From a candidate division WOR-3 bacterium (GTDB taxonomy: Bacteria; Hydrothermota; Hydrothermia; LBFQ01), in contig JBDRWW010000004.1 of assembly GCA_039802605.1 (NCBI GenBank), positions 56,566 through 120,565 of the forward strand: 64,000 bases of DNA. Reading direction: 5' to 3'. A program made the position numbers and the translations under genes. This document shows, piece after piece, positions 1 through 64,000 of the stretch. The notes beneath the pieces were generated by a model. That model searched no databases. It had not been told where the DNA came from and worked only from the letters and a program-made list of their open reading frames with translations. Each line of letters opens with the position of its first letter. Position 1 is the first letter of the stretch.

Positions 1-2
1 AA

Positions 3-2267
3 TATTATAAGATGCATATAGTTGATATATTGGACAAACATTATAAACTGAGAATAAACGATATAACGCGAGTCCTATGCACAGAAAATTATGTAGATGA
101 GATAAATAAAATACACAATGAGATGGTTCAATTGCTTAATACATCAAAAGTGCAATCCAAAGATATAATTAAAACTTTTGATAACTGGAACATTTTGGCT
201 TTTCAAAATTCATCAAATCAAACAGATTTTTTGAATATATCGGGTTATCATCAAAAAATTAACCAAGGATACATTGTTTTGAGCAAGGGACATCCCGAAA
301 CCCAAGAAATAAAAAAGTTAATGCAAGGTTTTTGGATAGCCGAAATTCCGGAAGATATATTCTCAAAGTTAACAAAGTTAAAAAACAACATGAGGCATTT
401 CATTGATTGGGTAAATTCTCAACAAAGATCTTGGGATATTAGCTCAAAAAAGGAAATCCTTCAAATTTGTATAAATATTTCGGATCAAAAAATAAGTAGT
501 GGGTATTGGGGTGGTTATACAAGCAATACAATTAGGGATTTAAAAATTTTTAAGAGTGCTAACGGGCAAACCAAACCCCTTAGAGAATTAATACAACATA
601 GTGGAAAAAACTGGTTAAACGATTGGATAATGGATAAAAATGAGTATATTCAAGTTCAGGGCTTGGTAGATCAATACCTTATGACCGATGAGGAGATTTA
701 TGATAATATATATGTAAATAAATTATCGGAATTTATTCAAAACTCAAGTAATGCTAATGATATTTTAGACGATGCTTTTGCTTTATATCAAAAAATTACA
801 AACAAACAACCTTGTCAGGGTTTCAGCAATAAGTATTACCATAGGAAACTTAATAATAATGTTATTAGTGCCCTTAAAAAACTTGGCATAAATGTTATAG
901 AAGACTATGTGTTTAATTGGATAAATGGGGATAAACAAAAAGAAAATATGCTGGGGTTAAACCAATATCACCAGCAATTATCAAATTACTTGATTAACAA
1001 TAACAATAACTTCACTCTTCAACAAAGTCAAATAAACCAAAACGAGTTTCAAAACTTGATAGATTTCCTTTCGCAAACGGGAGATAGCAGCTTTTTCCAG
1101 CATTACATCTTTGAAGAGAATAATTATCAATATACCCTAATCAAGAAGGGGAATAATGAACAGGTTTATTTGGGGGAAAATATAAACCCGCAATTAAAGA
1201 GTTTTCTCAAACAAAACCACATATATGTTATAGAAAATCAAAACATTAGTCAATATATTGGAAACATTGGAATAAAAAAGGGTAAAAAGGAAATTGTTGA
1301 AAAATTAAACATAACAGTTGATATTACATACAATAACGGTAATATAACCGAAATTTATGTGAAGGGGAGTAATAATTCTCCCCTAAATTGGGAAAACAAT
1401 CAAAACAACAATAAAGATGCCATAGCACAACTTTTGGAATGGATTATAATCAACTGGAATAAAAATTGGAAACAAAAAATAAATATAAACTCTCAAAATT
1501 TAACCAATTACTCAAGTAAGCAGTTTAAAAATAGAAAATGGGAAAATTTGGGCTTGGATATAAATCAAATAATAATTACCCAACAAAACTTCAATACTAA
1601 TGACTTCTCTCAGGTTTTGGCGGGATTTATAGGAAATAACAATTTACAGCAAGATATAAACAACAACTTCTTTGATCCTATTGAATTGGAAGATAATGAA
1701 ATTTACAGTCAAATACGAAATCCAGACAACGACCACCAAAAGGTTTTTGTTCTGTTGTATGAGTTGGAAAATAATAATGTATCACAATCCAAATTTACGA
1801 ATAACCAAATTCAAAAATTAAACATAAATTCAAATTCGGGGTTAGAAATAGACAAAATTAAAGAAGAAATTAGGGTTTTATCTAACGAAAGTAAAATTCC
1901 ACCTATGATAATTGAACCGTTTTTAAAAGAAAGTATTATTATCCACTACCCTGTAAATGGAGATAATGAAAAGAAAAAGCTTATGAAAAAACTCTACGAA
2001 GAATGGAAAAACATAAAACCTGGTAAAATAAACTTTGTTTGCAATTGGAAAAATAAAAGTTGCGAATGCGGATTTAATGATTTTGAGAAATACATATACC
2101 CTGACGATTTGGCAATTGAAACCGAGAAAATACCAGACTGGCTAAGGGTTAATAACAATAATAATGATTTTAAAGAGTTCTTAAAAGTTTTAGGGGTAAG
2201 GGTTAAGGATAAAAATGAGGATGATGAGGTTAAATTAAGGAAGAAAATAAAGGAAAAGGAGGTGTAA
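3..2267 (+). CDS. Large Asn/Gln-rich hypothetical protein, probably 5'-truncated by the window edge; first visible part of an AT-rich helicase locus
   Basis: 751-aa ORF from ATG 12; the frame is open back to position 3 (tat tat aag atg); low GC (two sampled 60-nt lines gave 20-23%); no recognisable motif. Confidence 0.7.
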   Translation, partial: YYKMHIVDILDKHYKLRINDITRVLCTENYVDEINKIHNEMVQLLNTSKVQSKDIIKTFDNWNILAFQNSSNQTDFLNISGYHQKINQGYIVLSKGHPETQEIKKLMQGFWIAEIPEDIFSKLTKLKNNMRHFIDWVNSQQRSWDISSKKEILQICINISDQKISSGYWGGYTSNTIRDLKIFKSANGQTKPLRELIQHSGKNWLNDWIMDKNEYIQVQGLVDQYLMTDEEIYDNIYVNKLSEFIQNSSNANDILDDAFALYQKITNKQPCQGFSNKYYHRKLNNNVISALKKLGINVIEDYVFNWINGDKQKENMLGLNQYHQQLSNYLINNNNNFTLQQSQINQNEFQNLIDFLSQTGDSSFFQHYIFEENNYQYTLIKKGNNEQVYLGENINPQLKSFLKQNHIYVIENQNISQYIGNIGIKKGKKEIVEKLNITVDITYNNGNITEIYVKGSNNSPLNWENNQNNNKDAIAQLLEWIIINWNKNWKQKININSQNLTNYSSKQFKNRKWENLGLDINQIIITQQNFNTNDFSQVLAGFIGNNNLQQDINNNFFDPIELEDNEIYSQIRNPDNDHQKVFVLLYELENNNVSQSKFTNNQIQKLNINSNSGLEIDKIKEEIRVLSNESKIPPMIIEPFLKESIIIHYPVNGDNEKKKLMKKLYEEWKNIKPGKINFVCNWKNKSCECGFNDFEKYIYPDDLAIETEKIPDWLRVNNNNNDFKEFLKVLGVRVKDKNEDDEVKLRKKIKEKEV
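2256..2264 (+). promoter_or_regulatory. Shine-Dalgarno sequence for the helicase ORF (translational coupling)
   Basis: AAGGAGGTG immediately followed by TAA-T-ATG(2269). Confidence 0.7.
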
Positions 2268-2268
2268 T

Positions 2269-5200
2269 ATGAGTTGGCAAAACACCATTCAATGGCTTAA
2301 AGACAAAACCGTTAAAATGGATATAAAAGATAATGATGAGATTTTAGAACTTTTATCCAAATGTTTGAATTCGCAGGGCCAAAATCAAAATATCGTCGTT
2401 CCTGTCCTTACCCAAAAAAACGGGATCTTGGCATATAGGTTTGAAGAAATAAAAACAAATGATGACTATATTTTTTATACAGATGAAGATTTGAATAGCT
2501 TAGGCTTGGATGAAAATGTATTATTACAAAGTTTAAACAACACTAAACTCGTATGGGCTGGAAAGGATAACCAAAGCAAAAACTGGAAAAGTTTGCTTGA
2601 TAATCAAAAAGATATAAATTCCCTTGTTCAACCGAGTAAAAACCACTTAGATAGCAACTTACCCAATGATGTTTTAAACAATAACAATATAAACAATATA
2701 TACATTTACGATGGCCGGATATACTTAAACATCAAAGGTGTTGATATACCTTCAAATAAAAACCATATACCTCTAAATGGAAATAATTTATACAAAAACG
2801 ATAACGAGTTTAAAGATATATGGGATTATATTGGACAAAATCTATATCCAGACTTCTCTCCGGATGATTCCAGCATTAATAGCAGCCTTGATGCCGAGGT
2901 GGTTAAAGAGTATATGAAACAGAAGAAAAAGGACATTATTATCTTCAATGGCAGTATAAAAATAAAGGATAAGAACGGCAAGATTTACACGATTTCAAAA
3001 GACGAAGTAGTATTTGGAAATGCAGTATATTATAAGGATTTATTAACTTGTAAAACTAAAAATAACATAACTTATAATGACCCAATAACATTTGCCATTC
3101 AAAACAACATTTTCACACCAAATGTTATTATTCAAGGATTTAATAAAAATAACGCGTCTGCCTTCTTACAGCAATTACAAAAACATAAGGTTGAAGTCCT
3201 GAAAGTCATAGAAGGGAAAGTTGAAAATCTTTCCCACAACAAACTTTCCATCGAATTAACCGTTGAATGGCTTTTCTGGGCTACAATATGGGAATATTTG
3301 GAAACATATATAACTCCACGAAAACTAAAAATTACATCAAACTATATATATTATGAAAACCAAAACAAAATCGTTATACCTATGGATTATAAGGTTGGTA
3401 TTGAAGAAATTGAGATTAAATACTTAGAATTATACTTACTCGGAAATGTTAAACTTTATTCCGCTAATCAGGGAATTGATAACTTGGGTTGGAATAATGA
3501 CGGTTTGGCTTTACAAATACAACCAAATTGGACGGGGGGAGATATACCGGATAAACTAAATTGTGGTGGTGCAAGCTATGATTTGGCGATTAACAATAAG
3601 GGCGAAATAGTTGTAAAAAACAATCCTCAACTTTCTGGAATAGGAACAATTAACGGGGTTCAAGTTAAAGTAAATAACGGAAAAGTTGAAATGCATAATA
3701 ACAAACCGATACCCTTAAAAATCTTTGCAAAAATTGAATACAATGCAAGCCAGATTTTTAGGGATATAGTGGTTAATTACTTTTCGGGGATAATAAACAC
3801 ATCCGTTTGGCAAAGTAAAATTTCCGAGGAAATCGCTAAAATTATAAATCAAGCTCCCAACAACGGAAACCAAAGCAACCCACCATTCGTTTGGGGACCA
3901 CCGGCAACCGGAAAAACCACATATTTGGCAAATAGAATAATTGATTACCTTAATAATGGTAAAAAGGTAATAGCCCTTACACCCACAAATAAGGCGGCGG
4001 ATGTGTTAATAGAAAGAATTTTAAGTGAAAACCCGTCCGCAAATGCTTATAGGTTCCCAAACACAAGATCCAATAATCCAAATGTACATCAAAAAATTCT
4101 AAGACGGGATGGTAGCCCCCCATCCCCTCCGTACGCAATCATAACCACAATCCACAGGTTTATATTTGACAGTATCCAAAATCAGAAACTGGAATCCTTG
4201 GATTGGGATGTTGTTATTATTGATGAGGCTTCAATGGTTGAATTGCCTTTTGTGTTTTATGTAATTCATAGTTATATAAATAGTTATATAAATAAAAAAG
4301 TTGAGTTAATCATAGCGGGGGATCCGGAGCAGTTAACCCCCGTGGGTAAAACACCCGGAGAAAAGCGAAACATTAAGGGTTATTCAACGGAAAACATCTA
4401 TACGGTTTTGGATTTGACTTTTAATAATGTTAATATTAATCGTAATAATACACGGGTTAATGTCGGGGTAAAGAGTTTTCAGGTCATACCCTACACACAC
4501 AAAATAAACAACCAAAACATAAATGTAATAATTTTAACAGAACAACACAGAAGTGTCCAGGAAATAGGTGAGGTATATAGCCGCTATCGTTATGGAGGGA
4601 AATTAACCCATACAAGGGGGTCTTCAAGTGGAAAGATAACCATAAACTTTTACAATAACCAAATTACAATATCGCCCATAACGGTAATAGAGTTTGACAT
4701 TAGTTCCTCGTCCGGAATACCCACAAGTCCCAACGATATTGGAAAACTGGAATATTCATCTTATCATCTGTTTTCGGCAGTTTTGGCCGTTGAGTTGGCA
4801 AAAGAACTGGAAAATCAATTGAGAGATTACAACATAGGTATAATTTCTCCTTATGGAGCTCAGGTAAAGATTATGAGACAATTGGCTGGGCCTTATAGCT
4901 TGAGTTTAACGAGAACAACCGTTGATACCGTTCACGGTTTTCAAGGAGATGAGAGGGATATTATAATATTAGTAATGAACCCACCTTCTCAAAAACCCGG
5001 CCCACACTCACACTTCAACAATCACAGAATAGTGAATGTTGGAATAAGCCGTGCGAAGGATTTCTTAATAATATTAAAACCGGCAATTATAACCAATTCC
5101 GAAATTGATAATGCTTTAAGCCATGCTCGAAGCCTTCCAAAAATTAACAGTAATATAGTGAATCAAATAAATAACAAAATAGAAATCTTCAGCCACCTTG

Positions 5201-5295
5201 AAGTTAATTTATATTCTCAAAGTTTGCTATCTTCCATGACCAAAAATTATATATTCTTCATAGATTGGGATGTGCTGGATATTTTGGTTAAATAG
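2269..5295 (+). CDS. Superfamily 1 (Upf1/Dna2-like, AAA_11/AAA_12) helicase with a long unknown N-terminal region
   Basis: Motifs WGPPATGKTT (I), LTPTNKAADVL (Ia), IIDEASM (II), IAGDPEQLTPV (III), LTEQHRS (IV), IGIISPYGAQV, TVDTVHGFQGDERD (V), NVGISRAKD (VI). Confidence 0.88.
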   Translation: MSWQNTIQWLKDKTVKMDIKDNDEILELLSKCLNSQGQNQNIVVPVLTQKNGILAYRFEEIKTNDDYIFYTDEDLNSLGLDENVLLQSLNNTKLVWAGKDNQSKNWKSLLDNQKDINSLVQPSKNHLDSNLPNDVLNNNNINNIYIYDGRIYLNIKGVDIPSNKNHIPLNGNNLYKNDNEFKDIWDYIGQNLYPDFSPDDSSINSSLDAEVVKEYMKQKKKDIIIFNGSIKIKDKNGKIYTISKDEVVFGNAVYYKDLLTCKTKNNITYNDPITFAIQNNIFTPNVIIQGFNKNNASAFLQQLQKHKVEVLKVIEGKVENLSHNKLSIELTVEWLFWATIWEYLETYITPRKLKITSNYIYYENQNKIVIPMDYKVGIEEIEIKYLELYLLGNVKLYSANQGIDNLGWNNDGLALQIQPNWTGGDIPDKLNCGGASYDLAINNKGEIVVKNNPQLSGIGTINGVQVKVNNGKVEMHNNKPIPLKIFAKIEYNASQIFRDIVVNYFSGIINTSVWQSKISEEIAKIINQAPNNGNQSNPPFVWGPPATGKTTYLANRIIDYLNNGKKVIALTPTNKAADVLIERILSENPSANAYRFPNTRSNNPNVHQKILRRDGSPPSPPYAIITTIHRFIFDSIQNQKLESLDWDVVIIDEASMVELPFVFYVIHSYINSYINKKVELIIAGDPEQLTPVGKTPGEKRNIKGYSTENIYTVLDLTFNNVNINRNNTRVNVGVKSFQVIPYTHKINNQNINVIILTEQHRSVQEIGEVYSRYRYGGKLTHTRGSSSGKITINFYNNQITISPITVIEFDISSSSGIPTSPNDIGKLEYSSYHLFSAVLAVELAKELENQLRDYNIGIISPYGAQVKIMRQLAGPYSLSLTRTTVDTVHGFQGDERDIIILVMNPPSQKPGPHSHFNNHRIVNVGISRAKDFLIILKPAIITNSEIDNALSHARSLPKINSNIVNQINNKIEIFSHLEVNLYSQSLLSSMTKNYIFFIDWDVLDILVK
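4268..4294 (+). repeat. 12-bp tandem duplication inside the helicase gene (SYIN-SYIN)
   Basis: atagttatataa x2 plus ata. Confidence 0.8.
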
Positions 5296-5850
5296 CATTG
5301 CTTTCCTTATAGCGCTAAAGACTATTTCACCCCCATCGCTTTTCCTTAGTAAGAGTATTCACCGCAAAAGATTTTTAATTCCTCGCTGAGGCTAACGAAT
5401 ACCTTTTGGTTTGCCACCTTTTCCCAAGGAAAAACATCATCAAAAACCCCTTAGAAGTCCCTTACCCATTGGAGCGCATTATCCAACAAAAAGAAAAGCG
5501 GGATAATAATCCCCTTTGTCTATTACCTTCTTTAAGTGGGCATAGGCTAATATCCTCCTGAAAAATATTTCAAGGGTATAGAGGGTAAAGGAATCGTGAG
5601 GATTACCCACACTTGTGGGTATCAACAGTTTTTGTTCGGGTATCCCCGTATAAAGTGATGTGATATATTTCCGTTTTGCCCGGAATACCAAAGGTATATA
5701 TCCTTTAAATGCTTTAACACTTTGGGATTTTTTTAGAAGTTGTTTAAAAGGGTTTTGGCTTTGGAAGATTCATTCATATAAAAATTAAGGCATATTACAG
5801 CTATATCCTTTAAGCAGTTTGTCCATGCTCTTGGGTACCGTAGGGTTGGA
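5290..5850 (-). pseudogene. Probable degraded gene of unknown family
   Basis: About 590 nt without a long ORF in an otherwise gapless window; protein-like fragments in several minus frames interrupted by stops; minus-strand TATAAT (5856-5851) followed 9 nt later by ACG rather than ATG. Confidence 0.4.
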
Positions 5851-5870
5851 ATTATAAATCGGAAAACCCC

Positions 5871-5883
5871 TCAACTTTATAAT
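5871..5883 (+). promoter_or_regulatory. Leaderless-type -10 promoter
   Basis: tcaactt-TATAAT, 7 nt before ATG 5891. Confidence 0.65.
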
Positions 5884-5890
5884 ACCCAGT

Positions 5891-6682
5891 ATGCTTTTAA
5901 ACATTTCCGAATATGAAGAGGTTTTAAACTTTTATGAGGAAATAAACAAAAAGGAGATTCAGCCAAAAAGGCTTGAAATTGACAGGGATAGGGATTTGTT
6001 CCAACAAACCATAACAAAACTTTCCGAATTAGGGGTATTAGACCAAGAAAACAACGAATTCCCATTACAGGTTAGGCTTTTGGCAATAATAACCCTTGCA
6101 AAGGGAGAACCTTCAATATCCCAATATGTTGGAAAGACTTGGGCTTTGGGGGATTTGGGGCTTGCAAGGTCGGAAAGTTTGGTTCAGTTTCCAAACGAGA
6201 GGGTTTATTATAACGGTAAAATAGCGGAGTTTGAGGGGGAAGGGGTTGAGGTTTTGGGGCTTAGGGCGTGTGGTTGGGCAAAGGGAAAGTTAAAGATTTT
6301 GGAAGATTATCCATTTGAAGTGCAACAAACCCTACTCTTTTATGATATAGCCACATTAACCGGCATATCCTTGGCGGCTATGGAAGAGGCGGAGAATTAC
6401 GCTAAGGAGAGGGTGGCCTTTGGAAAACCAATATATGAATTTGAAGAGGTGAGGGGTTTCATAGAAAGGGGTAAATCCTTTGCGGAAGCTTTGAAAACCG
6501 CTCTCCTTTTAACGGATAACCCGGAAAAATTACTTAACTTGGCCATTGAAACCGCATACTTTTGCACGGATAAAGCATTACAGATATTCGGGGGGTACGG
6601 CTTCATAAACGAGTATCCCGTTCAAAAGTTTTTAAGGGATGCGAGGATGTTGAGGAGTTTGCTCATAAGAATGGTTCAATGA
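5891..6682 (+). CDS. Short acyl-CoA dehydrogenase-family protein (C-terminal domain conserved)
   Basis: YAKERVAFGKPIYEFE, ALQIFGGYGFINEYPVQKFLRDAR; only 263 aa. Confidence 0.75.
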   Translation: MLLNISEYEEVLNFYEEINKKEIQPKRLEIDRDRDLFQQTITKLSELGVLDQENNEFPLQVRLLAIITLAKGEPSISQYVGKTWALGDLGLARSESLVQFPNERVYYNGKIAEFEGEGVEVLGLRACGWAKGKLKILEDYPFEVQQTLLFYDIATLTGISLAAMEEAENYAKERVAFGKPIYEFEEVRGFIERGKSFAEALKTALLLTDNPEKLLNLAIETAYFCTDKALQIFGGYGFINEYPVQKFLRDARMLRSLLIRMVQ

Positions 6683-6683
6683 G

Positions 6684-8474
6684 ATGAGGTTAAGGTTTGA
6701 AGAGGAGTATATAGAGGCGTTTTTTACCGGTTTAACCCTTTTGTTCTTTCTGATTTCTTTGAAATACGAAATCGCTTGGATAGGTGCCTATATATTCGGT
6801 AGCATATTTACACTGAAATCAACCGTTGAATCTTTAAGGGAAAAAAGGGTTGATGTTGATCTTCTGATGCTCTTGGGTGCATACGGTGCGGCATACATAG
6901 GAAAGTTTCACGAAGGAGCATTCCTTTTATTACTCTTTAATCTCGGAAATACATTTGAAAAATTTGCATTTAAAATAAGCAAGGATTCTCTAAAAGATTT
7001 GTTGTCTTTAAGACCGGAGAGGGCATTAGTGTTAAAAAACGATCAATGGGAAGAGGTTTCAGTTGAAGAAATAGAGGCGGGTGATATGGTTCTCGTTAGG
7101 GCCGGGGAAAGGGTTCCGGTTGATGCGGAAATAGTTGAAGGAAAGGCATCCGTTGACCTGTCCCTTATAACCGGGGAATATATACCGGAGTTTAAGAAGG
7201 AGGGTGATAGGGTTGTTTCCGGTGCCTTGGTAATAGATGGGTCGTTAAAACTTAGGGCATTGGGAGGTATTAGGGAAAGTACCCTTGAAAAGATAATAAA
7301 TCTCGTTATGGAAGCCCAGGATTTAAGGAGCAAAACGCAAACATTGGCGGAATGGATAGGACAGAAATACACATTGGCCGTTTTATTAACATTACCATTG
7401 GTTTATGGATTGTTTTACCTGATTTTAAAAGATCACTACCAAGCCTTTTATAGGTTGCTTATACATTTGGTGGTTGCATCCCCTTGCGCCTTTGTAATAT
7501 CAACACCTTTAACGGTTATGTCCGCGATAGCATCGGCGGCAAGAAAGGGGATACTATTTAAAGGGGGGGCGGTTGTTGAGGATTTGCATAAGGTTAAATG
7601 GATAGCCCTTGATAAAACCGGAACCATAACGAGGGGAAAGCCAAGGTTGAAAGAAATAAGGGTTTTGTGCGGTTGCCATACGGAGGATGAGATTTTAACC
7701 ATAGCGGCATCCCTTGAAAGTAACATAACCCATCCAATAGCCGAGGCTATAACATCAAGTGCAAGGGGGAAAAACTTGAAAACCTTGGACTTTAAAGATG
7801 TCAGTTATAAATTGGGTTATGGGGTTTCGGGTAGGTTAAACGAAAACATTTGGAAGGTGGTATCGGCAAGGGAAAGGAAGGAAAGCGGGATAGTTTTGTC
7901 GGTGAAAAAGGACGGCATAGACGAGGCGGTTTTAATACTTGAAGATGAGTTGAAGGAGGGAGCAAAGGAGAGCATTCAAAGGTTGAAGGAAATGGGTTAT
8001 AGGGTTATAATAATAAGTGGGGATAGGAGGGGGAATGTTGAAAGTATAGCAAAGGCGGTTGGTGTAAATGAGTTTATTGCCGAGGCCTCTCCGGAAGATA
8101 AACTCAGGAAAATAGAAGAGCTTTCAAAGAGTGGCGGTTGTTGTATGGTTGGGGATGGAATTAACGATGGTCCGGCTTTGGCCGCCGCGACATTTGGAAT
8201 TGCCATGGGAACATTGGCTTCGGATGTGGCTTTGGATACATCGGATGTTAATATCCTTTCGGATAACATAAACCTTTTGCCCAAAGCTTTTGAAATATCC
8301 AAAAAATCCTACGGCATAATCCTACAAAACATAGTTATATCCTTGGGTTCTGTCGTCCTTATGATATTACTAAACCTTTTCGGGGTGATAAATATCCTCG
8401 TTGGAGTGATCGGTCATGAGGGAACGACGGTTTTGGTGGCCTTAAATGGGTTAAGGGCTTTGTTTTTGAAATGA
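6684..8474 (+). CDS. Heavy-metal-translocating P1B-type ATPase (P1B-4-like, SPC motif)
   Basis: TGE, ASPCA, DKTGT phosphorylation site, HP, GDGINDGPAL, HEGTT. Confidence 0.92.
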   Translation: MRLRFEEEYIEAFFTGLTLLFFLISLKYEIAWIGAYIFGSIFTLKSTVESLREKRVDVDLLMLLGAYGAAYIGKFHEGAFLLLLFNLGNTFEKFAFKISKDSLKDLLSLRPERALVLKNDQWEEVSVEEIEAGDMVLVRAGERVPVDAEIVEGKASVDLSLITGEYIPEFKKEGDRVVSGALVIDGSLKLRALGGIRESTLEKIINLVMEAQDLRSKTQTLAEWIGQKYTLAVLLTLPLVYGLFYLILKDHYQAFYRLLIHLVVASPCAFVISTPLTVMSAIASAARKGILFKGGAVVEDLHKVKWIALDKTGTITRGKPRLKEIRVLCGCHTEDEILTIAASLESNITHPIAEAITSSARGKNLKTLDFKDVSYKLGYGVSGRLNENIWKVVSARERKESGIVLSVKKDGIDEAVLILEDELKEGAKESIQRLKEMGYRVIIISGDRRGNVESIAKAVGVNEFIAEASPEDKLRKIEELSKSGGCCMVGDGINDGPALAAATFGIAMGTLASDVALDTSDVNILSDNINLLPKAFEISKKSYGIILQNIVISLGSVVLMILLNLFGVINILVGVIGHEGTTVLVALNGLRALFLK

Positions 8475-8875
8475 AAAATTTGGAGTTTTTGAAGGATTAC
8501 ATAAACAGGATAAAGGCGCATAGGGAAAAGTATCACTGGGTGGGAATATATATTAAAAACGGGGATGTTTTGGAACTGTATCCATATTACATTGGAAGAC
8601 CAACACCACACGAGAGGATAAACATAAATACGGGTATATGCGGTGCGGCCGTCAGGGAAGGTATAACCATAAATGTCCCCGATGTGAATTCCGATCCGAG
8701 ATACTTGGCGTGCTCTGTACATACAAAATCGGAAATTGTTGTACCTATCTACAACAAAAGGGGTGAGGTAGTTGGAGAAATAGATATAGACAGCGATTTA
8801 CCCAACGCTTTTGATGAAAAGGATAGGGTGTTTTTAGAGGGTATTGCCGAGGAGATCGGAAAAATTTGGCCGTAA
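8471..8875 (+). CDS. GAF-domain protein, free methionine-R-sulfoxide reductase (MsrC)-like
   Basis: WVGIY, GICGAA, YLACS, SEIVVP, EIDIDS. Confidence 0.8.
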   Translation: MKNLEFLKDYINRIKAHREKYHWVGIYIKNGDVLELYPYYIGRPTPHERININTGICGAAVREGITINVPDVNSDPRYLACSVHTKSEIVVPIYNKRGEVVGEIDIDSDLPNAFDEKDRVFLEGIAEEIGKIWP

Positions 8876-8904
8876 TCGCGGTTGAATTGGTAATCATACA
8901 CCCT

Positions 8905-8910
8905 TAGAAT
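8905..8910 (+). promoter_or_regulatory. Leaderless-type -10 promoter
   Basis: acaccct-TAGAAT, 7 nt before ATG 8918. Confidence 0.6.
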
Positions 8911-8917
8911 ATCAAAT

Positions 8918-10444
8918 ATGATATGGTTGGTATCGTTTACATTCAGCATTTGGAAATCCTTGGCGGGTGATAATAAAAATCAGGCGGTTCAGGTATTAGC
9001 AGGGGGAATATTATCACCAACCGCAAAATGGAGGACGAACTTTGGTTTTGATATTGTAAACCTTCTATGGGCCTCGCCCGCTATATGTAATGTTTCCAAT
9101 GCATACCCCGAAAATGAGGTGATAATAAAAGGGCATATATCACTGAGTGGAAATACCACACTATATGCCCTAAGGGGTACAGACGGTACCATACTTTGGA
9201 GTATTTCATTTTTTGGTATGGATCCTTCAAGCCCCGCCTGTGGAGACCTTGACGGCGATGGGTTGGATGAGATTGTAACGAAGACTTTCTCGGATGGCTT
9301 AAAGGCTTTGGATAATGATGGAACGGTTTTATGGACATTCCCAACCACCTATTCCTTTTCAAGCCCCAAAATAGAGGATGTCGTTTCTTCAAGCCCGGGT
9401 CCTGAGGTTATATTTATGGATCCAAGCGGTGGTAATTTGGTCTTGTATGTCTTATCGGCGAGTGGAACCCCTATATGGACGGCTAATGTTGGAATAGCCG
9501 AACAACCCGCTGCAACCCCGGCCATTAGCGATATAGATGGTGATGGGGTTAAGGAAATAATAATAGCAACCCTTTACAGCGGTTTAAGGGTATATGATGG
9601 ACAAACCGGAACGCTTGAATGGTCGTATTTCGCTCTGGCCATAAATCCAACACCTTCCGTTATTGACCTAAACAACGATGGTATTGAGGATATATTGTTT
9701 TCCAACAGTTCAACCATAATGGCCATTAGTGGAACGGGAACATTTATGTGGTCTTTTAATTTAAGAGCCCATACCCCACCTTCCGATACCCATGTGGTAC
9801 TTATGGAATATGTTGCTCCGGTATGGGATATAAACGGTGACGGATTTCCCGAGATATGGCTCGGAGATGGTGGGGATTCCTCAAATGTAAATAGCCACTT
9901 ATTAAGAATTGATCAAAACGGCTCTTCGGCCTCAATCAACTGGTTATATGGGATAAATCAGTGGGCCTATGACGGTGGAGGGGGGCTTGTTGATATAAAC
10001 AACGACGGTATATGGGATTTTATAAAGGCGGCGGATAACGGGTATGTTTATGCGGTAAGGGCGGATAACGGAACACCTGTTTGGAATTTTAGGTTTGACA
10101 ATTGCGGTTCGGGTGTTATAGATCCATCGGTTGCAATAGGGGACATTGACGCGGATAACTGTTCAGAAGTGGTAATAATAGGTTGTCAGAGCAGCTTCTT
10201 AGGGGGAAATATAGTGGCCGTGGCAATAGACAACTCTACACCGGTTTCGTCCTGTGCCGTCCTCTCCCGTGATGATGAGCTAAAAGCTTCCGAAATGAAA
10301 CCTTATGAAGGTGGGGAATTCAAGGTATATACCACAAGCGGTAGGCTAATGGGTACCTTTAAACCGGGTCAAAGGATTAAACTCAAACCCGGATTTTATA
10401 TAGTTAAAATGGGAACAAAAACCAAGGGTGTGCTTGTAAAGTAA
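8918..10444 (+). CDS. Secreted FG-GAP/PQQ-like beta-propeller protein with T9SS-like C-terminal sorting domain
   Basis: Repeats GDLDGDGLDEIV, DIDGDGVKEII, DLNNDGIEDI, DINGDGFPEI, DINNDGIWDFI; C-terminus VYTTSGRL..LKPGFYIVK..KGVLVK. Confidence 0.8.
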   Translation: MIWLVSFTFSIWKSLAGDNKNQAVQVLAGGILSPTAKWRTNFGFDIVNLLWASPAICNVSNAYPENEVIIKGHISLSGNTTLYALRGTDGTILWSISFFGMDPSSPACGDLDGDGLDEIVTKTFSDGLKALDNDGTVLWTFPTTYSFSSPKIEDVVSSSPGPEVIFMDPSGGNLVLYVLSASGTPIWTANVGIAEQPAATPAISDIDGDGVKEIIIATLYSGLRVYDGQTGTLEWSYFALAINPTPSVIDLNNDGIEDILFSNSSTIMAISGTGTFMWSFNLRAHTPPSDTHVVLMEYVAPVWDINGDGFPEIWLGDGGDSSNVNSHLLRIDQNGSSASINWLYGINQWAYDGGGGLVDINNDGIWDFIKAADNGYVYAVRADNGTPVWNFRFDNCGSGVIDPSVAIGDIDADNCSEVVIIGCQSSFLGGNIVAVAIDNSTPVSSCAVLSRDDELKASEMKPYEGGEFKVYTTSGRLMGTFKPGQRIKLKPGFYIVKMGTKTKGVLVK

Positions 10445-10455
10445 TCCTGCGGCCT

Positions 10456-10461
10456 TAAAAT
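10456..10461 (+). promoter_or_regulatory. Leaderless-type -10 promoter
   Basis: ggcct-TAAAAT, 8 nt before GTG 10470. Confidence 0.6.
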
Positions 10462-10469
10462 ATCAAACC

Positions 10470-10910
10470 GTGCATATAACATTAAAGCCTAACGTTGCGA
10501 AAATAACTTTTAGGGGATTAAAGGATAGACCGGGCACGGCGGCGGATTTGATATATGTTTTAAAGGATGAGGGTTTTACCCTTTTGGCCGCAAGTTTTGA
10601 CAGTTCAACGGGGGGTGTGGGCGATATATCCTTTATCATTTATGAGAGTGAAGGTTTGAAGGCAAAACGCAAGAAGGAAGAAATAGCGGAAAGATCAGGG
10701 GCAAGGGAGGTTATAGTTGATGCGGGGCTATCTTTTTTGGAATTCTTTGATGTTTTAAACCTTGAAGAGGTTTTTGAGAGGTTTGCGAGTTTGGGTATTA
10801 ATATAGAGTTTATAGCAATGACTTCTGGACATTTGGGGGTGGCTTTCCGTAGGGCAAAGTTAAACGAAGTTATAGAAATGTTTCAAGCCGAAGTTATCAA
10901 TTCTTACTAA
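10470..10910 (+). CDS. Stand-alone ACT-domain protein (aspartokinase regulatory-domain-like)
   Basis: VAKITFRGLKDRPGTAA..DISF, and a second ACT VFERFASLGINIEFI. Confidence 0.7.
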   Translation: MHITLKPNVAKITFRGLKDRPGTAADLIYVLKDEGFTLLAASFDSSTGGVGDISFIIYESEGLKAKRKKEEIAERSGAREVIVDAGLSFLEFFDVLNLEEVFERFASLGINIEFIAMTSGHLGVAFRRAKLNEVIEMFQAEVINSY

Positions 10911-11218
10911 TGAAGAAGTGGATTTTGGTTATTTCCCCTTCAATTTTGGGGCTTTTCCTTTTGTCCTTCAAAAACGAAAACATTGACGAAAGCGTTGGCG
11001 TGATAGTATTGCAGTTTGTAATGCTCGTACTCTTTGGGTTGATAACTTTGAGTTGGGTTTCAAGGTATATAAAGTTTGTGTATATAAATTGGCTTTTCGC
11101 CTTTGTGGGGATTATGAATCTTGCAATTGGTATTTTCGTGTTTCTTAGATTTTTGGACGGATATATTTCCCTACCCTTTTTCCTTATAGCATCTTACAGT
11201 TTTTTCAAAGTAAAATAA
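10910..11218 (+). CDS. Small multi-pass membrane protein
   Basis: 102 aa, 3-4 hydrophobic segments, TAATG overlap with upstream gene. Confidence 0.6.
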   Translation: MKKWILVISPSILGLFLLSFKNENIDESVGVIVLQFVMLVLFGLITLSWVSRYIKFVYINWLFAFVGIMNLAIGIFVFLRFLDGYISLPFFLIASYSFFKVK

Positions 11219-11244
11219 AGTACTTCGGCCTTAGAATAAAAATA

Positions 11245-11752
11245 ATGCAAACCGTTATAAAAGGGAAAAATTTGTTAGAGGCTTTAACCTATGAGGTGGT
11301 TGATGGGAAACCCATTTATTACCGGGGTTATAAGGGTGTTTTGGAGGGTAAAAAACAACCGGAGGAGGTTATGGGAAGTTCAACTTTACAAGCACTTTTG
11401 GTTTCAAGGTTATTTAAGCATCTGCTAAAACTTGAAGACAGTTGTTGATATAGGGATATTTGAAAAAAACAAGTTTAAACTCTCGGAGGGGTATTCCGAT
11501 GTTGCCCCGATTGTTGCGATAGAGGTGGATACGAAGGCGGAATTGGAGAATATAACCTTTATGGAGTATGTTGGCGAAAAGGTTAAAGACCTGTTTGAAG
11601 CGGGAACACAAAGAGTTATATGGATATTAACAAAGCCGAAGATTGTTATGGTGTTTGAGAGGGGTAAAGAGGGAAGAATATTAACTTGGGAAGATGAGGT
11701 TGAGGTTTTACAAGGGCTAAGGGTTAAGTTGTTGGAACTCTTTCAGCATTAA
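11245..11752 (+). pseudogene. Uma2-family (DUF820-like) endonuclease, frameshifted by an internal deletion
   Basis: N-part YEVVDGKPIYYRGYK..EEVMGSS ends at stop 11448; C-part DIGIFE..PIVAIEVDTKA..GTQRVIWI is in another frame; TAGAAT 7 nt upstream of ATG. Confidence 0.8.
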
Positions 11753-11762
11753 AATGAAAGCA

Positions 11763-12244
11763 ATGGAAACCGTTGTTAAGGAAAAAAACCAGAAACTCCT
11801 GGAAGTTCTAACCTATGAGGTAGTTGATGGGAGACCCATTTATTACCGGGGCTATAAGGATGCTTTGGAGGGTAAAAAACAGCCGGAGGAGGTTATGGCA
11901 AGCGGCGCCCTACATTCCAAGATATTATAGCGTTAGATAAGTTTAGAATTTGTGTAGGTGAAGTCGGGGTAAAAATAAACGATAGAAACATTAGGAGCCT
12001 GGATATGGCCATTTTTTATACGGAAGATACAAAAATAGCCATAGAGATTGATATAAGGGCGAAAGTTAAGAATGACACGGATTATATAATTCAAAAAACA
12101 AACGATCTCCTAAGGTTCGGTGTTAAAAGGGTAATATGAGTGGTGTTTGAATTTGATAAGGATAAAGGGGGAAGAATCCTTCAATGGGACGATGAGGTTG
12201 AGGTTTTACAAGGGGTAAAGTTTAAGCTTTCGGAATTGGTTTAA
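11763..12244 (+). pseudogene. Second tandem Uma2-family endonuclease pseudogene
   Basis: METVVK..YEVVDGRPIYYRGYK..EEVMASG then frameshift; GEVGVKI..LDMAIFY..IAIEIDI..GVKRVI, TGA at 12137 where copy 1 has Trp, ..WDDEVEVLQG; DNA-level similarity to 11285-11375 and 11688-11728. Confidence 0.8.
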
Positions 12245-12939
12245 ACACCCCTTTTATTCCCCCAAATTCTTATATGTATCCTATCCGAATATCTTAAATT
12301 GTGTTTTTTGCAAAGTTTCACAACCTCTTCTGCCAAAGGCAAATTCCCACTAATCCCTTCCGGCATTAAAAAAACGGAAAAAGGTCTGATATGCCCGGGC
12401 AATCGTAGTTTTTCAAGTATATCAAGGATTTCCCATTCATCCCTTTGTGGGTCCGATATTACAAACTTTAAATATGCCCTACTTTGATGGATTAAAGGGG
12501 TAAATTCCCTTAAAACATCAAGGTTTATAGCGTTTTCGTTCCCACTACTCTTTAACTTTGGGGAAACCACAAAATAAACCCTATTATCATCCCTTAAAAT
12601 CGGTGGAAACGTGCCGTTTGTTTCAAATTGAAACATACCACCATCAACCCTTTTTATCCAATCCTCCCAAATTTTTGAATATAGCAGGGGTTCCCCTCCG
12701 GTTATAACCACTAAGGGTATTCCCCTTATATCATCCTTGAAATCATCAAATGTGTAGGGAAAACCCATTTCGTAATCCCCTTTGCTATACCTACTTTCCC
12801 CCCTAACATCCCAAGTATAATAGGAATCACACCATTCGCATTTAAGATTACAACCCCAAACCCTTAAAAAAAGTGAAACAACCCCGATAAAGGGCCCCTC
12901 CCCTTGAATACTAATAAACTTCTCAACCAAGCGTAACAT
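12241..12939 (-). CDS. queE: 7-carboxy-7-deazaguanine synthase (radical SAM)
   Basis: EKFISIQGEG, CNLKCEWCDS, ITGGEP, ETNGT, VSPKL, RIHIRIWG. Confidence 0.88.
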   Translation of the reverse strand: MLRLVEKFISIQGEGPFIGVVSLFLRVWGCNLKCEWCDSYYTWDVRGESRYSKGDYEMGFPYTFDDFKDDIRGIPLVVITGGEPLLYSKIWEDWIKRVDGGMFQFETNGTFPPILRDDNRVYFVVSPKLKSSGNENAINLDVLREFTPLIHQSRAYLKFVISDPQRDEWEILDILEKLRLPGHIRPFSVFLMPEGISGNLPLAEEVVKLCKKHNLRYSDRIHIRIWGNKRGV

Positions 12940-13711
12940 CCAAGAATAACATCAAAACCAAACCCAACATAAATCCGAATGTTGCCAACCTCTCGTGCCC
13001 AAACCTGTGGGTTTCCGGAATTATCTCATCGCTTATTACATACAACATGGCTCCGGCGGCAAAACCCATAGCATAGGGCAATATCGGTTTGAATAAATAT
13101 ACCAAGGTTGCACCCAGAATTGCCAGAGGTAATTCTATCAAACCCGAGCGCAATCCGGTATAAAATGCGTAAAACCTCTTACCTAAACCCGCGTTTATAG
13201 CCCCCAAAGAAACCGCCAAGCCTTCCGGTATATTCTGTATTCCTATCGCAAGCATCAGAATAATGGCTTCTTTCAAATTTCCCGAACCAAAACCAACCCC
13301 AACCGCCAGACCCTCGGGGGCATTGTGTATAGTTATCGCTATTATGAAAAGTATAACCCCCTTTAACCTCTTAACATCAACACCCTCCCTACCCCTTATA
13401 AAGTGTTCGTGAGGAATTAAGTGGTCTGCCAAGTCCATAACAACCGCCCCGAGAATTAAACCCATTAAAACCGGAAAGATACCTCCTATTTCTATGCCCG
13501 GTAATATCAAACTCGTAAAACTCGCCGCAAGCATAACACCCGCCGCAAAGCCCAAAGAGGAATCAAGAAACTTTTGTGATACATTCCCCAAAAATATCAC
13601 AAATAACGCCCCAAGGGTATTAAGGGTCACTATCACTATACCTCCAAAAAATCCATGCCATATTGGGTTATTGGGTAGGTAATTTTCAAAGATCTTTATT
13701 ATGAGTTCCAT
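12923..13711 (-). CDS. ZIP-family (GufA/ZupT-like) metal transporter
   Basis: GFAAGVMLAASFTSLI, PHEH, TIHNAPEGLAVG, IQNIPEG, DEIIPETH. Confidence 0.9.
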   Translation of the reverse strand: MELIIKIFENYLPNNPIWHGFFGGIVIVTLNTLGALFVIFLGNVSQKFLDSSLGFAAGVMLAASFTSLILPGIEIGGIFPVLMGLILGAVVMDLADHLIPHEHFIRGREGVDVKRLKGVILFIIAITIHNAPEGLAVGVGFGSGNLKEAIILMLAIGIQNIPEGLAVSLGAINAGLGKRFYAFYTGLRSGLIELPLAILGATLVYLFKPILPYAMGFAAGAMLYVISDEIIPETHRFGHERLATFGFMLGLVLMLFLDVTLG

Positions 13712-14865
13712 ATAGCCTTTCTAACCTCTTCCATCGTACTTTCCGCAACATTTAAAGCCTTTTTGGAACCTTCAATTATAATATCCATAACATCGTCATC
13801 GGATATGTTTTCAGCCTTTTCCCTATAAGGTTCAAGGGATTTTATGAGATTATCGGTTAGCCTATTCTTACACTCCACGCATCCGAGTTTTCCGGATTTG
13901 CAATCACCTTCTATTTGTTGCGTTTCGTTTTGGTTAAACGCCTTATGAAGGTAAAATATCGGACATATCTCCGGTCTTCCGGGGTCGTTTTTCCTGATCT
14001 TCATGGGGTCGGTTATGCTCCTTCTAACCTTCTCCCTTATTGTATGCGGTTCATCGGAAATGAATATGGCGTTGTTATAGGATTTTGACATTTTCCTCCC
14101 ATCCGTTCCCAATATTTTTGGTATTTCCGTTAATAGGGGTTCGGGTATTGGGAAAACTTCGCCATAAATCCTATTAAAATCTCTCGCTATCTCCCTGCTG
14201 AGTTCTAAGTGTGGCAATTGATCCTCCCCTATTGGAACAACTTCTCCCTTATAAAGTAGTATATCAGCCGCCTGTAAAACCGGATAACCCAAAAATCCAT
14301 AAGATATTTCCGATGGTATTGTGCCCTCTTCAATGTCTGCAAAGGATAACCTCTCAAAAATCTCCTCTTTTATTCTACCTATTAAACTCCTCAACATATT
14401 CTCACCTTTAACTTCATCTTCGTTTCTTATGAATTCGGCTATGCTTTTAATCTCACCCTCAACCGATAAGTTTTCAAGGTTTAATGAAACCTTAACTTCG
14501 CTTTTCTTTTTTCTTATCTCCGCAACCTTTTCCTTAAATGTGGGATTTCTCAAAAGTCTATTTACGGAAACGAGCATGGAGAATGCCAAGTGCAATTCCG
14601 CATGTTGTGGAACCAAAGATTGCCTAAAAATAACGGATCTTTCCGGGTCTATACCAACCGCAAGCCAATCCTTAACCATATCCAAGGTATTCCTGGAAAT
14701 ATCCTTATTTCTTGTGGGGTCATCTGTTAGGGCATGCCAATCCGCAATTTCAAAATAGCAGTTGTATTCGTTCTGTAAATTAACCCAATTTTCAAGGACA
14801 CCCTTTAAATGCCCCAAATGCATCCTACCCGTCGGTCTCATACCCGATAAAACCGTTTTTTTCAT
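13699..14865 (-). CDS. trpS: Tryptophan--tRNA ligase with internal charged insertion
   Basis: SGMRPTGRMHLGH, YPVLQAADIL, GEDQLPH, KMSKS; start moved to ATG 14865 (MKKTVLSG). Confidence 0.95.
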   Translation of the reverse strand: MKKTVLSGMRPTGRMHLGHLKGVLENWVNLQNEYNCYFEIADWHALTDDPTRNKDISRNTLDMVKDWLAVGIDPERSVIFRQSLVPQHAELHLAFSMLVSVNRLLRNPTFKEKVAEIRKKKSEVKVSLNLENLSVEGEIKSIAEFIRNEDEVKGENMLRSLIGRIKEEIFERLSFADIEEGTIPSEISYGFLGYPVLQAADILLYKGEVVPIGEDQLPHLELSREIARDFNRIYGEVFPIPEPLLTEIPKILGTDGRKMSKSYNNAIFISDEPHTIREKVRRSITDPMKIRKNDPGRPEICPIFYLHKAFNQNETQQIEGDCKSGKLGCVECKNRLTDNLIKSLEPYREKAENISDDDVMDIIIEGSKKALNVAESTMEEVRKAIWNS

Positions 14866-14875
14866 AAGGGTTGGT

Positions 14876-14908
14876 ATTCTAAGCCCGCACGGTTTTCCCC
14901 CATATAAT
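14876..14908. promoter_or_regulatory. Divergent pair of -10 boxes (trpS / esterase)
   Basis: Minus TAGAAT 14881-14876 (10 nt to ATG); plus TATAAT 14903-14908 (9 nt to ATG). Confidence 0.6.
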
Positions 14909-14917
14909 ACCCGCATT

Positions 14918-16267
14918 ATGAAAAGGTTTTTGGTTTTATTATCCTTAGGCCTATTTCTAATATATGGATGTAAGAAGGCCGGTCAGGAGGTATTGGAGAT
15001 CAAAAAGGGTAAGATAGAAGAGGTTATAATAAATGTACATCCCGCCCTCGGTATAGTGAATCCAAAGGCTTTGGTATATTTACCACCAGATTACGACCCA
15101 AACAAGAAATATCCGGTTATTTATATGCTCCATGGGTTTGGAGGTGATTATAGGACATATGTGTATTACAACGGGGTTAATGAGATACTTGACTATATGA
15201 TTTCCACCGGGCAAATGGACCCGGTTATAGTTGTTATGCCCGATGGTAGAAACCTCGTAGGCGGTTCATTTTATACGAATTCAAGGCTTTATGACCCTTC
15301 AAGTCAAACATATATGCCATTAACGGTATTCGGGGATTACGAAACATATATGATAGACAGCTTGGTTGCGCAAATAGAAAGGAAATATCCCGTTAAAGGT
15401 GGTAGGGAAAATAGGGCTATTATGGGTTTGTCAATGGGCTCATACGGTTCGGCAAAACTATGGTTAAAGCACGCGGACATGTTTGGAGTTGTCGCTTTAC
15501 ATTCGGGTCCATTGGCGTTTGATATGTTAATTGACGAAAATGTTGTTGATAGTTTGTTAAAGGATTTTGAGGAAATAGGTGGTAAAAAACTCTGGATAAA
15601 GGATTACCTTGGAAGGGAACACCCCTGGCTAACCCTCGGCAACGGTTTGTCCGCGGCCTTTACCCCAAGGGTTGTCCCTTATAGCAACCCCACAGATTGG
15701 AGGGTCATACAGAACTGTTATTATCCGGGGGGTTTGGATTCCATAAACGGTGATTTCCTGCTTGATACCATGTTTATACCATCCTTTGGGATAAAGGTTT
15801 GTGTTGGTGTAAGGTTTCCAATGAGGTGGGATACAACGGGTCCTTATGCCTCATGCCTAACAACCGAACAGCAGGCCAAGCCCAACGCAAAGATGATATC
15901 CGAGGATTTTTGCGTTTGGAAAAAGTATCACGATCCATACACATTAATAGATTCCGCGGAGATTAATTTCCCAACGGAGTTTAGAAATACAAAGGTTTAT
16001 ATTGATGTGGGGTTAAAGGATGAACTAACCCTTTTGTCCCATAATAGAAAGTTTAAGGATAAGCTAAGGTCCAAGGGTTTAACAAACATCGTTTATGTTG
16101 AATTTGATGGCGCTTTGGGTTATCCAGCCGAACTCTTCCCCGGAAAGCACAGCAATTGGCTTTATGCGAGGCTGAAGAAATCCTTCACATTCATAAACAG
16201 GGCGTTCAAAGGCGAGGATATAAAAGCCGGTGAGTATAAGCAGTACGAAGGAAAAGACTATGAGTGA
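14918..16267 (+). CDS. Lipoprotein esterase (alpha/beta hydrolase, putative-esterase/CE1-like)
   Basis: Lipobox LIYGC after [29 protein letters not shown] nucleophile; DVGLKDE; GKH; start moved to 14918. Confidence 0.85.
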
Positions 16268-16742
16268 GGTTTATAAGGTTTTGAAAGAAAGTTTTGGCGA
16301 AAAAATAGGGCCGGAGATAGAGGATAGGGGTGAAAGGAGCATATATGTTGATAGGGATGTTATAGTTGATGTTATAAGGTTGTCCAAAGAGGCATTGGGT
16401 TTTGATATGATAATATACATTACCGCCGTTGATTATCTGGATTGGAAGCATAAAAGACCCACAAACAAAAGGTTTGAGGTGGTTTATAACCTCTACTCCA
16501 CGCAGAGGAGGGAAAGGATAAGGTTTAAGGTGGCAGTTGATGAAAATGAGGATATTCCTAGTATAACGGGTGTTTTTAAGGGTGCCAATTGGATGGAAAG
16601 GGAAGTCTATGATATGTTCGGCATAAAGTTCTCGGGTCATCCCGATTTGAGGAGGATTTTACTCTGGGAAGGGTTTCCCGGCCATCCGCTTAGAAAGGAC
16701 TTTTCCGAAAGGAGATTTGTTCCAATACCACCCAACGAGTGA
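16260..16742 (+). CDS. nuoC: NADH-quinone oxidoreductase subunit C
   Basis: [50 protein letters not shown]. Confidence 0.92.
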
Positions 16743-17494
16743 TATTATTATTGGCCTTTGACAGTTTAAGCGTTGATTCTCTGTGGAAAATTGCAAAAAA
16801 GTGGCGTGCGGGGTATGATGTTGCTATTGTGGATTCCGCGCGGGATAGAATAATTTCCATAGGTGAAGGGGCGATTTTTTATATAATAAAAAAGCACATA
16901 TCAAAGAAGGATAGGCTTGGGGTAAGGGCTGTAAGGGATATGTGTTTAAAAAAACCGGAATACTGCACAAGGGGTATATCTTACCTCTTGGATTTAAGGG
17001 ATACAATAGCCCTTAAAAATGCCCTTTATGTATCCTCGGAGGTGAAAATACCGGGTTTGGAGGGAAAACTCCTAGATGTTTTAAAAAGGCAGAAAAAGGG
17101 CCCTTGGATAAGCAGAACTTTAAGGGCTATATATAAATCGGGTGATGATAGGGTTTGTAATGTATTGAAGGGTTATTTAAATCATCCTTACGAGTATGTT
17201 AGGATGAGGGCGGCTTTGTTGGTGGGAGAAAAGGGGTGTATAAAACTCAAAGGTTATATGTGGAAGATGATGAAGGATAGCGTTTTTACCGTTAGGGATG
17301 CCGCCAAATTGTCCTTGGCGAAACTCGGGTTTTCATTAAACGAATTTGAAAAAAACATAGAGAAAATCCCCGATTACGAGGTTATGAAACTCCTATATAT
17401 GAATTGTCCTTCGGGAGATTACCTAAGGGTTGCCGAAAAGAATGTCGATAAAAGGATTTTCAACACTTGGATAGATTTTATAAGTTGCAAGTAG
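16739..17494 (+). CDS. HEAT-repeat protein with short hydrophobic N-terminus
   Basis: [37 protein letters not shown]. Confidence 0.65.
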
Positions 17495-18825
17495 GGAAAA
17501 CGGCGGGTAATGTATTAAAGGTTTTTTCCGGACAAAGCTTATCCTTTGTCATAAACACATTCACGGGTTTTTTACTCCTCCACTATTTAACACCCGATGA
17601 TTTTGGGCTTTATAGTGTCCCAGCGGATTTCATAAACATGGTGGTTTTGGGGGTTTTATCGCTCTTTACAAACTTAAACCAAAAGTTCATATCGGAATAC
17701 CTCGGAAGGGGCGAGGTAAATAAGTTAAAGGGGGTTCTATGGTTGTCCCTGCTATACTTTTCCGCTTGGGGTATTATATTCTCTGTGGTTTTTTTAGCCT
17801 TTGCGGAGTACATATCGGAATACATTATGAGAAATCCGGAATACTCATACCCTTTACGTTTATATTCGTTCGGAATTCCTTTTTTGGCCTTATCCCTTTA
17901 CATGTCTTCGGTTTTAAACGGTTTTGGAAAATTTAGGGAATTAGCCTTAAACGATGTAATTATACCAACGGTTTCAAGGGCAATTTTTTTGGTAATCCTA
18001 TTACCCCTTTACCCATTAAAGGTTTTTGTCGCCATATTCTCCACAAACATAAAGTATTTTGTGAATTTCTTGAGCAATTTATGGGTATCTTGGGGGGTGT
18101 TAAGGAAAGTGTTTTTCGGGCAAAAGGAATACGACTTTAAATCTTGGCTTAGGTATGGGATTCCGATTTGGTTGAAGTATTGGTTAGGACTTATACAAAA
18201 CAACATAAAACCGGTTCTTGTGGGTTCCTTTGTTGGAGTATTTTCCGGGGGTGTTTTTAAAGCCGCCTCTTTGATTTCAAGCGGGGTATATATCCTTGAA
18301 GTATCGGTTTCAAATGTCCTTTTCATAGAGTTGAGTAAGGAAATTGGAAGGGGAAACTTTTTTAATTCGGCTTTGAGGATTAGGGGTATAACCCTTAAAA
18401 TGTCCGCCATTATGGGTGTATTTTCTTTAATATCCGCAGTTTTAGGAGTATTGGTTTTAAGGTTTTTCGGTAAGGGTTATGAGGGAGGGGGAATAATATT
18501 ATCCGTGATTATCTTGGGGTATTATATAAATTCCCTTTCTGGGATTTGGCAGGCATTTTTACAAGCCTCGGGGAGGTCGGATATGGTATTTTTAATATCT
18601 TTGGTGTATTCCGTTGTAGACATTGGTTTGGTCTTGATGCTTATAAAACCATTGGGGATACTGGGGGCAGCTTTATCCTTTCCTATATCCGCCGTGTTAA
18701 TAACCCTTTTGAGGTTTTATTTGTTTTATAAAATAAGCGGTGTTAAACCTATGGGATTAAAAACGCTTATTCTATCTTCCACCTTCGTAGTACTGTTCTT
18801 GATAATCATACCCGTAATCGCATAA
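17467..18825 (+). CDS. Polysaccharide flippase (Wzx/MOP family); start may be TTG 17485
   Basis: 12-14 TM segments; LTPDDFGLYS; LIKPLGILGAALS. Confidence 0.8.
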   Translation: MDRFYKLQVGKTAGNVLKVFSGQSLSFVINTFTGFLLLHYLTPDDFGLYSVPADFINMVVLGVLSLFTNLNQKFISEYLGRGEVNKLKGVLWLSLLYFSAWGIIFSVVFLAFAEYISEYIMRNPEYSYPLRLYSFGIPFLALSLYMSSVLNGFGKFRELALNDVIIPTVSRAIFLVILLPLYPLKVFVAIFSTNIKYFVNFLSNLWVSWGVLRKVFFGQKEYDFKSWLRYGIPIWLKYWLGLIQNNIKPVLVGSFVGVFSGGVFKAASLISSGVYILEVSVSNVLFIELSKEIGRGNFFNSALRIRGITLKMSAIMGVFSLISAVLGVLVLRFFGKGYEGGGIILSVIILGYYINSLSGIWQAFLQASGRSDMVFLISLVYSVVDIGLVLMLIKPLGILGAALSFPISAVLITLLRFYLFYKISGVKPMGLKTLILSSTFVVLFLIIIPVIA

Positions 18826-19923
18826 TCCTTCCAACAAGCCCTTAATCCTATTTTCAAAAGCCTCTATTTTTACCTTGGAATAATCCGAATATATCTCAAA
18901 GTATTCGGCAAAACTTATTCCACCCCCCTCGTAAAACCTCTTGGCAGCATTTATAAGGTTTTTGTAATGTAATATATCCCTTTCTGGTCTAGAAATTTTA
19001 AAATTTGGCTCCAAGTTTTGCAAATTCCCCTTTATGGTTTCCAATCTCTTTAAAGAGTGTGCGGCCTTGGAATATAACCTCTTCGTTTCATCAAATTCAA
19101 AAACTACCCTAAAACCCACAACCGTTGAAGGGGTGGTTATGTTCCCGTTCCAAACCTCACCGAATAGGTAAAGTTTTGGAAACCACCATAAGGATTCCGC
19201 AAAAGCCTTATAGTTTAAGGCTTTAATCTTTAAGCTGTCAGAGGATTTTGCGCATTGGGGCTTAAAGTTTTGATTAAGTTCCAGGCCTTCAAGGGTTATA
19301 TCCAAAAGACTTTCAAGAGAATCCTTCAAGGATTTTTGGGTTTTTATGAAATATTCCCTTAAATCCTTTAAACCTTCAACTTCCCCCTTTATCCTTTCAA
19401 GCTTATAACCTTCCAGTCTTTTTAATCCCCCAAGGGTATCAAGTTTTACCAATAATTCTTCGCCCAAACTTATAAGGGAATCCAATACGCTTATTACACT
19501 GTCCAGATTTATCAAAATCCTGAGATAAACCCTTAAATTGTTTTTAACATTTTCCTTTAAGCCCTCTATCTTTGAATACTCCCATTCCCTCATATACCGG
19601 GAAGATTTTATTGCAAATATAACCTGAGGGTTTAACGGATTCCAATAAAAACCAAAGCCCCATCTCCTCCAAAAGGGGTAGCCAATTTCAATCTCCCTCT
19701 CCGTAAGCCTGAGGTTTACGGTATCGGCATATTGAACCCTTATAGTGGGCAAAGGCGATATGTTAAATTCATCGTAAAATAGATACAGTTTTGGGAATAG
19801 GTATCCCTTTGGAATATCGTAGATAGCCTTCAAGTCGGAATAAACCCAAAAAGTTTTGCTCTCAAAAATCCTGTCAAAGACCCTTAAAATACTGTCTTCC
19901 GTGATGGAAAGTATGAAGATCAA
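18772..19923 (-). CDS. Hypothetical envelope protein, possibly a divergent TolC-like outer membrane protein
   Basis: Two repeats of PKLYLF beta segments plus long helices; RFYEGGGISFAEY resembles the TolC C-terminal motif. Confidence 0.45.
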   Translation of the reverse strand: MIFILSITEDSILRVFDRIFESKTFWVYSDLKAIYDIPKGYLFPKLYLFYDEFNISPLPTIRVQYADTVNLRLTEREIEIGYPFWRRWGFGFYWNPLNPQVIFAIKSSRYMREWEYSKIEGLKENVKNNLRVYLRILINLDSVISVLDSLISLGEELLVKLDTLGGLKRLEGYKLERIKGEVEGLKDLREYFIKTQKSLKDSLESLLDITLEGLELNQNFKPQCAKSSDSLKIKALNYKAFAESLWWFPKLYLFGEVWNGNITTPSTVVGFRVVFEFDETKRLYSKAAHSLKRLETIKGNLQNLEPNFKISRPERDILHYKNLINAAKRFYEGGGISFAEYFEIYSDYSKVKIEAFENRIKGLLEGLCDYGYDYQEQYYEGGR

Positions 19924-19930
19924 GTGCGAT

Positions 19931-19960
19931 AGTTTAAAGTTGTAAAATTTCCTTTAAAAT
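19931..19960. promoter_or_regulatory. Divergent pair of -10 boxes
   Basis: Minus acaactt-TAAACT 19936-19931 (7 nt to TTG); plus TAAAAT 19955-19960 (8 nt to ATG). Confidence 0.55.
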
Positions 19961-19968
19961 ACTCGCTT

Positions 19969-20484
19969 ATGAAAGTAATTGAGGAAAGGGTTGTATATAA
20001 GGGGAAGTTTATGGATTTTGTGGTTTTGAGGTATGAGAAGGGGGGTAAGGTTTATGATAGGCAACTCGTTAAGCATCCCGGTGCCGTTGTTATAATTCCC
20101 GTTATGGATGACGGAGGGGTTATATACGAGAAACAATTTAGGTTTGCGGTTGGAGGGTATATATACGAGTTACCCGCTGGAACGCTTGAACCGAACGAAG
20201 ACCCCTTGGAAACCGCAAAAAGGGAGTTGATAGAGGAAACCGGATATGAAGCGGGAACTTGGGAAAAGTTGGCGGAGTTTTACCTGGCACCGGGCTATTC
20301 AACGGAGTATATGCATTTGTATTTGGCAAGGGATTTAAAGTTCGTTGGAAGAAAACTTGACGGGGATGAGGATATAGAGGTTGTTATATGGACTAAGGAG
20401 GATATAGAGAGGGGAATAAGGGAGGGGATAATAAGGGATGCCAAAACCCTCATAGGTAGTATGTTTTATCTAAACAGGCTTTAA
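19969..20484 (+). CDS. nudF: NUDIX hydrolase, ADP-ribose pyrophosphatase-like
   Basis: [40 protein letters not shown]. Confidence 0.85.
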
Positions 20485-20495
20485 AATACCCGCCT

Positions 20496-21047
20496 ATGGT
20501 TAAATCGGATAAGTGGATAGAAAAAATGGCCAAGGAATACGGCATGATTGAACCCTTTGAACCAAGCCTTGTTAGGGATGGAAAAATATCATTTGGTTTA
20601 TCATCTTATGGCTACGATATAAGGGTGGCCGACGAGTATTATATATTTACCAATGCTTATATGACCGTTGTGGATCCAAAAAACTTTGACGAAAGGTCTT
20701 TTGTATATCACAAGGGGGATTATTGCATAATACCACCGAATTCCTTTTGCCTCGCCCGCAGCGTTGAATATTTTAGAATCCCAAGAAATGTTATAGGTAT
20801 ATGCCTTGGGAAATCAACATATGCAAGGTGTGGAATAATCGTCAATATTACACCCCTTGAACCGGAATGGGAGGGGCATTTAACCATAGAAATATCCAAC
20901 ACAACCCCATTACCCGCAAAGATATACTCATACGAAGGTATAGCCCAATTGATATTCATAGAAGCCGATGAGGTTTGTAGGGTTAGTTACGCGGATAGGA
21001 AGGGCAAGTATCAAGGGCAAAAGGGTATAAACCTTCCGAAGATATGA
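20496..21047 (+). CDS. dcd: dCTP deaminase
   Basis: [39 protein letters not shown] 8 nt upstream. Confidence 0.95.
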
Positions 21048-21499
21048 AAAAGTGGGTAATATTGGGTGAAAGGACTTATGAGGTTGATACATCAAAGGAA
21101 AATATACATTTTGTTGAGTTGGATAGGGGTATAAACCTCGCCTTTATAGACGGAAAACCCATTGTTTTCAGGGTTAAAGCTTATGGAAACTCGGGGGAAA
21201 TAGAAACCCCTTTAATACACGCCGAATTCAAAACATTTAAATCCCTACCCAAGGATTTCTCGGAGGAAAAGACCGCTATGGTTCAACAAATAAAATCCCC
21301 TATGCCCGCTTTGGTTGTGGAGGTGAATAAAAATGTTGGGGATAGGGTTCAAAGGGGTGAAACGGTTATAACAATTGAGGCTATGAAGATGAGAACCCAA
21401 TTAAAGGCAAAAATTGAAGGTGTCGTCAAACATGTATATGTTTCCAAAGGGGTAAATGTTGGCAAGGGGCAACTTTTAGCGGTCATAGAAAGGGAATAG
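21044..21499 (+). CDS. Biotin carboxyl carrier protein / biotinyl-domain protein
   Basis: IKSPMPA..IEAMKM..V.KGQLL. Confidence 0.88.
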
Positions 21500-21506
21500 A
21501 TGTTTT

Positions 21507-21745
21507 TCATACCGTGTAACAAGTACCTCTTCCGTTTATGTGCTTTTGAACCATTTTCCCTATCCTTTCCCAAACCCTTAATCTCCCCCAATACTTTACC
21601 TGACGCTAAGCCCTTTGAAATAAACAAAGCTTTCAAGGCCCCCAAAGCGCCGAGATAAGCAAAGTCAATATAACGGCCAACCCTTTTATCAATCCCAGCC
21701 TTTTTTAACCTTTCCTCGGGTGTTAATGCCTTTATTTTAAGGTTG
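21507..21745 (-). pseudogene. Internally deleted tandem paralog of the adjacent DUF5618-like gene
   Basis: Colinear fragments LTPEERL / KKAGIDKRVGRYIDF / AYLGALGALKALF / GKDRE / MVQKHINGRG; start codon lost. Confidence 0.8.
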
Positions 21746-22222
21746 CTTAGCCCTTACCGTTTATGTGTCTTTCAACTATTTTTATGATTTTCTCAACGCT
21801 TTCAAAACCCGCATCTATCGCTTTTTTGTTTTGCAACTCCCTATAATAACCTCCGAGGTGTAGAATAACATATACACTGTCAAAAAGCTTGAGCAAAACA
21901 TCCCTATCCTTACCTATCTTAGCGGTCTTTGAAAGGTAATAGGCATACATATCTATCTTTTTTAACTTGTTTTTGATTTCCTTAGCCGTTATTAATCCCT
22001 CCCATAAAAACAAGGCCTTCAAGGCTTCAAGTGCCGATAAATACGCCGTTCCCGAAGCCTCGGAAACATACTTTAAATCTTCATAGACACCAGCCCCTTT
22101 ATCAATGGGCGATTTCTTCAAAACCTCCTTTGCATTCTTTAAATACCTCTTTGCCAACTCTAACCTTTCCTCAGGTGTTAAAGGCGTTTTTGTTTTAGGC
22201 ATAAACCTTTATTTTAAGGTTG
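21729..22222 (-). repeat. 17-bp identical direct repeat carrying the promoter (CAACCTTAAAATAAAGG) at 21729-21745 and 22206-22222
   Basis: cctttattttaaggttg present at both sites. Confidence 0.85.
21747..22202 (-). CDS. DUF5618-like (HEPN/PaREP1-like helical) protein
   Basis: AKRYLKNAKEVL, YEDLKYVSEASGTAY, FDSVYVILHLGGYY, GFESVEKII. Confidence 0.65.
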   Translation of the reverse strand: MPKTKTPLTPEERLELAKRYLKNAKEVLKKSPIDKGAGVYEDLKYVSEASGTAYLSALEALKALFLWEGLITAKEIKNKLKKIDMYAYYLSKTAKIGKDRDVLLKLFDSVYVILHLGGYYRELQNKKAIDAGFESVEKIIKIVERHINGKG

Positions 22223-22224
22223 TC

Positions 22225-22950
22225 TTAATACTTTACCCATAAAAGGTACAGCGCATAAGGGGGTAAAGGGGTGAGATCTTTTATTTTTTTGCCGGTATTT
22301 AAGGACATTTTAATATCCCCTTCCGTAATTTTTCCCTCCGCAAGCATCAAAACCGCACCGGCCATAAACCTAACCATTTTCCTTAAAAACCTATCCCCTT
22401 CAACCTCAAAATAAAAAAAGTTTTCCACCCTTGAAAGCGATATATCGTAAATCGTACAAACCTTATTATCCCTTTCATCCGACGAAAACCCTTCAAAATT
22501 GTGTTTTCCTATAAAAACTTTTAAGGATTTCCCAATTTCTTCAACGGATAAATCGCAATCTATGGAGTAAACCCTATTTCTCAAAAGGGGGTCATATCCC
22601 CTTAAAAACACATACCTATAGACCTTTGATTTTGCCGAAAACCTTGCGTGGAAACCCTCATTAACCGTTTCAACACTTTTAACATAGATATCATCAGGTA
22701 GCAGTTTGTTGAGTTTGTACTTCAATTCTTCAACCCTAACCCTTAAACGACCGGTAATTTTAACATTTACAACATAATTTAATGCGTGTACTCCGGCATC
22801 CGTTCTCCCACAACCTATAACTTTAAAATCCCCATCTACAAAGTTTTTTAATGCCTTTATTAGCTCTCCGGCAACCGTCCTTTTATTCGGTTGAACCTGC
22901 CAACCGTAAAAATTTGTACCGTCAAAGCTTAAAATTAATTTAACATTCAT
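22225..22950 (-). CDS. truA: tRNA pseudouridine(38-40) synthase
   Basis: FDGTNFYGWQVQ, GRTDAGVHA, FHARFSA, FLRKMVR. Confidence 0.95.
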   Translation of the reverse strand: MNVKLILSFDGTNFYGWQVQPNKRTVAGELIKALKNFVDGDFKVIGCGRTDAGVHALNYVVNVKITGRLRVRVEELKYKLNKLLPDDIYVKSVETVNEGFHARFSAKSKVYRYVFLRGYDPLLRNRVYSIDCDLSVEEIGKSLKVFIGKHNFEGFSSDERDNKVCTIYDISLSRVENFFYFEVEGDRFLRKMVRFMAGAVLMLAEGKITEGDIKMSLNTGKKIKDLTPLPPYALYLLWVKY

Positions 22951-23516
22951 ACCTCAAAGAAAATATCCGAAAACGCAAGGGCAAACGATGCGTAAAAAAC
23001 CCCCATAACTACTATCAATCCGAGGAAAACAAAGGGATTTTCCGAAGATAAAAACCCGTAAATTCCCAAAAGCAAAGGTATGAGTATAACCATTGAGAAA
23101 AATTCCATATTAACCCTTGCCATTTCCCCTATAATGAAAACAATGGTTGTTAGCATTGTTGAAGAAAGCGTCCATATTGCCACACCTATAACCTCCTTAA
23201 ATCCAAAAAAATTGTAAATCAAAAAGGATAAAAGTAGGATTAAGAAGTTTGCCAAAGATGAAACCACTAAAACGAACGAGTAAGGGAAAAATATCCCCCC
23301 TACCCTTCCATATCTCAAAATTATCCTATTTATGGCCATATCCTCCCAAAACGCCCTAATGGTATTTGACGATGCGAATAATGTGGCAAAAAAGGAAGAG
23401 ACCGTAAAACTTAACGGAAAATCGTATCCAATCAAAGACATAAATATTAACACACTCAAACCTAAAACGGTTGGTTGAAAAATCCCCCTCCTACCTTTAA
23501 ACAAAAAGGATATCAA
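22947..23516 (-). CDS. Membrane protein, possibly divergent CcmB/ABC-2 permease-like
   Basis: About 6 TM segments; weak resemblance only. Confidence 0.45.
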   Translation of the reverse strand: MISFLFKGRRGIFQPTVLGLSVLIFMSLIGYDFPLSFTVSSFFATLFASSNTIRAFWEDMAINRIILRYGRVGGIFFPYSFVLVVSSLANFLILLLSFLIYNFFGFKEVIGVAIWTLSSTMLTTIVFIIGEMARVNMEFFSMVILIPLLLGIYGFLSSENPFVFLGLIVVMGVFYASFALAFSDIFFEV

Positions 23517-25624
23517 GATTGATTGCCCTTTAACTTACCTATGCCCCCTATCAGGGCCTGCTTTCTTGAAACCTTTGCCCTTCCCATTTCATCAATATCT
23601 ATAACCTTTACCAAAAGTTTGTCCCCTACCTTTACAACTTTGCTCAAATCCTTAACGGGATTAACATCAAACTCGGATATGTGTAATAAGGCCTCTTTTT
23701 TACCTATTCTAACAAACACACCGTACTTTTCAATTCTATAAACCTCTCCCATATAAACCTTTCCAACTTCAAGGTCTTGGGCTATTTCGTTTATCATCTG
23801 CTTGGCCTTTTCAACATCCTCCCATTTTTCCCCATAAACAAAAACCTTACCGGTCTTATCGTCTATGGTTATTTTGGTATTTGTTTCGTTTATTATTGGT
23901 TTTATGTTCTTTCCGCCCGGACCTATGATTTCACCTATCTTGTTTATCGGAACGGTGAAAGTTATAACTTTGGGTGCGTATTTAGAGATTTCACTTCTCG
24001 GCTTTTCTATAACCTTATACATAAAATCCAAAATTTCCAGTCTGGCCTCTTTTGCCCTTTCAAGGGCATCCTTTATAATCTTAGGTGTTAAACCGTCTAT
24101 CTTTATGTCCAATTGTATTGCGGTTATTCCCTTATCCGTCCCGGCAACCTTAAAGTCCATATCTCCGAAGAAATCCTCCATCCCCTGTATATCGGTTAAT
24201 AATTTATAATTCTCACCGGATGTTATTAGGCCTATGGATATTCCCGCAACATGCTTTTTTATCGGGACACCCGCATCCATAAGGGATAAAGATCCACCGC
24301 ATACACTCGCCATTGATGTTGAACCATTCGAAGATAATATATCCGAAACTACCCGAATGGTATATGGAAATTCATTCTCTTCGGGTATTAGGGGTTCTAA
24401 TGCCTTTTCCGCCAAATTCCCATGCCCTATTTCCCTCCTTGAAGGACCCCTAAGGGGTTTAACCTCTCCCGTGGACATAGGGGGAAAGTTGTAGTGCAAC
24501 ATAAACCTTTTTATCTCTTCTATATCCAATTCGGTCATTATTTGAACATCCTCTTTTGTTCCCAAGGTTGTTGAAACCATTGCAACGGTTTCACCCCTCC
24601 CAAAGATTGCGCTTCCGTGTACCCTCGGCAAGAATCCCACTTCCGCAAATAGCGGTCTTATATCCTTCAAGCCCCTGCCATCAATCCTTTTATCGTTTTC
24701 AAGTATATATTTCCTCATCACCTCGGCTTCATAATTGTAAAGTATATCGCCTATTTCAACTTCACTGTTGGGATATTTTTCGGAAAGTTGGGAAATTATC
24801 TCCTCTTTTAATTTATCAAGGGCTTCGTTCCTCTCCCCTTTAACAGGGGTTAATAACGCCTCCAAAACCCTATCCTTTGCGAGATTTATAACATCCTCGT
24901 ACAAACCCTCGGGATAGGTTAGTTTTGTCGGTTCAAACTTTTCCTTCCCGTACTTATCCCTTATTTCCTCTTGCAAGTTTATTATAAGTTCAATATAAGG
25001 GGCTGCAAAATCCAAGGCGTCCAAAATTAAATTTTCGGATATTTCTCTTCCCCCGAACTCTATCATATGGAACTTCCCGGGTGTTCCGGCTACGAGGAGG
25101 TCAAAACCCCCTTCTTGCACCTCCTTATTTGTGGGAAATGCTATGAATTTCCCATCCTTGTACCCCACCCTTAACACCCCTATGGGTCCGTTAAAGGGAA
25201 TTTCGGAGATTGTTAAGGCCGCACTCGCCGCTATCGCCCCGAGGAAATTCCCCTCGAACTCCATATCGTACGATATCAAGAAAACCTCTAACTCCACATC
25301 GTCTATCATCCCCTTGGGGAAAAGCGGCCTTAAAGACCTATCAATAGCCCTTCCGTAGATAATCTCCTTTTCCCTCGGTTTTCCCTCCCTCTTAAAGAAA
25401 CTACCGGGTATTTTTCCGGCCGCAAAGGCCTCTTCCCTATATTCAACAAGTAGTGGCAAAAAGTCCCTTTTGTTTTTGGGATCGGCTTTTTTATAAGTTG
25501 CGGCTGCCAAAACCACCGTCTCGCCGATGCCAACCATCACCGCCCCGGCCGCCTGTTTAACCCACTTATCAACTACCGTTATAGTTAATTTTCTACCGCC
25601 TATATCTAAGGTGTATTTATCCAT
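23513..25624 (-). CDS. pnp: Polyribonucleotide nucleotidyltransferase
   Basis: Two RNase PH domains (GKIPGSFFKREG, RREIGHG, SNGSTSMAS, GDMDFKVAG), KH and S1 domains. Confidence 0.97.
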   Translation of the reverse strand: MDKYTLDIGGRKLTITVVDKWVKQAAGAVMVGIGETVVLAAATYKKADPKNKRDFLPLLVEYREEAFAAGKIPGSFFKREGKPREKEIIYGRAIDRSLRPLFPKGMIDDVELEVFLISYDMEFEGNFLGAIAASAALTISEIPFNGPIGVLRVGYKDGKFIAFPTNKEVQEGGFDLLVAGTPGKFHMIEFGGREISENLILDALDFAAPYIELIINLQEEIRDKYGKEKFEPTKLTYPEGLYEDVINLAKDRVLEALLTPVKGERNEALDKLKEEIISQLSEKYPNSEVEIGDILYNYEAEVMRKYILENDKRIDGRGLKDIRPLFAEVGFLPRVHGSAIFGRGETVAMVSTTLGTKEDVQIMTELDIEEIKRFMLHYNFPPMSTGEVKPLRGPSRREIGHGNLAEKALEPLIPEENEFPYTIRVVSDILSSNGSTSMASVCGGSLSLMDAGVPIKKHVAGISIGLITSGENYKLLTDIQGMEDFFGDMDFKVAGTDKGITAIQLDIKIDGLTPKIIKDALERAKEARLEILDFMYKVIEKPRSEISKYAPKVITFTVPINKIGEIIGPGGKNIKPIINETNTKITIDDKTGKVFVYGEKWEDVEKAKQMINEIAQDLEVGKVYMGEVYRIEKYGVFVRIGKKEALLHISEFDVNPVKDLSKVVKVGDKLLVKVIDIDEMGRAKVSRKQALIGGIGKLKGNQS

Positions 25625-25627
25625 AAC

Positions 25628-25897
25628 TTATTTAACATCCCTGAGACCCAGTTCCTTTATAACCTGAACATACCTCCTATAATCCGTGCGCTTCAAATAC
25701 CTCATAAGTTTCTTCCTCTTCTCCACCAGTTTTAAAAGCCCATACCTTGAATGCACATCCTTTTTGTGCCTCTTAACATGCTCGGTTAGGTGGTTTATCC
25801 TCTGGGTTAATAATGCTATTTGCACCTCCGGGGATCCCGTATCCTTTTCGTGCCTCATAAACTTTCCTGCTACCATTTTCTTTTCTTCCCTTAGCAT
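25628..25897 (-). CDS. rpsO: 30S ribosomal protein S15
   Basis: [24 protein letters not shown]. Confidence 0.97.
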
Positions 25898-25905
25898 AAG
25901 CGGTT

Positions 25906-25957
25906 ATTATAAACCCGAAAAGGAATTCCAACAGGGGAAACCTTTCAACTTTAAAAT
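25906..25957. promoter_or_regulatory. Divergent -10 boxes (rpsO / yebC)
   Basis: Minus TATAAT 25911-25906 (8 nt to ATG); plus tcaactt-TAAAAT 25952-25957 (7 nt to ATG). Confidence 0.65.
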
Positions 25958-25964
25958 ATTCACA

Positions 25965-26711
25965 ATGGCAGGGCATAGCAAGTGGGCTCAGATAAAACAC
26001 AAAAAGGCTAAGATGGATGCAAAGAGGAGTAAAATTTTTAACAAGTTGATCAGGGAAATTCAGGTTGCCGCAAGGCTTGGGGGAGGAGATCCGGATTTGA
26101 ATCCTAGGTTAAGGTTGGCCATAGAAAAGGCCAAAGAGGCCAATATGCCCTGGGAAAATATAGAGAGGGCTATAAAGAGGGGAACGGGTGAGCTTGAAGG
26201 TACCCAATATGAAGATGTAATTTACGAGGGTTATGGACCGGGTGGTGTTGCCTTTATGATAAAGGTTTTAACCGATAACAGGAACAGAACAACGAGTGAA
26301 ATTAGGCATATATTTTCAAAGTTTGGGGGTCATTTGGCAAGCCCTGGAAGCGTTGCATGGCAGTTTGTGGAAAAAGGGGTTATATATGTTGATGGCAATG
26401 TTGAGGAGGATAAAATCCTTGAAGTTGCTTTGGAAGGTGGAGCAGAAGATGTTAAAAGGGAAGGGGATACATGGGTTATATACACATCCACAGAAAACTT
26501 TTCCGCGGTTAAAGAAAGTATAACGAAAAGTGGAATACCCATAAGTAATGCCCATATAACGATGATGCCCCAAAATACGGTTAGGGTTGAAGGGAAGAAT
26601 GCGGAAACCATAATAAAACTCTTCCAGTCGTTGGAGGAGCACGACGATGTTCAGGAGGTTTATTCAAACTTTGATATACCCGAAGAGATATTGGAAAAGA
26701 TGGAAGTATAA
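25965..26711 (+). CDS. yebC: YebC/PmpR family protein
   Basis: [38 protein letters not shown]; start moved to 25965. Confidence 0.95.
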
Positions 26712-27154
26712 TGAGGGTTATGGGTTTAGACCCGTCGCTTAGGGCTACCGGGTGGATAGTGATAGATACGGATGGGTTAAAGGCTTTGGGTTGGGGTATT
26801 ATAAAAACGAAGGGGAACTTAAAGGGGAGCCTTGTAAAGATAAGGGATAATTTAAGGGATATTATTAAAGAGTTCTCGCCGGACAAAGCGGTTATGGAGG
26901 CTATAATATATCACAGAAATCCAAAAGTGGCTATAATGCTCGGTGCGGTTAGGGGCGTTATCCTTTTAACATTGGAAGATTTGGGTATTGAAGTTATAGA
27001 ATTACAACCCACAAAGATAAAACTGGGAACCACAAGGTATGGATTGGCCAGTAAAGAACAGGTGGCAAATGTGCTAAGAAATGTTTTTTCATTGCCCGAG
27101 GTGGAGGACCACATAACTGATGCCCTTGCCGCGGCATATTACCTTGTAAGGTGA
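26711..27154 (+). CDS. ruvC: Holliday junction resolvase
   Basis: GLDPSLRATGW, GLASKEQV, DHITDALAAA. Confidence 0.92.
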   Translation: MRVMGLDPSLRATGWIVIDTDGLKALGWGIIKTKGNLKGSLVKIRDNLRDIIKEFSPDKAVMEAIIYHRNPKVAIMLGAVRGVILLTLEDLGIEVIELQPTKIKLGTTRYGLASKEQVANVLRNVFSLPEVEDHITDALAAAYYLVR

Positions 27155-27157
27155 GAA

Positions 27158-27736
27158 ATGATAAGGGGTTTAAGGGGTAAAGTTTTTAAAGTTTTGCAGG
27201 ATTCATTTTTGATAGACACACCCGGAGGTGTTATATACCAGATAAAAGCCCCCTACCCTTACCTTTCAAGGATATCCGAGGGTGATGAGGTTTTGGTACA
27301 TATATATACGAATTTTTCGCAAAACGGCATAGAGTTGTATGGGTTTGAAAACGAGGAACAATTAAAAGTTTTTCAGATTCTCCTTGAAATTCCCGGTATA
27401 GGTCCGGCTATGGCGCTCAGAATACTGTCGGATATATCAATAAAAGATCTGTTTGAAGCCGTTAAAACCGGTAATGTCAATGTTCTTAAAAGGGTTAGGG
27501 GTCTTGGAACAAAAAAGGCGGAGATAATAGTTTTTGCGTTAAGGGATGTAATGTGGGATGAGGGGTTTGAAGGGCAGGAGAACGAAGCCATTTCCGAATC
27601 ATTGCAGGCACTCGTGTCCCTAGGCTTGGATTATACCCTTGCAAAGAAATTGGTATCGGAAGCCGTGAAAAGTGGGGCAAAGACTTCGGAAGAAATGATT
27701 AAGTTTGCCCTTCAAAGGAAAAGCGAGCATTTTTAA
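27158..27736 (+). CDS. ruvA: Holliday junction branch migration protein
   Basis: LYGF, IPGIGPAMAL, VRGLGTKKAEII, ALVSLG. Confidence 0.93.
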   Translation: MIRGLRGKVFKVLQDSFLIDTPGGVIYQIKAPYPYLSRISEGDEVLVHIYTNFSQNGIELYGFENEEQLKVFQILLEIPGIGPAMALRILSDISIKDLFEAVKTGNVNVLKRVRGLGTKKAEIIVFALRDVMWDEGFEGQENEAISESLQALVSLGLDYTLAKKLVSEAVKSGAKTSEEMIKFALQRKSEHF

Positions 27737-27777
27737 GAACCCCCAAATGTGGTAAAACCACATTATAATATATTCTT

Positions 27778-29196
27778 ATGATAGCCATAATAATTGCGCA
27801 AAGCTGCATAAACATTTATGGGATTAATAGGTTGACTAACTATTCGGGCCACGACTATTGGGGGTCTGATGGCTACTTAATATCGTCTAGTTTCTTCAAC
27901 GAGAGGACACCCCAAAGCCTGTATATAGTGGGTGATACGGTGCATATCTTATGGGTAAGGCAAGGTGGAGGGAATAGGTATAACAGGTCAAGGGATAGGG
28001 GTGCAACATGGGATTGGTGTACGGGTTCGGACTGTCATGGCGTGCAGGTACTAAATTACGGTTGGGAATCCTCTATCGTTGCCCGATATTCAAAAGTTCA
28101 TGCAACATCGTACTGTTGGGATTGCTCTCCCTCTTCATGGGTTCCGTATAACAGGTCATTAAATAACGGAACCAGTTGGGATTATCCGTCATCCGGTCAA
28201 AATATATTTGCGGCTTCCGAGTACGGACTTGGGGCGAGAAGTTTGGATTCCCCGGCCATGGACGCTACTCAAAGTGGTGATACCGTACTGCTTGTTGTTG
28301 ATGCCTATTCCCAAGGCGTTAGGGTTAAGAGAACTTTTGATGGTGGAACCACTTGGGGCCCTTACGGGGGAATAGTCGTGGCAACGCCTTCTTATACCGG
28401 AGAAAGGCATCCACAAATGGCGTACAATAATGCCGGTAAATTTTATGTTTGTTATACGGATTTCCCCTATGTTATGGTAACATACAGTGTGGATTACGGA
28501 AGCACTTGGAGTGCCCCTTATCCCCTTGATACATTATCGGTTAATTTGGGTTATAATTCCTGTCATATATCCGCGGATGGGAATTTCGTAAGCGTTGTAT
28601 GGTTTGATATGAAAGGGAATGCTATAAATGTGTATTATAGGGAATCCGTGGATGGTGGGCTAACATGGAGGCCAAAGGTAAATATTACGGGTTTAACCTC
28701 AGTAGGTGATACCGCCGCGGGTGCAACCGTTGTAAATCACGGATATATTACATACATAACGTGGTTTGAGCGTTCTTCAAGGACCGGTGGTGACTTTGAG
28801 ATTATGGAGGTTTGCAAGCCCCATCCGGATTCCTCTTGGTATCCCGTTCAGAGGATAACATACATAGGCGGTAGGTCCTTGTGGCCTATGGTTGCGTATA
28901 ATTGGTCTGGGAGATGGGGAATAATATGTTGGCAGGATAACGCACCGGGGAACTACGAAGTTTATTGCTCGTCATTTATACCCCTACTTGGGGATACAAC
29001 CCTGGGTTATAAAGAAAATCCGTTAAAAGAAAACCCATTCACGGTAAAAGGTAATTTGTTAATCCTAAACGGGGAATATGAGGTTTTTGATGTTAATGGT
29101 AGATTAAGGGCGAAGGGGGAAGGTGGGAGTTTGATGTTGAGAAAAGGTATATACTTCATACGGATAAAGGGCAAAACATATAAAGTTAAATTATAG
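27778..29196 (+). CDS. Secreted BNR/Asp-box (sialidase-like) beta-propeller protein with T9SS-like C-terminal domain
   Basis: Asp-boxes SRDRGATW, SLNNGTSW, TFDGGTTW, SVDYGSTW, SVDGGLTW; C-terminus VFDVNGRL..LRKGIYFIRI..KVKL; TATAAT 8 nt upstream. Confidence 0.8.
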   Translation: MIAIIIAQSCINIYGINRLTNYSGHDYWGSDGYLISSSFFNERTPQSLYIVGDTVHILWVRQGGGNRYNRSRDRGATWDWCTGSDCHGVQVLNYGWESSIVARYSKVHATSYCWDCSPSSWVPYNRSLNNGTSWDYPSSGQNIFAASEYGLGARSLDSPAMDATQSGDTVLLVVDAYSQGVRVKRTFDGGTTWGPYGGIVVATPSYTGERHPQMAYNNAGKFYVCYTDFPYVMVTYSVDYGSTWSAPYPLDTLSVNLGYNSCHISADGNFVSVVWFDMKGNAINVYYRESVDGGLTWRPKVNITGLTSVGDTAAGATVVNHGYITYITWFERSSRTGGDFEIMEVCKPHPDSSWYPVQRITYIGGRSLWPMVAYNWSGRWGIICWQDNAPGNYEVYCSSFIPLLGDTTLGYKENPLKENPFTVKGNLLILNGEYEVFDVNGRLRAKGEGGSLMLRKGIYFIRIKGKTYKVKL

Positions 29197-29587
29197 AACC
29201 CACAACAAAAACCAACCCTCCCCACAAAACAAAGGAGAGTGCAAAGGGTAAAATTAAACCTTCCCTGTAAAACTCATAAGCGCACCATATAAGGGCAAAT
29301 GGAAGCATAAAAAATTGAACCAAAAGCATCACGGCAAAGAAGGGAGGACTACCTATGCCGGCTATGTTGGTTAGTATCGCAATTATTAAGGCTATATCCA
29401 AGGGTAAGAAAAGGTTTCTTTTGGGAAATCCATACTTTAAAAGCCTACCTATGAAGAAATAAATGGGAAAGAAGAGTAGTCCAAAAATCGCAAACATTAA
29501 GGCCGGAAGGAATACACTCTTGGATAAAAAGCCAAAGCTCAAAAGGTATAACGACAGAATTGCGGTAAAAACCGCCAGATATTTCAT
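29186..29587 (-). CDS. Hypothetical membrane protein
   Basis: 133 aa, mostly hydrophobic; ATGA overlap with deoC. Confidence 0.6.
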   Translation of the reverse strand: MKYLAVFTAILSLYLLSFGFLSKSVFLPALMFAIFGLLFFPIYFFIGRLLKYGFPKRNLFLPLDIALIIAILTNIAGIGSPPFFAVMLLVQFFMLPFALIWCAYEFYREGLILPFALSFVLWGGLVFVVGSII

Positions 29588-30264
29588 ATTATGTCAAATC
29601 CCCTTGATGTGCCTATTCTCGTAGCGCCCGCCTTTATCAATTTTAAAGCGAAGGTTTTATCCCTTATCCCTCCGGATGCCTTAATGCCAAGGGAACAGGA
29701 TTCTTTCATTATCAAGACATCGTATATGGTTGCTCCCCCTTTGGAAAAGCCCGTTGATGTTTTAACAAACTTCGCACCCGCATTTTCGGAAATTTTGCAG
29801 GCTATAACCTTTTCATCGTCGGTTAACAATGCGGTTTCTATGATAACCTTTACGGGAACACCGATTGAGACAACTTCCCTTATATCCTCCTCTACCCTTT
29901 TATACTCCCCACCCTTTAAAAACCCAATATGTATAACCATATCCAGTTCATCCGCGCCGTCTTTAACGCACCTTTCGCCTTCCTTAACCTTTGCGTAAGT
30001 TGTCGTAGCACCGAGGGGAAAACCCACAACGCTAACCACCTTCAAAGAATTGCCCACAATACCCTTTACCAAAGGTACAAAAGATGGATTTACACACACC
30101 CCATAAAAGCCGTAATCAAGGCTCCTTCTACAAAAATCTTCAACTTCCTTGGGTGTCGCTTCCGGTCGCAAAATCGTGTTCTCTATGTAAGGCCTTATAT
30201 CAATATCCTCGGGTGATGAGTTTTCTATTTTTTCGGCTAAGGCCTTTAACCCCTTGAAGTCCAT
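29584..30264 (-). CDS. deoC: Deoxyribose-phosphate aldolase
   Basis: VVGFPLG, GADELDMV, KVIIET, FVKTSTGF, IKASGGIR, RIGTS. Confidence 0.95.
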   Translation of the reverse strand: MDFKGLKALAEKIENSSPEDIDIRPYIENTILRPEATPKEVEDFCRRSLDYGFYGVCVNPSFVPLVKGIVGNSLKVVSVVGFPLGATTTYAKVKEGERCVKDGADELDMVIHIGFLKGGEYKRVEEDIREVVSIGVPVKVIIETALLTDDEKVIACKISENAGAKFVKTSTGFSKGGATIYDVLIMKESCSLGIKASGGIRDKTFALKLIKAGATRIGTSRGFDII

Positions 30265-32078
30265 CAGTATATATACCCCCTATAATCCTTTAAGGGCATT
30301 AGGTCTTCCAATTCGCGTTGGAGGTTTGTTATGATTTCCATAGCCTCCTGCTGCTGGTACTGGAATAACAGTTGCTGGAATCTTGCCTCAAAATCCTTTT
30401 TATCCGGTTTTATCCCGTAGTATTTTATGATGTAATAAACCCCATCACCGTAGTCATAAGGGCCACTCCATTCGTTGGGCTTTATTATTTGTAATGCCCT
30501 GTAAAAAACATCCTTGTTTGATATTCCCGGAACAAACATTGTATAACTTGAACTGTCCGCCCTTCCTATGTAAATCCCGTATTCGGAATATTGATTTCTA
30601 AGCGTATCGGGGTTTTCCCCCCTCTTCAGCTTATCTACTACTTCCTTGGCTATTTTTAAGGCCAGCTTTCTCTTTTCCGAGAGCAAATAATCCCTTTCAA
30701 CCTCTTTCTTAACATCCTCAAAATTGGGAATACCACCCTCATCCTTATCCGCCACCTGAACCACGAGGTAATACCTCGTTTTGTAAATTATCCCCGATAT
30801 ATCCCCCTTTTTTGCATTTTTTATAAAGTTTATCAAACTCCTGTCCGGACCAATAAAGGGTATGAACCCGAGGTTTAACTTGAATTTTCCGGTACTATCC
30901 ACCCTCAAACCCAACTCCTTAGCCGCCTCTTTAAAGCCTTTTTTACGCGCCAAATTGAGGAATTTCATAAGCGTATCCCTAAGGGTTTGCCTTGTTTGAT
31001 AAGATGTTTTTACCGATACAAATATATGCGCCAAATGAACGCTATCACCTTTCTCGTTTTTTCCAAGGAGCTTTACGATGTTATAACCACCGGGAACATC
31101 AAAGGGCCCCAAAACTTGTCCGGTATCCGCGTTTTCTAAGGCTAACCTAACTTCCGGTGGCAATGTATAAAGATACAACCAACCCAAATCCCCATCGTTT
31201 TTCTTAGTATTCTCATCCTCGGAATATGTTTTAACCGCTCCCTGCCAGTTTGTTTGCGCCTCTTTCTTAGCCCTCTCTATTAGATCCTTTGCCTGTAATG
31301 AATCCGCTTTTGAAGGGGCCTTTTCAAGCCTTACAACATATAGGTCTGCCGTTGGGGGTTGTTTAAACTTTTCTTTGTTTTTCTCAAAGTAGTCTTTCAA
31401 TTCGCTTTCCGAGGGCCTCTTTACCTTTTCGTCTTTTATCCTCGCATAGACGAGATTAACAAAGGAAAATCCGTACTTTGTATTTTCAAATTGAAACCTG
31501 TTCCAAAGGTATTCCTTTGGCGGCAATGGGATTTTTGATACCAACATCCTCGCCAAATCCGGAGGTATTTCATCCCTTAACCTCGCCTCATGGGCGGCGA
31601 ATATTGGGGCATACCTCTTATCGTTTAACACCTGTAAGTATAACTGATAGTTAAACCTCCCATCCCTCATAAAATTCGTATCGTTCATTAGTTCTTGTGG
31701 CGGAATAAGGGCAACCAGGGTTAATACGGCTTTATCCGACAGTTTAAGCCCGAGTTTTTCGGCGACTTTCTTCCACCTTATGTTATCCACCATTCTGAAA
31801 AATACCTCTTCCCTAATGGCTTCCTCTTCATCCGGGGATATACTTTCAACCCCCCTAACCCTTAAAGTTTCCTGTATCTCCCTCTGAACCAAGGCCTCAT
31901 AGTATTCGCTTGAAATCTTAAAATCCCCAACCTCCGCGACTATTCCCTGCTCCCAAGGTTTTACACTCCGAAAGTTTAATATATTTGCTCCAAGTTCAAA
32001 AACCAACCATGCGATAAATGCCATTGATACGATCCATATCAACCATTTAAAACTCTCGCGGAAAGTTCTTAAAGCCAT
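30264..32078 (-). CDS. PpiD/SurA-like membrane-anchored parvulin PPIase chaperone
   Basis: N-terminal TM, SurA-N-like region, YSEDENTKKNDGDLGW, VHLAHIFV. Confidence 0.8.
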   Translation of the reverse strand: MALRTFRESFKWLIWIVSMAFIAWLVFELGANILNFRSVKPWEQGIVAEVGDFKISSEYYEALVQREIQETLRVRGVESISPDEEEAIREEVFFRMVDNIRWKKVAEKLGLKLSDKAVLTLVALIPPQELMNDTNFMRDGRFNYQLYLQVLNDKRYAPIFAAHEARLRDEIPPDLARMLVSKIPLPPKEYLWNRFQFENTKYGFSFVNLVYARIKDEKVKRPSESELKDYFEKNKEKFKQPPTADLYVVRLEKAPSKADSLQAKDLIERAKKEAQTNWQGAVKTYSEDENTKKNDGDLGWLYLYTLPPEVRLALENADTGQVLGPFDVPGGYNIVKLLGKNEKGDSVHLAHIFVSVKTSYQTRQTLRDTLMKFLNLARKKGFKEAAKELGLRVDSTGKFKLNLGFIPFIGPDRSLINFIKNAKKGDISGIIYKTRYYLVVQVADKDEGGIPNFEDVKKEVERDYLLSEKRKLALKIAKEVVDKLKRGENPDTLRNQYSEYGIYIGRADSSSYTMFVPGISNKDVFYRALQIIKPNEWSGPYDYGDGVYYIIKYYGIKPDKKDFEARFQQLLFQYQQQEAMEIITNLQRELEDLMPLKDYRGYIY

Positions 32079-32086
32079 AGTTGGGA

Positions 32087-32136
32087 ATTATACCGCTGGG
32101 ATGTTTGTGAATTTAAATTTTCATCGTCTTTACAAT
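32087..32136. promoter_or_regulatory. Divergent -10 boxes (PPIase / thrS)
   Basis: Minus TATAAT 32092-32087 (8 nt to ATG); plus TACAAT 32131-32136 (8 nt to GTG). Confidence 0.6.
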
Positions 32137-32144
32137 TACAGCCC

Positions 32145-34058
32145 GTGAGAAGGATAAAGGTAAAGTTTCCGAACGGTGAAATCGCCGAATACGAGTTTGA
32201 AGGGCAAAAGTCTATACTTGAACTGGTTGGCGATCCAAAAGGGGGATTTGTGGCAAGGGCCAACGGGAAGCTCTTTGACCTATTCGTCCCGATACCCGAA
32301 GGCGTGGAATATGTGGAAATATTGGATTTTAACGATAAGGAGGGCAAGGAGGTGTTCTGGCATTCATCCGCACATATTTTGGCACAAGCGGTAAAAAGGC
32401 TTTATCCGTATGCAAAACTAACGGTTGGCCCCCCTATTGAAAACGGTTTCTTCTACGATATTGACTTTGGCGGAAAAACCTTAGCACCCGAGGATTTGGA
32501 AAGGATAGAGGAAGAGGCAATAAGGATATGTAAGGAGGATTACGAGGTTAGGCGCGAGGAAATGCCATCCGAAAGGGCGAGGGAATTCTTTTCAAAACTC
32601 GGCGAAGACTATAAGGTTGAACTGATTGACGAGTTTAACCTCCCCGTAGTTTCGGTTTATTGGCAGGGTGAGTTTGTGGATCTGTGTAGGGGTCCGCATA
32701 TATACAGGACGGGTTTGGTAAAATCCTTTAAAATTACCGGTGTTTCTTCCGCCTATTGGAAAGGGGATCCAAGAAACCCATCCCTTCAAAGGATTTACGG
32801 AATATCCTTCCCCACTGGGGAACAGATGAAAGAGTATTTGGAATTGCTTGAAGAGGCCAAGAAAAGGGATCACAGGGTTTTGGGTAGGGAATTGGATCTG
32901 TTTGGATTTTATGAGGAGGCGGGTGCGGGTTTTGTATTCTGGCATCCAAACGGGGCGATAATAAGGGGGATAATAGAGGATTATTGGAAGAGGGAACACA
33001 TAAAGGCGGGTTATAAGTTCGTATATACCCCCCACCTCTTAAGCGGGAAACTATGGGAAATATCCGGACATTTAAACTATTATGCAAAAAACATGTTTGT
33101 CTTTGAGAAGGAGGGACAACTTTACGCCGTTAAACCTATGAACTGTCCCGCACATATATTGATATACAAATCTCGGGTTAGGAGTTATAGGGATTTACCC
33201 ATAAGGCTTTGCGAACTCGGAACGGTTTATAGGGATGAACTTTCGGGCGTATTGCACGGACTTTTAAGGGTAAGGGGCTTTACACAGGATGACGCCCACA
33301 TATTCGCAAGGGAAGACCAGATAGAGGAAGAGGTTAAGGGTGTTTTAAACTTAATGAAGAGGATATTAAAGAGGTTTGGTTTTGATGATTTTGAAGTGGA
33401 ACTTTCAATTTGGGATCCAAACAAGCCGGAAGAGTATATGGGAACAAAGGAGATGTGGGATAACGCAATAAATTCCTTGAAAAACGCCCTTGAAAGTTCC
33501 GGATTCGAATACAGTGTTGAGGTTGGAGAGGCGGCCTTTTATGGCCCAAAGATAGATGTAAAGTTAAAGGATGCCCTAAACCGCAGGTGGCAATGCACAA
33601 CCGTACAGGTTGATTTTAACCTCCCGAGGAGGTTCGAGGCTACATATAAGGGGAGTGATGGTAAAGACCATTATGCCGTAATGATACACAGGGCTTTATT
33701 CGGTTCCATAGAGAGGTTTTTGGGTATTTTGATAGAGCATTATGCGGGGGATTTCCCCCTTTGGCTTGCACCCGTTCAGGTTAAAATCCTACCCATAAAG
33801 GACGAGATTAACGAATATGCCTATAAAGTTAAAGGGATACTAGAAAACGAAGGTTTTAGGGTTGAGGTTGATGACAGGAATGAAAGGCTAAACTATAAAA
33901 TCCTTGATGCCGAAAAGCACAAGATACCCTATATGCTAATAGTTGGCGGGAGGGAAATGGAAAGCGGAACGGTATCCGTTAGAAAGAGGAAAGAGGGGGA
34001 TAAAGGGGTTATGAGGGTTGAGGAGTTTTTGCAAATTTTAAAGTCAGAAATGGAATAA
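32145..34058 (+). CDS. thrS: Threonine--tRNA ligase
   Basis: HSSAHILAQA, DLCRGPH, KPMNCP, GLLRVRGFTQDDAH, AFYGPKID, IHRALFGSIERF. Confidence 0.97.
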   Translation: MRRIKVKFPNGEIAEYEFEGQKSILELVGDPKGGFVARANGKLFDLFVPIPEGVEYVEILDFNDKEGKEVFWHSSAHILAQAVKRLYPYAKLTVGPPIENGFFYDIDFGGKTLAPEDLERIEEEAIRICKEDYEVRREEMPSERAREFFSKLGEDYKVELIDEFNLPVVSVYWQGEFVDLCRGPHIYRTGLVKSFKITGVSSAYWKGDPRNPSLQRIYGISFPTGEQMKEYLELLEEAKKRDHRVLGRELDLFGFYEEAGAGFVFWHPNGAIIRGIIEDYWKREHIKAGYKFVYTPHLLSGKLWEISGHLNYYAKNMFVFEKEGQLYAVKPMNCPAHILIYKSRVRSYRDLPIRLCELGTVYRDELSGVLHGLLRVRGFTQDDAHIFAREDQIEEEVKGVLNLMKRILKRFGFDDFEVELSIWDPNKPEEYMGTKEMWDNAINSLKNALESSGFEYSVEVGEAAFYGPKIDVKLKDALNRRWQCTTVQVDFNLPRRFEATYKGSDGKDHYAVMIHRALFGSIERFLGILIEHYAGDFPLWLAPVQVKILPIKDEINEYAYKVKGILENEGFRVEVDDRNERLNYKILDAEKHKIPYMLIVGGREMESGTVSVRKRKEGDKGVMRVEEFLQILKSEME

Positions 34059-34079
34059 ACATCCGTAGAATATCCTACT

Positions 34080-35471
34080 ATGGCGGATTACAGGATTGAA
34101 AAGGATACGATGGGAGAGGTTAAAGTTCCCTCTTGGGCGTATTGGGGGGCGCAAACCCAGAGGGCTATTGAAAACTTCCCAATATCCGGATGGAGAATAC
34201 CCAAGAGGATGATATATTCAATTGCCCTGATAAAAAGGTATGCGGCGGAGGTTAATGCCGAACTGGGACTGCTGGATCCGAAAATCGCCGATGCGATAAT
34301 ACAAGCGGCGGAAGAGGTTATGTCGGGAAGGTTTGACGACCATTTCCCCTTGGATGTTTTTCAAACGGGTTCCGGAACATCCACAAACATGAATGTAAAC
34401 GAGGTTATAGCAAATAGGGCAAACGAGATACTCGGAAGTCCCCTAGGCAGCAAAAATCCCGTGCATCCAAACGACCATGTGAATAAAGGCCAATCCTCAA
34501 ACGATGTTATACCAACCGCAATACACATATCCATAAGGTTGGAGGCGGAAAACTTAATTGAAGCTTTGGAAGATTTGGCCGAGGCCTTTGATAAAAAAGC
34601 CGAAGAGTTTAAGGATATAGTAAAAATCGGTAGAACGCATTTGCAGGATGCCGTACCTATGACCCTTGGACAGGAATTCTCGGCCTTCGCCACCCAGATA
34701 AAGCACGGTATAAGGAGGGTAAAAAATACGTTTTACCATTTGGAGGAGCTCGCCCTTGGGGGTACAGCCGTTGGGACGGGTTTAAACACCCATAAGGAGT
34801 TTGCACCGAGGGTTATAAAGAAAATAGCGGATAGGACGGGGATACCTTTTAGGGAGGCGGAAAACAGGTTTGAGGCCTTAGCCACAAAGGACGCCGTGGT
34901 TGAATACATGGGGGCTTTGAACACCTTAGCCGTTTCTTTGATGAAAATAGGCAACGATATAAGGTTGCTTTCAAGTGGTCCAAGAACGGGCATAGCGGAA
35001 ATAATTTTACCCTCTTTGCAACCCGGAAGTTCAATAATGCCCGGTAAGGTAAACCCCGTTATCCCCGAGATGTTAATACAGGTTGCCGCCCATATCATGG
35101 GTTCCCATTTGGCGGTAAGCGTAGGCGGGCAAAACGCACCCTTACAGTTAAACATTATGAAACCCTTAATAGCATATCACTCAATAACATCCACCCAGAT
35201 ATTAACAAATGCCCTTAGGACATTTACGGAGAAATGCGTTGTTGGAATACAGGCGAACAAAGAGAGGTGTGAAGAACTGGTTGAATGGAGTATGGCCTTG
35301 GTTACACCCTTGGCATTGAAAATAGGTTATGATAAGGCGGCGGAAATAGCCTATAAGGCTTATAAAGAGGGTAAAACCGTAAGGCGGTTGGTTATTGAGG
35401 AGGGAATTTTGAGCGAAGAGGAGGCTGAGGAGGTTCTTGATCCCAGAAAGATGTTAGGCCCTTACGGTTGA
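34080..35471 (+). CDS. fumC: Class II fumarate hydratase
   Basis: WGAQTQRA, QTGSGT, GRTHLQDA, GSSIMPGKVNP; TAGAAT 8 nt upstream. Confidence 0.95.
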   Translation: MADYRIEKDTMGEVKVPSWAYWGAQTQRAIENFPISGWRIPKRMIYSIALIKRYAAEVNAELGLLDPKIADAIIQAAEEVMSGRFDDHFPLDVFQTGSGTSTNMNVNEVIANRANEILGSPLGSKNPVHPNDHVNKGQSSNDVIPTAIHISIRLEAENLIEALEDLAEAFDKKAEEFKDIVKIGRTHLQDAVPMTLGQEFSAFATQIKHGIRRVKNTFYHLEELALGGTAVGTGLNTHKEFAPRVIKKIADRTGIPFREAENRFEALATKDAVVEYMGALNTLAVSLMKIGNDIRLLSSGPRTGIAEIILPSLQPGSSIMPGKVNPVIPEMLIQVAAHIMGSHLAVSVGGQNAPLQLNIMKPLIAYHSITSTQILTNALRTFTEKCVVGIQANKERCEELVEWSMALVTPLALKIGYDKAAEIAYKAYKEGKTVRRLVIEEGILSEEEAEEVLDPRKMLGPYG

Positions 35472-36436
35472 TGTATAAAAACCTTGTGCCCGCAAGGGAA
35501 GAAAACATAAAAAAGGCTGCGGAGATAATTAAAATGGGTGGTGTTGTAGCCTTTCCAACGGAAACGGTTTATGGTCTGGGTGCGAATGCATTAAACCCCC
35601 ATGCGGTTGCAAGAATATACGAGATAAAAAACAGACCTTCCTTTGACCCCTTAATTGTTCATGTATGTTCAATTGAAATGGTTGATAGGGTAGCCGAAAG
35701 GGTTGATGAAATATCAAAAAGGTTAATGGGGAGGTTCTGGCCGGGACCTTTAACGATTGTCTTACCTAAAAGGGAAACGGTTCCGAGTATAACAACCGCG
35801 GGATTGGAAACCGTTGCCCTTAGGATGCCCGCAAATGAAACGGCCTTAAAACTCATAGAATACTCTTCCACCCCAATAGCCGCCCCAAGCGCCAACCCCT
35901 TCGGATACGTTAGCCCAACAAACGCCTTACAGGTTGCCGAAATGCTTGGAGATAGGGTTGATTTAATACTTGACGGTGGGAAAACCACATTTGGGGTTGA
36001 ATCAACCATAATAATGGTTAGAGATGAAAGGGTTTTCCTGTTGAGGCCTGGGGCATTACCCGTTGAAGAAATAGAGGAATTCCTTAAAGTAAGGGTTGAG
36101 GTTTTGGAAGGGGAAAGGGTTTTGTCGCCCGGTATGCTCCCCAAACATTATGCGCCGAAGGCGAAGGTTTTTATAATGGGGGATTGGAACGATTATTATA
36201 GGTTAAAGGCTTTATACGGGAATGTCGCCTTGGTTTTACCTAAGAGGAAAGGATATTACGACTTAAACGCCATATACCTATCCGAGGAGGGAGAATTAAG
36301 GGAAATAGCCGCAAACCTCTTTGAAACCCTTTATTCCTTGGATAAAAAGGGAATAAAGTTTGCGGTTTTTAAGGGTGTTGAGGAAAGGGGTCTGGGTAGG
36401 GCTATAATGAACAGGTTAAAGAAGGCTTCCGGCTAA
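35468..36436 (+). CDS. tsaC: L-threonylcarbamoyladenylate synthase (Sua5-type)
   Basis: FPTETVYGLGA, KNRP, FWPGPLT, AAPSAN, SPGMLPKHYAP, AIMNRLKKAS. Confidence 0.93.
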   Translation: MMYKNLVPAREENIKKAAEIIKMGGVVAFPTETVYGLGANALNPHAVARIYEIKNRPSFDPLIVHVCSIEMVDRVAERVDEISKRLMGRFWPGPLTIVLPKRETVPSITTAGLETVALRMPANETALKLIEYSSTPIAAPSANPFGYVSPTNALQVAEMLGDRVDLILDGGKTTFGVESTIIMVRDERVFLLRPGALPVEEIEEFLKVRVEVLEGERVLSPGMLPKHYAPKAKVFIMGDWNDYYRLKALYGNVALVLPKRKGYYDLNAIYLSEEGELREIAANLFETLYSLDKKGIKFAVFKGVEERGLGRAIMNRLKKASG

Positions 36437-36979
36437 TTTATCGGCACCGTTTAACATTTCTTCCGCCTCCCTTTCACCATTCGGATAGCCTTCAAACGCA
36501 TAAATCCCAACACTTGCAAATGGCATGGGGATTTTAAACCCGTCCCAAGTATCCAATTCCCAAAAATGGGAGTATGCTACCCCAACGAAAACCGTTCTAA
36601 CATTTAACATCTTTATCAAAGAAACCGTACCCCTTTTAAACCTTTTCCTTGGACCTAGGGGACCATCCGGAGTTATGCATATGTTTTTACCCTCCTCCAC
36701 CGCTCGCACGATTTCTTTTAACCCGTAATACTTGTTTTTTCTGTGGGAAGACCTTATGACGCCGAGCCCGAAATACCCCACAAACCTTGATATGATTTCG
36801 CCGTCCCTGCTTGGGGAGATTAAAATATATACGGGAGAATTCTTAAAGGCATAGGGCAAAACAAAAAAATTGGAATGCCAAAAAAAGAATACGGTGGGCC
36901 TTTGGGTGAAAAACTCCCCAAATCTTCTAATGCTATAAGTTTTGCATAGGTATTCGTATAGATTAACGAGAAATTTCAT
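36416..36979 (-). CDS. DUF374 / lysophospholipid acyltransferase-family protein
   Basis: FWH, LISPSRDGE, ITPDGPLGP, WDGFKIPMPF. Confidence 0.8.
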   Translation of the reverse strand: MKFLVNLYEYLCKTYSIRRFGEFFTQRPTVFFFWHSNFFVLPYAFKNSPVYILISPSRDGEIISRFVGYFGLGVIRSSHRKNKYYGLKEIVRAVEEGKNICITPDGPLGPRKRFKRGTVSLIKMLNVRTVFVGVAYSHFWELDTWDGFKIPMPFASVGIYAFEGYPNGEREAEEMLNGADKLAGSLL

Positions 36980-37817
36980 CCGCTATTAGGTTGAGAGCAT
37001 ACTGCAATGCCCTTGTGGGGTAAAACTTTGAGAAGTCCGAAGGTTCAACCTTCCAACATTCCCCAACCCTTCTAATTTCAAACCAAACCTTATGTAGGAG
37101 TTTATCCTCGGAAATAATCCCCTTTATCAACATAAAATCGCCGCATACAAAGGTTTCCTTAACCACAAAGTGGGAACCATCCGGCAAAACATAATCACCG
37201 CTCAAATCCTTGATTTTAATCCATTTTAACTTTGGAATGTTCAACTCCGTTTCGGGTATTTTAAAGTCGCACACCTTTTCCAAAAAGAATACCGCCTCGT
37301 ATATACTCTTCCCCATTTCCCTCCATTTCCTCTCATACTTTGTACCGAATTCCCTATAACTTTCTGAAACATAACCCCACCAGCACCCGCTTTTAATAGC
37401 GTTATCGTAAAACCACATCAAAGCGGGAAGGTGGTCGGAAACTATTGATACTTGGCCATCGGATTTTACCCTTAATGTCAATAATCTCCAAAAATCCTCC
37501 GAAAATATCCTTTTATGAGTATGCCTCTTTTTTGGCCAAGGGTCTGGAAACAGGGAATAAACCCTGTGGAATTTTAAATTCTTAGCCCCAAACATCAAGA
37601 AAGGCCATACATCCCCCCAAACCAAAATTACATTGCTAAAATTCCTAAGCCTCTTTGAGGCCCTCTTTATTGATTGCCACGATACATCCACACCTATGTA
37701 GGTTATGTTTGGGTTTTGACCCGCCAAAAACTTTATAAACTCTCCATTCCCGCAGCCTATTTCCAACTCTATGTTTCCCGAGATTGCCAATTCATCCGAT
37801 GCAATCCTTATTTCCAT
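36963..37817 (-). CDS. trmB: tRNA (guanine-N7)-methyltransferase
   Basis: LEIGCGNGEF, FPDPWPKKRH, TKYERKW. Confidence 0.9.
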   Translation of the reverse strand: MEIRIASDELAISGNIELEIGCGNGEFIKFLAGQNPNITYIGVDVSWQSIKRASKRLRNFSNVILVWGDVWPFLMFGAKNLKFHRVYSLFPDPWPKKRHTHKRIFSEDFWRLLTLRVKSDGQVSIVSDHLPALMWFYDNAIKSGCWWGYVSESYREFGTKYERKWREMGKSIYEAVFFLEKVCDFKIPETELNIPKLKWIKIKDLSGDYVLPDGSHFVVKETFVCGDFMLIKGIISEDKLLHKVWFEIRRVGECWKVEPSDFSKFYPTRALQYALNLIADEISR

Positions 37818-38737
37818 TTTATGTCCCTTATTATCCCTTCAAGCCTCAAAATTAACCCCAACTTGTTGTTTGATTCCGGGGCATAAACCCCCGCATCTAT
37901 CAAATAAAACTTCCCATTATTGTTAAATGCGTATGTTAAAAATGGCCCACCCACAAGTAAGCTGTCGTTTTTCCAAATCCCGTAAATCTTCAAAACCGAA
38001 ATGCCGTCCAAGTAATCGGATACGGAATATGAGTATTCCCTAAGGGCTACATCCCCTTTATAAATTTCGGATGTTAAGCTATCCCTAATATCCAAAACCC
38101 TATCAAAATTCAATTCATCTTCCTCCTTAACAAAAAACAGGATAAACCTATCCGGATTGTGTTTGTTTATAACCAAAACATCCTTTGATTCGTAATACAC
38201 ATTCCAACCCTTGGGTATGGGAATGTAAAACCCAAACTTATCCTTAACCTTTTTCCTCAAACCCATATCCACCCCAACCATCAACTCCACATTTGAAACC
38301 TCTTTTAGCATTTTGTAGTTTAAACTGTCAAATATACCCTGTATGTTATCGGAAACCAATCTTAGCGAAGTCCTGCTATCATAGGCGCAAAACATAACGA
38401 CAAAATCCCCCTTAGCAAATATGTCCCTACGGATGAACACGCCCTCTTCTTTGTTGCATAAATCCCAAAGGGAATCGTTGGGAAGGAGGAATATTATTTT
38501 GTTGCGATAATCCTGATAAACCTTAAAATTTTCCCATTTTATTGGATGGATTTTGAAAAGGGTTTCCGGCTGTGGGGTATTATAAACCCTTATGAAGTAT
38601 TTGTAAACCGCACCTGCGGCGAATTTGCTATCCTCCGAATAAGCCAAAACCACTTCCCTACTCGTCCCCTTAACAAACCCCCCACCCTTACCACAGGCAA
38701 AAATAAAGGGTAAAATTAACAGAAACCTACCCAACAT
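37808..38737 (-). CDS. DUF4837-like lipoprotein
   Basis: Lipobox FIFAC; TPQPE, GIW..GGPF, VYAP..K; start moved to ATG 38737 overlapping the upstream stop. Confidence 0.65.
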   Translation of the reverse strand: MLGRFLLILPFIFACGKGGGFVKGTSREVVLAYSEDSKFAAGAVYKYFIRVYNTPQPETLFKIHPIKWENFKVYQDYRNKIIFLLPNDSLWDLCNKEEGVFIRRDIFAKGDFVVMFCAYDSRTSLRLVSDNIQGIFDSLNYKMLKEVSNVELMVGVDMGLRKKVKDKFGFYIPIPKGWNVYYESKDVLVINKHNPDRFILFFVKEEDELNFDRVLDIRDSLTSEIYKGDVALREYSYSVSDYLDGISVLKIYGIWKNDSLLVGGPFLTYAFNNNGKFYLIDAGVYAPESNNKLGLILRLEGIIRDIKWK

Positions 38738-39918
38738 CACACCACTTGCCTTAAAGCGTCTATTGGTTTCATCTTTGCGGAAATAGAAGAGGGTATATAG
38801 GCCGCAATCCAAGAAATGAAAATCGTTAAAATGGTTATAATAATCCAATCCGTTAGTTCGGGTTTTACGGGTACATAGTTCAACATATATACATCGGGTG
38901 GGAGTTTAACCAGTTTGTATTTATCCACAAAGTAAGAAATAGCCCATCCAAAAGCGGAACCCACTATCAGCCCCGCAATACCCAACAAAACCCCAACCGT
39001 TGTAAAGGTCCATGTTATCTGCCGCGATGTGAATCCCAGGGATTTTAAAAGCCCTATCTCCCACCTCTTTTCAAGCGTAAGCATCGTTATTGATACCACA
39101 ACATTTATCGCCGCTATTAAGAGTATTAGCGCAAATGATAGGAACATAGCGAGTCTTTCCATATTTAAGGCGGTAAATAGGGTTCTGTTTAGGGTTATCC
39201 AAGAAGAGCAACCAAAACCCAAATCGTAAACCCTTTTACACATCTCGTTTGCTTTATAGGGATCTGAAATATACCCGAATATCACGGGTGCTTCCTTATC
39301 CCCGAGGCCGAACAACTTTCTCGCAAGCTCAATATCCATTATAACCGTTTGGGCGTCATAAACATACAATCCCGTTGAGAACACCCCAACAACCTTAACC
39401 CTTTTGGGGACTAGGTTTGAACCAAAGGGGGTTTTTTGGAATACGAGTATATCCATACCGGAGTTTAATTCCACATCCATTTGGGATAAGAAGTTTTCAC
39501 CCACCAATACACCATCACCAAAATCGCCGTATAGCATATGCTCCTTCAATTCATCCTTTAAAGCCTTTAAGCTCTGAGCCCTTAAAACCACACCGTCTAT
39601 CTTATCCCCACTCCTTACAACAACTTTACCTATGAAGGCGGGATAGGTTTTAATACCCAATTGCTTGGATATATATTCCGATACGCTATCGGCATTCTTA
39701 AATGTGGGTTCAAAAACATTGGTTATATAAAGGTGGGGTTGCAAAACCAAAAGCCTCTTTTTTAACTCATCTTGGAAACCGTTCATTATACCCGTAACTA
39801 TTATGAGTATGGCAACCCCTATGCCTATGGCCAATATGCTTAATAATGCAAAAACCGATATAACCGTACTCCTTGAAGTGAAGATATACTTTTTAACTAA
39901 GAATAACTGCGCCCTCAA
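38737..39918 (-). CDS. Lipoprotein-releasing ABC transporter permease (LolC/E family)
   Basis: IGVAILIIVTGIMNGF, EKRWEIGLLKSLG, YIPS..AKMKPIDALR; probable TTG start 39918 overlapping the nuoH stop. Confidence 0.88.
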   Translation of the reverse strand: MRAQLFLVKKYIFTSRSTVISVFALLSILAIGIGVAILIIVTGIMNGFQDELKKRLLVLQPHLYITNVFEPTFKNADSVSEYISKQLGIKTYPAFIGKVVVRSGDKIDGVVLRAQSLKALKDELKEHMLYGDFGDGVLVGENFLSQMDVELNSGMDILVFQKTPFGSNLVPKRVKVVGVFSTGLYVYDAQTVIMDIELARKLFGLGDKEAPVIFGYISDPYKANEMCKRVYDLGFGCSSWITLNRTLFTALNMERLAMFLSFALILLIAAINVVVSITMLTLEKRWEIGLLKSLGFTSRQITWTFTTVGVLLGIAGLIVGSAFGWAISYFVDKYKLVKLPPDVYMLNYVPVKPELTDWIIITILTIFISWIAAYIPSSISAKMKPIDALRQVV

Positions 39919-40877
39919 ATTATAAACACCTTCCAGCCCGCGGCTACCAAGAAGTTTATTATCGCGAGTGGAACGAGAACCTTCCAAGAAAGCGATGTCA
40001 TCTGATCCAACCTAAGCCTAAGGAATGTCCAGCGGAGGAAAACCACTATGGAGAAAAGTATAAATCCCTTTACGAGTGTCCAAACAAACCCCGGTAATGC
40101 CGGCCCATACCACCCACCGAAGAAGAGGGCGGATACCAACAAACAGCCGGCAAATAGGTATAACCATTCCCCAAGGTAAAACAAACCAAACTTTATACCG
40201 GAGTACTCAACATTAAAACCGGATACCAACTCCGATTCGGCCTCTGCTATGTCCAAAGGTGCCCTGTTTGTTTCCGCAAACAGACCGAACAAAACCAACA
40301 ATAGGGATACCTGCCCTATGACGGGTACGAATGCAAACCATATATTGCTCTGATTTTCTATAATTTCGTAAAGGTTTAGCGTTCCGTAAAAAGCCGCAGG
40401 GGTCAAAACCCCTAAAACGAATGGTATTTCATAAGAAACCATTTGACCCAATGCCCTAAGGCTTGAAATTATGGGATACTTTGAACCCGAACCCCAGCCC
40501 GCCATAAGGGCTGTTATTGGTTCAAGGGATGCTATTGCAAAAACCAAGATTATACTCCAATCGGTGTTTATTATGTACAGGTCTTTGTCAATGGGTATTG
40601 GCGCAAAAAACCATATAGAGGCCGAGGCGAACAAAAGCGGCGCAAGGTTGAACAGAAGTTTATCCGCATCCGCCGGAACAATGTCCTCTTTTGAAAGCAG
40701 TTTTAACCCGTCGGCCACAACTTGCAGCCAGCCGTGGGGTTTCCCAACATAATAAGGACCTATACGGTTTTGCAATCTGGCCGCTATTTTTCTTTCCAAC
40801 CATACCAAAACCGGACCAACCGCCAGGGCTATAATTAATACCACCAAAGGGGCTAAAATATAATTCGGAATATTCAT
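39915..40877 (-). CDS. nuoH: NADH-quinone oxidoreductase subunit H
   Basis: ERKIAARLQNRIGP, ADGLKLLSKE, QMVSYE, AETNRAPLDIAEAESELVSGFNVEYSG; TAAAAT 8 nt upstream. Confidence 0.95.
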   Translation of the reverse strand: MNIPNYILAPLVVLIIALAVGPVLVWLERKIAARLQNRIGPYYVGKPHGWLQVVADGLKLLSKEDIVPADADKLLFNLAPLLFASASIWFFAPIPIDKDLYIINTDWSIILVFAIASLEPITALMAGWGSGSKYPIISSLRALGQMVSYEIPFVLGVLTPAAFYGTLNLYEIIENQSNIWFAFVPVIGQVSLLLVLFGLFAETNRAPLDIAEAESELVSGFNVEYSGIKFGLFYLGEWLYLFAGCLLVSALFFGGWYGPALPGFVWTLVKGFILFSIVVFLRWTFLRLRLDQMTSLSWKVLVPLAIINFLVAAGWKVFII

Positions 40878-40888
40878 AAGCGGGTATT

Positions 40889-41722
40889 TTACCCTTGGGG
40901 AATTTGTTTTTGGATTATTTCCTCGCAGATTTTAAAAATATCGGGATTTATACCCAGTTCCTCGCCCTTTTTACGGTTTCCCAAAAGATCTTTAACGGTT
41001 ATTATTCCATCGTTAAAGAGTTTATTGGCGGTTTTTTCATCAATCTTTAAAATCGTTATGGGGAATGTTTGAGTTTTGTGTATCAAATATTCCAGGCCTT
41101 CGCCTTTCGGGTAATTCCATCCCAAAAGGTTTAACCCATAGCATTTGGAAAACCTTATTGCGTCTTGTGTGAATTTGGTGTTTGTTATGAGGAAAGGCTT
41201 AATATCCCTATAAACCCCCTTTATATCGTTAAACCTTGAAACCACATACATTGAAATTTTTACATCAACCTTTGTCTCAAAGTTTTCGTGATGTTTGCAT
41301 TCAGCCATTAGTCTCTCTCCTTCCCTTTCCGCAATTACATCAACCTCATGGCTAACACACTTCCCATCCACAATATTACCGATGGTAATCCTATACCCAA
41401 GCTCCTCAAATATCTTCCCAACAAACCTTTCAAAGGGATAACCCGATGGCCCGAGTTTTGCTAATCCTTCCTTTAAGCCGTACAAAGAGGCACTAACAGG
41501 TTTAACCCTTTCCAATGATTTAAAAACCAAGGCGTAAAGCTCCCTTGTTGTTATCAAATCGTAAATATACGGTTCTACCTCTTTTAATACCTCCCCTATC
41601 GTATTATCATCTGCCCCCACCCTCTTTAAAGCCCTTATAACCTTTCCCTCATCGTATTCTTCCACCTCGCCGTTCCTCTTTACAACCCTTATTATTTCAG
41701 GTTTTGTAAGGGTTTGATACAT
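40889..41722 (-). CDS. ATP-cone domain + Mrr-type restriction endonuclease domain protein
   Basis: VVKRNGEVEEYDEGKV (ATP cone); GYPFERFV; HEVDVIA..AECKHH (PD-D/ExK); TNTKFT.DA. Confidence 0.82.
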   Translation of the reverse strand: MYQTLTKPEIIRVVKRNGEVEEYDEGKVIRALKRVGADDNTIGEVLKEVEPYIYDLITTRELYALVFKSLERVKPVSASLYGLKEGLAKLGPSGYPFERFVGKIFEELGYRITIGNIVDGKCVSHEVDVIAEREGERLMAECKHHENFETKVDVKISMYVVSRFNDIKGVYRDIKPFLITNTKFTQDAIRFSKCYGLNLLGWNYPKGEGLEYLIHKTQTFPITILKIDEKTANKLFNDGIITVKDLLGNRKKGEELGINPDIFKICEEIIQKQIPQG

Positions 41723-42261
41723 TTTATGGCGGCGTTTATAAAGGCCTCCTCCTCTTCATCCGATTCATGTGTTGCCACAGCCTGATATAAAACCCTACCC
41801 GTTTCAACATCCAAAACCTTAAACCCAACGGTGGCTTTTATTTTTAACGATATTGTACCGCTTCCAATCGGATAACCTACCTTTTCCGCATCCAATATTG
41901 AAAAATACCCCACGGTTTTAGCCCCTAAGATCTTCCCAACTTTGGGGGCATAGTCTCCAACAAATCCGGAGTGGGAAAACTCCTGCTCGTCCAAAACCTT
42001 GTCTATATCCTTCCTGTCAATTATGTCAAAATACGGAACCTTTAAAAGTTCTATTAAAACCTTGTTGTATATGCTTTCCTTGATGTGTCCGCTTATAAAA
42101 CGATTTGCCTCCCCTTTTATAACATCAACATCGGGAATTAGGGCAAATGTCATTATGCTATCCGTTTTAAACTTTGGAGATAGGGAGTAATTTAAACTTT
42201 CCTCGGATTCCTTGGTTGTTGCACAGGATAAAAGGAGTAAAAGCAATATCAAAACTTTCAT
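41692..42261 (-). CDS. CsgG/HfaB-like lipoprotein
   Basis: Lipobox LLSC; FDIIDRKDIDKVLDEQ, VGKILGA, VLDVETGRV; TAAAAT 8 nt upstream. Confidence 0.75.
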   Translation of the reverse strand: MKVLILLLLLLSCATTKESEESLNYSLSPKFKTDSIMTFALIPDVDVIKGEANRFISGHIKESIYNKVLIELLKVPYFDIIDRKDIDKVLDEQEFSHSGFVGDYAPKVGKILGAKTVGYFSILDAEKVGYPIGSGTISLKIKATVGFKVLDVETGRVLYQAVATHESDEEEEAFINAAIKCIKPLQNLK

Positions 42262-42272
42262 ACGAAGGTATT

Positions 42273-43517
42273 TTAAGGATGGGGTTTTACCCCGTCAAGG
42301 GGTAATATTTTTAAATAAGACATAACATCGCCCAATAGGTAAAAGGAACCGGTTATAACCGTGTCCCCCTCGTTGAAAAGGGAGATTATATCGGGTATCG
42401 ATATTAAAATTTTGGGTACTTTCCCAAACTTGTAAGCCGTTTTAAACAAGCTTTCGACATCCTTTGCCCGGGGGAATGGGTACCTAGTTATGTAAAGGTT
42501 ATAATCCGTATCCGCTATGGTTTTTATAATTTTCTCTATCTCCTTATCAGAACTCAGGGAGATTACAAGGTTAAACTTAACCTCCGGAAAGAGCTTCCTT
42601 AAACTTTGGATGAGGCTTGAAATTGATATAACATTGTGGGCTCCGTCCAAAATTATATAAGGGTTCCTTGATATAACATGCAACCTTCCGGGAACAAATG
42701 CCTTTGAAAAGTCTATTTTTTCTATTCCCAAAACCTTTAAGGTTTTATAGGCCAATGCCAAGTTTTCCGCCTGGAATTCTCCCAAAAGGGGTGCGGATAT
42801 GTATTCCCCGTCAACCTTTACCACTATACCGTACCTGTCCGCATTTACCAACTCCCAATCCGCTATAATAACCTCCGCCCCGAATTCCCTCGCCCTTTCC
42901 TCTATAACATGCATAACCGGAATATTGTTCTTTGTAGTGATTACGGGTATTTTCCCCTTTATAACCGCGGCCTTCTCCCTGCATATATCCTCTAAGGTAT
43001 TTCCGAGTATGTGCATGTGGTCGTAGTCTATCCTCGTAATAACAACCAAGTCTTGGTTTAAAACATTTGTGGCATCCAACCTCCCACCTAAGCCCGCCTC
43101 AAACACATTAAAATCCGTTTTAACATCCAAGAAATACATTATTGCTGAGGCGGTAAGAATTTCAAAATATGTCTGAAACCCTTTTCTCTTCTCAACGCTT
43201 AATATTTTTTCAACATACTTACCCAAATCCCCTTCGGATATCGGTATTTCATTTACCTTTATCCTTTCAAGGGGGCTTACGAGGTGTGGGGATGTGAATA
43301 AACCAACCCTATAACCGGCATTTATCAGACCCCGGGATACGATGTGCGATACCGAACCTTTACCTTTTGTACCAACTATGTGTATAACATTTTTGAGCTT
43401 TAAATGGGGATTTCCGAGGATTTCCAAAAGGTTTAAAAAGGGTTCCAAGCTCTTTGTATATCCCCCCCTTTTTTCGTAATCTATAAGGGAGTTGAGCTTT
43501 GCTATTACCCCACCCAT
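42273..43517 (-). CDS. folC: Folylpolyglutamate synthase/dihydrofolate synthase
   Basis: HIVGTKGKGS, FTSPHL, EAGLGGRLDATN, DHMHILG, LDGAHN, TGSFYL. Confidence 0.93.
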   Translation of the reverse strand: MGGVIAKLNSLIDYEKRGGYTKSLEPFLNLLEILGNPHLKLKNVIHIVGTKGKGSVSHIVSRGLINAGYRVGLFTSPHLVSPLERIKVNEIPISEGDLGKYVEKILSVEKRKGFQTYFEILTASAIMYFLDVKTDFNVFEAGLGGRLDATNVLNQDLVVITRIDYDHMHILGNTLEDICREKAAVIKGKIPVITTKNNIPVMHVIEERAREFGAEVIIADWELVNADRYGIVVKVDGEYISAPLLGEFQAENLALAYKTLKVLGIEKIDFSKAFVPGRLHVISRNPYIILDGAHNVISISSLIQSLRKLFPEVKFNLVISLSSDKEIEKIIKTIADTDYNLYITRYPFPRAKDVESLFKTAYKFGKVPKILISIPDIISLFNEGDTVITGSFYLLGDVMSYLKILPLDGVKPHP

Positions 43518-43975
43518 CCCTTAATCCTCTTTATTATTTCCGTGGTTGAATACCCCTCAATGTATTTGAAGATCTCCACCCTTCCCCCCCTTGAAATCAC
43601 AAAATCCGCGCCCACTACGCTTTTAATATCGTAATCTCCACCCTTAACCAAAACATCTGGTTCCAATTCCATAATCAACCTCTCGGGTGTATCTTCGGAA
43701 AATGGAATGACGAAATCCACCCATTTTGTCGCCAGAAGGGCAAAAGCCCTATCTTCCAGTTTGTTTATAGGCCTTCCCTCTCCCTTCAACCTCTTTATGG
43801 AATCGTCGTCGTTTAAACCCACGACCAAAACATCCCCCAAAGATTTTGCGAATTTCAGAAGTTCAAGATGTCCCCTGTGTAGTATATCAAAACATCCGTT
43901 CGTAAAAACTATCTTATAACCCGCATCCCGCAGGCATTTACCAAGGGTTTTGGGGTCTTTGTGTAGGCCCTTCAT
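43505..43975 (-). CDS. rfaE2: D-glycero-beta-D-manno-heptose 1-phosphate adenylyltransferase
   Basis: FTNGCFDILHRGH, GLNDD.SIKRLKG..RP, LVKGGDY, STT. Confidence 0.9.
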   Translation of the reverse strand: MKGLHKDPKTLGKCLRDAGYKIVFTNGCFDILHRGHLELLKFAKSLGDVLVVGLNDDDSIKRLKGEGRPINKLEDRAFALLATKWVDFVIPFSEDTPERLIMELEPDVLVKGGDYDIKSVVGADFVISRGGRVEIFKYIEGYSTTEIIKRIKGWVG

Positions 43976-44559
43976 ATCTCAAAGGGAACCCTGTTGGTAA
44001 TAGCCTCGTATAGTGTATATGGGTCTAAGGTGGAAATGTCTTCTCCTCTTGGAACCCCGGAGGGCAAACGGGTAATCTTTACACCCTTTACGCCTTCAAG
44101 TAGAAAGTATGCCGTAACTTCACCCTTAACATCGTTGGGGAGTCCGACGATAACCTCGGAGATGTTGAAGGTTTCTAAAAACTTTATGAACCTTTCCCTT
44201 GGGATTTTGTCCGCAGAAATCCCTTCCGTTGGAGAAATTAGCTTATAAACCACGAAATACCTACCCATATATCTCCCAGAGTCTTCAATTCTGAAAACCT
44301 CAAAGGGTGATCTAACCAAAATAACCATATTTTCACGACCTTCATCGGAACAAACCCCGCATACATCACCCTCGCATATCATACCGCAATACTTACACAG
44401 ACCTATGCTTTCCAAACCCTTTAACGCATCTATTAGGGATTTCCTTTTATCCTCGTTAAAAATTAAAAACTGAACGAGTCTTTCAGCCGTTATTGGTCCT
44501 ATTTCCGGAAGGGAGTTCAGGATTTCCCTCGCCTTTACATACGCCTTTGGGGGTTTCAT
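43972..44559 (-). CDS. recR: Recombination mediator RecR
   Basis: LPEIGPITAERL, C4 zinc finger CKYC..CGVC, TOPRIM GEVTAY, ITRLPSGVP. Confidence 0.88.
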   Translation of the reverse strand: MKPPKAYVKAREILNSLPEIGPITAERLVQFLIFNEDKRKSLIDALKGLESIGLCKYCGMICEGDVCGVCSDEGRENMVILVRSPFEVFRIEDSGRYMGRYFVVYKLISPTEGISADKIPRERFIKFLETFNISEVIVGLPNDVKGEVTAYFLLEGVKGVKITRLPSGVPRGEDISTLDPYTLYEAITNRVPFEI

Positions 44560-44870
44560 AGAAACTTTTCAAGTTCCTTTCTGTATTCTGGGGGAAGTTC
44601 TGCTAAAAACTCCTTAGTCTTATCCCTTTGGTATTCCATAGCCTTTTTAATGGCGGTATTAACGGCATTCACTATTGCGTTTTCAACAGATCTAATATCC
44701 TTTAAACCCTCGGGGTTTATCTTAACCTCCAAGAGTTCCCCCGTCCCGCTTACGACAACCCTAACATTGCCGTTATACGCCTCCTCTTCAAACCTCATCT
44801 TTGAGAGTTCTTTTTGTAGTTTTTTCGCCCTCTGCTGCAAATCCCACAACTTTTTAAAATCACCAAACAT
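44556..44870 (-). CDS. ybaB: YbaB/EbfC nucleoid-associated protein
   Basis: GNVRVVVSG, VKINP, IVNAVNTA; adjacent to recR. Confidence 0.88.
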   Translation of the reverse strand: MFGDFKKLWDLQQRAKKLQKELSKMRFEEEAYNGNVRVVVSGTGELLEVKINPEGLKDIRSVENAIVNAVNTAIKKAMEYQRDKTKEFLAELPPEYRKELEKFL

Positions 44871-44878
44871 AAGTGAGA

Positions 44879-44911
44879 ATTCTAAGGTTGGTTAAATATC
44901 CACCTTATAAT
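44879..44911. promoter_or_regulatory. Divergent -10 boxes (ybaB / tRNA-Arg)
   Basis: Minus ccaacct-TAGAAT 44884-44879 (8 nt to ATG); plus tccacct-TATAAT 44906-44911, 13 nt before the tRNA. Confidence 0.65.
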
Positions 44912-44924
44912 ATTGTCTCCAAAA

Positions 44925-44998
44925 GCGTCCGTAGCTCAGATGGATAGAGCGTCGGCCTCCGGAGCCGAAGGTCGCGGGTTCAAGTCCCGCCGGACGCG
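44925..44998 (+). tRNA. tRNA-Arg(CCG), CCA not encoded
   Basis: Acceptor stem GCGTCCG/CGGACGC; D arm GCTC..GAGC; anticodon arm TCGGC-CTCCGGA-GCCGA; T arm GCGGG-TTCAAGT-CCCGC. Confidence 0.96.
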
Positions 44999-45001
44999 CT
45001 T

Positions 45002-46681
45002 ATGAATAGGCCTTGGTATAGCCATTATGAAAAAGGGGTTCCAAGGAGTATAGATTATCCGGAAAAACCCCTTTGGGTTATCCTTAAAGATGCCGCCCAA
45101 AACTATCCGGAAAACACGGCATTATGGTTTGAGGGTTGGCAATGCACATACAAGGAGTTATACGAGTATTCCTTAAAGTTTGCAAGTTTTTTGCAGTCCT
45201 TGGGGGTTCAAAAAGGGGATAGGGTAGCCTTAATGCTCCCCAATTTGCCGCACTATCCCATATCGTATTATGCCACATTAATGGTTGGCGGTGTTGTTGT
45301 TCAACTAAACCCCTTATATACACCTTCCGAATTGGAATTTTTATTAAACGACTCGGAAACAAAAGTCCTGATAACCCTTGACATCTTTTGGGATACCGTA
45401 CAGAAGGTCGCGGATAAGGTAAATGTGGAAAAGTATATAGTCGGTAAAATTCCGGATTTCCTGCCTTTTATAAAGGGTTTGCTCTACCCCTTGGTTGCCA
45501 ATCCAAAACCCAAGGCCGTTCCATTTGATGGTCTTAAATTTTTCAGGTTTTCGGATTTTTTAAAACATTCGGAACCAAACCTCCCGGATATAAACCCTAA
45601 GGAGGATCTTGCGGTTTTGCAATACACCGGTGGGACAACGGGAACACCAAAGGCTGTTATGCTAACCCATTTTAACATTTTGGCAAACACCTATCAATCG
45701 GTTTCTTGGTTTACGCAATTGGAACCCGGGAAAGAGGTTTCATTGTGCATAATCCCCTTCTTCCACAGTTATGGTATGACCGTTGCGTTAAACTTTTCCG
45801 TGAAGGTTGGAGCAAAAATGGTTTTGATGCCAAAGTACCATACAAAAGATGCCCTAAAACTCATTCAAAAGCATAAGGTAACACTGCTTCCCGGGGTTCC
45901 GCAGATATACGCCACAATATCAAACCATCCGGAGGTTTCAAAGTATAATTTGAGGTCTATAAAGGCATGCATATCCGGGGCCGCACCCCTACCCTTAAAG
46001 GTCAAAGAGGATTTTGAAAGGCTAACGGGCGGGAAATTGGTAGAGGGTTATGGGCTTTCGGAGGCCTCGCCGGTAACCCATTGCAATCCCATTTACGGTT
46101 TAAATAAACCCGGAAGCATTGGATTGCCATTTCCCGATACGGATGCAAAAATCGTTGATTTAGAGGATGGTAAGAGGGAAATGCCCGTAGGGGAAGCGGG
46201 TGAGTTGATAATTAAAGGCCCTCAGGTTATGAAGGGTTATTGGAAAAGGCCGGATGAAACCGCCCTCGTTCTAAGGGATGGTTGGCTTTACACGGGTGAT
46301 ATAGCGTATATGGATAACGACGGGTACTTTTACATAGTGGATAGGAAAAAGGAAATGATAATCGTGGGTGGGTTTAACGTTTATCCTAGGGAGGTTGAAG
46401 AGGTTTTAATGAAACACCCGAAAGTTAAAGATGCAATAGTTGTGGGTATTGAGCACCCAATAAAGGGTGAGATTGTTAAGGCTTATGTGGTTTTAAAAGA
46501 GGGGATGAGCGCTTCTTCCGAAGAATTAATAAACTTCTGCAAGGAACACCTGGCTCCATACAAGGTACCCGCGGAAATAGAATTCCGTAAAGAACTCCCA
46601 AGGACGGTAGTGGGTAAGGCTTTGAGGAGGGTTTTAAAAGAAGAGGAGGAAAAGAGGTTTAAGCCTTATAAGGATAAGTGA
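45002..46681 (+). CDS. fadD: Long-chain-fatty-acid--CoA ligase
   Basis: QYTGGTTGTPK, EGYGLSEASP, GPQVMKGYW, TGDI, VDRKKEMI, VGK. Confidence 0.92.
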   Translation: MNRPWYSHYEKGVPRSIDYPEKPLWVILKDAAQNYPENTALWFEGWQCTYKELYEYSLKFASFLQSLGVQKGDRVALMLPNLPHYPISYYATLMVGGVVVQLNPLYTPSELEFLLNDSETKVLITLDIFWDTVQKVADKVNVEKYIVGKIPDFLPFIKGLLYPLVANPKPKAVPFDGLKFFRFSDFLKHSEPNLPDINPKEDLAVLQYTGGTTGTPKAVMLTHFNILANTYQSVSWFTQLEPGKEVSLCIIPFFHSYGMTVALNFSVKVGAKMVLMPKYHTKDALKLIQKHKVTLLPGVPQIYATISNHPEVSKYNLRSIKACISGAAPLPLKVKEDFERLTGGKLVEGYGLSEASPVTHCNPIYGLNKPGSIGLPFPDTDAKIVDLEDGKREMPVGEAGELIIKGPQVMKGYWKRPDETALVLRDGWLYTGDIAYMDNDGYFYIVDRKKEMIIVGGFNVYPREVEEVLMKHPKVKDAIVVGIEHPIKGEIVKAYVVLKEGMSASSEELINFCKEHLAPYKVPAEIEFRKELPRTVVGKALRRVLKEEEEKRFKPYKDK

Positions 46682-47433
46682 AGGTATTAGGCTTTATTCC
46701 GATAAGTGTATGGGATTTGTTGGATGTTGCCATCATTAGCGTTTTTATATATTTCGTATTAAGGGTTTTAAGCGGAACAAAGGTTATAGTGCTGATGGCT
46801 GGGATAACCCTTTTATTCCTCATCGGGCTTATCGCGAAGGTATTACAACTACCCTCCCTATCCCTTCTCGTATCGGCCGTACAAACCTTTGGAATAGTTA
46901 TATTAATCGTCATATTTCAACCCGAGATGAGGAAGTTTCTCATGGAAATGGGTTCATTACCCCTTGTAAAGTTTTTCATACCGGAGGAAAGTGTCCCAAT
47001 AGATGAAATATTATCCGCCATTGAAGAAATCCTGAGGAGGAGGTTGGGGGCCTTAATAATCATTGAAAGGAGGTTGTCTTTAAGGGACTTTGCCGAGGAT
47101 ACGGGGGTGATAATAGACGGCAAGCTATCCGCGCCGTTATTGGTTTCCATTTTTGACAAGCGTTCCCCTTTACACGATGGTGCGGTTATCATAAAGAATG
47201 ATAGAATAATAGCCTCCTCCGTGATGGTTCCCATGAGCGTAAGGTATAGGGGGACTGGTGCGAGGCATAGGGCGGCTGCCGGCATTACGGAGGTATCCGA
47301 TGCTATATCAATTGCTGTATCCGAGGAAAGGGGAACTATAACCCTATTCCATAAGGGTGAGGCTTATTACAATTTAACCCTTGAAAGGCTTAGAACATAC
47401 CTCGAAAGGCTTTTGAGATATGAGAAGATTTAA
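46678..47433 (+). CDS. dacA: Diadenylate cyclase CdaA
   Basis: Three N-terminal TM segments; FQPEMRK; SPLHDGA; GARHRAA; VSEERG. Confidence 0.92.
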   Translation: MKVLGFIPISVWDLLDVAIISVFIYFVLRVLSGTKVIVLMAGITLLFLIGLIAKVLQLPSLSLLVSAVQTFGIVILIVIFQPEMRKFLMEMGSLPLVKFFIPEESVPIDEILSAIEEILRRRLGALIIIERRLSLRDFAEDTGVIIDGKLSAPLLVSIFDKRSPLHDGAVIIKNDRIIASSVMVPMSVRYRGTGARHRAAAGITEVSDAISIAVSEERGTITLFHKGEAYYNLTLERLRTYLERLLRYEKI

Positions 47434-48214
47434 CGAAATAGTATTGGCCTTAATTATAGCCGCTATTATTTGGATATACGCAAAACTCAACCAAACTTAT
47501 TCATTTGTGTATAAAATACCCGTTGAATACAACATATTGGCAAAGGGGTTAGCACTTTTAGAAGGGGAGGATAGTGTAATTGTAGAAGTTTCGGGTAGGG
47601 GAATCAACCTATTAAAGTTCAGATTGCAAAAACCCATCTTGGTATATAGCCTCAATGGTTCAAGCCTTGAAGGCGTTTTGTATATAGATACATCTTATTT
47701 AAAGCCCAAACAGGAAGTTGGGATCACCCCACTTTATCCCAAGGTTATAAACTACAAACTTGACCGGATTTCAAAGAAGGTTTTGCCCGTAACACCCATA
47801 GTAAAGGGAAACCCAAAGATAGGGTATTTTTATCTTGGATGGGCGGTTAGCGAAAATGTTATCGTTGAAGGACCCAAAACCATTTTGGAAAATCTTGATT
47901 CAATACCCACATATCCGATAGATATTACGGGAAAAACGAGGGATTTTGATGTATACACTAAGGTTTTTACGGAGGGTTTGAATATAAAGGTAAAACCCGA
48001 AAGCGTAAAGGTTTCAATACTCATAGATTCCCTTATGACCAAGGAGGTACCCCTTGTTTTACCTGATACAATAATAACTGTGAAGATACAGGGCCCGAGC
48101 AGAATAGCTTCACCGATTAATTCTTTAAGGGGGAAAAGGTTTAAGGATTCCGTTTATGTTGAACTTCCAGAAAATATAATCCTGTTGGAATTACCTGTGC
48201 ATCTTAAAAAGTAA
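47420..48214 (+). CDS. YbbR/CdaR-like regulator of diadenylate cyclase
   Basis: ALIIAAIIWIY TM, YbbR-like repeats (VEVSGRG, VIVEGPK); follows dacA. Confidence 0.8.
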   Translation: MRRFNEIVLALIIAAIIWIYAKLNQTYSFVYKIPVEYNILAKGLALLEGEDSVIVEVSGRGINLLKFRLQKPILVYSLNGSSLEGVLYIDTSYLKPKQEVGITPLYPKVINYKLDRISKKVLPVTPIVKGNPKIGYFYLGWAVSENVIVEGPKTILENLDSIPTYPIDITGKTRDFDVYTKVFTEGLNIKVKPESVKVSILIDSLMTKEVPLVLPDTIITVKIQGPSRIASPINSLRGKRFKDSVYVELPENIILLELPVHLKK

Positions 48215-49279
48215 GGGAAGGGATAAGAGTAAGAATATGATGTTCGGTATTGAAGCCGCAATCCAAGGATCTATTCTACCGGTTTCACCCATAGCCCTCG
48301 CCGATTGAAGGGCGCCCCAGTAAAAGAATGCCAAAAACATTGAGGAACCAAAGGCTAATGCCCTTCCTCCCCCCCTAACCCCCGTAAAGACCGCAAGGGG
48401 CAATCCTATAAGAAGTATTATAAAATTCATCAAAGGAAACAAAAACCTTATCGCCAATTCCGTCATTTCCTCTGCGCTTTCAAGTTTTGCCCTTTTCAGG
48501 AAATCAATCCTTTCAATCAATTCCGGTGTTGTCATTAGGGAATCGCCCAAGGGTTTTAAAAACTGTGCGGGTGTTTCTTTAATTAAAGTATCAACCGTTC
48601 TGGGTAGGTTTACAACCTCTTCGTTATAGCCCTTGAATTCCCTTATCTTTACCCCTTCAAGTTCCCATAAACCATTCTTATAATCCGCCCTAACGGCATC
48701 TATCCTTTTTGTTATTCTTTTATCCGCACCAAACTGAAATATCGTTATGCCTTGGGCGTAGTTTTCCTTTGAGTTAATATACTTGAAAAGGTACAACCTA
48801 TTCCCCTCACCGAAAAATAAGAGGTTGTTCGCAAAAGTTCTACTTGGAACATCATTCCTTTTTTCTATTTCCAAAGCCTTTATTTCAACCGCCCTTAACC
48901 TTCCCCTCGGAACCAATTCCCAATTGAGATATATCCCGATGAGGGTATTAACAATACCCACAAAAAATACGGGTATAAAAACCCTGATTATATCTATCCC
49001 GGATGCCTTTAAGGCCAATATCTCCATTCTCCTGTTCATCTCCCCTATGGAGAAAAAGCATGCCAAAAGGGCGGCAATTGGCATAAGGAGGCTTAGAAGA
49101 TATGGAATTTGCCAAAGGTAATACTTAACTATGGATATGGGGCTTGGCTTGTGGTCTGCTATTTTATCTATCATCTCAAAGAAATTTACGACGATGTAAA
49201 TCATTATGACACCCAAACACAAAACCACAAAAACCTTTACAAACTCCCATAATATATATCTGTCTATCTTCTTAATCAA
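48191..49279 (-). CDS. LPS export permease LptF/LptG family
   Basis: IDRYILWEF, EILALKASGID, periplasmic beta region, AASIPNIIF. Confidence 0.88.
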   Translation of the reverse strand: MIKKIDRYILWEFVKVFVVLCLGVIMIYIVVNFFEMIDKIADHKPSPISIVKYYLWQIPYLLSLLMPIAALLACFFSIGEMNRRMEILALKASGIDIIRVFIPVFFVGIVNTLIGIYLNWELVPRGRLRAVEIKALEIEKRNDVPSRTFANNLLFFGEGNRLYLFKYINSKENYAQGITIFQFGADKRITKRIDAVRADYKNGLWELEGVKIREFKGYNEEVVNLPRTVDTLIKETPAQFLKPLGDSLMTTPELIERIDFLKRAKLESAEEMTELAIRFLFPLMNFIILLIGLPLAVFTGVRGGGRALAFGSSMFLAFFYWGALQSARAMGETGRIDPWIAASIPNIIFLLLSLPLLFKMHR

Positions 49280-49607
49280 TCTCTCCCCTTTCCCTTCTCC
49301 TTTCCTTTGTGAGTTTATCCTTAACCTTCTTTATTTCACGGGAAAGTATATCCTTCATCTCATCAACAACGGACATAGGGTCTTTGTTTTTCACCTCCAC
49401 CCTAAGGGTTTTACCTTTTAACTTTAACACACCTACGCCTTTGTATAATCCTCTCTCCTCTTCAAGGTGTATGTCTAAATGTTGAGCAAGATCGGAAAAT
49501 CTGTTTAAATCGTCTAACCTTTTGTGTATATACTGCATGAGTACATCCGTAGTGGGGAAATTTTTAACATATATGTTTATTGGCAGTTTTTCGTTTTCTC
49601 CTTTCAT
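49272..49607 (-). CDS. hpf: Ribosome hibernation factor (HPF/RaiA-like)
   Basis: INIYVKNFPTTDVLMQYIHKRL..VVDEMKDILSREIKKVKDKL; tcaacct-TAAAAT 9 nt upstream. Confidence 0.75.
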   Translation of the reverse strand: MKGENEKLPINIYVKNFPTTDVLMQYIHKRLDDLNRFSDLAQHLDIHLEEERGLYKGVGVLKLKGKTLRVEVKNKDPMSVVDEMKDILSREIKKVKDKLTKERRRERGEID

Positions 49608-49619
49608 AGGTAAGGTATT

Positions 49620-51725
49620 TTAAGGTTGATAAATGAACTTCTCATTAAACACCTTTTCACCTATCCTACTGATTTTGAGAATACAATTCTTCCGGAGGTA
49701 TTAAATATATCAAATCCGACATAAGAGGGTTAATATATCTTTGCTTATAGAAAAATGCTTGGTACGGTTAGCATAAATGGGTTTTTCTTCAACATTTACA
49801 AGACACCTTGGAGATACCTTTATTATGAATCCCTCATGGTAATCTCCATAATTTCCGAGTCTTATGTACGGTTGGGGATACGAAGATGTATCGGCAGAAT
49901 TTAGGAAAAGGCCACCCACCAATAAAGTATCTCCCCTGGACATAATAAGGGTTGCCCTATCATCGCCATCGCCTGTTATTGTGTATGCTCCTATGCATGC
50001 ACTTAAATTCTTATCTAAACCCACTATAACCACATCGCTATACACATTACTTGTATCTCCGGATGTAATATCGCATCTCGTACAGTCAGAACCCCCCAAG
50101 TTCCTGCCCTTTGTGATTACAGCGAGTAAAAGGGTATCACCTTTAAAATTCAAAACATTTCCATAATTCAGCCTATCCGTATCGGGCGAAGATACCACAA
50201 CCATGCCAAGGAAATTGCTTAATGTTGAATCCATTTTAATAATAACCACATCGGGATTACCCGTATTTCCTATAATAGTCCTAGGAAGGCTTCCCCCAAA
50301 AGTTGCCGAATTTTCTACATTTGCGGAGATATATACATTCCCCGCATTGTCAGTGATTATGTTATTTGCGTTATCAAATCCCGGTCCTGCAAATAGCACG
50401 CCCATTAATATAGTATCAAGAGATAAGTTTAGCCTCAGAAGATACACATCCCTTAAACTAAAAGTTCCAAACATAGTATCAATAGGTAGATCGTAGGATA
50501 GGTATGTGGTAGCTATCAAGTAAAATGAACCGTTAGCCTTTATAAAATCCTTTGTATAATCTTCATTAGAACCGCAGATTATTGTTGTGTTTATGTAGTT
50601 TAAAGATGTATCCAACCTTGTTATAAATATGTCTCCATACCCACAAACACCCAAACCTAAAAAGGTTTTACTCATCCCGAAATCGTTGTAGTTGTATGTA
50701 GTTCCAAGTGCATATATTTCTGTTGTATCAACCAAGACATCCAGAATCTGATCGTCATCAGAACTCGCCAATATTACTGTTTTTATATGATTGTCAAGAT
50801 TTGTGGAAAGTTTTGTTATGAAAGCATCATAAAAAGGGTAAGAGGTGGTTCCATAAACCGTACGGGAAGGTGCAAAGTCCAACGACTGGGTAAAACCTAC
50901 AATTAATACATTTCCGGAATAATCCTTTACTACTTTTAAGGCATAATCGTGTTCGCTACCGGAGACTATGGCGACGGAAATAACCGAATCCATGGAAGGA
51001 CTCAATTTTACTACGAAAGCGGATGTTCTATTAGCAACCGTATTCCCAAACCTATAATTTGGAGGCAAGAAGGTTAAATAATCTAAGGTATAACCAGCCG
51101 CGTACACATACCCGCTGTCATCTACAAATACATCCATTACCCCGTCAAAACTATTACTGCTAAGGATGAATGTAGGGTCTATAACCATGTCCCTTTCCCT
51201 ATCGTATCCCTTAATATTAAATGTTAGATTTTTGCCGGATATTATCGGCTTTATTTTTAATTCTCTGCTACCCTGATAGGCCTTTATTGATTTTATACGG
51301 AAAAGTTCATAACCTTCCTTGTATATCATAATATCACCGTTAACCTCATAGATTTCCGCTCCTTCAAAAGCAAGGTTTATTTTTTCAGGGTCTGATCCTT
51401 TACGGATATAGAAGTAAAATTCCAGTTCTTTATCCTTTAATCCGTTTATAACCAAGTCTATGCCGCGATATATTCCTTCTAACTTTACGGATCTGTATGC
51501 GAGAATATGTTTTTCCCCATTTCTCGAGTAAAGGTGTAGAGGTACCCCGTATTTACTTATACCCGCTATGCTTGATTTGTTTCCTCCAACAAATCTAACC
51601 TTTACCCCGCGTATCCGTAGGTTTGAATCCTCTATCACTATACTCCTTGTTAGATTGCACCACTTTTTACCATTTTTTACAAATAATCCATCGGCAAGCG
51701 AATAAAAGGCAATTATCCAAATCAT
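49620..51725 (-). pseudogene. SBBP-repeat beta-propeller secreted protein; ORF 49710-51725 intact but T9SS-like C-terminal domain broken by two deletions
   Basis: IYRGIDLVI..LEF N-domain, VIDP, repeats VDDSGYVYAAGYT / DAFITKL; out-of-frame CTD remnants PSYVGFDIFNTSGRIV and RIGEKVF downstream; SD AAGGAGGTG upstream. Confidence 0.7.
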
Positions 51726-51737
51726 ATTCTCACCTCC

Positions 51738-52820
51738 TTACCAAACCGGATTGCCATCCTTATCCAACTTTATCAAGCAGGTTTTATGATATTTGTCCCC
51801 CTCAAACCTACAAGGGCCGGCCACAACTATATTCCCATCCGGTGTAGGTTCGGAACCCATAGCGCTCTGATAAGGTCCCCAAATGTATTCCCTTATTATC
51901 GGCGTATTTCTGTAATCGTCAAACTTAACGGCGGTGATACAAGAACAAGTTGATGAATATCCAAATGCGAAATATTTACCGTCTGATGTTGGTGATACCG
52001 TGTTAAAGCCAAAAACCCAGTTTCTGCCGTTTGGAGCGTTGCAGAACTTTTTAAACCATTGGAGATTACCTAAACTGTCAAGTTTTATAACAATCGGGCA
52101 ACCCGCATCCCCAACAAGAACTATACCCCTATCAAAAGCCTCTATACCATCCCATATTATAGCGCTTATACCCACCTTATTAACCCATTTGGTTCTGCCA
52201 GTATTATCTACCTTAAAAACTATGAATGTGTCATTTACACCTTCTATATACCCTACGCCTACAAATCCATCCGTATGTTTAAAGGTTTCGTGGTAAGATA
52301 TATCGGGTTTCCAATCCGATAGACAACTAACCCACAACGTGGTATAAGTCTTAAAATTTAATGCCTTCATACATATGTATGTCGCTGCGGAATCGTAGGT
52401 ATATATGAGTGTATCACCTTCTATTACCCCATATTCGTATCCAGTTTGGTTTGGAGGTATCCATGGATAATATGAAATATTTCCATTTTCATCTAAGATG
52501 TAATACTTATCACCCAAAATTACAAACTCGTTGTTATGATAATTATACAGCCCTCCGTGAGGTCCTTTTTTACTCCAAACAACATTTCCACTCAAAGACC
52601 ACATTGTTATGATACCATAACTGTCATATGTGGAAGTTGGTAAAACTTTGGAGACGGTGATTATATTACCTACATTGTCCACCTTTACCCATACAACTTC
52701 ATGATGCTCTCCCTCGCTGCCTATGTATTTAATAAAGCGCGGATTATTTTCATATATATCTCCCTTCTTACATCCAAACAAGACCACACCAAAAACCAAA
52801 GCGCATAAAAACCTTTTCAT
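51738..52820 (-). CDS. Lipoprotein with beta-propeller repeats
   Basis: Lipobox VLFGC; repeats KVDNVGNI, KVDNTGRTKW, KLDSLGNLQW, KLDKDGNPVW. Confidence 0.75.
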   Translation of the reverse strand: MKRFLCALVFGVVLFGCKKGDIYENNPRFIKYIGSEGEHHEVVWVKVDNVGNIITVSKVLPTSTYDSYGIITMWSLSGNVVWSKKGPHGGLYNYHNNEFVILGDKYYILDENGNISYYPWIPPNQTGYEYGVIEGDTLIYTYDSAATYICMKALNFKTYTTLWVSCLSDWKPDISYHETFKHTDGFVGVGYIEGVNDTFIVFKVDNTGRTKWVNKVGISAIIWDGIEAFDRGIVLVGDAGCPIVIKLDSLGNLQWFKKFCNAPNGRNWVFGFNTVSPTSDGKYFAFGYSSTCSCITAVKFDDYRNTPIIREYIWGPYQSAMGSEPTPDGNIVVAGPCRFEGDKYHKTCLIKLDKDGNPVW

Positions 52821-54978
52821 CTCTTTATTATTTTAAAGGTCTTTTTGCCAATTTGTATAAAATATATACCCCTTTTGAGATTTCCCACGAATACCTTTCC
52901 ATCTTTCGAGAATCCCCTACTCACGAGACTTCCCCTTATGTCATATATTCTATAATATCCCGGTGAACCAACATTAATGTATTCTCTTGAAGTAAGAAAC
53001 TTAACCTCTGAACCTTTATAATCGGTGTCGTATATTCCATTCTCCATATTGCTTATAAAGGATAGAAAACTTTCGGTATCGTATCCGGAAACAACCCAAA
53101 TGTTTTCTATAATTGTTCGGGGTTCTTTACCAAAGGTTTGTAATATAAATTTATACACTCCACTAAAAAGAAAGTTTATACTTGTCCTAAATGTATCCCC
53201 AACAGATGAAAACCTAATAAACCCTACACTCCGAGGATCTCCCACCCTCCAATATAAACCCCAAACACTATCGGCTAATGGATATATTACATCTATTGTA
53301 CCTCTATCCCCTTGGCGATATATGGTTTTATCAAACTTTACCTTTGCAACATAACTGCTTGGATAAAAAATCGCTATGTTCGTACCATCGTAATATGGTT
53401 CTGGAACATCATCATTTCGCTTAGAAATCATTATATTTGCTCCGGTTGATTGGGGATAAACTATATAGCCGTACATATTATCCACACTTATGGGTCTAAT
53501 TCGATGGGCATTCATTATATTAATTGGATTATCCGAAATTACCAAAATACTGTCTGTGCGAGGGGATAAAAGTATTGATATGAAGCTATCAACCTTAGCA
53601 AAAAACGCGTTACTGCCCACTAATTTAGGAGAGGTTATTGGTATATCAAATGGTTGGGGTTTAAGTCGGCTGGGACACGCGCCAAAAATAGCCCCTTTTA
53701 CATATCTGGCGTAAATATTGTAATCACTTTTACTTTGTGTATGATCCCTTTCCCATTCCTCAGGATATCCTCCACATGACCAAGGGAAAGGGCTTCCGCA
53801 GGAGGCTAAGGTTGATATAAAGCAAGTATTTTCGTACCTGCTCCGATTAAAACTACTTGAATACTCTATAACCGCATCATTGCAGCCTTGACCGAGTAAA
53901 TATCTTAAAATTAAGCATCCCACCTGGCTTTTACCACTAAAAGGTCCGCATTTCCACTCAGGAGTCCAACCTATTCCCACATAATAATTTACATCCGTTC
54001 GAGAAGAGATATAAGGGTCTATATAAGGTCTATGTGATGTTATCACGGCCTCAGGTGTCATTCTCCATATATCAGGGGTTGATATTAAAGCACATATGTT
54101 CCCAACGGAAATATTTAAAGCAGCCATCAAGGTTTTTATAAACATACACATTATAAATAAAGTATCATTGTCAATATAATGCCAACAGTTTAAGTCAATA
54201 TCACTTGGACTTGAACACACATCTGCCAGTTTGGAGCCGAAAAATAAACCCCCTATACTGATAACCCTTTTTACATGCCTGTTGCCATACTTGTATATAG
54301 CCACCTCGCTTTCCAAAGACGCTCGGCTATGAAGTATCATAACAATATCCCTATTCCATGTGGGTGGATAAGTGTTTATAATAAAATTATAAAGTGTATC
54401 TATAAGGAAGTTTAAAAGTTTCCCATTGGGTTCAAACATCGGACCTCTGAACCTACATCCTTTTGTGTCTGCATCGTGATTTGATGGATACAAATTAACA
54501 ACTGCTATGCGAAAACCATCTCTCTTTAGAAAGGAATAATATTCATGCCAAGTTCTGCAATCATTCCGTGTTCCATGAACCAATAGAACTACCGGTCTCG
54601 TAGAATCCGCAAGGCTTTCATTTCCATCCCAAAATAATCCAACGGTATCGTCATCACATACATCCTTCCAGAGAACGGTGGGTAGGCAAGGTCTTGAAAT
54701 ATCATCATATCCCCCTCCGGGATAGTCCCAACCTGCATCACCACCTCCTCCACCGTATACCCGGAAAAGGGTGAAGGCTATCTATAACGCAGGTACCGGA
54801 TAAACAATAACCCGTGGGATGCGTGGGGTCTGAAAGATCTTTGCAGCAAGGATTACCAGGTATCCCACACATTTCGTCGGATACCCCCACAATAGGTATA
54901 ATAATAAGCGGTATTATAACTGACCACGCTATTTTCTTTCTTTCTTTCTTTCTTTTCCGCGATTATGGGAGCATTCAT
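52817..54978 (-). pseudogene. Secreted alpha/beta-hydrolase (lipase-like) with T9SS-like CTD; 5' region interrupted by two +1 frameshifts
   Basis: Main frame open 54781-52817 with PVVLLVHG, ILHSRAS, FFGSKLAD, NDAVI, RDH and CTD IYDIRGSLV..LKRGIYFIQI..KIIKR; signal-like and Cys-rich segment in the adjacent frame; ATG at 54978 in the third frame. Confidence 0.65.
54933..54957. repeat. Tetranucleotide simple-sequence repeat (TTTC)5 / (GAAA)5
   Basis: tttc x5 at 54933-54952 followed by ttttc. Confidence 0.85.
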
Positions 54979-54989
54979 AAGCGGTAAAA

Positions 54990-56252
54990 TTACCTCAACA
55001 TATTCCCAAGTTTCCCCGTTAATAATCTATGTATATCTAATCCTATGGCAAACGCGGACAGTAGTATTATTACGAAAATCCCGAACATCAGAATCCAGAG
55101 CATAGCCCTTTCGGGTATTCTCCTCCCCGTTATACGGAGGTATATCTCATCAACTATCATAAAAAGGATATGACCCCCATCCAAGCCCGGTATGGGTAAA
55201 AGGTTTAGTATTGCGAGGTTTATGGTGATAACTATGAGGATTGAAAGCCAGACATCAAAACCCGATGTAGCAGCCTCCGCCATTACCGCACCTATGGTCA
55301 AGGGACCTCCTATGCTCTCTTGGGGTTTAACCTCACCCGAGGCCAATTTCTTTAAACTCTCGTATATTAAAAGGGAGAATTTCTTGGTTAGGAAAACCGT
55401 TTTATCCAAAACCTTGGAAAAACTTGGAGGCCATTTTTTGTTATAATAAACATATATTCCGAGTTTTCCCCCTTCACTGCTCTCCTTTACGGGAAGTTTT
55501 ATGTTTATTCTTTTACCATCTCTATATACGGTTAAGAATACCGTATCCCCTTCTTTTTTATCTTTCACATAATCAACGAGTTGTTGCCAAGAGAATATCG
55601 CAACGGTATCAACCTTTGCTATCCAGTCGTATTTTTTGAGTTTCCCATGAGCGGGAAAACCCTTAACCGTTGAACCAACTACCGGGAGTATTCTTAACTC
55701 TATACTATCGGAATAGTCCCCTTTAAAGGTTAAAATCTTTTTCTTACCACCCCTTAAAACCTCAATACTTTTTTCCCTTTCTCCGCTTAAAAGACTTAAA
55801 ACCTCTTCTCCCGAATTGACAACCTTTCCGTTTATTGATAGTATTGAATCCCCCCTTTGAAACAACGGCGTTTTTGATTTATAAACCTTTGTGGTATAAA
55901 CGGATAACTCTCCACTATAAGCGGATATTATAAATGCTAATATCGGGCCGAGTATAAAGGAAAAGAGAGGCCCGGCAAATACCACCCACAACCTCGCCCA
56001 AAGGGGTTTTTTGTAAAAGGTTTGTGGGATACCGGCTGGCCCTTCATCCTCAAACCTAACATAACCCCCAAGGGGCAAAGCGGATATTCTGAAATCTATT
56101 CCTTTTATATTTACGCCCCAAATCCTACTCCCAAACCCAATAGAAAAGACGGCGGGTTTTATGCCTACGGATAAGGCTGCCAAGAGATGCCCAAGCTCGT
56201 GCCAAACTATCAGCAAACCAAAACCTATGACTATCCCCAAAAACTCCATCAT
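54990..56252 (-). CDS. rseP: Site-2 protease RseP with PDZ domains
   Basis: HELGH, FSIGFG, PLGGYVR, AGP, GPLTI, NLLPIPGLDGGH. Confidence 0.92.
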   Translation of the reverse strand: MMEFLGIVIGFGLLIVWHELGHLLAALSVGIKPAVFSIGFGSRIWGVNIKGIDFRISALPLGGYVRFEDEGPAGIPQTFYKKPLWARLWVVFAGPLFSFILGPILAFIISAYSGELSVYTTKVYKSKTPLFQRGDSILSINGKVVNSGEEVLSLLSGEREKSIEVLRGGKKKILTFKGDYSDSIELRILPVVGSTVKGFPAHGKLKKYDWIAKVDTVAIFSWQQLVDYVKDKKEGDTVFLTVYRDGKRINIKLPVKESSEGGKLGIYVYYNKKWPPSFSKVLDKTVFLTKKFSLLIYESLKKLASGEVKPQESIGGPLTIGAVMAEAATSGFDVWLSILIVITINLAILNLLPIPGLDGGHILFMIVDEIYLRITGRRIPERAMLWILMFGIFVIILLSAFAIGLDIHRLLTGKLGNMLR

Positions 56253-57787
56253 TTTGCCACACTTACAGCCCTTACTTCCCTTATAACGACCACCTTTATT
56301 TGCCCAGGATACTGCATTTCGTTTTCAATGGCCCTTGCAATTTCTTCTGACAGGGCATAAGCCTCCAAATCGCTAACCTTTTCGGCGCTAACTATAACCC
56401 TAACCTCTCTACCCGCATACAGGGCGTATACCTTCTCAACACCGGGAAATCTGTACGCTATCCTTTCCAAATCTTGTAGCCTCTTTATATACTGTTCCAA
56501 ACTTTCCCTACGGGCACCTGGTCTTGCGCCGGATATGGCGTCGGCCGCCGCAACGATTGGCGCTATTATGTATTGCGGTTCCACATCTCCGTGGTGGGCC
56601 GCTATTGCATTAACAACGGCGTCCTTTTCGCCGTACCTTTTCGCTATGTTTGCTCCTACCAGGGCATGTGGGCCCTCCTCATCTTCAACCACCTTACCTA
56701 TATCGTGTAATAATCCAGCCCTTTTTGCATCCTCAACGGATACCCCAAGTTCCGCCGCCATTATACCCGCCAACTTTGCCGTTTCTATGGAATGCAAGAG
56801 TAGGTTTTGCCCATAAGATGTTCTAAACTTCATCTTACCGATCAGATAAACCAAATCCGGATGCATATAGGATATTCCCAATTCAACAAGGGTTTCCTCT
56901 CCGATTTGCCTTATATATTTGTCAAACTCTTCATCAACCTTTTGCGCTATTTCCTCTATCCTTGCGGGGTGAATCCTCCCATCCTGTATAAGCCTCTCCA
57001 AAACCACCTTTGCCTTTTCCCTTCTAAGGGCGTCAAATGAGGAAAGGACGACTATTTCTGGGGTATCATCTACTATAAGTTCGACACCGGTTATGGCTTC
57101 AAAGGCCCTTATGTTTCTACCTTCTCGCCCTATAATTCTCCCCTTAATCTCCTCCGAAGGTAGTTCAACAATTGTGGCGGTAACTTCCGCCGTTCTTGAT
57201 GCCGCACACCTCTGAATGGCCATGGCTATTATTTCCTTTGCCTGCTCTTCCGCCATCCGTTTTGCTTCCTCTTTTATTTTCATCGCGATCTGGGCGGCCT
57301 CAAGTTTTGCCTTACTTTCAACCATCCGCAGGAGTTCCTGCTTGGCCTCTTCCACCGTCATCTTGGCGATTTCTTCGAGTTTTCTCATGATTTCTTCCTC
57401 GGCATTCATAACCCTTTCTTCCCGCTTTTTCAACTGCATTTCCAAGTTATAAATTTCCCTTTCCCTCTTGCGCAGGTTTTCCTCCTTTCTACGCAACCTT
57501 TCTTGGTATTCGTTTAACTCCCTTTCCAAGACCTTTAACTCGTGTCTCTTCTTTGAAAGTTCCGCCTGTACCTGCTTCTTTTCCTCTTCAATCTTTTCCT
57601 TAGCCTGTTTTAAATATTCCTCGGCCTTTCTTTTTGCCTTTTCCCTCTCCTTCCTTAAAATCTCCTCCGCTTCCTTCCTTACCCTATTTATGGTTCTCTT
57701 ACGGATCTCATTGGCAAACCAAAAACCAGCTCCCAAAATTAAAATGCTAAAAACCGCAGAAAGTATTAGTATCAGCACCGCATTCAT
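56249..57787 (-). CDS. rny: Ribonuclease Y
   Basis: N-terminal TM plus coiled coil, KH (GRIIGREGRNIR), HD (LLHDIGK), ADAISGARPGAR; SD AAGGAGGTG upstream. Confidence 0.96.
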   Translation of the reverse strand: MNAVLILILSAVFSILILGAGFWFANEIRKRTINRVRKEAEEILRKEREKAKRKAEEYLKQAKEKIEEEKKQVQAELSKKRHELKVLERELNEYQERLRRKEENLRKREREIYNLEMQLKKREERVMNAEEEIMRKLEEIAKMTVEEAKQELLRMVESKAKLEAAQIAMKIKEEAKRMAEEQAKEIIAMAIQRCAASRTAEVTATIVELPSEEIKGRIIGREGRNIRAFEAITGVELIVDDTPEIVVLSSFDALRREKAKVVLERLIQDGRIHPARIEEIAQKVDEEFDKYIRQIGEETLVELGISYMHPDLVYLIGKMKFRTSYGQNLLLHSIETAKLAGIMAAELGVSVEDAKRAGLLHDIGKVVEDEEGPHALVGANIAKRYGEKDAVVNAIAAHHGDVEPQYIIAPIVAAADAISGARPGARRESLEQYIKRLQDLERIAYRFPGVEKVYALYAGREVRVIVSAEKVSDLEAYALSEEIARAIENEMQYPGQIKVVVIREVRAVSVAK

Positions 57788-57790
57788 GCT

Positions 57791-58066
57791 TCACCTCCTT
57801 AGTTCATTTATTTCCCTTAGGTGCTTAACCTCCTCTATGGCGAGAAGTATAAGGATTTTTACCAAAACCTCCGTAAAGTGGGTATGATTACCCGATTTTA
57901 AGGCTTTATTGGCCTTCTCCTTTATTATCTCCTCTATCTTATTCCTTAGTAAATCCAACTTATCTTTATCCCAACCCCTTACATCGTTTTTTGGCAATTT
58001 ATCCAAATCTAAATACCTCTCCTCCATTACCCTACCTATATTCAGGGTTATTTTCAACTTTTTCAT
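57791..58066 (-). CDS. Hypothetical protein, weakly ZapA-like
   Basis: 91 aa from MKKLKITL (SD GGGGGTG); C-terminal ILILLAIEEVKHL helix. Confidence 0.5.
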   Translation of the reverse strand: MKKLKITLNIGRVMEERYLDLDKLPKNDVRGWDKDKLDLLRNKIEEIIKEKANKALKSGNHTHFTEVLVKILILLAIEEVKHLREINELRR

Positions 58067-58283
58067 AATCACCCCCTTCCAATTCCAAGGATACATAGGT
58101 ATAAGCCAAATTATACGCCAACTCTATTATCAACTGGTAAAGTATGTCATCCTGAATACCGTCCAAGTTTTTTGCCCTTATTTCAAGATGTCGCAAGTAA
58201 TCCTCCAAATCCTTAGCCAAACTTTCATCAACCTCCACATCGCACTCGTACTCCTTATCCTTTATGCGAAAGCTAACTTTCAT
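58032..58283 (-). CDS. zapA: Cell division protein ZapA-like
   Basis: VSFRIKDKEY, LAYNLAY; position between pheT-zapB and rny. Confidence 0.55.
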   Translation of the reverse strand: MKVSFRIKDKEYECDVEVDESLAKDLEDYLRHLEIRAKNLDGIQDDILYQLIIELAYNLAYTYVSLELEGGDYEKVENNPEYR

Positions 58284-58473
58284 CTTCTTCCACAATCCGT
58301 TCCATTTGTTCTATCATTTCCAGTATATCTGAAAGCTCTTTGCGTAGATCCGAGTTCTCCTTTTTAAGGCGTTCAATCTCACTTTTAAGTTTTCTGTTCT
58401 CCTCTTTATACTTTTCCAACTTCTCCATAAGGTCGGAAACCCGCTTTTTTAATTCACCCGGTTCCATATTCAT
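58273..58473 (-). CDS. ZapB-like coiled-coil protein
   Basis: 66-aa heptad repeat EENRKLK..ENSDLRK; synteny downstream of pheT. Confidence 0.6.
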   Translation of the reverse strand: MNMEPGELKKRVSDLMEKLEKYKEENRKLKSEIERLKKENSDLRKELSDILEMIEQMERIVEEDES

Positions 58474-60701
58474 GCCTTTCCCCTTATTTGATAGTTCTTT
58501 GTGATGGTGCCTTTAATCCTATCAAATATCGCGTTAATTTCCTCCTCTTTGAGGGGTCTTTCAAGCGGTCTAATATAGAAGCGGAGGGTATAACTCGTCC
58601 ATCCTTCGGGTATGTTTGAGCCCTTGTATATATCCACCACATCCCAACCTTCAAGTTCGGGAATTTCATATATCAAACCGTCAACGAGCTTTTTCAAAGA
58701 GATAAACCTATCCGAAGGTGATAGGAGTACGGATATATCCTTAAATGTCAAGGGGTGGTTTGACAGAACCTTATGGGTATATCCCTTCAACCTTATGGGT
58801 TTTATATACCAAACGAAAACATTCCGTTTAATCCCGAAATCCCTCGCCCTTTTGGGTCTAAGGGCACCCAGTGCGCCCACCCTCTCACCGTTTATAATTA
58901 TATCCGCACTTGCCGAAGGGTGTAAATATGGATCCGAGGATTTCTCGGTAAAATCCGGATTTAAACCGAGTTTTTCGCACAGTGTGTCAAAAAAGCCTTT
59001 TACGGTTCCGTAATCCATAGGTTCGTAAGCCCCTAAAACCAAATAAACCTCTTCCCCTTCATCCGGATCATATATCCTCGCCAATGAAAACATCGGGACG
59101 GGCGGATTGCCGAGGCGCAAGTTGTGGGAAAGGGGTTTCAATATATGCGGTATCGGGGATTTCGAGAGGTATTTGAAGGATTCGTTAAAATCGCTTATAA
59201 CCTCGTATCCGTAATACTCCCCAACCTCCTTTTTGGAAAAAAGTCCCAAAGGAACGGTGTGATACGCCCCCCTGGAAACCATTAGGGAAACGATCTCGTC
59301 GTAAAATTTATCCCTAGGGCGGGGGGGAAGGGGCTTGGATTCGGAGGGTGTTGAAGGTATTTTATCGTATCCCACAAACCTGCAAATCTCCTCTATAACA
59401 TCCTCTTGAATTTTTATATCCGATCTGTAAGGTGGGGGGACAACCCTTATATGGTTATTATCCGTTTGCAAAATCCCGTATTCCAAACCCTTTAAAACAC
59501 TTTCAACATCAATGTCAACATTTCCGAGATATACGGATAATTTTCTGCGGCTTAGCGGTATTTCCGTACGATATTTTGCTTCACCCACCTTGATAATATC
59601 TGAATATTCGGCCCCGCACCAGGACTTTAAAAGGTTTGCGGCAAAAAGGGAACCCAGTTCAACCATATAGGGGCTTTGCCCTTTTTCAAACCTCGTGGAG
59701 GATTCCGTAAAGACATTTAACGAGGTTTCCGCTTTCCTTATGTATTCCGGGAGGAAGTGGGCGCTTTCAAGGAGAACATCAACCGTATCCTCATATGTCC
59801 CACTGTCAATGCCGCCTATTACCCCCCCTATGGCCAAAACCTTTTCCTCATCCGCTATACATACTAAACCCTCGGGGAGAGTATATTCCCTACCCGTTAA
59901 ATCCACAAACCTTTCCCCACCCGATGAATCCAAAACCCTTATACTCCCCTTTACCCTTTTTCTATCAAATGCGTGCAAAGGTTGTCCAACTATATAGGCG
60001 CTCCAATTTGTAGCGTCCACCGAGGGATTTATGGCATTGAAGCCAACGAGGTTTAACTTTCTCCTTACATTTATGGGGGTTTTACCCTTATTAACGGGGG
60101 ATATTAATCGTAATGTGTATAGGTCGCACCCGTTCGTTAAAATATCAATGGGGAAATCAAAGTTCAAAGTTGGAGAGTTTTCAAGGTTTAAACCCTTAAA
60201 CCTAACGCCGAGAAAAAGGGATATTTCCTTGGATATCCATAATGCCCCAAGGAGGTCGGGCCTGTTTGGGGTTATGTAAAGGTTAAACAGGACATCCCCT
60301 ATTAGAAATTCCTCCATAAACCCCTTTTCGTTTGAAACCCTAGCCAATCTCTCGCTTTTTTCGGTTAAACCGAGTTCTTCTTCGGATAAGAACATGCCTA
60401 CGGAAACCCTATCTCCAAACCTTTTTGGGGATACATTGGCCCATAGGAGAACCTCTCCTACCTCTACATCATCGGTAGTGGCCACCTCTATCACTTCCCC
60501 GTTTACCTTTACCTTAACCCAATTCAGTTTGTTATCCCTTTCAACCCCAAGAACCCTTGCGGGATATATCTCTTCAAAACCTTTCCCTATTATTTTCGTA
60601 TCCTCCACCTCAACACCCATTTTCTCAAAAGCATCCAAAACATCGTTTAAACTCAACCTCTCATCAAGAAACGTATTTATATCGGAAAGGAGCACTTTCA
60701 A
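58470..60701 (-). CDS. pheT: Phenylalanine--tRNA ligase beta subunit
   Basis: ITPNRPDLLG, GQPLHAFD, LLESAHF, RFEKG, PPYRSDI..EDVIEEI, FDX-ACB domain DIYKG; tcaacct-TATAAT 9 nt before TTG. Confidence 0.93.
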   Translation of the reverse strand: MKVLLSDINTFLDERLSLNDVLDAFEKMGVEVEDTKIIGKGFEEIYPARVLGVERDNKLNWVKVKVNGEVIEVATTDDVEVGEVLLWANVSPKRFGDRVSVGMFLSEEELGLTEKSERLARVSNEKGFMEEFLIGDVLFNLYITPNRPDLLGALWISKEISLFLGVRFKGLNLENSPTLNFDFPIDILTNGCDLYTLRLISPVNKGKTPINVRRKLNLVGFNAINPSVDATNWSAYIVGQPLHAFDRKRVKGSIRVLDSSGGERFVDLTGREYTLPEGLVCIADEEKVLAIGGVIGGIDSGTYEDTVDVLLESAHFLPEYIRKAETSLNVFTESSTRFEKGQSPYMVELGSLFAANLLKSWCGAEYSDIIKVGEAKYRTEIPLSRRKLSVYLGNVDIDVESVLKGLEYGILQTDNNHIRVVPPPYRSDIKIQEDVIEEICRFVGYDKIPSTPSESKPLPPRPRDKFYDEIVSLMVSRGAYHTVPLGLFSKKEVGEYYGYEVISDFNESFKYLSKSPIPHILKPLSHNLRLGNPPVPMFSLARIYDPDEGEEVYLVLGAYEPMDYGTVKGFFDTLCEKLGLNPDFTEKSSDPYLHPSASADIIINGERVGALGALRPKRARDFGIKRNVFVWYIKPIRLKGYTHKVLSNHPLTFKDISVLLSPSDRFISLKKLVDGLIYEIPELEGWDVVDIYKGSNIPEGWTSYTLRFYIRPLERPLKEEEINAIFDRIKGTITKNYQIRGKA

Positions 60702-60739
60702 AGCGAAGGGATTATAAGGTTGAAAGGATTATGACAGGC

Positions 60740-61390
60740 CTACCCTTTCAGCAAATTCTCAATTATAGGGAGCAAATAGGTTTTAAGGGCTGGGGTTGTT
60801 GTTATAATACCTTTCCTCCTGATTATAAAACCCTTTGAAATCAGTTTTCTGGCGGCTTCTTTCAAATCCCCCTTTAATTCCGAAAATTTGTATTCCCCCT
60901 CCACCGCCATAAATAGCACCAGTTTTTCCTTATCCGATAAATTTGAAAGGATTATGGCTTTTTTCATAACCCCCTTAGAGATTTTTCCGGTTTTTTCAAG
61001 TTTTGAATTGGCGTTTTTTAGAAACCTTCTAACCGCAAAATAAAAGGATTTTACAGGGTCTTTTACCGGATGATAGTTCTTCCTCGCCACATTTTTTTCG
61101 GAAACCAATTTATGACAAACGAATAGCAGGTTTATCTTTTCTTTTCTCATTTTGTGAATTGCGTAAAGTATATCGTCCAAACTGTAAAAATAAGGATTTC
61201 TGATCCTTTTCCTTATATTCCCAAAACGACTTCTAAGCAACCTTAACAACCTGTTTTTTGTTATGCCCAATTCCTTAGCCTTATTTTCAAGATACTCCCC
61301 CTTTTCACCTTTCTTCTTGCCAATATATTCCTCATAGATTTTGATCAGGATTTTCTCGTCTATCTTAATCGCCGAGGTATTTCGCCGCAT
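60740..61390 (-). CDS. Basic hypothetical DNA-binding protein (N-terminal HTH, C-terminal winged helix)
   Basis: KAKELGITKNRLLRLLR HTH-like; LSDKEKLVL..ARKLISKGFI wHTH-like. Confidence 0.55.
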   Translation of the reverse strand: MRRNTSAIKIDEKILIKIYEEYIGKKKGEKGEYLENKAKELGITKNRLLRLLRSRFGNIRKRIRNPYFYSLDDILYAIHKMRKEKINLLFVCHKLVSEKNVARKNYHPVKDPVKSFYFAVRRFLKNANSKLEKTGKISKGVMKKAIILSNLSDKEKLVLFMAVEGEYKFSELKGDLKEAARKLISKGFIIRRKGIITTTPALKTYLLPIIENLLKG

Positions 61391-61715
61391 ACTTTGAAGT
61401 CTCCCAAACCTTTACCGAAACCACATTATAACCCTTTTCCTTTAACCTGTCATAAATATACCTGGCCACATTTTCGGCGCTCGGTGGATAAGGTAAAACC
61501 TCGTTCAAATGTGTATGATCCAAACCGAGAGATTCCAGTTCCCCTTTTATTATCCCGAAGTCTATACTGACCCCACTTTTATCAAGTTTATCAACTTCTA
61601 TTTCCACTTCTGCCACCCATCTATGCCCGTGCAAATTCCTACAAGGGCCTTCAAAATCCGGTAATCTATGCGCCGCATCGAATTCGTATTTAACCGTAAG
61701 GATCCACCTACTCAT
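61365..61715 (-). CDS. queD: 6-carboxy-5,6,7,8-tetrahydropterin synthase
   Basis: FDAAHRL, CRNLHGH, LDHTHLN, PSAENVA, VWET. Confidence 0.92.
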   Translation of the reverse strand: MSRWILTVKYEFDAAHRLPDFEGPCRNLHGHRWVAEVEIEVDKLDKSGVSIDFGIIKGELESLGLDHTHLNEVLPYPPSAENVARYIYDRLKEKGYNVVSVKVWETSKYAAKYLGD

Positions 61716-63241
61716 TTTTTCGTAAATAAATCGTTTGTATTTTTGACTTTTGAAAGGACGGTGAGAGCCTTTTGGAATACGGGGTCATATTTGAGGAAAA
61801 TTATATACCTCCCCATTTCACCAAAATACTGGTATGCTATTTCCATTAATAGAACCCTCTTAAAATCTTCTTTGGCCTCTTCAAACACGCACTCGTTGAA
61901 ATCCAAACCCGCGGAGCGTAAAGCATTTTCAAAGCTCTTTAAATCCACATCCGTAAGGTTTAAATCGTAAGGGGATTGCGGCTTCTTATGCGTGGTGGTG
62001 TATTTTGTAGCCCATTCGGATATTAACCCCTTTGCTTCCGCCTTCTGTACCAAACTGTGAAGGGGTTTTGGTTCAACAAATATGTCCGGTGATATTCCTC
62101 CACCTCCCTTTATGGGCCTTTTAAGCCTTTTTGTGAAATATGTGCCGGTGTCCCTTTCAATGGAACCGAGTTTCCCCTTATGAATGGACCTTCCAGAAGG
62201 GGTAAAATAACGGGCTATTGTAAGCCTTAAAGCGTAATCGTATGGTAGGGGTAATACCCTCTGAACGGATCCTTTACCGAATGTTGTATCGCCTATGATT
62301 AACCCCCTATCCCAATCCTGTATAGCGCCGGCCACTATTTCGGATGCACTTGCGGAACCGTCATCAACCAAAACGACAACGGGCATGTCCTCCGGAACTA
62401 TGCTGTGCCCCTGACTGAAAAACTTCTCCTTTGAATCCGGTGTTTTTCCATCGGTATAGACTATTAACTTTCCATCGCCTAAGAAAAATCCCCCTATCTC
62501 AAAGGCCTCTCTCAGATACCCCCCTGGATTACCTCTAAGGTCAAGGACAATCTTCTTTGCCCCTTTGTTTAACAGTTCTTCCAAGGCCTCCTTTACCCTA
62601 TCGCTTGCGTCCTCTTGAAAGGAGTTTAGTTTAATATAACCCACATCGTCTTTGACTATTCCATAAAACGGAACAGCCTTCAAAACTATCTTGTCCCTTA
62701 TAATTGTGAAAGATAAGGTATCGTTTATGGCCGGCCTATAAACCGTTACCTTTACCTTTGTCCCCTTAGGCCCCCTCAACCTGTTGGATACCTCCTCCAC
62801 ATCAAGACCCAAGGCGGAAGAGTCGTTTATCCTTATTATCCTATCACCGGGCTTTAATCCCGCCTTCCAAGCCGGTGTCCCTTCAAATGGTGCTATTACT
62901 ACGACATATCCCTCCCTCTGCCCTATCTGCATTCCAACACCCTCATAGCTACCTTCCGTGCTCTCGTAAAGCCTTTTCTTTTCTTCCGGGGTTAAAAAGG
63001 CGGAATGGGGGTCAAGGGATGAGACCATCCCCTTAATGGCGTTTTCCAAAAGTTTGGACTTATCCTCATCAACAACATAATATCTCGTTATGTAGTTTAT
63101 AACCTGTATCATAAGGTCTGCCATTTGGGAAAATGATACCTCCGGTTTTTTCTCCTGGGCAAAACCCTTTAAGGCATAACCAAAGGTTATACCCAATATA
63201 AAGACGCTACCAAAGGCGAAAATCCTCAATATTCTCTGCAT
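61712..63241 (-). CDS. ctpA: Carboxyl-terminal processing protease (S41A)
   Basis: LDPHS, PDZ GVGM, DLRGNPGG, SASASEIVAG, TFGKGSVQ, YFTPSG; start moved to ATG 63241. Confidence 0.92.
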   Translation of the reverse strand: MQRILRIFAFGSVFILGITFGYALKGFAQEKKPEVSFSQMADLMIQVINYITRYYVVDEDKSKLLENAIKGMVSSLDPHSAFLTPEEKKRLYESTEGSYEGVGMQIGQREGYVVVIAPFEGTPAWKAGLKPGDRIIRINDSSALGLDVEEVSNRLRGPKGTKVKVTVYRPAINDTLSFTIIRDKIVLKAVPFYGIVKDDVGYIKLNSFQEDASDRVKEALEELLNKGAKKIVLDLRGNPGGYLREAFEIGGFFLGDGKLIVYTDGKTPDSKEKFFSQGHSIVPEDMPVVVLVDDGSASASEIVAGAIQDWDRGLIIGDTTFGKGSVQRVLPLPYDYALRLTIARYFTPSGRSIHKGKLGSIERDTGTYFTKRLKRPIKGGGGISPDIFVEPKPLHSLVQKAEAKGLISEWATKYTTTHKKPQSPYDLNLTDVDLKSFENALRSAGLDFNECVFEEAKEDFKRVLLMEIAYQYFGEMGRYIIFLKYDPVFQKALTVLSKVKNTNDLFTKK

Positions 63242-63328
63242 ATGAAACGGAGATTTTACGGTTGATTGGTTTTTGTCTATATACACAGAAAGCGCCCTAG
63301 GATTAAGCGTATCTGGGATTTTTTAGGT

Positions 63329-64000
63329 TTAAAACACCCCCTTAAATTCCTCAACCTTATCGCCTATCCTAACTTTCAGGATATATGCGCCTCTTTTAAC
63401 ATCCAACTTAAACCTATGCCTTCCAGCTGGTAGATACCCAAAACCAAACCTCTTTACAAGCCTACCGCTTGTGGTATATACATTTATGCCAACATAAGAG
63501 GACTTTTGTAGGGTTATGAGTATTTCGTTTTTATCAAAGGTTATAAACTCTCTCTGTGGAGGTGCAAAATTCTCGGTTATTACCGTAAATAAAGGATCAA
63601 GTCTGCTCACAAAGGCATCAGGAGAACCGGTAGTACCGAAGACATTTCTACTAGGTGCAAAGTTTGAGGAATTACCAGTATATCCCGCAACAAAAACATT
63701 GCCACTTCCATCTATCGCTAAGGAACGAGCCTCATCATAACCACTTGAAGCCAGTATAGCCGTTAAAACTGGGTCTATAACAAGGGTTTCTTTTTTGTCA
63801 TACCTTCCAACTTCAAAGGATAGGTATTTACCCTCAACCTTTGCCCTTACCTCAACCCCATCCGCACCTTGATATGCCTTTATCTCGCTTAACTTTACAA
63901 CTTCTTTTTCACCCTCAACCACATATATCCCATCTTCCTTAACCTTCAACTCCCCTTCAACTTTAACCCTTATGTCCTTAACATTGCCACCAGGCTTTAC
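63329..64000 (-). CDS. SBBP-repeat secreted protein with T9SS-like CTD, 5'-truncated by the window edge
   Basis: Frame open to 64000 (VKPGGNVKDIR..); KAYQG, LVIDP, a single SBBP repeat, CTD VYTTSGRLV..GYLPAGRH..GAYILKV. Confidence 0.8.
   Translation of the reverse strand, partial: VKPGGNVKDIRVKVEGELKVKEDGIYVVEGEKEVVKLSEIKAYQGADGVEVRAKVEGKYLSFEVGRYDKKETLVIDPVLTAILASSGYDEARSLAIDGSGNVFVAGYTGNSSNFAPSRNVFGTTGSPDAFVSRLDPLFTVITENFAPPQREFITFDKNEILITLQKSSYVGINVYTTSGRLVKRFGFGYLPAGRHRFKLDVKRGAYILKVRIGDKVEEFKGVF

Follow-up and report, generated by a model that had tools for sequence, protein, structure and literature searches.

Conserved, very short and lysine/arginine-free N-terminal segments as candidate minimal Sec signals in a WOR-3 bacterium

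How could proteins bound for the cell surface be exported with only a handful of hydrophobic residues and no positive charge at their N-termini? This question is raised by the window analysed here, a 64-kb stretch of DNA from a hot-spring WOR-3 bacterium related to Caldipriscus. Three of its open reading frames (ORFs), 8918, 27778 and 51725, are translated into a methionine followed by 6-10 hydrophobic residues without lysine or arginine (K/R), and the first K/R stands at least at residue 13, 18 and 17, respectively. A preliminary description of the window had reported these ultra-short hydrophobic starts on three beta-propeller proteins, with in-frame stops 9, 4 and 5 codons upstream. Our analysis confirmed these points: translations, orthologs and start-site elements agreed, all three stops are TAA, and the propeller assignment was borne out by Pfam FG-GAP_3/PQQ_2 for 8918, by AlphaFold2 and Foldseek for 27778 and by DUF7948 for 51725. 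These data support the conclusion that the presequences are genuine, conserved, very short and K/R-free N-terminal segments. Among 58 curated window genes, six have no D/E/K/R and at least five of six strongly hydrophobic residues at positions 2-7, compared with 1.7 expected by chance from composition. The sixth of these genes encodes the membrane anchor of RNase Y.

ORF 8918 (8918-10444, forward strand) encodes an FG-GAP/PQQ-like beta-propeller protein of 508 aa (ATG start, MIWLVSFTFSIW) with Pfam matches to FG-GAP_3 (6.8e-17) and PQQ_2 (1.7e-10). Its presequence, MIWLVSFTFSI, comprises 11 K/R-free residues (8918-8950) and is immediately followed by Trp12, which is invariant in all 46 aligned homologs. 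AlphaFold2 gave a mean pLDDT of 80.2, with residues 1-16 below 50 and the first confident strand beginning at residue 34; a linker (451-464) led to a C-terminal beta domain (468-507), a short tail resembling a C-terminal sorting domain (CTD). A TAGAAT -10-like box (8905-8910, forward strand) lies 7 nt 5' of the ATG in a leaderless layout.

ORF 27778 (27778-29196, forward strand; ATG start) encodes a sialidase-like BNR six-bladed propeller of 472 aa starting with MIAIIIAQSC, that is, a 7-aa presequence, MIAIIIA (27778-27798), followed by Gln8 and Cys10, and ending in a short CTD (residues 421-471). The AlphaFold2 model (mean pLDDT 87.6) is helical and below 50 at residues 1-6, with the first strand at 11-18 and a linker at 407-417, and its top Foldseek matches were the sialidase-like structures 5muk and 4irt (E 1e-10). 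Both Q8 and C10 are invariant across 12 orthologs, and the family has 10 invariant Cys. The junction reads [A/S]-Q in 11/11 non-redundant N-termini, with [A/S] at -1 and I/L/V at -3, which is matched by the canonical signals of the WOR-3 lineage ending in ...A↓Q and ...G↓Q. The Gln at +1 described previously applies to the BNR family, in which Q8 is invariant, but not to 8918 and 51725, which have no Gln after the presequence and no clean -3/-1 site (possibly TFS↓IW and SLA↓DG, respectively). In having this Gln, the BNR proteins resemble the Q-rule SPI substrates of Bacteroidota; according to a statement in PMC5837995, the Q-rule is not valid for the entire FCB group.

ORF 51725 (49710-51725, reverse strand) encodes an SBBP/DUF7948 protein of 671 aa (ATG start, MIWIIAFYSLAD). 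Its presequence, MIWIIAFYSLA(D) (51725-51693), adjoins the 'FxxNxGxW' start of DUF7948, which was matched by Pfam (4e-20) at residues 35-185 against profile positions 55-214. The CTD of this gene is broken by a frameshift. Orthologs P0126-P0141 are ~55 aa longer with the CTD at their end; residues 1-664 of P0126 correspond to frame -3, and tblastn of its residues 669-690 gave 16/22 identities at 49729-49664 in frame -1, where the CTD remnant (49664-49729, reverse strand; PSYVGFDIFNTSGRIVFSKSVG) runs into a stop. A Shine-Dalgarno sequence, AAGGAGGTGA (51730-51739, reverse strand), is located 4 nt 5' of the ATG. ORF 51725 shares its frame with the TAA (51738-51740) that ends the upstream lipoprotein gene; a fusion of the two genes was rejected because of the strong Shine-Dalgarno sequence between them and because the orthologs begin at the same residue.

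The start site of 51725 is fixed by this Shine-Dalgarno sequence, and those of 8918 and 27778 by predicted leaderless promoters. In 27778, a TATAAT -10 box (27764-27769, forward strand) lies 8 nt 5' of the ATG and contains the in-frame TAA. The same TATAAT, 8-nt spacing and ATG were present in 4/4 orthologous BNR loci (L001-L004), where a TAA in the same frame stood 2-3 codons before the start. Across the window, a -10 box at leaderless distance precedes 18/58 gene starts versus 131/5770 (2.3%) of all ATG/GTG/TTG positions. The boxes stand in a conserved CAnCyT-TAnAAT context at a spacing of 7-9 nt, including at GTG and TTG starts (10470, 32145 and 60701), and the transcript would therefore have its 5' end at the start codon or beside it. 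Leaderless mRNAs are a familiar feature of Actinomycetota, Deinococcota and archaea, and the predicted ones share with them the -10 box 7-9 nt from the start codon, a likeness predicted here from sequence alone. An alternative genetic code or read-through was considered and rejected, TAA being the commonest ordinary stop (32/60) and also lying inside the -10 box.

The sequence of the short starts varies freely save for hydrophobicity, as in signal peptides, and N-terminal hydrophobicity is kept in relatives at 26-65% identity. Within residues 1-7 of 41 non-redundant short N-termini, K/R occurred in none and D/E in one, and Trp stood at position 2 or 3 in 10, spread over three families plus P0285. 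By family, as counted by hand from N-terminus listings and with an Asn interrupting the hydrophobic run in BNR relatives, the start was K/R-free in 20/20 BNR relatives covering the N-terminal region (50-99% identity; P0245-P0263 and P0267; three fragments beginning downstream of this region are left out), residues 1-9 were without K/R in 16/16 SBBP orthologs (P0126-P0141), and 9-14 K/R-free residues preceded the invariant Trp in seven of the eight close usable FG-GAP orthologs. These N-termini come from protein databases and follow the starts set by gene callers; the DNA-level check of starts covers the BNR family, because the profile scan of contigs with the BNR alignment gave only four loci. 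In the distant BNR homologs P0268-P0278, 11/11 have signals with K/R, and canonical relatives of the FG-GAP family have 29-46 residues ahead of the invariant Trp. These comparisons support the view that the short presequences occupy the position where homologs in other phyla have canonical Sec/SPI signals.

Usual signal peptides are described in PMC12190922 as having an h-region of 7-15 residues and a total length of 15-30 aa, compared with a length of 7-11 aa and hydrophobic runs of 5-10 residues, at or below that lower bound, in the short presequences. The likeness to Sec/SPase I signals lies in the location at the extreme N-terminus, the hydrophobic core, the fast evolution with hydrophobicity kept, the same place relative to the mature domain and, in the BNR family, the small residue ahead of the junction. 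In contrast to such signals, the WOR-3 short presequences have no basic n-region, a core of 5-9 residues, almost no c-region and a frequent Trp at positions 2-3.

T9SS-like CTDs had also been ascribed to all three proteins. This was partly upheld: profile similarity was found and some orthologs passed the TIGR04183 cut-off (23 bits), but none of the three window proteins reached it, with 19.0 bits for 27778 and no hit for 8918 or for 51725, whose CTD is broken. In a TIGR04183 scan of 39 relatives and neighbours, six passed (P0126, P0127, P0128, P0130, P0281 and P0285), nine were sub-threshold and 24 gave no hit. The short-start relatives P0126, P0127, P0128, P0130 and P0285 scored 24.1-30.8 bits, and no hit was obtained for 9/10 BNR and 6/6 FG-GAP orthologs scanned. 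Further hhalign comparison of 35 WOR-3 tails with 11 PF18962-bearing tails gave a probability of 95.2% (E 2.6e-8, 49 columns). As in T9SS type A cargo, a propeller is followed by a disordered linker and a C-terminal beta-sandwich tail; unlike cargo of the TIGR04183/PF18962 kind, the host is WOR-3 rather than Bacteroidota, and the tails, ~50 aa long, cover the type A model only in its C-terminal two thirds. The view is supported that the proteins with short presequences have family members bearing genuine T9SS type A sorting domains. PorK/L/M/N, SprA and PorU/V were not found in the window or in L001-L004, and a literature search pairing type IX secretion with WOR-3 found no paper. For a cultured WOR-3 strain, inner and outer membranes are described in PMC12285271.

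The lipoproteins of the window, previously said to keep signals of 13-18 aa, do have normal signals with basic n-regions, but their length is 12-17 aa. They include the lipoprotein encoded upstream of 51725 (51738-52820, reverse strand; behind a TAAAAT box), with the canonical signal MKRFLCALVFGVVLFG ahead of the Cys, and, as contrast cases, a lipoprotein with a canonical signal (14918-16267, forward strand), a CsgG-like lipoprotein (41692-42261, reverse strand; MKVLILLLLLLS ahead of the Cys) and a DUF4837 lipoprotein (37808-38737, reverse strand; MLGRFLLILPFIFA ahead of the Cys). These SPase II signals resemble the short presequences in being short and very hydrophobic, but differ in that positions 2-4 retain K/R and the lipobox Cys is canonical. 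In L004, one contig carries two short-signal genes as well as the gene of a TonB-dependent receptor with the canonical signal MKRFLVGLFALLVALPLFG ahead of Gln. Since canonical signals are present as well, the short signal would form a second class alongside the normal one rather than supplant it, and nothing forces the modified Sec/SRP/SPase machinery or undescribed export code that the preliminary description proposed. No Sec, SRP, SPase or T9SS genes were found in the window or in L001-L004.

The M-I-hydrophobic start had been reported at 16739 and 19923 as well. The hydrophobic run was present in both, but the starts are GTG and TTG, not ATG, each being the first such codon after a stop. 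The candidate GTG start of 16739 (16739-17494, forward strand; P0004, (M)ILLLAF) overlaps the stop of an upstream nuoC-like gene, and in this HEAT-repeat protein only the repeats and no sign of export were found. P0005 (18772-19923, reverse strand; TTG start), with (M)IFILSI followed by TEDS, is a candidate TolC/OEP-like outer-membrane protein of 383 aa. It gave an ESM Atlas feature score of 0.97 to OEP/TolC clusters, only 13.7 bits (E 0.055) against Pfam OEP, and no match to PDB sequences. Because a short K/R-free start is found on this probable TolC-like protein and on an LptA-like protein, it is not confined to T9SS-type cargo.

We consider it probable that the 7-11-residue presequences are minimal Sec signals replacing canonical Sec/SPase I peptides on these proteins, with cleavage at [A/S]↓Q in the BNR family and CTD-led delivery to the surface; Sec export, cleavage and T9SS use by the short-start proteins are what we infer from their sequences. 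The very hydrophobic core would engage SRP/SecYEG without an n-region charge, the peptide would be removed at the conserved [A/S]↓Q junction, at least in the BNR family, and the T9SS-type CTDs would then route the proteins to the outer membrane or cell surface. It is possible, though somewhat short of probable, that a Caldipriscus-related WOR-3 clade exports an SPase I-type class through charge-free 7-11-residue presequences composed of M, 5-6 hydrophobic residues, [A/S] and Gln.

A presequence of 7-11 aa is too short to cross the bilayer and offer SPase I its site in the textbook manner, and this shortness favours a reading in which the hydrophobic N-terminus stays uncleaved. It could then be a tag that binds a membrane or a chaperone, or it could direct the protein into a route outside classical Sec/SPase I. 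In that event, the recurring M-[IVL]-W-[ILV]-[IV] start may serve as a specific recognition motif, and the Trp at position 2 or 3 in 10/41 starts (Trp near the start being unusual for an h-region), the unclear -3/-1 sites of 8918 and 51725, and the mere ~6 residues ahead of the 'FVENKGQ' start of DUF7948 in P0141 point the same way. We nevertheless hold such a tag to be rather unlikely, as the invariant BNR [A/S]-Q junction equals the canonical cleavage sites of the lineage, the sequence is free to vary except in hydrophobicity, and neither the window nor L001-L004 showed a candidate for another machinery. That the segment is part of the mature fold of proteins without any signal, for example as the closing strand of the propeller, is improbable: N-terminal strands often close beta-propellers and no linker separates the presequence from the conserved domain, but AlphaFold2 left the segments in question outside the predicted fold, as helix or coil with pLDDT below 50, canonical homologs have a cleavable signal at exactly that position, family relatives have CTDs, and many Cys are invariant in the BNR family.

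MIAIIIAQSC of the BNR protein might also be read as an atypical lipoprotein (SPase II) signal with a lipidated Cys10, since this Cys is invariant 1-2 residues past Gln and the gene at 17036 of L004 reads MMGIILVVGQAC. The lipobox motif is L-[ASTVI]-[GAS]-C, which is misfitted by Gln at -1 or -2 and by the variable spacing (Q-C or Q-x-C). Moreover, the genuine lipoproteins here combine a basic n-region with a canonical lipobox, the 10 invariant Cys are an even number compatible with disulfides, the FG-GAP and SBBP families have no Cys at that place, and no lipobox after a basic n-region was found in 8918 or 51725, making SPase II processing very improbable. Artefacts, namely miscalled starts, truncated alleles or pseudogenes, or a different genetic code, could be suspected from the two frameshifted neighbouring secreted-protein genes in the window and from the 16739 and 19923 starts being merely the first GTG/TTG after a stop. 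This reading is largely refuted and appears extremely improbable, given the TAA stops 4-9 codons upstream, the -10 box or Shine-Dalgarno sequence at the right distance, the identical architecture of the four orthologous loci from other genomes, the hydrophobicity kept at 26-65% identity and the ordinary use of TAA as the commonest stop.

If the presequences are minimal Sec signals, the exported class would span T9SS-type CTD cargo, a TolC-like channel and an LptA-like protein, and no natural Sec signal described so far would be shorter; they would be read alongside normal signals in one cell. They would fall below the usual limits, with no n-region charge, a 5-6-residue core and almost no c-region, so that their recognition and cleavage in a thermophile membrane would imply an unusual geometry. 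They would also offer a natural test of how little SRP, SecA/SecYEG and SPase I require, and biotechnology would have an interest in a thermophile's export tag of 7 aa. To current predictors such short signals would be invisible, and WOR-3 secretomes and surface proteins would be under-called. Literature searches, including term look-ups within WOR-3 papers, brought up no report of short signals for WOR-3 or Caldipriscus. With the starts fixed by predicted leaderless promoters and a WOR-3 strain in culture, the question can be tested directly.

Two further genes of the window carry a CTD. The C-terminal part of a second SBBP protein (63329-64000, reverse strand; DUF7948, SBBP) scored 22.0 bits on TIGR04183, and its N-terminus lies beyond the window. 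The other gene (52817-54962, reverse strand; TIGR04183 22.9 bits, PF18962 21.5 bits) is split by a frameshift near 54755 into a Cys-rich N-terminal piece (54738-54962) and a main frame (52817-54781). P0280, 721 aa long and 60% identical to its product, aligns accordingly in two parts: residues 10-62 with frame -3 at 54893-54756, then residues 68-721 with frame -1 at 54754-52820. This gene was dropped as a fourth test case, being frameshifted and having an ortholog with an uninformative N-terminus, MLASVGDND. A distant relative, P0285, begins MIWLILGISLE.

Translation reproduced the three propeller proteins of the preliminary description, each named by its start position: 8918 (+, FG-GAP family), 27778 (+, sialidase-like, BNR family) and 51725 (-, SBBP/DUF7948 family), with in-frame TAA codons 9, 4 and 5 codons 5' of their respective starts. 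The ATG of 8918 is preceded at 7 nt by a TAGAAT box (8905-8910) and that of 27778 at 8 nt by a TATAAT box (27764-27769); both genes belong to a class of starts with a TAnAAT box 7-9 nt 5' of the start codon. This class comprises 18 of 58 window gene starts (further boxes include 19955-19960 and 34066-34071), against a background of 131 of all 5770 window ATG, GTG or TTG positions (2.3%), and its boxes share a conserved CAnCyT-TAnAAT context. Such spacing is the layout of leaderless transcripts, and the pattern suggests that leaderless mRNAs are widespread in this WOR-3 lineage; the term 'leaderless' did not occur in the WOR-3 papers in which it was sought. A profile search of genome contigs recovered four loci orthologous to the BNR gene (L001-L004, 60-87% identity), all of which have at the DNA level the order TATAAT, 8 nt, ATG, with an in-frame TAA 2-3 codons upstream that itself lies within the TATAAT box. 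The operon-internal gene 51725 has AAGGAGGTGA 4 nt 5' of its ATG. Together, the -10 boxes or AAGGAGGTGA and the upstream in-frame stops exclude a longer N-terminus for 8918, 27778 and 51725, and a start artefact is an unlikely source of the short starts. Three TAnAAT-box starts use GTG or TTG (10470, 32145 and 60701). In the YebC/TACO1 gene (25686-26711, +), the longest ORF begins at GTG 25686, the Pfam domain starts only with residue 98, and there is a TAAAAT box 7 nt 5' of an ATG at 25965; these positions show that calling the first start codon behind a stop makes genes in the window too long.

Methionine followed by six residues free of D, E, K and R, of which five or six are strongly hydrophobic, was found in 6 of the 58 curated window genes, with 1.7 predicted by composition. 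Five had already been noticed, including 16739 and 19923, whose start codons are GTG and TTG, respectively; the remaining one encodes the RNase Y membrane anchor. A K/R-free hydrophobic start was present in all 20 BNR relatives (50-99% identity) whose sequence includes the N-terminal region (for example MVALLLS-QTC, MVALNVILA-QC, MFVILIS-QSC and MLWIVVS-QAC), three further relatives being fragments that begin downstream and lie outside this count. K/R were absent from residues 1-9 in 16/16 SBBP relatives (P0126-P0141, 26-55% identity), among which P0141 begins MIVILLSIFVENKGQ where canonical relatives have ...LPLSFEANRGQ behind a long signal. In the FG-GAP family, 9-14 K/R-free residues precede a Trp invariant in 46/46 aligned homologs in seven of eight close orthologs (the eighth, P0011, begins downstream), compared with 29-46 residues in canonical relatives (MKRVILTALSIGLMPVLGYG↓Q...). 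Relatives in all three families also start short, which makes it unlikely that the short forms are truncated alleles of orthologs with conventional signals. Across 41 non-redundant short starts, residues 1-7 contain K/R in none and D/E in one, and Trp occupies position 2 or 3 in 10.

Canonical signal peptides are described in a passage of PMC12190922 as usually 15-30 aa long with a basic n-region, whereas the WOR-3 short starts span 7-11 aa and are K/R-free. The best reading of these sequences is that the short presequence would act as a minimal Sec signal, removed in the BNR family at [A/S]↓Q. This cleavage is favoured because the junction is invariant in the BNR family and Gln also follows the lineage's canonical signals. 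The [A/S]-Q junction occurs in 11/11 non-redundant BNR N-termini, with Q8 invariant (27799-27801 in the 27778 gene), and in all 11 distant BNR homologs (24-29% identity) a canonical K/R signal leads up to ...A↓QWEPDVRLT. Gln was observed directly after both short and canonical signals in the lineage, as [A/S]↓Q or G↓Q (27778, L001-L004 and the relatives P0013, P0035 and P0101). This resembles the 'Q-rule', a Bacteroidetes feature that a passage of PMC5837995 treats as Bacteroidetes-specific and not common to 'the entire FCB group'.

Alternatively, the presequence may stay uncleaved as a tag, or serve as a dedicated recognition motif (M-I-W-...). An M-I-W-[ILV]-[IV] start recurs across unrelated secreted families (P0001, P0003, P0126, P0128, P0132, P0285 and others), a recurrence that plain hydrophobicity does not explain. 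A fold element is unlikely; in the AlphaFold2 models, which have good overall confidence (mean pLDDT 87.6 for BNR, 80.2 for FG-GAP), residues 1-6 and 1-16, respectively, have pLDDT <50 outside the propeller, and the short presequence is predicted to lie outside the fold of both proteins. A lipoprotein signal is likewise unlikely; window lipoproteins do have longer signals, measured at 12-17 aa rather than the 13-18 aa first given, and these are basic.

The short-start class extends beyond proteins with a C-terminal sorting domain (CTD). The 19923 ORF, (M)IFILSI-TEDS, resembles TolC/OEP by language-model features (0.97), with Pfam OEP at only E 0.055 and no match among PDB sequences, and a Caldipriscus LptA-like protein begins MFFLLLS behind a TATAAT box. 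Nor is the class universal, as canonical signals co-exist with it: the L004 contig encodes a TonB-dependent receptor with a MKRFLVGLFALLVALPLFG↓Q signal and a strong Shine-Dalgarno alongside two short-start genes, MFVILIS-QSC and MMGIILVVG-QAC. With both signal classes in one lineage, the modified Sec/SRP/SPase machinery initially proposed is not required.

In both models a disordered linker joins the propeller to a C-terminal beta domain, and the BNR structure resembles sialidase-like glycoside hydrolases (5muk and 4irt, E 1e-10). None of the three window proteins, to which T9SS-like CTDs were first ascribed, reaches the curated HMM cut-off: 27778 scores 19.0 bits against TIGR04183 (cut-off 23), 8918 has no CTD HMM match, and the 51725 gene is without the tail, ortholog residues 669-690 aligning to another frame at 49729-49664 (-), followed by a stop. 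Among 39 relatives and neighbours scanned, six passed TIGR04183 (P0126, P0127, P0128, P0130, P0281 and P0285, all except P0281 with short starts), nine were sub-threshold and 24 had no match; there was no match in 9/10 BNR and 6/6 FG-GAP orthologs scanned. Profile alignment of 35 WOR-3 tails with 11 PF18962-bearing tails gave a match with a probability of 95.2% across the final 49 columns. This match and the TIGR04183 scan argue for the WOR-3 tails being shortened T9SS-type tails. T9SS cargo is Sec-dependent, according to a passage of PMC12618676. In the SBBP gene (49710-51725, -), the CTD was lost to a frameshift followed by an early stop; this is probably not an assembly error, because the protein collection lists the same 671-aa product for 15 contigs. 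Comparison with the 60%-identical P0280 places a frameshift near 54755 in a CTD-bearing protein gene (52817-54962, -), which is thereby split. Between RseP and the split gene, in the 5' region, there is a perfect (TTTC)5.8 tetranucleotide repeat (+ strand, 54933-54955), and either slipped-strand phase variation or decay might account for the split.

The relative most similar to protein 8918 (98% identical) bears the NCBI name 'candidate division WOR-3 bacterium', further relatives are labelled Candidatus Caldipriscus sp., and some MAGs Thermotogae or Thermotogota. A passage on a cultured WOR-3 strain (PMC12285271) reports inner and outer membranes and LPS genes; 'secretion' and 'signal' are absent from its text. 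'Secretion' and 'signal peptide' were also absent from the other WOR-3 papers where looked up, 'T9SS' was absent from those WOR-3 papers in which it was sought, and literature searches found no paper on short charge-free signals in WOR-3 or Caldipriscus and none linking type IX secretion with WOR-3. Housekeeping genes in the window include those for PNPase, ThrRS, PheT, RuvABC, an LptF/G-type permease, RseP and RNase Y. A tRNA-Arg (CCG; 44925-44999, +) lies directly 5' of an acyl-CoA synthetase-like gene at 45002. The low-GC stretch 1-5295 (GC 0.306 over 1-4000 versus about 0.39-0.45 in the rest of the window) encodes a 751-aa ORF without a Pfam family and a 1008-aa AAA_11/AAA_12/UvrD-like helicase, and is possibly an island of foreign or defence type.

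Follow-up and report, generated by a model that had tools for sequence, protein, structure and literature searches.

How the acyl-CoA ligase gene fadD is expressed is the question raised by a 64,000-nucleotide stretch of DNA (the window) from a candidate division WOR-3 bacterium, in which the start codon of this gene lies three nucleotides behind a tRNA gene. The tRNA-Arg(CCG) gene occupies positions 44925..44998 of the plus strand and encodes no CCA. ARAGORN called it as 44925-44999; counting from the T-loop places the discriminator at G44998, next to the 7-bp acceptor stem GCGTCCG/CGGACGC. The minimum-energy fold contains the acceptor, D and T arms and an anticodon arm of slightly irregular shape; GCUUAUGA stays unpaired beside the tRNA. 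As already stated in the preliminary description, the junction reads GCGTCCG...CGGACGC-G(44998)-CTT-ATG(45002), where the 3-nt CTT spacer (44999..45001, plus strand) is at once the trailer of the tRNA and a putative mRNA leader. Directly 5' of this spacer lies the tRNA acceptor strand; the 20 nt upstream of the ATG comprise the G+C-rich T-stem and acceptor strand, and lack TAWAAT. Inspection of the sequence between the tRNA and the ATG revealed no Shine-Dalgarno site, terminator or -10 box, and consensus scans of 44400-45400 returned no promoter-like and no terminator-like site, in agreement with the earlier account of the junction. The claim that its CGCTT-ATG ending is shared with leaderless promoters was likewise confirmed, TAWAAT-N3-CGCTTATG being found three times in the window with 0 occurrences expected. 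The sole promoter-like element 5' of fadD is a perfect TATAAT (44906..44911, plus strand; context CCTTATAATAT), located 13 nt upstream of position 1 of the tRNA; the tRNA promoter was called from this -10 element by itself, the two-hexamer sigma-70 scan having no match there.

The fadD-like ORF (45002..46681, plus strand), preceded by no Shine-Dalgarno site, encodes an acyl-CoA ligase of 559 aa (Pfam AMP-binding and AMP-binding_C). Its ATG is the first ATG, GTG or TTG past an in-frame stop inside the tRNA, no other in-frame start was found near 45002 in either direction, and the alignment with FadD homologues begins at residue 1 or 2. The gene is followed by that of the diadenylate cyclase CdaA, also named dacA (46678..47433, plus strand; Pfam DAC and CdaA_N), which overlaps the fadD stop by 4 nt, and by the YbbR-domain gene cdaR (47420..48214, plus strand; Pfam YbbR), the last of the unit. 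The gene after cdaR is convergent (LptF_LptG Pfam match, opposite strand), and it is there, not at a tRNA, that the fadD unit terminates. Since there is no room for a promoter or ribosome-binding site of its own, fadD would depend on the tRNA transcript for its expression and on Shine-Dalgarno-free initiation for its translation; as judged from the lack of any promoter between the two genes, their co-transcription from the tRNA promoter is very likely. Contigs of metatranscriptome X1 cover 44600-44742 and 45257-45500, with the junction lying outside, between the two pieces. Other contigs, from metatranscriptomes X1 and X2, lie over the tRNA; they have unrelated flanks beyond it, none bridges the junction, and they are best read as tRNAs of other organisms. 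Among the raw reads of metatranscriptomes X6 and X7 (about 3% of each run), 0 were placed.

The genome of this Caldipriscus-like (WOR-3) hot-spring bacterium (1.65 Mb, 90% complete) encodes CCA in 0 of its 46 tRNA genes. The tRNA trailers read Y-T-T, with Y at +1 in 46/46, T at +2 in 44/46 and T at +3 in 42/46. A survey of tRNA-to-start distances, as suggested in the preliminary description, was run on the 42 terminal tRNAs, i.e. those whose next gene is not another tRNA, by asking whether an ORF of 45 aa or more has its first start codon 0–12 nt past the discriminator. Such a start was found behind 35 of the 42, and behind 28 of them it lies within 0–4 nt; 13 ORFs begin 0–1 nt past the discriminator. 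The same test was passed by 2753 of 20000 random positions (13.8%) and by 407 of 1555 positions after the stop codons of protein genes (26%). It is clear that the abutment of ORFs on tRNA genes is the rule in this genome and is far above chance. A Pfam family was assigned at E<=1e-5 to 25 of the 35 abutted ORFs, and in 14 of them, including L28, MurA, Asd, Prs, PurB, AhcY, PdxT, Rrf2 and CopA-HMA, the domain starts at residue 2–8 and at profile position 1–7; with the domains of these 14 ORFs running from the first 8 residues, their starts are therefore real. Furthermore, a TA[TAG]AAT box is present 8–16 nt 5' of 41 of the 46 tRNA genes. Neither the RNase P RNA nor tmRNA, the other stable RNAs considered, has an abutting ORF. 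The tuf gene is arranged conventionally, 19 nt behind tRNA-Gln(CTG) with AAGGAGG in the spacer, and the 16S rRNA retains the CCUCC anti-Shine-Dalgarno sequence, so that Shine-Dalgarno-led initiation is available to the organism, a point that counts against the explanation favoured below. Because the layout is generic, with many unrelated functions found behind tRNAs in the same way, the proposal, made when the locus was first described, that tRNA maturation is specially coupled to fatty-acid activation and c-di-AMP synthesis is unsupported.

TA[TA]AAT precedes the start by 6–9 nt in 313 of 1565 ORFs of at least 100 aa, the commonest triplet directly upstream of starts is CTT, and the genome is predicted to be largely leaderless. 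The start codons of the 35 tRNA-abutted ORFs are TTG in 23 cases and ATG in 12, compared with TTG in only 7 of the 212 promoter-abutted ORFs (spacing 8–9). RNA polymerase prefers a purine as the first nucleotide, and the contrast in TTG usage fits 5' ends that come from processing, not from RNA polymerase. To our knowledge, leaderless mRNA requires an AUG (or GUG) start in the bacterial systems studied; the ATG of fadD conforms to this rule, from which the 23 TTG-started ORFs depart. A UUG start on leaderless or nearly leaderless mRNA is unusual in E. coli, mycobacteria and haloarchaea, which also counts against the favoured explanation.

The fadD junction is present in all five genomes of the genus and in Ca. 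Caldipriscus T1.2, with CTT, TTT or TT as the spacer; the genomes that keep it are 76–91% identical in DNA. Starts within 4 nt of the tRNAs sampled were found in 11/30 cases in relative G007 and in 13/26 in G017, and abutment, as in the present genome, is the rule in part of the family and in one other family of the order. In two class-level relatives of similar genome size the count is 0/31 in each. In G012, which belongs to the same order, a separate -10 box mostly lies between tRNA and ORF, and abutment is therefore not universal in the order.

According to the explanation that we favour, tRNA-Arg(CCG) and fadD-cdaA-cdaR would form one transcription unit driven by the -10 promoter of the tRNA. 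RNase P would remove a 5' leader of a few nucleotides from the tRNA, tRNA and message would be parted by an endonuclease cutting at the discriminator or at most about 1 nt from it, and CCA would then be added to the cut tRNA. The released message would bear only CUU ahead of its AUG and could be translated without a Shine-Dalgarno site by ribosomes accustomed to 5'-terminal start codons. fadD would be one case of a genome-wide layout in which most tRNA genes are abutted by ORFs, many with UUG starts. The junction is best read as a site where tRNA 3' processing releases a leaderless mRNA, the cut being placed at the discriminator and, presumably, inside the spacer 44999..45001; as 13 ORFs start 0–1 nt past the discriminator, any cut that spares both products has to be made there. 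The explanation as a whole, from the tRNA-promoter unit through the cut at the discriminator to the leaderless fadD message, is probable rather than assured. Of the earlier interpretation, Shine-Dalgarno-free expression from the tRNA transcript is retained, whereas the parts concerning RNase Z and c-di-AMP are not.

The genes for the 5' cut by RNase P and for post-transcriptional CCA addition are present, their activities being predicted: the RNase P RNA (RF00010) was found in the genome with 211 bits, and there are two class II nucleotidyltransferases, both matched best by models of CCA-adding enzymes. Of the two genes whose presence the preliminary description proposed to check, candidates for a CCA-adding enzyme were thereby found, whereas rnz was not. 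The genome has no match with TIGR02651 or TIGR02650, and 0 of 26 genomes of the same genus, family, order and class exceed the TIGR02651 cut-off. All ORFs of at least 150 aa with an HxHxDH motif were also scanned against NCBIfam; the five metallo-beta-lactamase ORFs obtained are GloB-like, beta-CASP, YtnP-like, PRK00685-type and generic, respectively, and the RNase Z matches in G017 and G013, both order-level genomes, are metallo-beta-lactamase proteins of a generic kind. A 293-aa metallo-beta-lactamase protein (G000:C14:12367-13245) has ST1585 and PqsE-type hydrolases, not RNases, as its nearest solved relatives. One genome of the genus encodes a 231-aa protein matching the N-terminal half of the RNase Z model (60 bits); among the weak matches checked in relatives there was no full RNase Z. 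RNase Z as the cutting enzyme, as first proposed, is thus unsupported: the two models are unmatched, the five ORFs belong to other families and the relatives score 0/26. RNase E/G, RNase J and RNase PH were not found in the genome either, and since it is only 90% complete, the absence of these enzymes and of RNase Z is not proven. The nuclease would, by homology, be other than RNase Z, and candidates are RNase Y, the TTHA0252-type beta-CASP nuclease present in the genome (G000:C8:20128-21432), or an unrecognised enzyme. The RNase Y gene, a candidate for the endonucleolytic cut, lies within the window itself (56252..57763, minus strand; contig location G000:C4:112817-114328; TIGR03319, 635 bits, over the cut-off), as does that of PNPase, a candidate 3' trimming enzyme (23558..25603, minus strand; G000:C4:80123-82168; TIGR03591, 869 bits). 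RNase R and a second RNB-family protein are also encoded.

The same inventory of enzymes is what a reading with no precise endonuclease would draw upon. The fused tRNA-mRNA would then be translated as it stands, with the folded tRNA as a 5' handle, and the tRNA would be freed later, as RNase R, the second RNB protein and PNPase, exonucleases working in the 3'-to-5' direction, degrade the message and stall at the acceptor stem, after which CCA is added. One-step maturation of tRNA 3' ends by RNase R has reportedly been seen in Mycoplasma genitalium; moreover, the genome encodes two RNB-family proteins and PNPase, while the searches for RNase Z, E/G, J and PH gave no match, and the start region is unpaired beside the folded tRNA. 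However, a start 0–4 nt from the folded acceptor stem, as behind 28 of the 42 tRNAs, would be too close for the mRNA to thread the ribosome, to judge by ribosome structure. The Y-U-U trailer, carried by all 46 tRNAs including those without an ORF, is unneeded for exonucleolytic trimming, and one full message would be spent for every tRNA made; we consider this course unlikely. It is distinctly improbable, too, that a true RNase Z makes the cut, its gene lying in the unassembled 10% of the genome or being too divergent to recognise. Bacillus subtilis RNase Z acts on the transcripts of this very type of gene, without CCA and with a U-rich trailer, and both the 90% completeness and the half-length match in one genome of the genus would suit such an enzyme, but against it stand the lack of any match above the TIGR02651 cut-off in the 26 relatives, the failure of two models in the genome itself, and the assignment of its five metallo-beta-lactamase-fold ORFs, like the matches in G017 and G013, to other or generic types.

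If, instead, fadD had its own transcription start inside or just past the tRNA gene, its message would be a primary leaderless transcript of the usual kind and would owe nothing to tRNA processing. Many primary leaderless transcripts with a -10 box 6–9 nt before the start are predicted here, and G012 has just such a box between tRNA and ORF. The 20 nt before the ATG at 45002, however, are G+C-rich and devoid of TAWAAT, and the scans returned no promoter-like site; the other 34 junctions are likewise without a promoter, and 23 of the 35 ORFs begin with T, a poor initiating nucleotide, which makes a separate start very unlikely. Finally, the adjacency might mean nothing functionally and simply reflect a compacted genome or a wrongly called start. 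At 1.65 Mb the genome is small and densely packed, and about a quarter of the positions after protein-gene stops (26%) pass the same test, but 35 of 42 is far above both controls, homology fixes the N-termini with no alternative in-frame start near 45002, the junction is kept at 76–91% DNA identity, and two class-level relatives of similar size have 0/31 starts within 4 nt in each. That the arrangement is meaningless is hardly credible.

Beyond this locus, a wider reading is put forward only tentatively, namely that in Caldipriscus and part of its WOR-3 order most tRNA loci may be expressed as tRNA-mRNA fusion transcripts. A nuclease other than RNase Z would cut them exactly at the discriminator, giving the tRNA 3' end and an essentially leaderless mRNA with a 5'-monophosphate, two thirds of these messages being UUG-started. 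In such loci, tRNA punctuation of the mitochondrial kind would have a genome-wide equivalent in bacteria, one that relies on a new enzyme and yields a new class of leaderless starts. With the same reserve, the setting would be a deep-branching hyperthermophilic bacterial lineage, and the UUG start one that RNA polymerase does not easily supply.

The tRNA punctuation of animal mitochondrial transcripts, reportedly established by Ojala, Montoya and Attardi in 1981, resembles the arrangement proposed here in that CCA-less tRNA genes abut ORFs, CCA is added afterwards, and excision of the tRNA would create an mRNA 5' end with no leader or a very short one and no Shine-Dalgarno site. Mitochondrial messages, however, are flanked by tRNAs in a long polycistronic transcript, whereas here each tRNA or tRNA cluster would have its own promoter (41/46 tRNAs with their own -10 box) and the message would be punctuated on its 5' side only. 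The present case also differs in concerning a free-living bacterium with 46 tRNAs, in which RNase Z (ELAC2-type) was not found and TTG is the start codon of two thirds of the abutted ORFs. In the t-elements of plant mitochondria, which are tRNA-like processing signals, and in archaeal and plant co-transcripts, the end of a neighbouring RNA is also set by a tRNA or tRNA-like fold; those cases are individual loci that involve RNase Z, in contrast to the true tRNAs found genome-wide here with RNase Z undetected. The archaeal and plant RNAs are described as freed from tRNA co-transcripts by RNase Z (PMC4247193).

Bacterial tRNA-mRNA operons are exemplified by thrU-tyrU-glyT-thrT-tufB of Escherichia coli, in which tRNA genes and a protein gene share one promoter, as is predicted here, but there a leader with a Shine-Dalgarno site is present, whereas fadD and the 34 others are separated from the tRNA by 0–12 nt without such a site. 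The pathway of Bacillus subtilis RNase Z, said to have been worked out by Pellegrini et al. with CCA-less tRNAs carrying uridine-rich trailers, is matched here by tRNA genes that are all CCA-less and by trailers beginning Y-U-U; its defining enzyme, however, was searched for and not found. Leaderless translation is attributed to Actinobacteria, Deinococcus-Thermus and archaea (PMC4633059). The present genome would resemble these groups in having the start at or next to the 5' end and in initiating independently of the Shine-Dalgarno sequence, shares with them a -10 box directly before the ORF (313/1565), and would differ in that the known messages have a primary triphosphate end at the A or G of AUG or GUG, whereas the end predicted here would be a processed monophosphate, often at U-UUG.

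Full-text search of the literature outside subscription journals yielded no description of a free-living bacterium with ORFs placed directly against its tRNA genes, and none of leaderless genes in WOR-3. Among the matches listed, papers on leaderless mRNA and bacteria that name tRNA punctuation are mitochondrial by title except for a mycobacterial one, in which the term stands only in the reference list. If the favoured explanation holds, tRNA punctuation would be no mitochondrial peculiarity: a free-living bacterium would use it as a working way to express its genes, among them the housekeeping genes murA, asd, prs, purB, rpmB, rpmG, nuoA and nuoH. The supply of tRNA and mRNA would be linked at 35 loci, and processed 5' ends would feed leaderless initiation extended to UUG starts. 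All the tRNA genes are CCA-less and have a strict Y-U-U trailer, yet none of the known precise cutters and trimmers of such precursors (RNase Z, E/G, J and PH) was detected; the gap may be filled by a hitherto undescribed endonuclease acting on tRNA 3' ends, or RNase Y or a beta-CASP nuclease may have taken on this task. Starts of this kind will be annotated wrongly by gene finders that rely on Shine-Dalgarno sites or ATG codons. Caldipriscus is recorded as abundant in hot-spring communities with published metatranscriptomes, those of Conch and Octopus Spring being named (PMC11696919), and a WOR-3 isolate, sy37, now exists (PMC12285271).

The single tRNA in the window, tRNA-Arg(CCG), was placed at 44925-44999 by ARAGORN; with the register counted from the T-loop, its acceptor stem (GCGTCCG/CGGACGC) ends in the discriminator G44998. 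Directly after CTT, the ATG at 45002 opens fadD, a 559-codon ORF for an AMP-binding acyl-CoA ligase. The fadD frame contains a stop codon within the tRNA and no other ATG, GTG or TTG ahead of 45002, and alignments with FadD homologues from many phyla begin at residue 1 or 2, so that a downstream start is ruled out. The gene overlaps cdaA (46678-47433, DAC domain) by 4 nt, cdaR (47420-48214, YbbR domain) follows, and the unit is bounded downstream by a convergent lptF/G-type gene. Consensus scans of 44400-45400 returned neither promoter-like nor terminator-like sites; a perfect TATAAT, spotted by eye, lies at 44906-44911, 13 nt 5' of tRNA position 1. The acceptor, D and T arms form in the minimum-energy fold, with a slight irregularity in the anticodon arm and with GCUUAUGA unpaired. 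The preliminary description, which had set fadD 3 nt behind a CCA-less tRNA with no terminator between them, was right in every detail of this anatomy, as judged by the sequence, ARAGORN, the ORF, the promoter and terminator scans and the fold. Divergent from the tRNA promoter are a YbaB/EbfC gene (44556-44870, minus strand) and a Toprim-domain, RecR-like gene (43972-44559, minus strand); some 35 nt separate the YbaB ATG from the -10 box of the tRNA, and the intergenic region is therefore very short. In about 3% of each of two raw-read hot-spring metatranscriptomes, 0 reads matched this region, and contigs of two other RNA runs covered parts of the flanking genes without spanning the junction.

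The distances from tRNAs to start codons were surveyed over the whole genome (1.65 Mb, 41% G+C, 23 contigs, 90% complete). Four tRNAs precede another tRNA in an Ile-Pro-Pro-Pro-Val cluster, and the remaining 42 were scored as terminal, a tRNA counting as abutted when a same-strand ORF of at least 45 codons had its first start codon 0-12 nt downstream. Such an ORF stands behind 35 of the 42, in 28 cases within 0-4 nt, so that the close abutment seen at fadD is the rule; the same test was passed by 2753/20000 random positions (13.8%) and by 407/1555 positions past the stop codons of protein genes (26%). The seven exceptions include tuf, 19 nt past tRNA-Gln(CTG) and with AAGGAGG, and three tRNAs with runs of 6-7 T downstream. 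A Pfam family was matched at E<=1e-5 by 25 of the 35 abutted ORFs and by none of the other 10; the 25 include ribosomal proteins L28 and L33, MurA, Asd, Prs, PurB, AhcY, PdxT, QueD, NuoA, NuoH, an Rrf2 regulator, a CopA-type ATPase, a patatin and a NUDIX protein. In 14 abutted ORFs the domain starts between residues 2 and 8 of the protein and between positions 1 and 7 of the profile. To judge from these sequences, the tRNA-abutted ORFs are genuine genes with genuine N-termini. CCA is encoded in none of the 46 tRNA genes, and their trailers have C or T at +1 (46/46), T at +2 (44/46) and T at +3 (42/46). No abutted ORF was seen at the RNase P RNA or the tmRNA of this genome, and the layout is therefore specific to tRNAs. 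The tmRNA gene (G000:C1 330004-330374, minus strand) has its own CCTTATAAT promoter, and no ORF start was found in any of three frames in the 80 nt on its 3' side.

Among 1565 non-overlapping ORFs of at least 100 codons in this genome, 313 have TA[TA]AAT ending 6-9 nt ahead of the start, with a peak at 8-9 nt, and the genome is predicted to be largely leaderless. CTT is the commonest triplet ahead of these promoter-abutted starts (66/313), which often take the form TAWAAT-N3-CGCTT-ATG. The likeness of the fadD junction to rpsO-type promoters, remarked on in the preliminary description, was borne out: TAWAAT-N3-CGCTTATG occurs three times in the window (19955-19971, plus strand; 25895-25911 and 40875-40891, minus strand) vs 0 expected. 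A -10 box of the same type lies 8-16 nt upstream of 41 of the 46 tRNAs, so that every tRNA or cluster heads a separate unit, whose predicted order is promoter, leader of a few nucleotides, tRNA, 0-12 nt and ORF. The 3' end of the 16S rRNA, ...ACACCTCCTTTC, keeps the CCUCC anti-Shine-Dalgarno sequence, and Shine-Dalgarno pairing is therefore still possible, as at tuf.

The two classes of abutted ORF differ in their start codons. At a spacing of 8-9 nt from a promoter, ATG or GTG is used by 205/212 ORFs and TTG by 7/212, whereas behind tRNAs TTG accounts for 23/35 and ATG for 12/35. RNA polymerase favours a purine as initiating nucleotide; a nuclease is free of this limit, and the contrast fits processed 5' ends. 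In 12 cases the arrangement is N73-U-UUG, the obligatory U-rich trailer doubling as start codon by way of TTG. Since 13 ORFs start 0-1 nt past the discriminator, any cut that spares both products would have to fall at the discriminator, which is RNase Z-like precision.

RNase Z itself, proposed earlier as the cutting enzyme, was not recovered: neither TIGR02651 nor TIGR02650 was matched in this genome, and none of the 26 genomes searched across genus, family, order and class exceeded the TIGR02651 cut-off. Five HxHxDH ORFs of this genome were rejected as RNase Z (a GloB-like protein, a 435-aa beta-CASP protein, a YtnP-like lactonase, a PRK00685-type hydrolase and a generic 293-aa MBL protein), as were weak matches in two genomes of the order (G013 and G017), which are generic MBL proteins. 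Within the genus, one genome encodes a 231-aa protein that scores 60 bits over half of the RNase Z model. RNase E/G and RNase PH were likewise not found in this genome, and RNase J was above the cut-off in 0/9. As the genome is 90% complete, these absences count as 'not found' rather than proven; the same gaps recur in relatives. RNase Y (56252-57763, 635 bits), PNPase (23558-25603), two RNB-family proteins and RNase P RNA are present. Two class II nucleotidyltransferases, with CCA-adding models as best matches, are putative CCA-adding enzymes. The 435-aa beta-CASP nuclease (G000:C8:20128-21432, outside the window) matches the Thermus thermophilus ribonuclease TTHA0252 at 327 bits and also resembles the Cas14/aCPSF1 nuclease module; together with RNase Y it is among the few candidate endonucleases of this genome. 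Type A bacterial RNase P RNA (RF00010) was detected in 6/6 genomes of the family searched, this one included, and in 0/3 of a sister family of the same order (G012, G013, G014), which may have a divergent RNase P RNA or a protein-only RNase P.

Co-transcription of the tRNA and fadD appears close to forced, because essential genes (murA, asd, prs, rpmB, rpmG) have no other promoter. Both would be made as one transcript from the tRNA promoter. Cleavage at the discriminator would leave the tRNA ready to receive CCA and would release a 5'-monophosphate CUU-AUG message, of a type already used by the ribosomes of this bacterium. This whole chain is, on balance, the probable one. Its main rival, translation of an uncut tRNA-mRNA fusion from which the tRNA is freed later through exonucleolytic decay, agrees with the nuclease inventory but is at odds with the 0-4 nt spacing and the universal Y-U-U trailer, and we consider it unlikely. 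A hidden or divergent RNase Z, for which the partial 231-aa match and the negative searches both have to be weighed, is somewhat less likely again. An internal promoter, of the kind abundant elsewhere in the genome but not found by the scans here, is very improbable for fadD, and chance adjacency or a mis-called start, set beside the control frequencies and the FadD alignments, is the least credible reading.

Co-transcription followed by cutting at the discriminator would work like mitochondrial tRNA punctuation, but the genome differs from that system in its lack of a recognizable RNase Z and in not having tRNAs on both sides of the message. The layout would make use of bacterial leaderless initiation; two thirds of the tRNA-abutted genes do not keep to AUG or GUG, the usual starts in known leaderless systems. 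The proposed specific coupling of fatty-acid activation and c-di-AMP synthesis to tRNA maturation is not supported, as fadD-cdaA-cdaR shares its layout with the rest of a set of 35 units unrelated in function. Full-text searches of the literature found no such layout described for a free-living bacterium, and here it occupies the majority of tRNA loci (35/42). Papers on Caldipriscus and WOR-3 (PMC12285271, PMC11696919, PMC12542636, PMC4791363) deal with metabolism and phylogeny.

Among named relatives, Candidatus Caldipriscus sp. T1.2 (FadD 81% identical) is the closest; NCBI assigns it to the phylum Ca. Caldipriscota, which corresponds to the WOR-3 lineage (PMC12285271). The tRNA-Arg(CCG)-fadD junction is kept in T1.2 and in 5/5 genomes of the genus at 76-91% DNA identity, with the spacer CTT in this genome, G001, G004 and T1.2, TTT in G002 and TT in G003. 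Seven genomes of the sister genus have other sequence downstream of tRNA-Arg(CCG), and an ordinary leader precedes another FadD, 60% identical, found elsewhere. In relatives the survey took in no more than 30 tRNA loci per genome, together with adjacent tRNAs on those loci. Starts within 4 nt and 12 nt, respectively, follow 11/30 and 16/30 terminal tRNAs in G007 (same family), 13/26 and 15/26 in the low-G+C G017 and 3/28 and 5/28 in G012 (both same order), and 0/31 and 13/31 in G024 and 0/31 and 6/31 in G020 (both same class). The pairs Lys-murA, Trp-rpmG, Gly-rpmB, Glu-purB, Cys-rrf2, Thr-pdxT and Val-nuoH are common to this genome and G007, as judged by eye from unscored N-terminal similarity.

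Many G012 tRNAs (loci L250, L253, L263, L277) are followed by Y-T-T, a -10 box and a leaderless ORF 19-27 nt past the discriminator, an arrangement that resembles either an alternative to the abutted layout or an intermediate. G024 encodes CCA in 14/34 sampled tRNA genes, and at L232, L237, L247 and L248 its starts cluster 9-12 nt past the discriminator after a U run (CCA-U5-7-ATG) and lack a Shine-Dalgarno site, apparently a looser form of the abutted layout. A small ORF whose N-terminus is GIY-YIG-like (MAKWYVYVLRSLKD...) stands behind tRNA-Pro(TGG) at 0 nt in G007 (L131, where there are three copies of this tRNA) and at 7 nt in G012 (L256).
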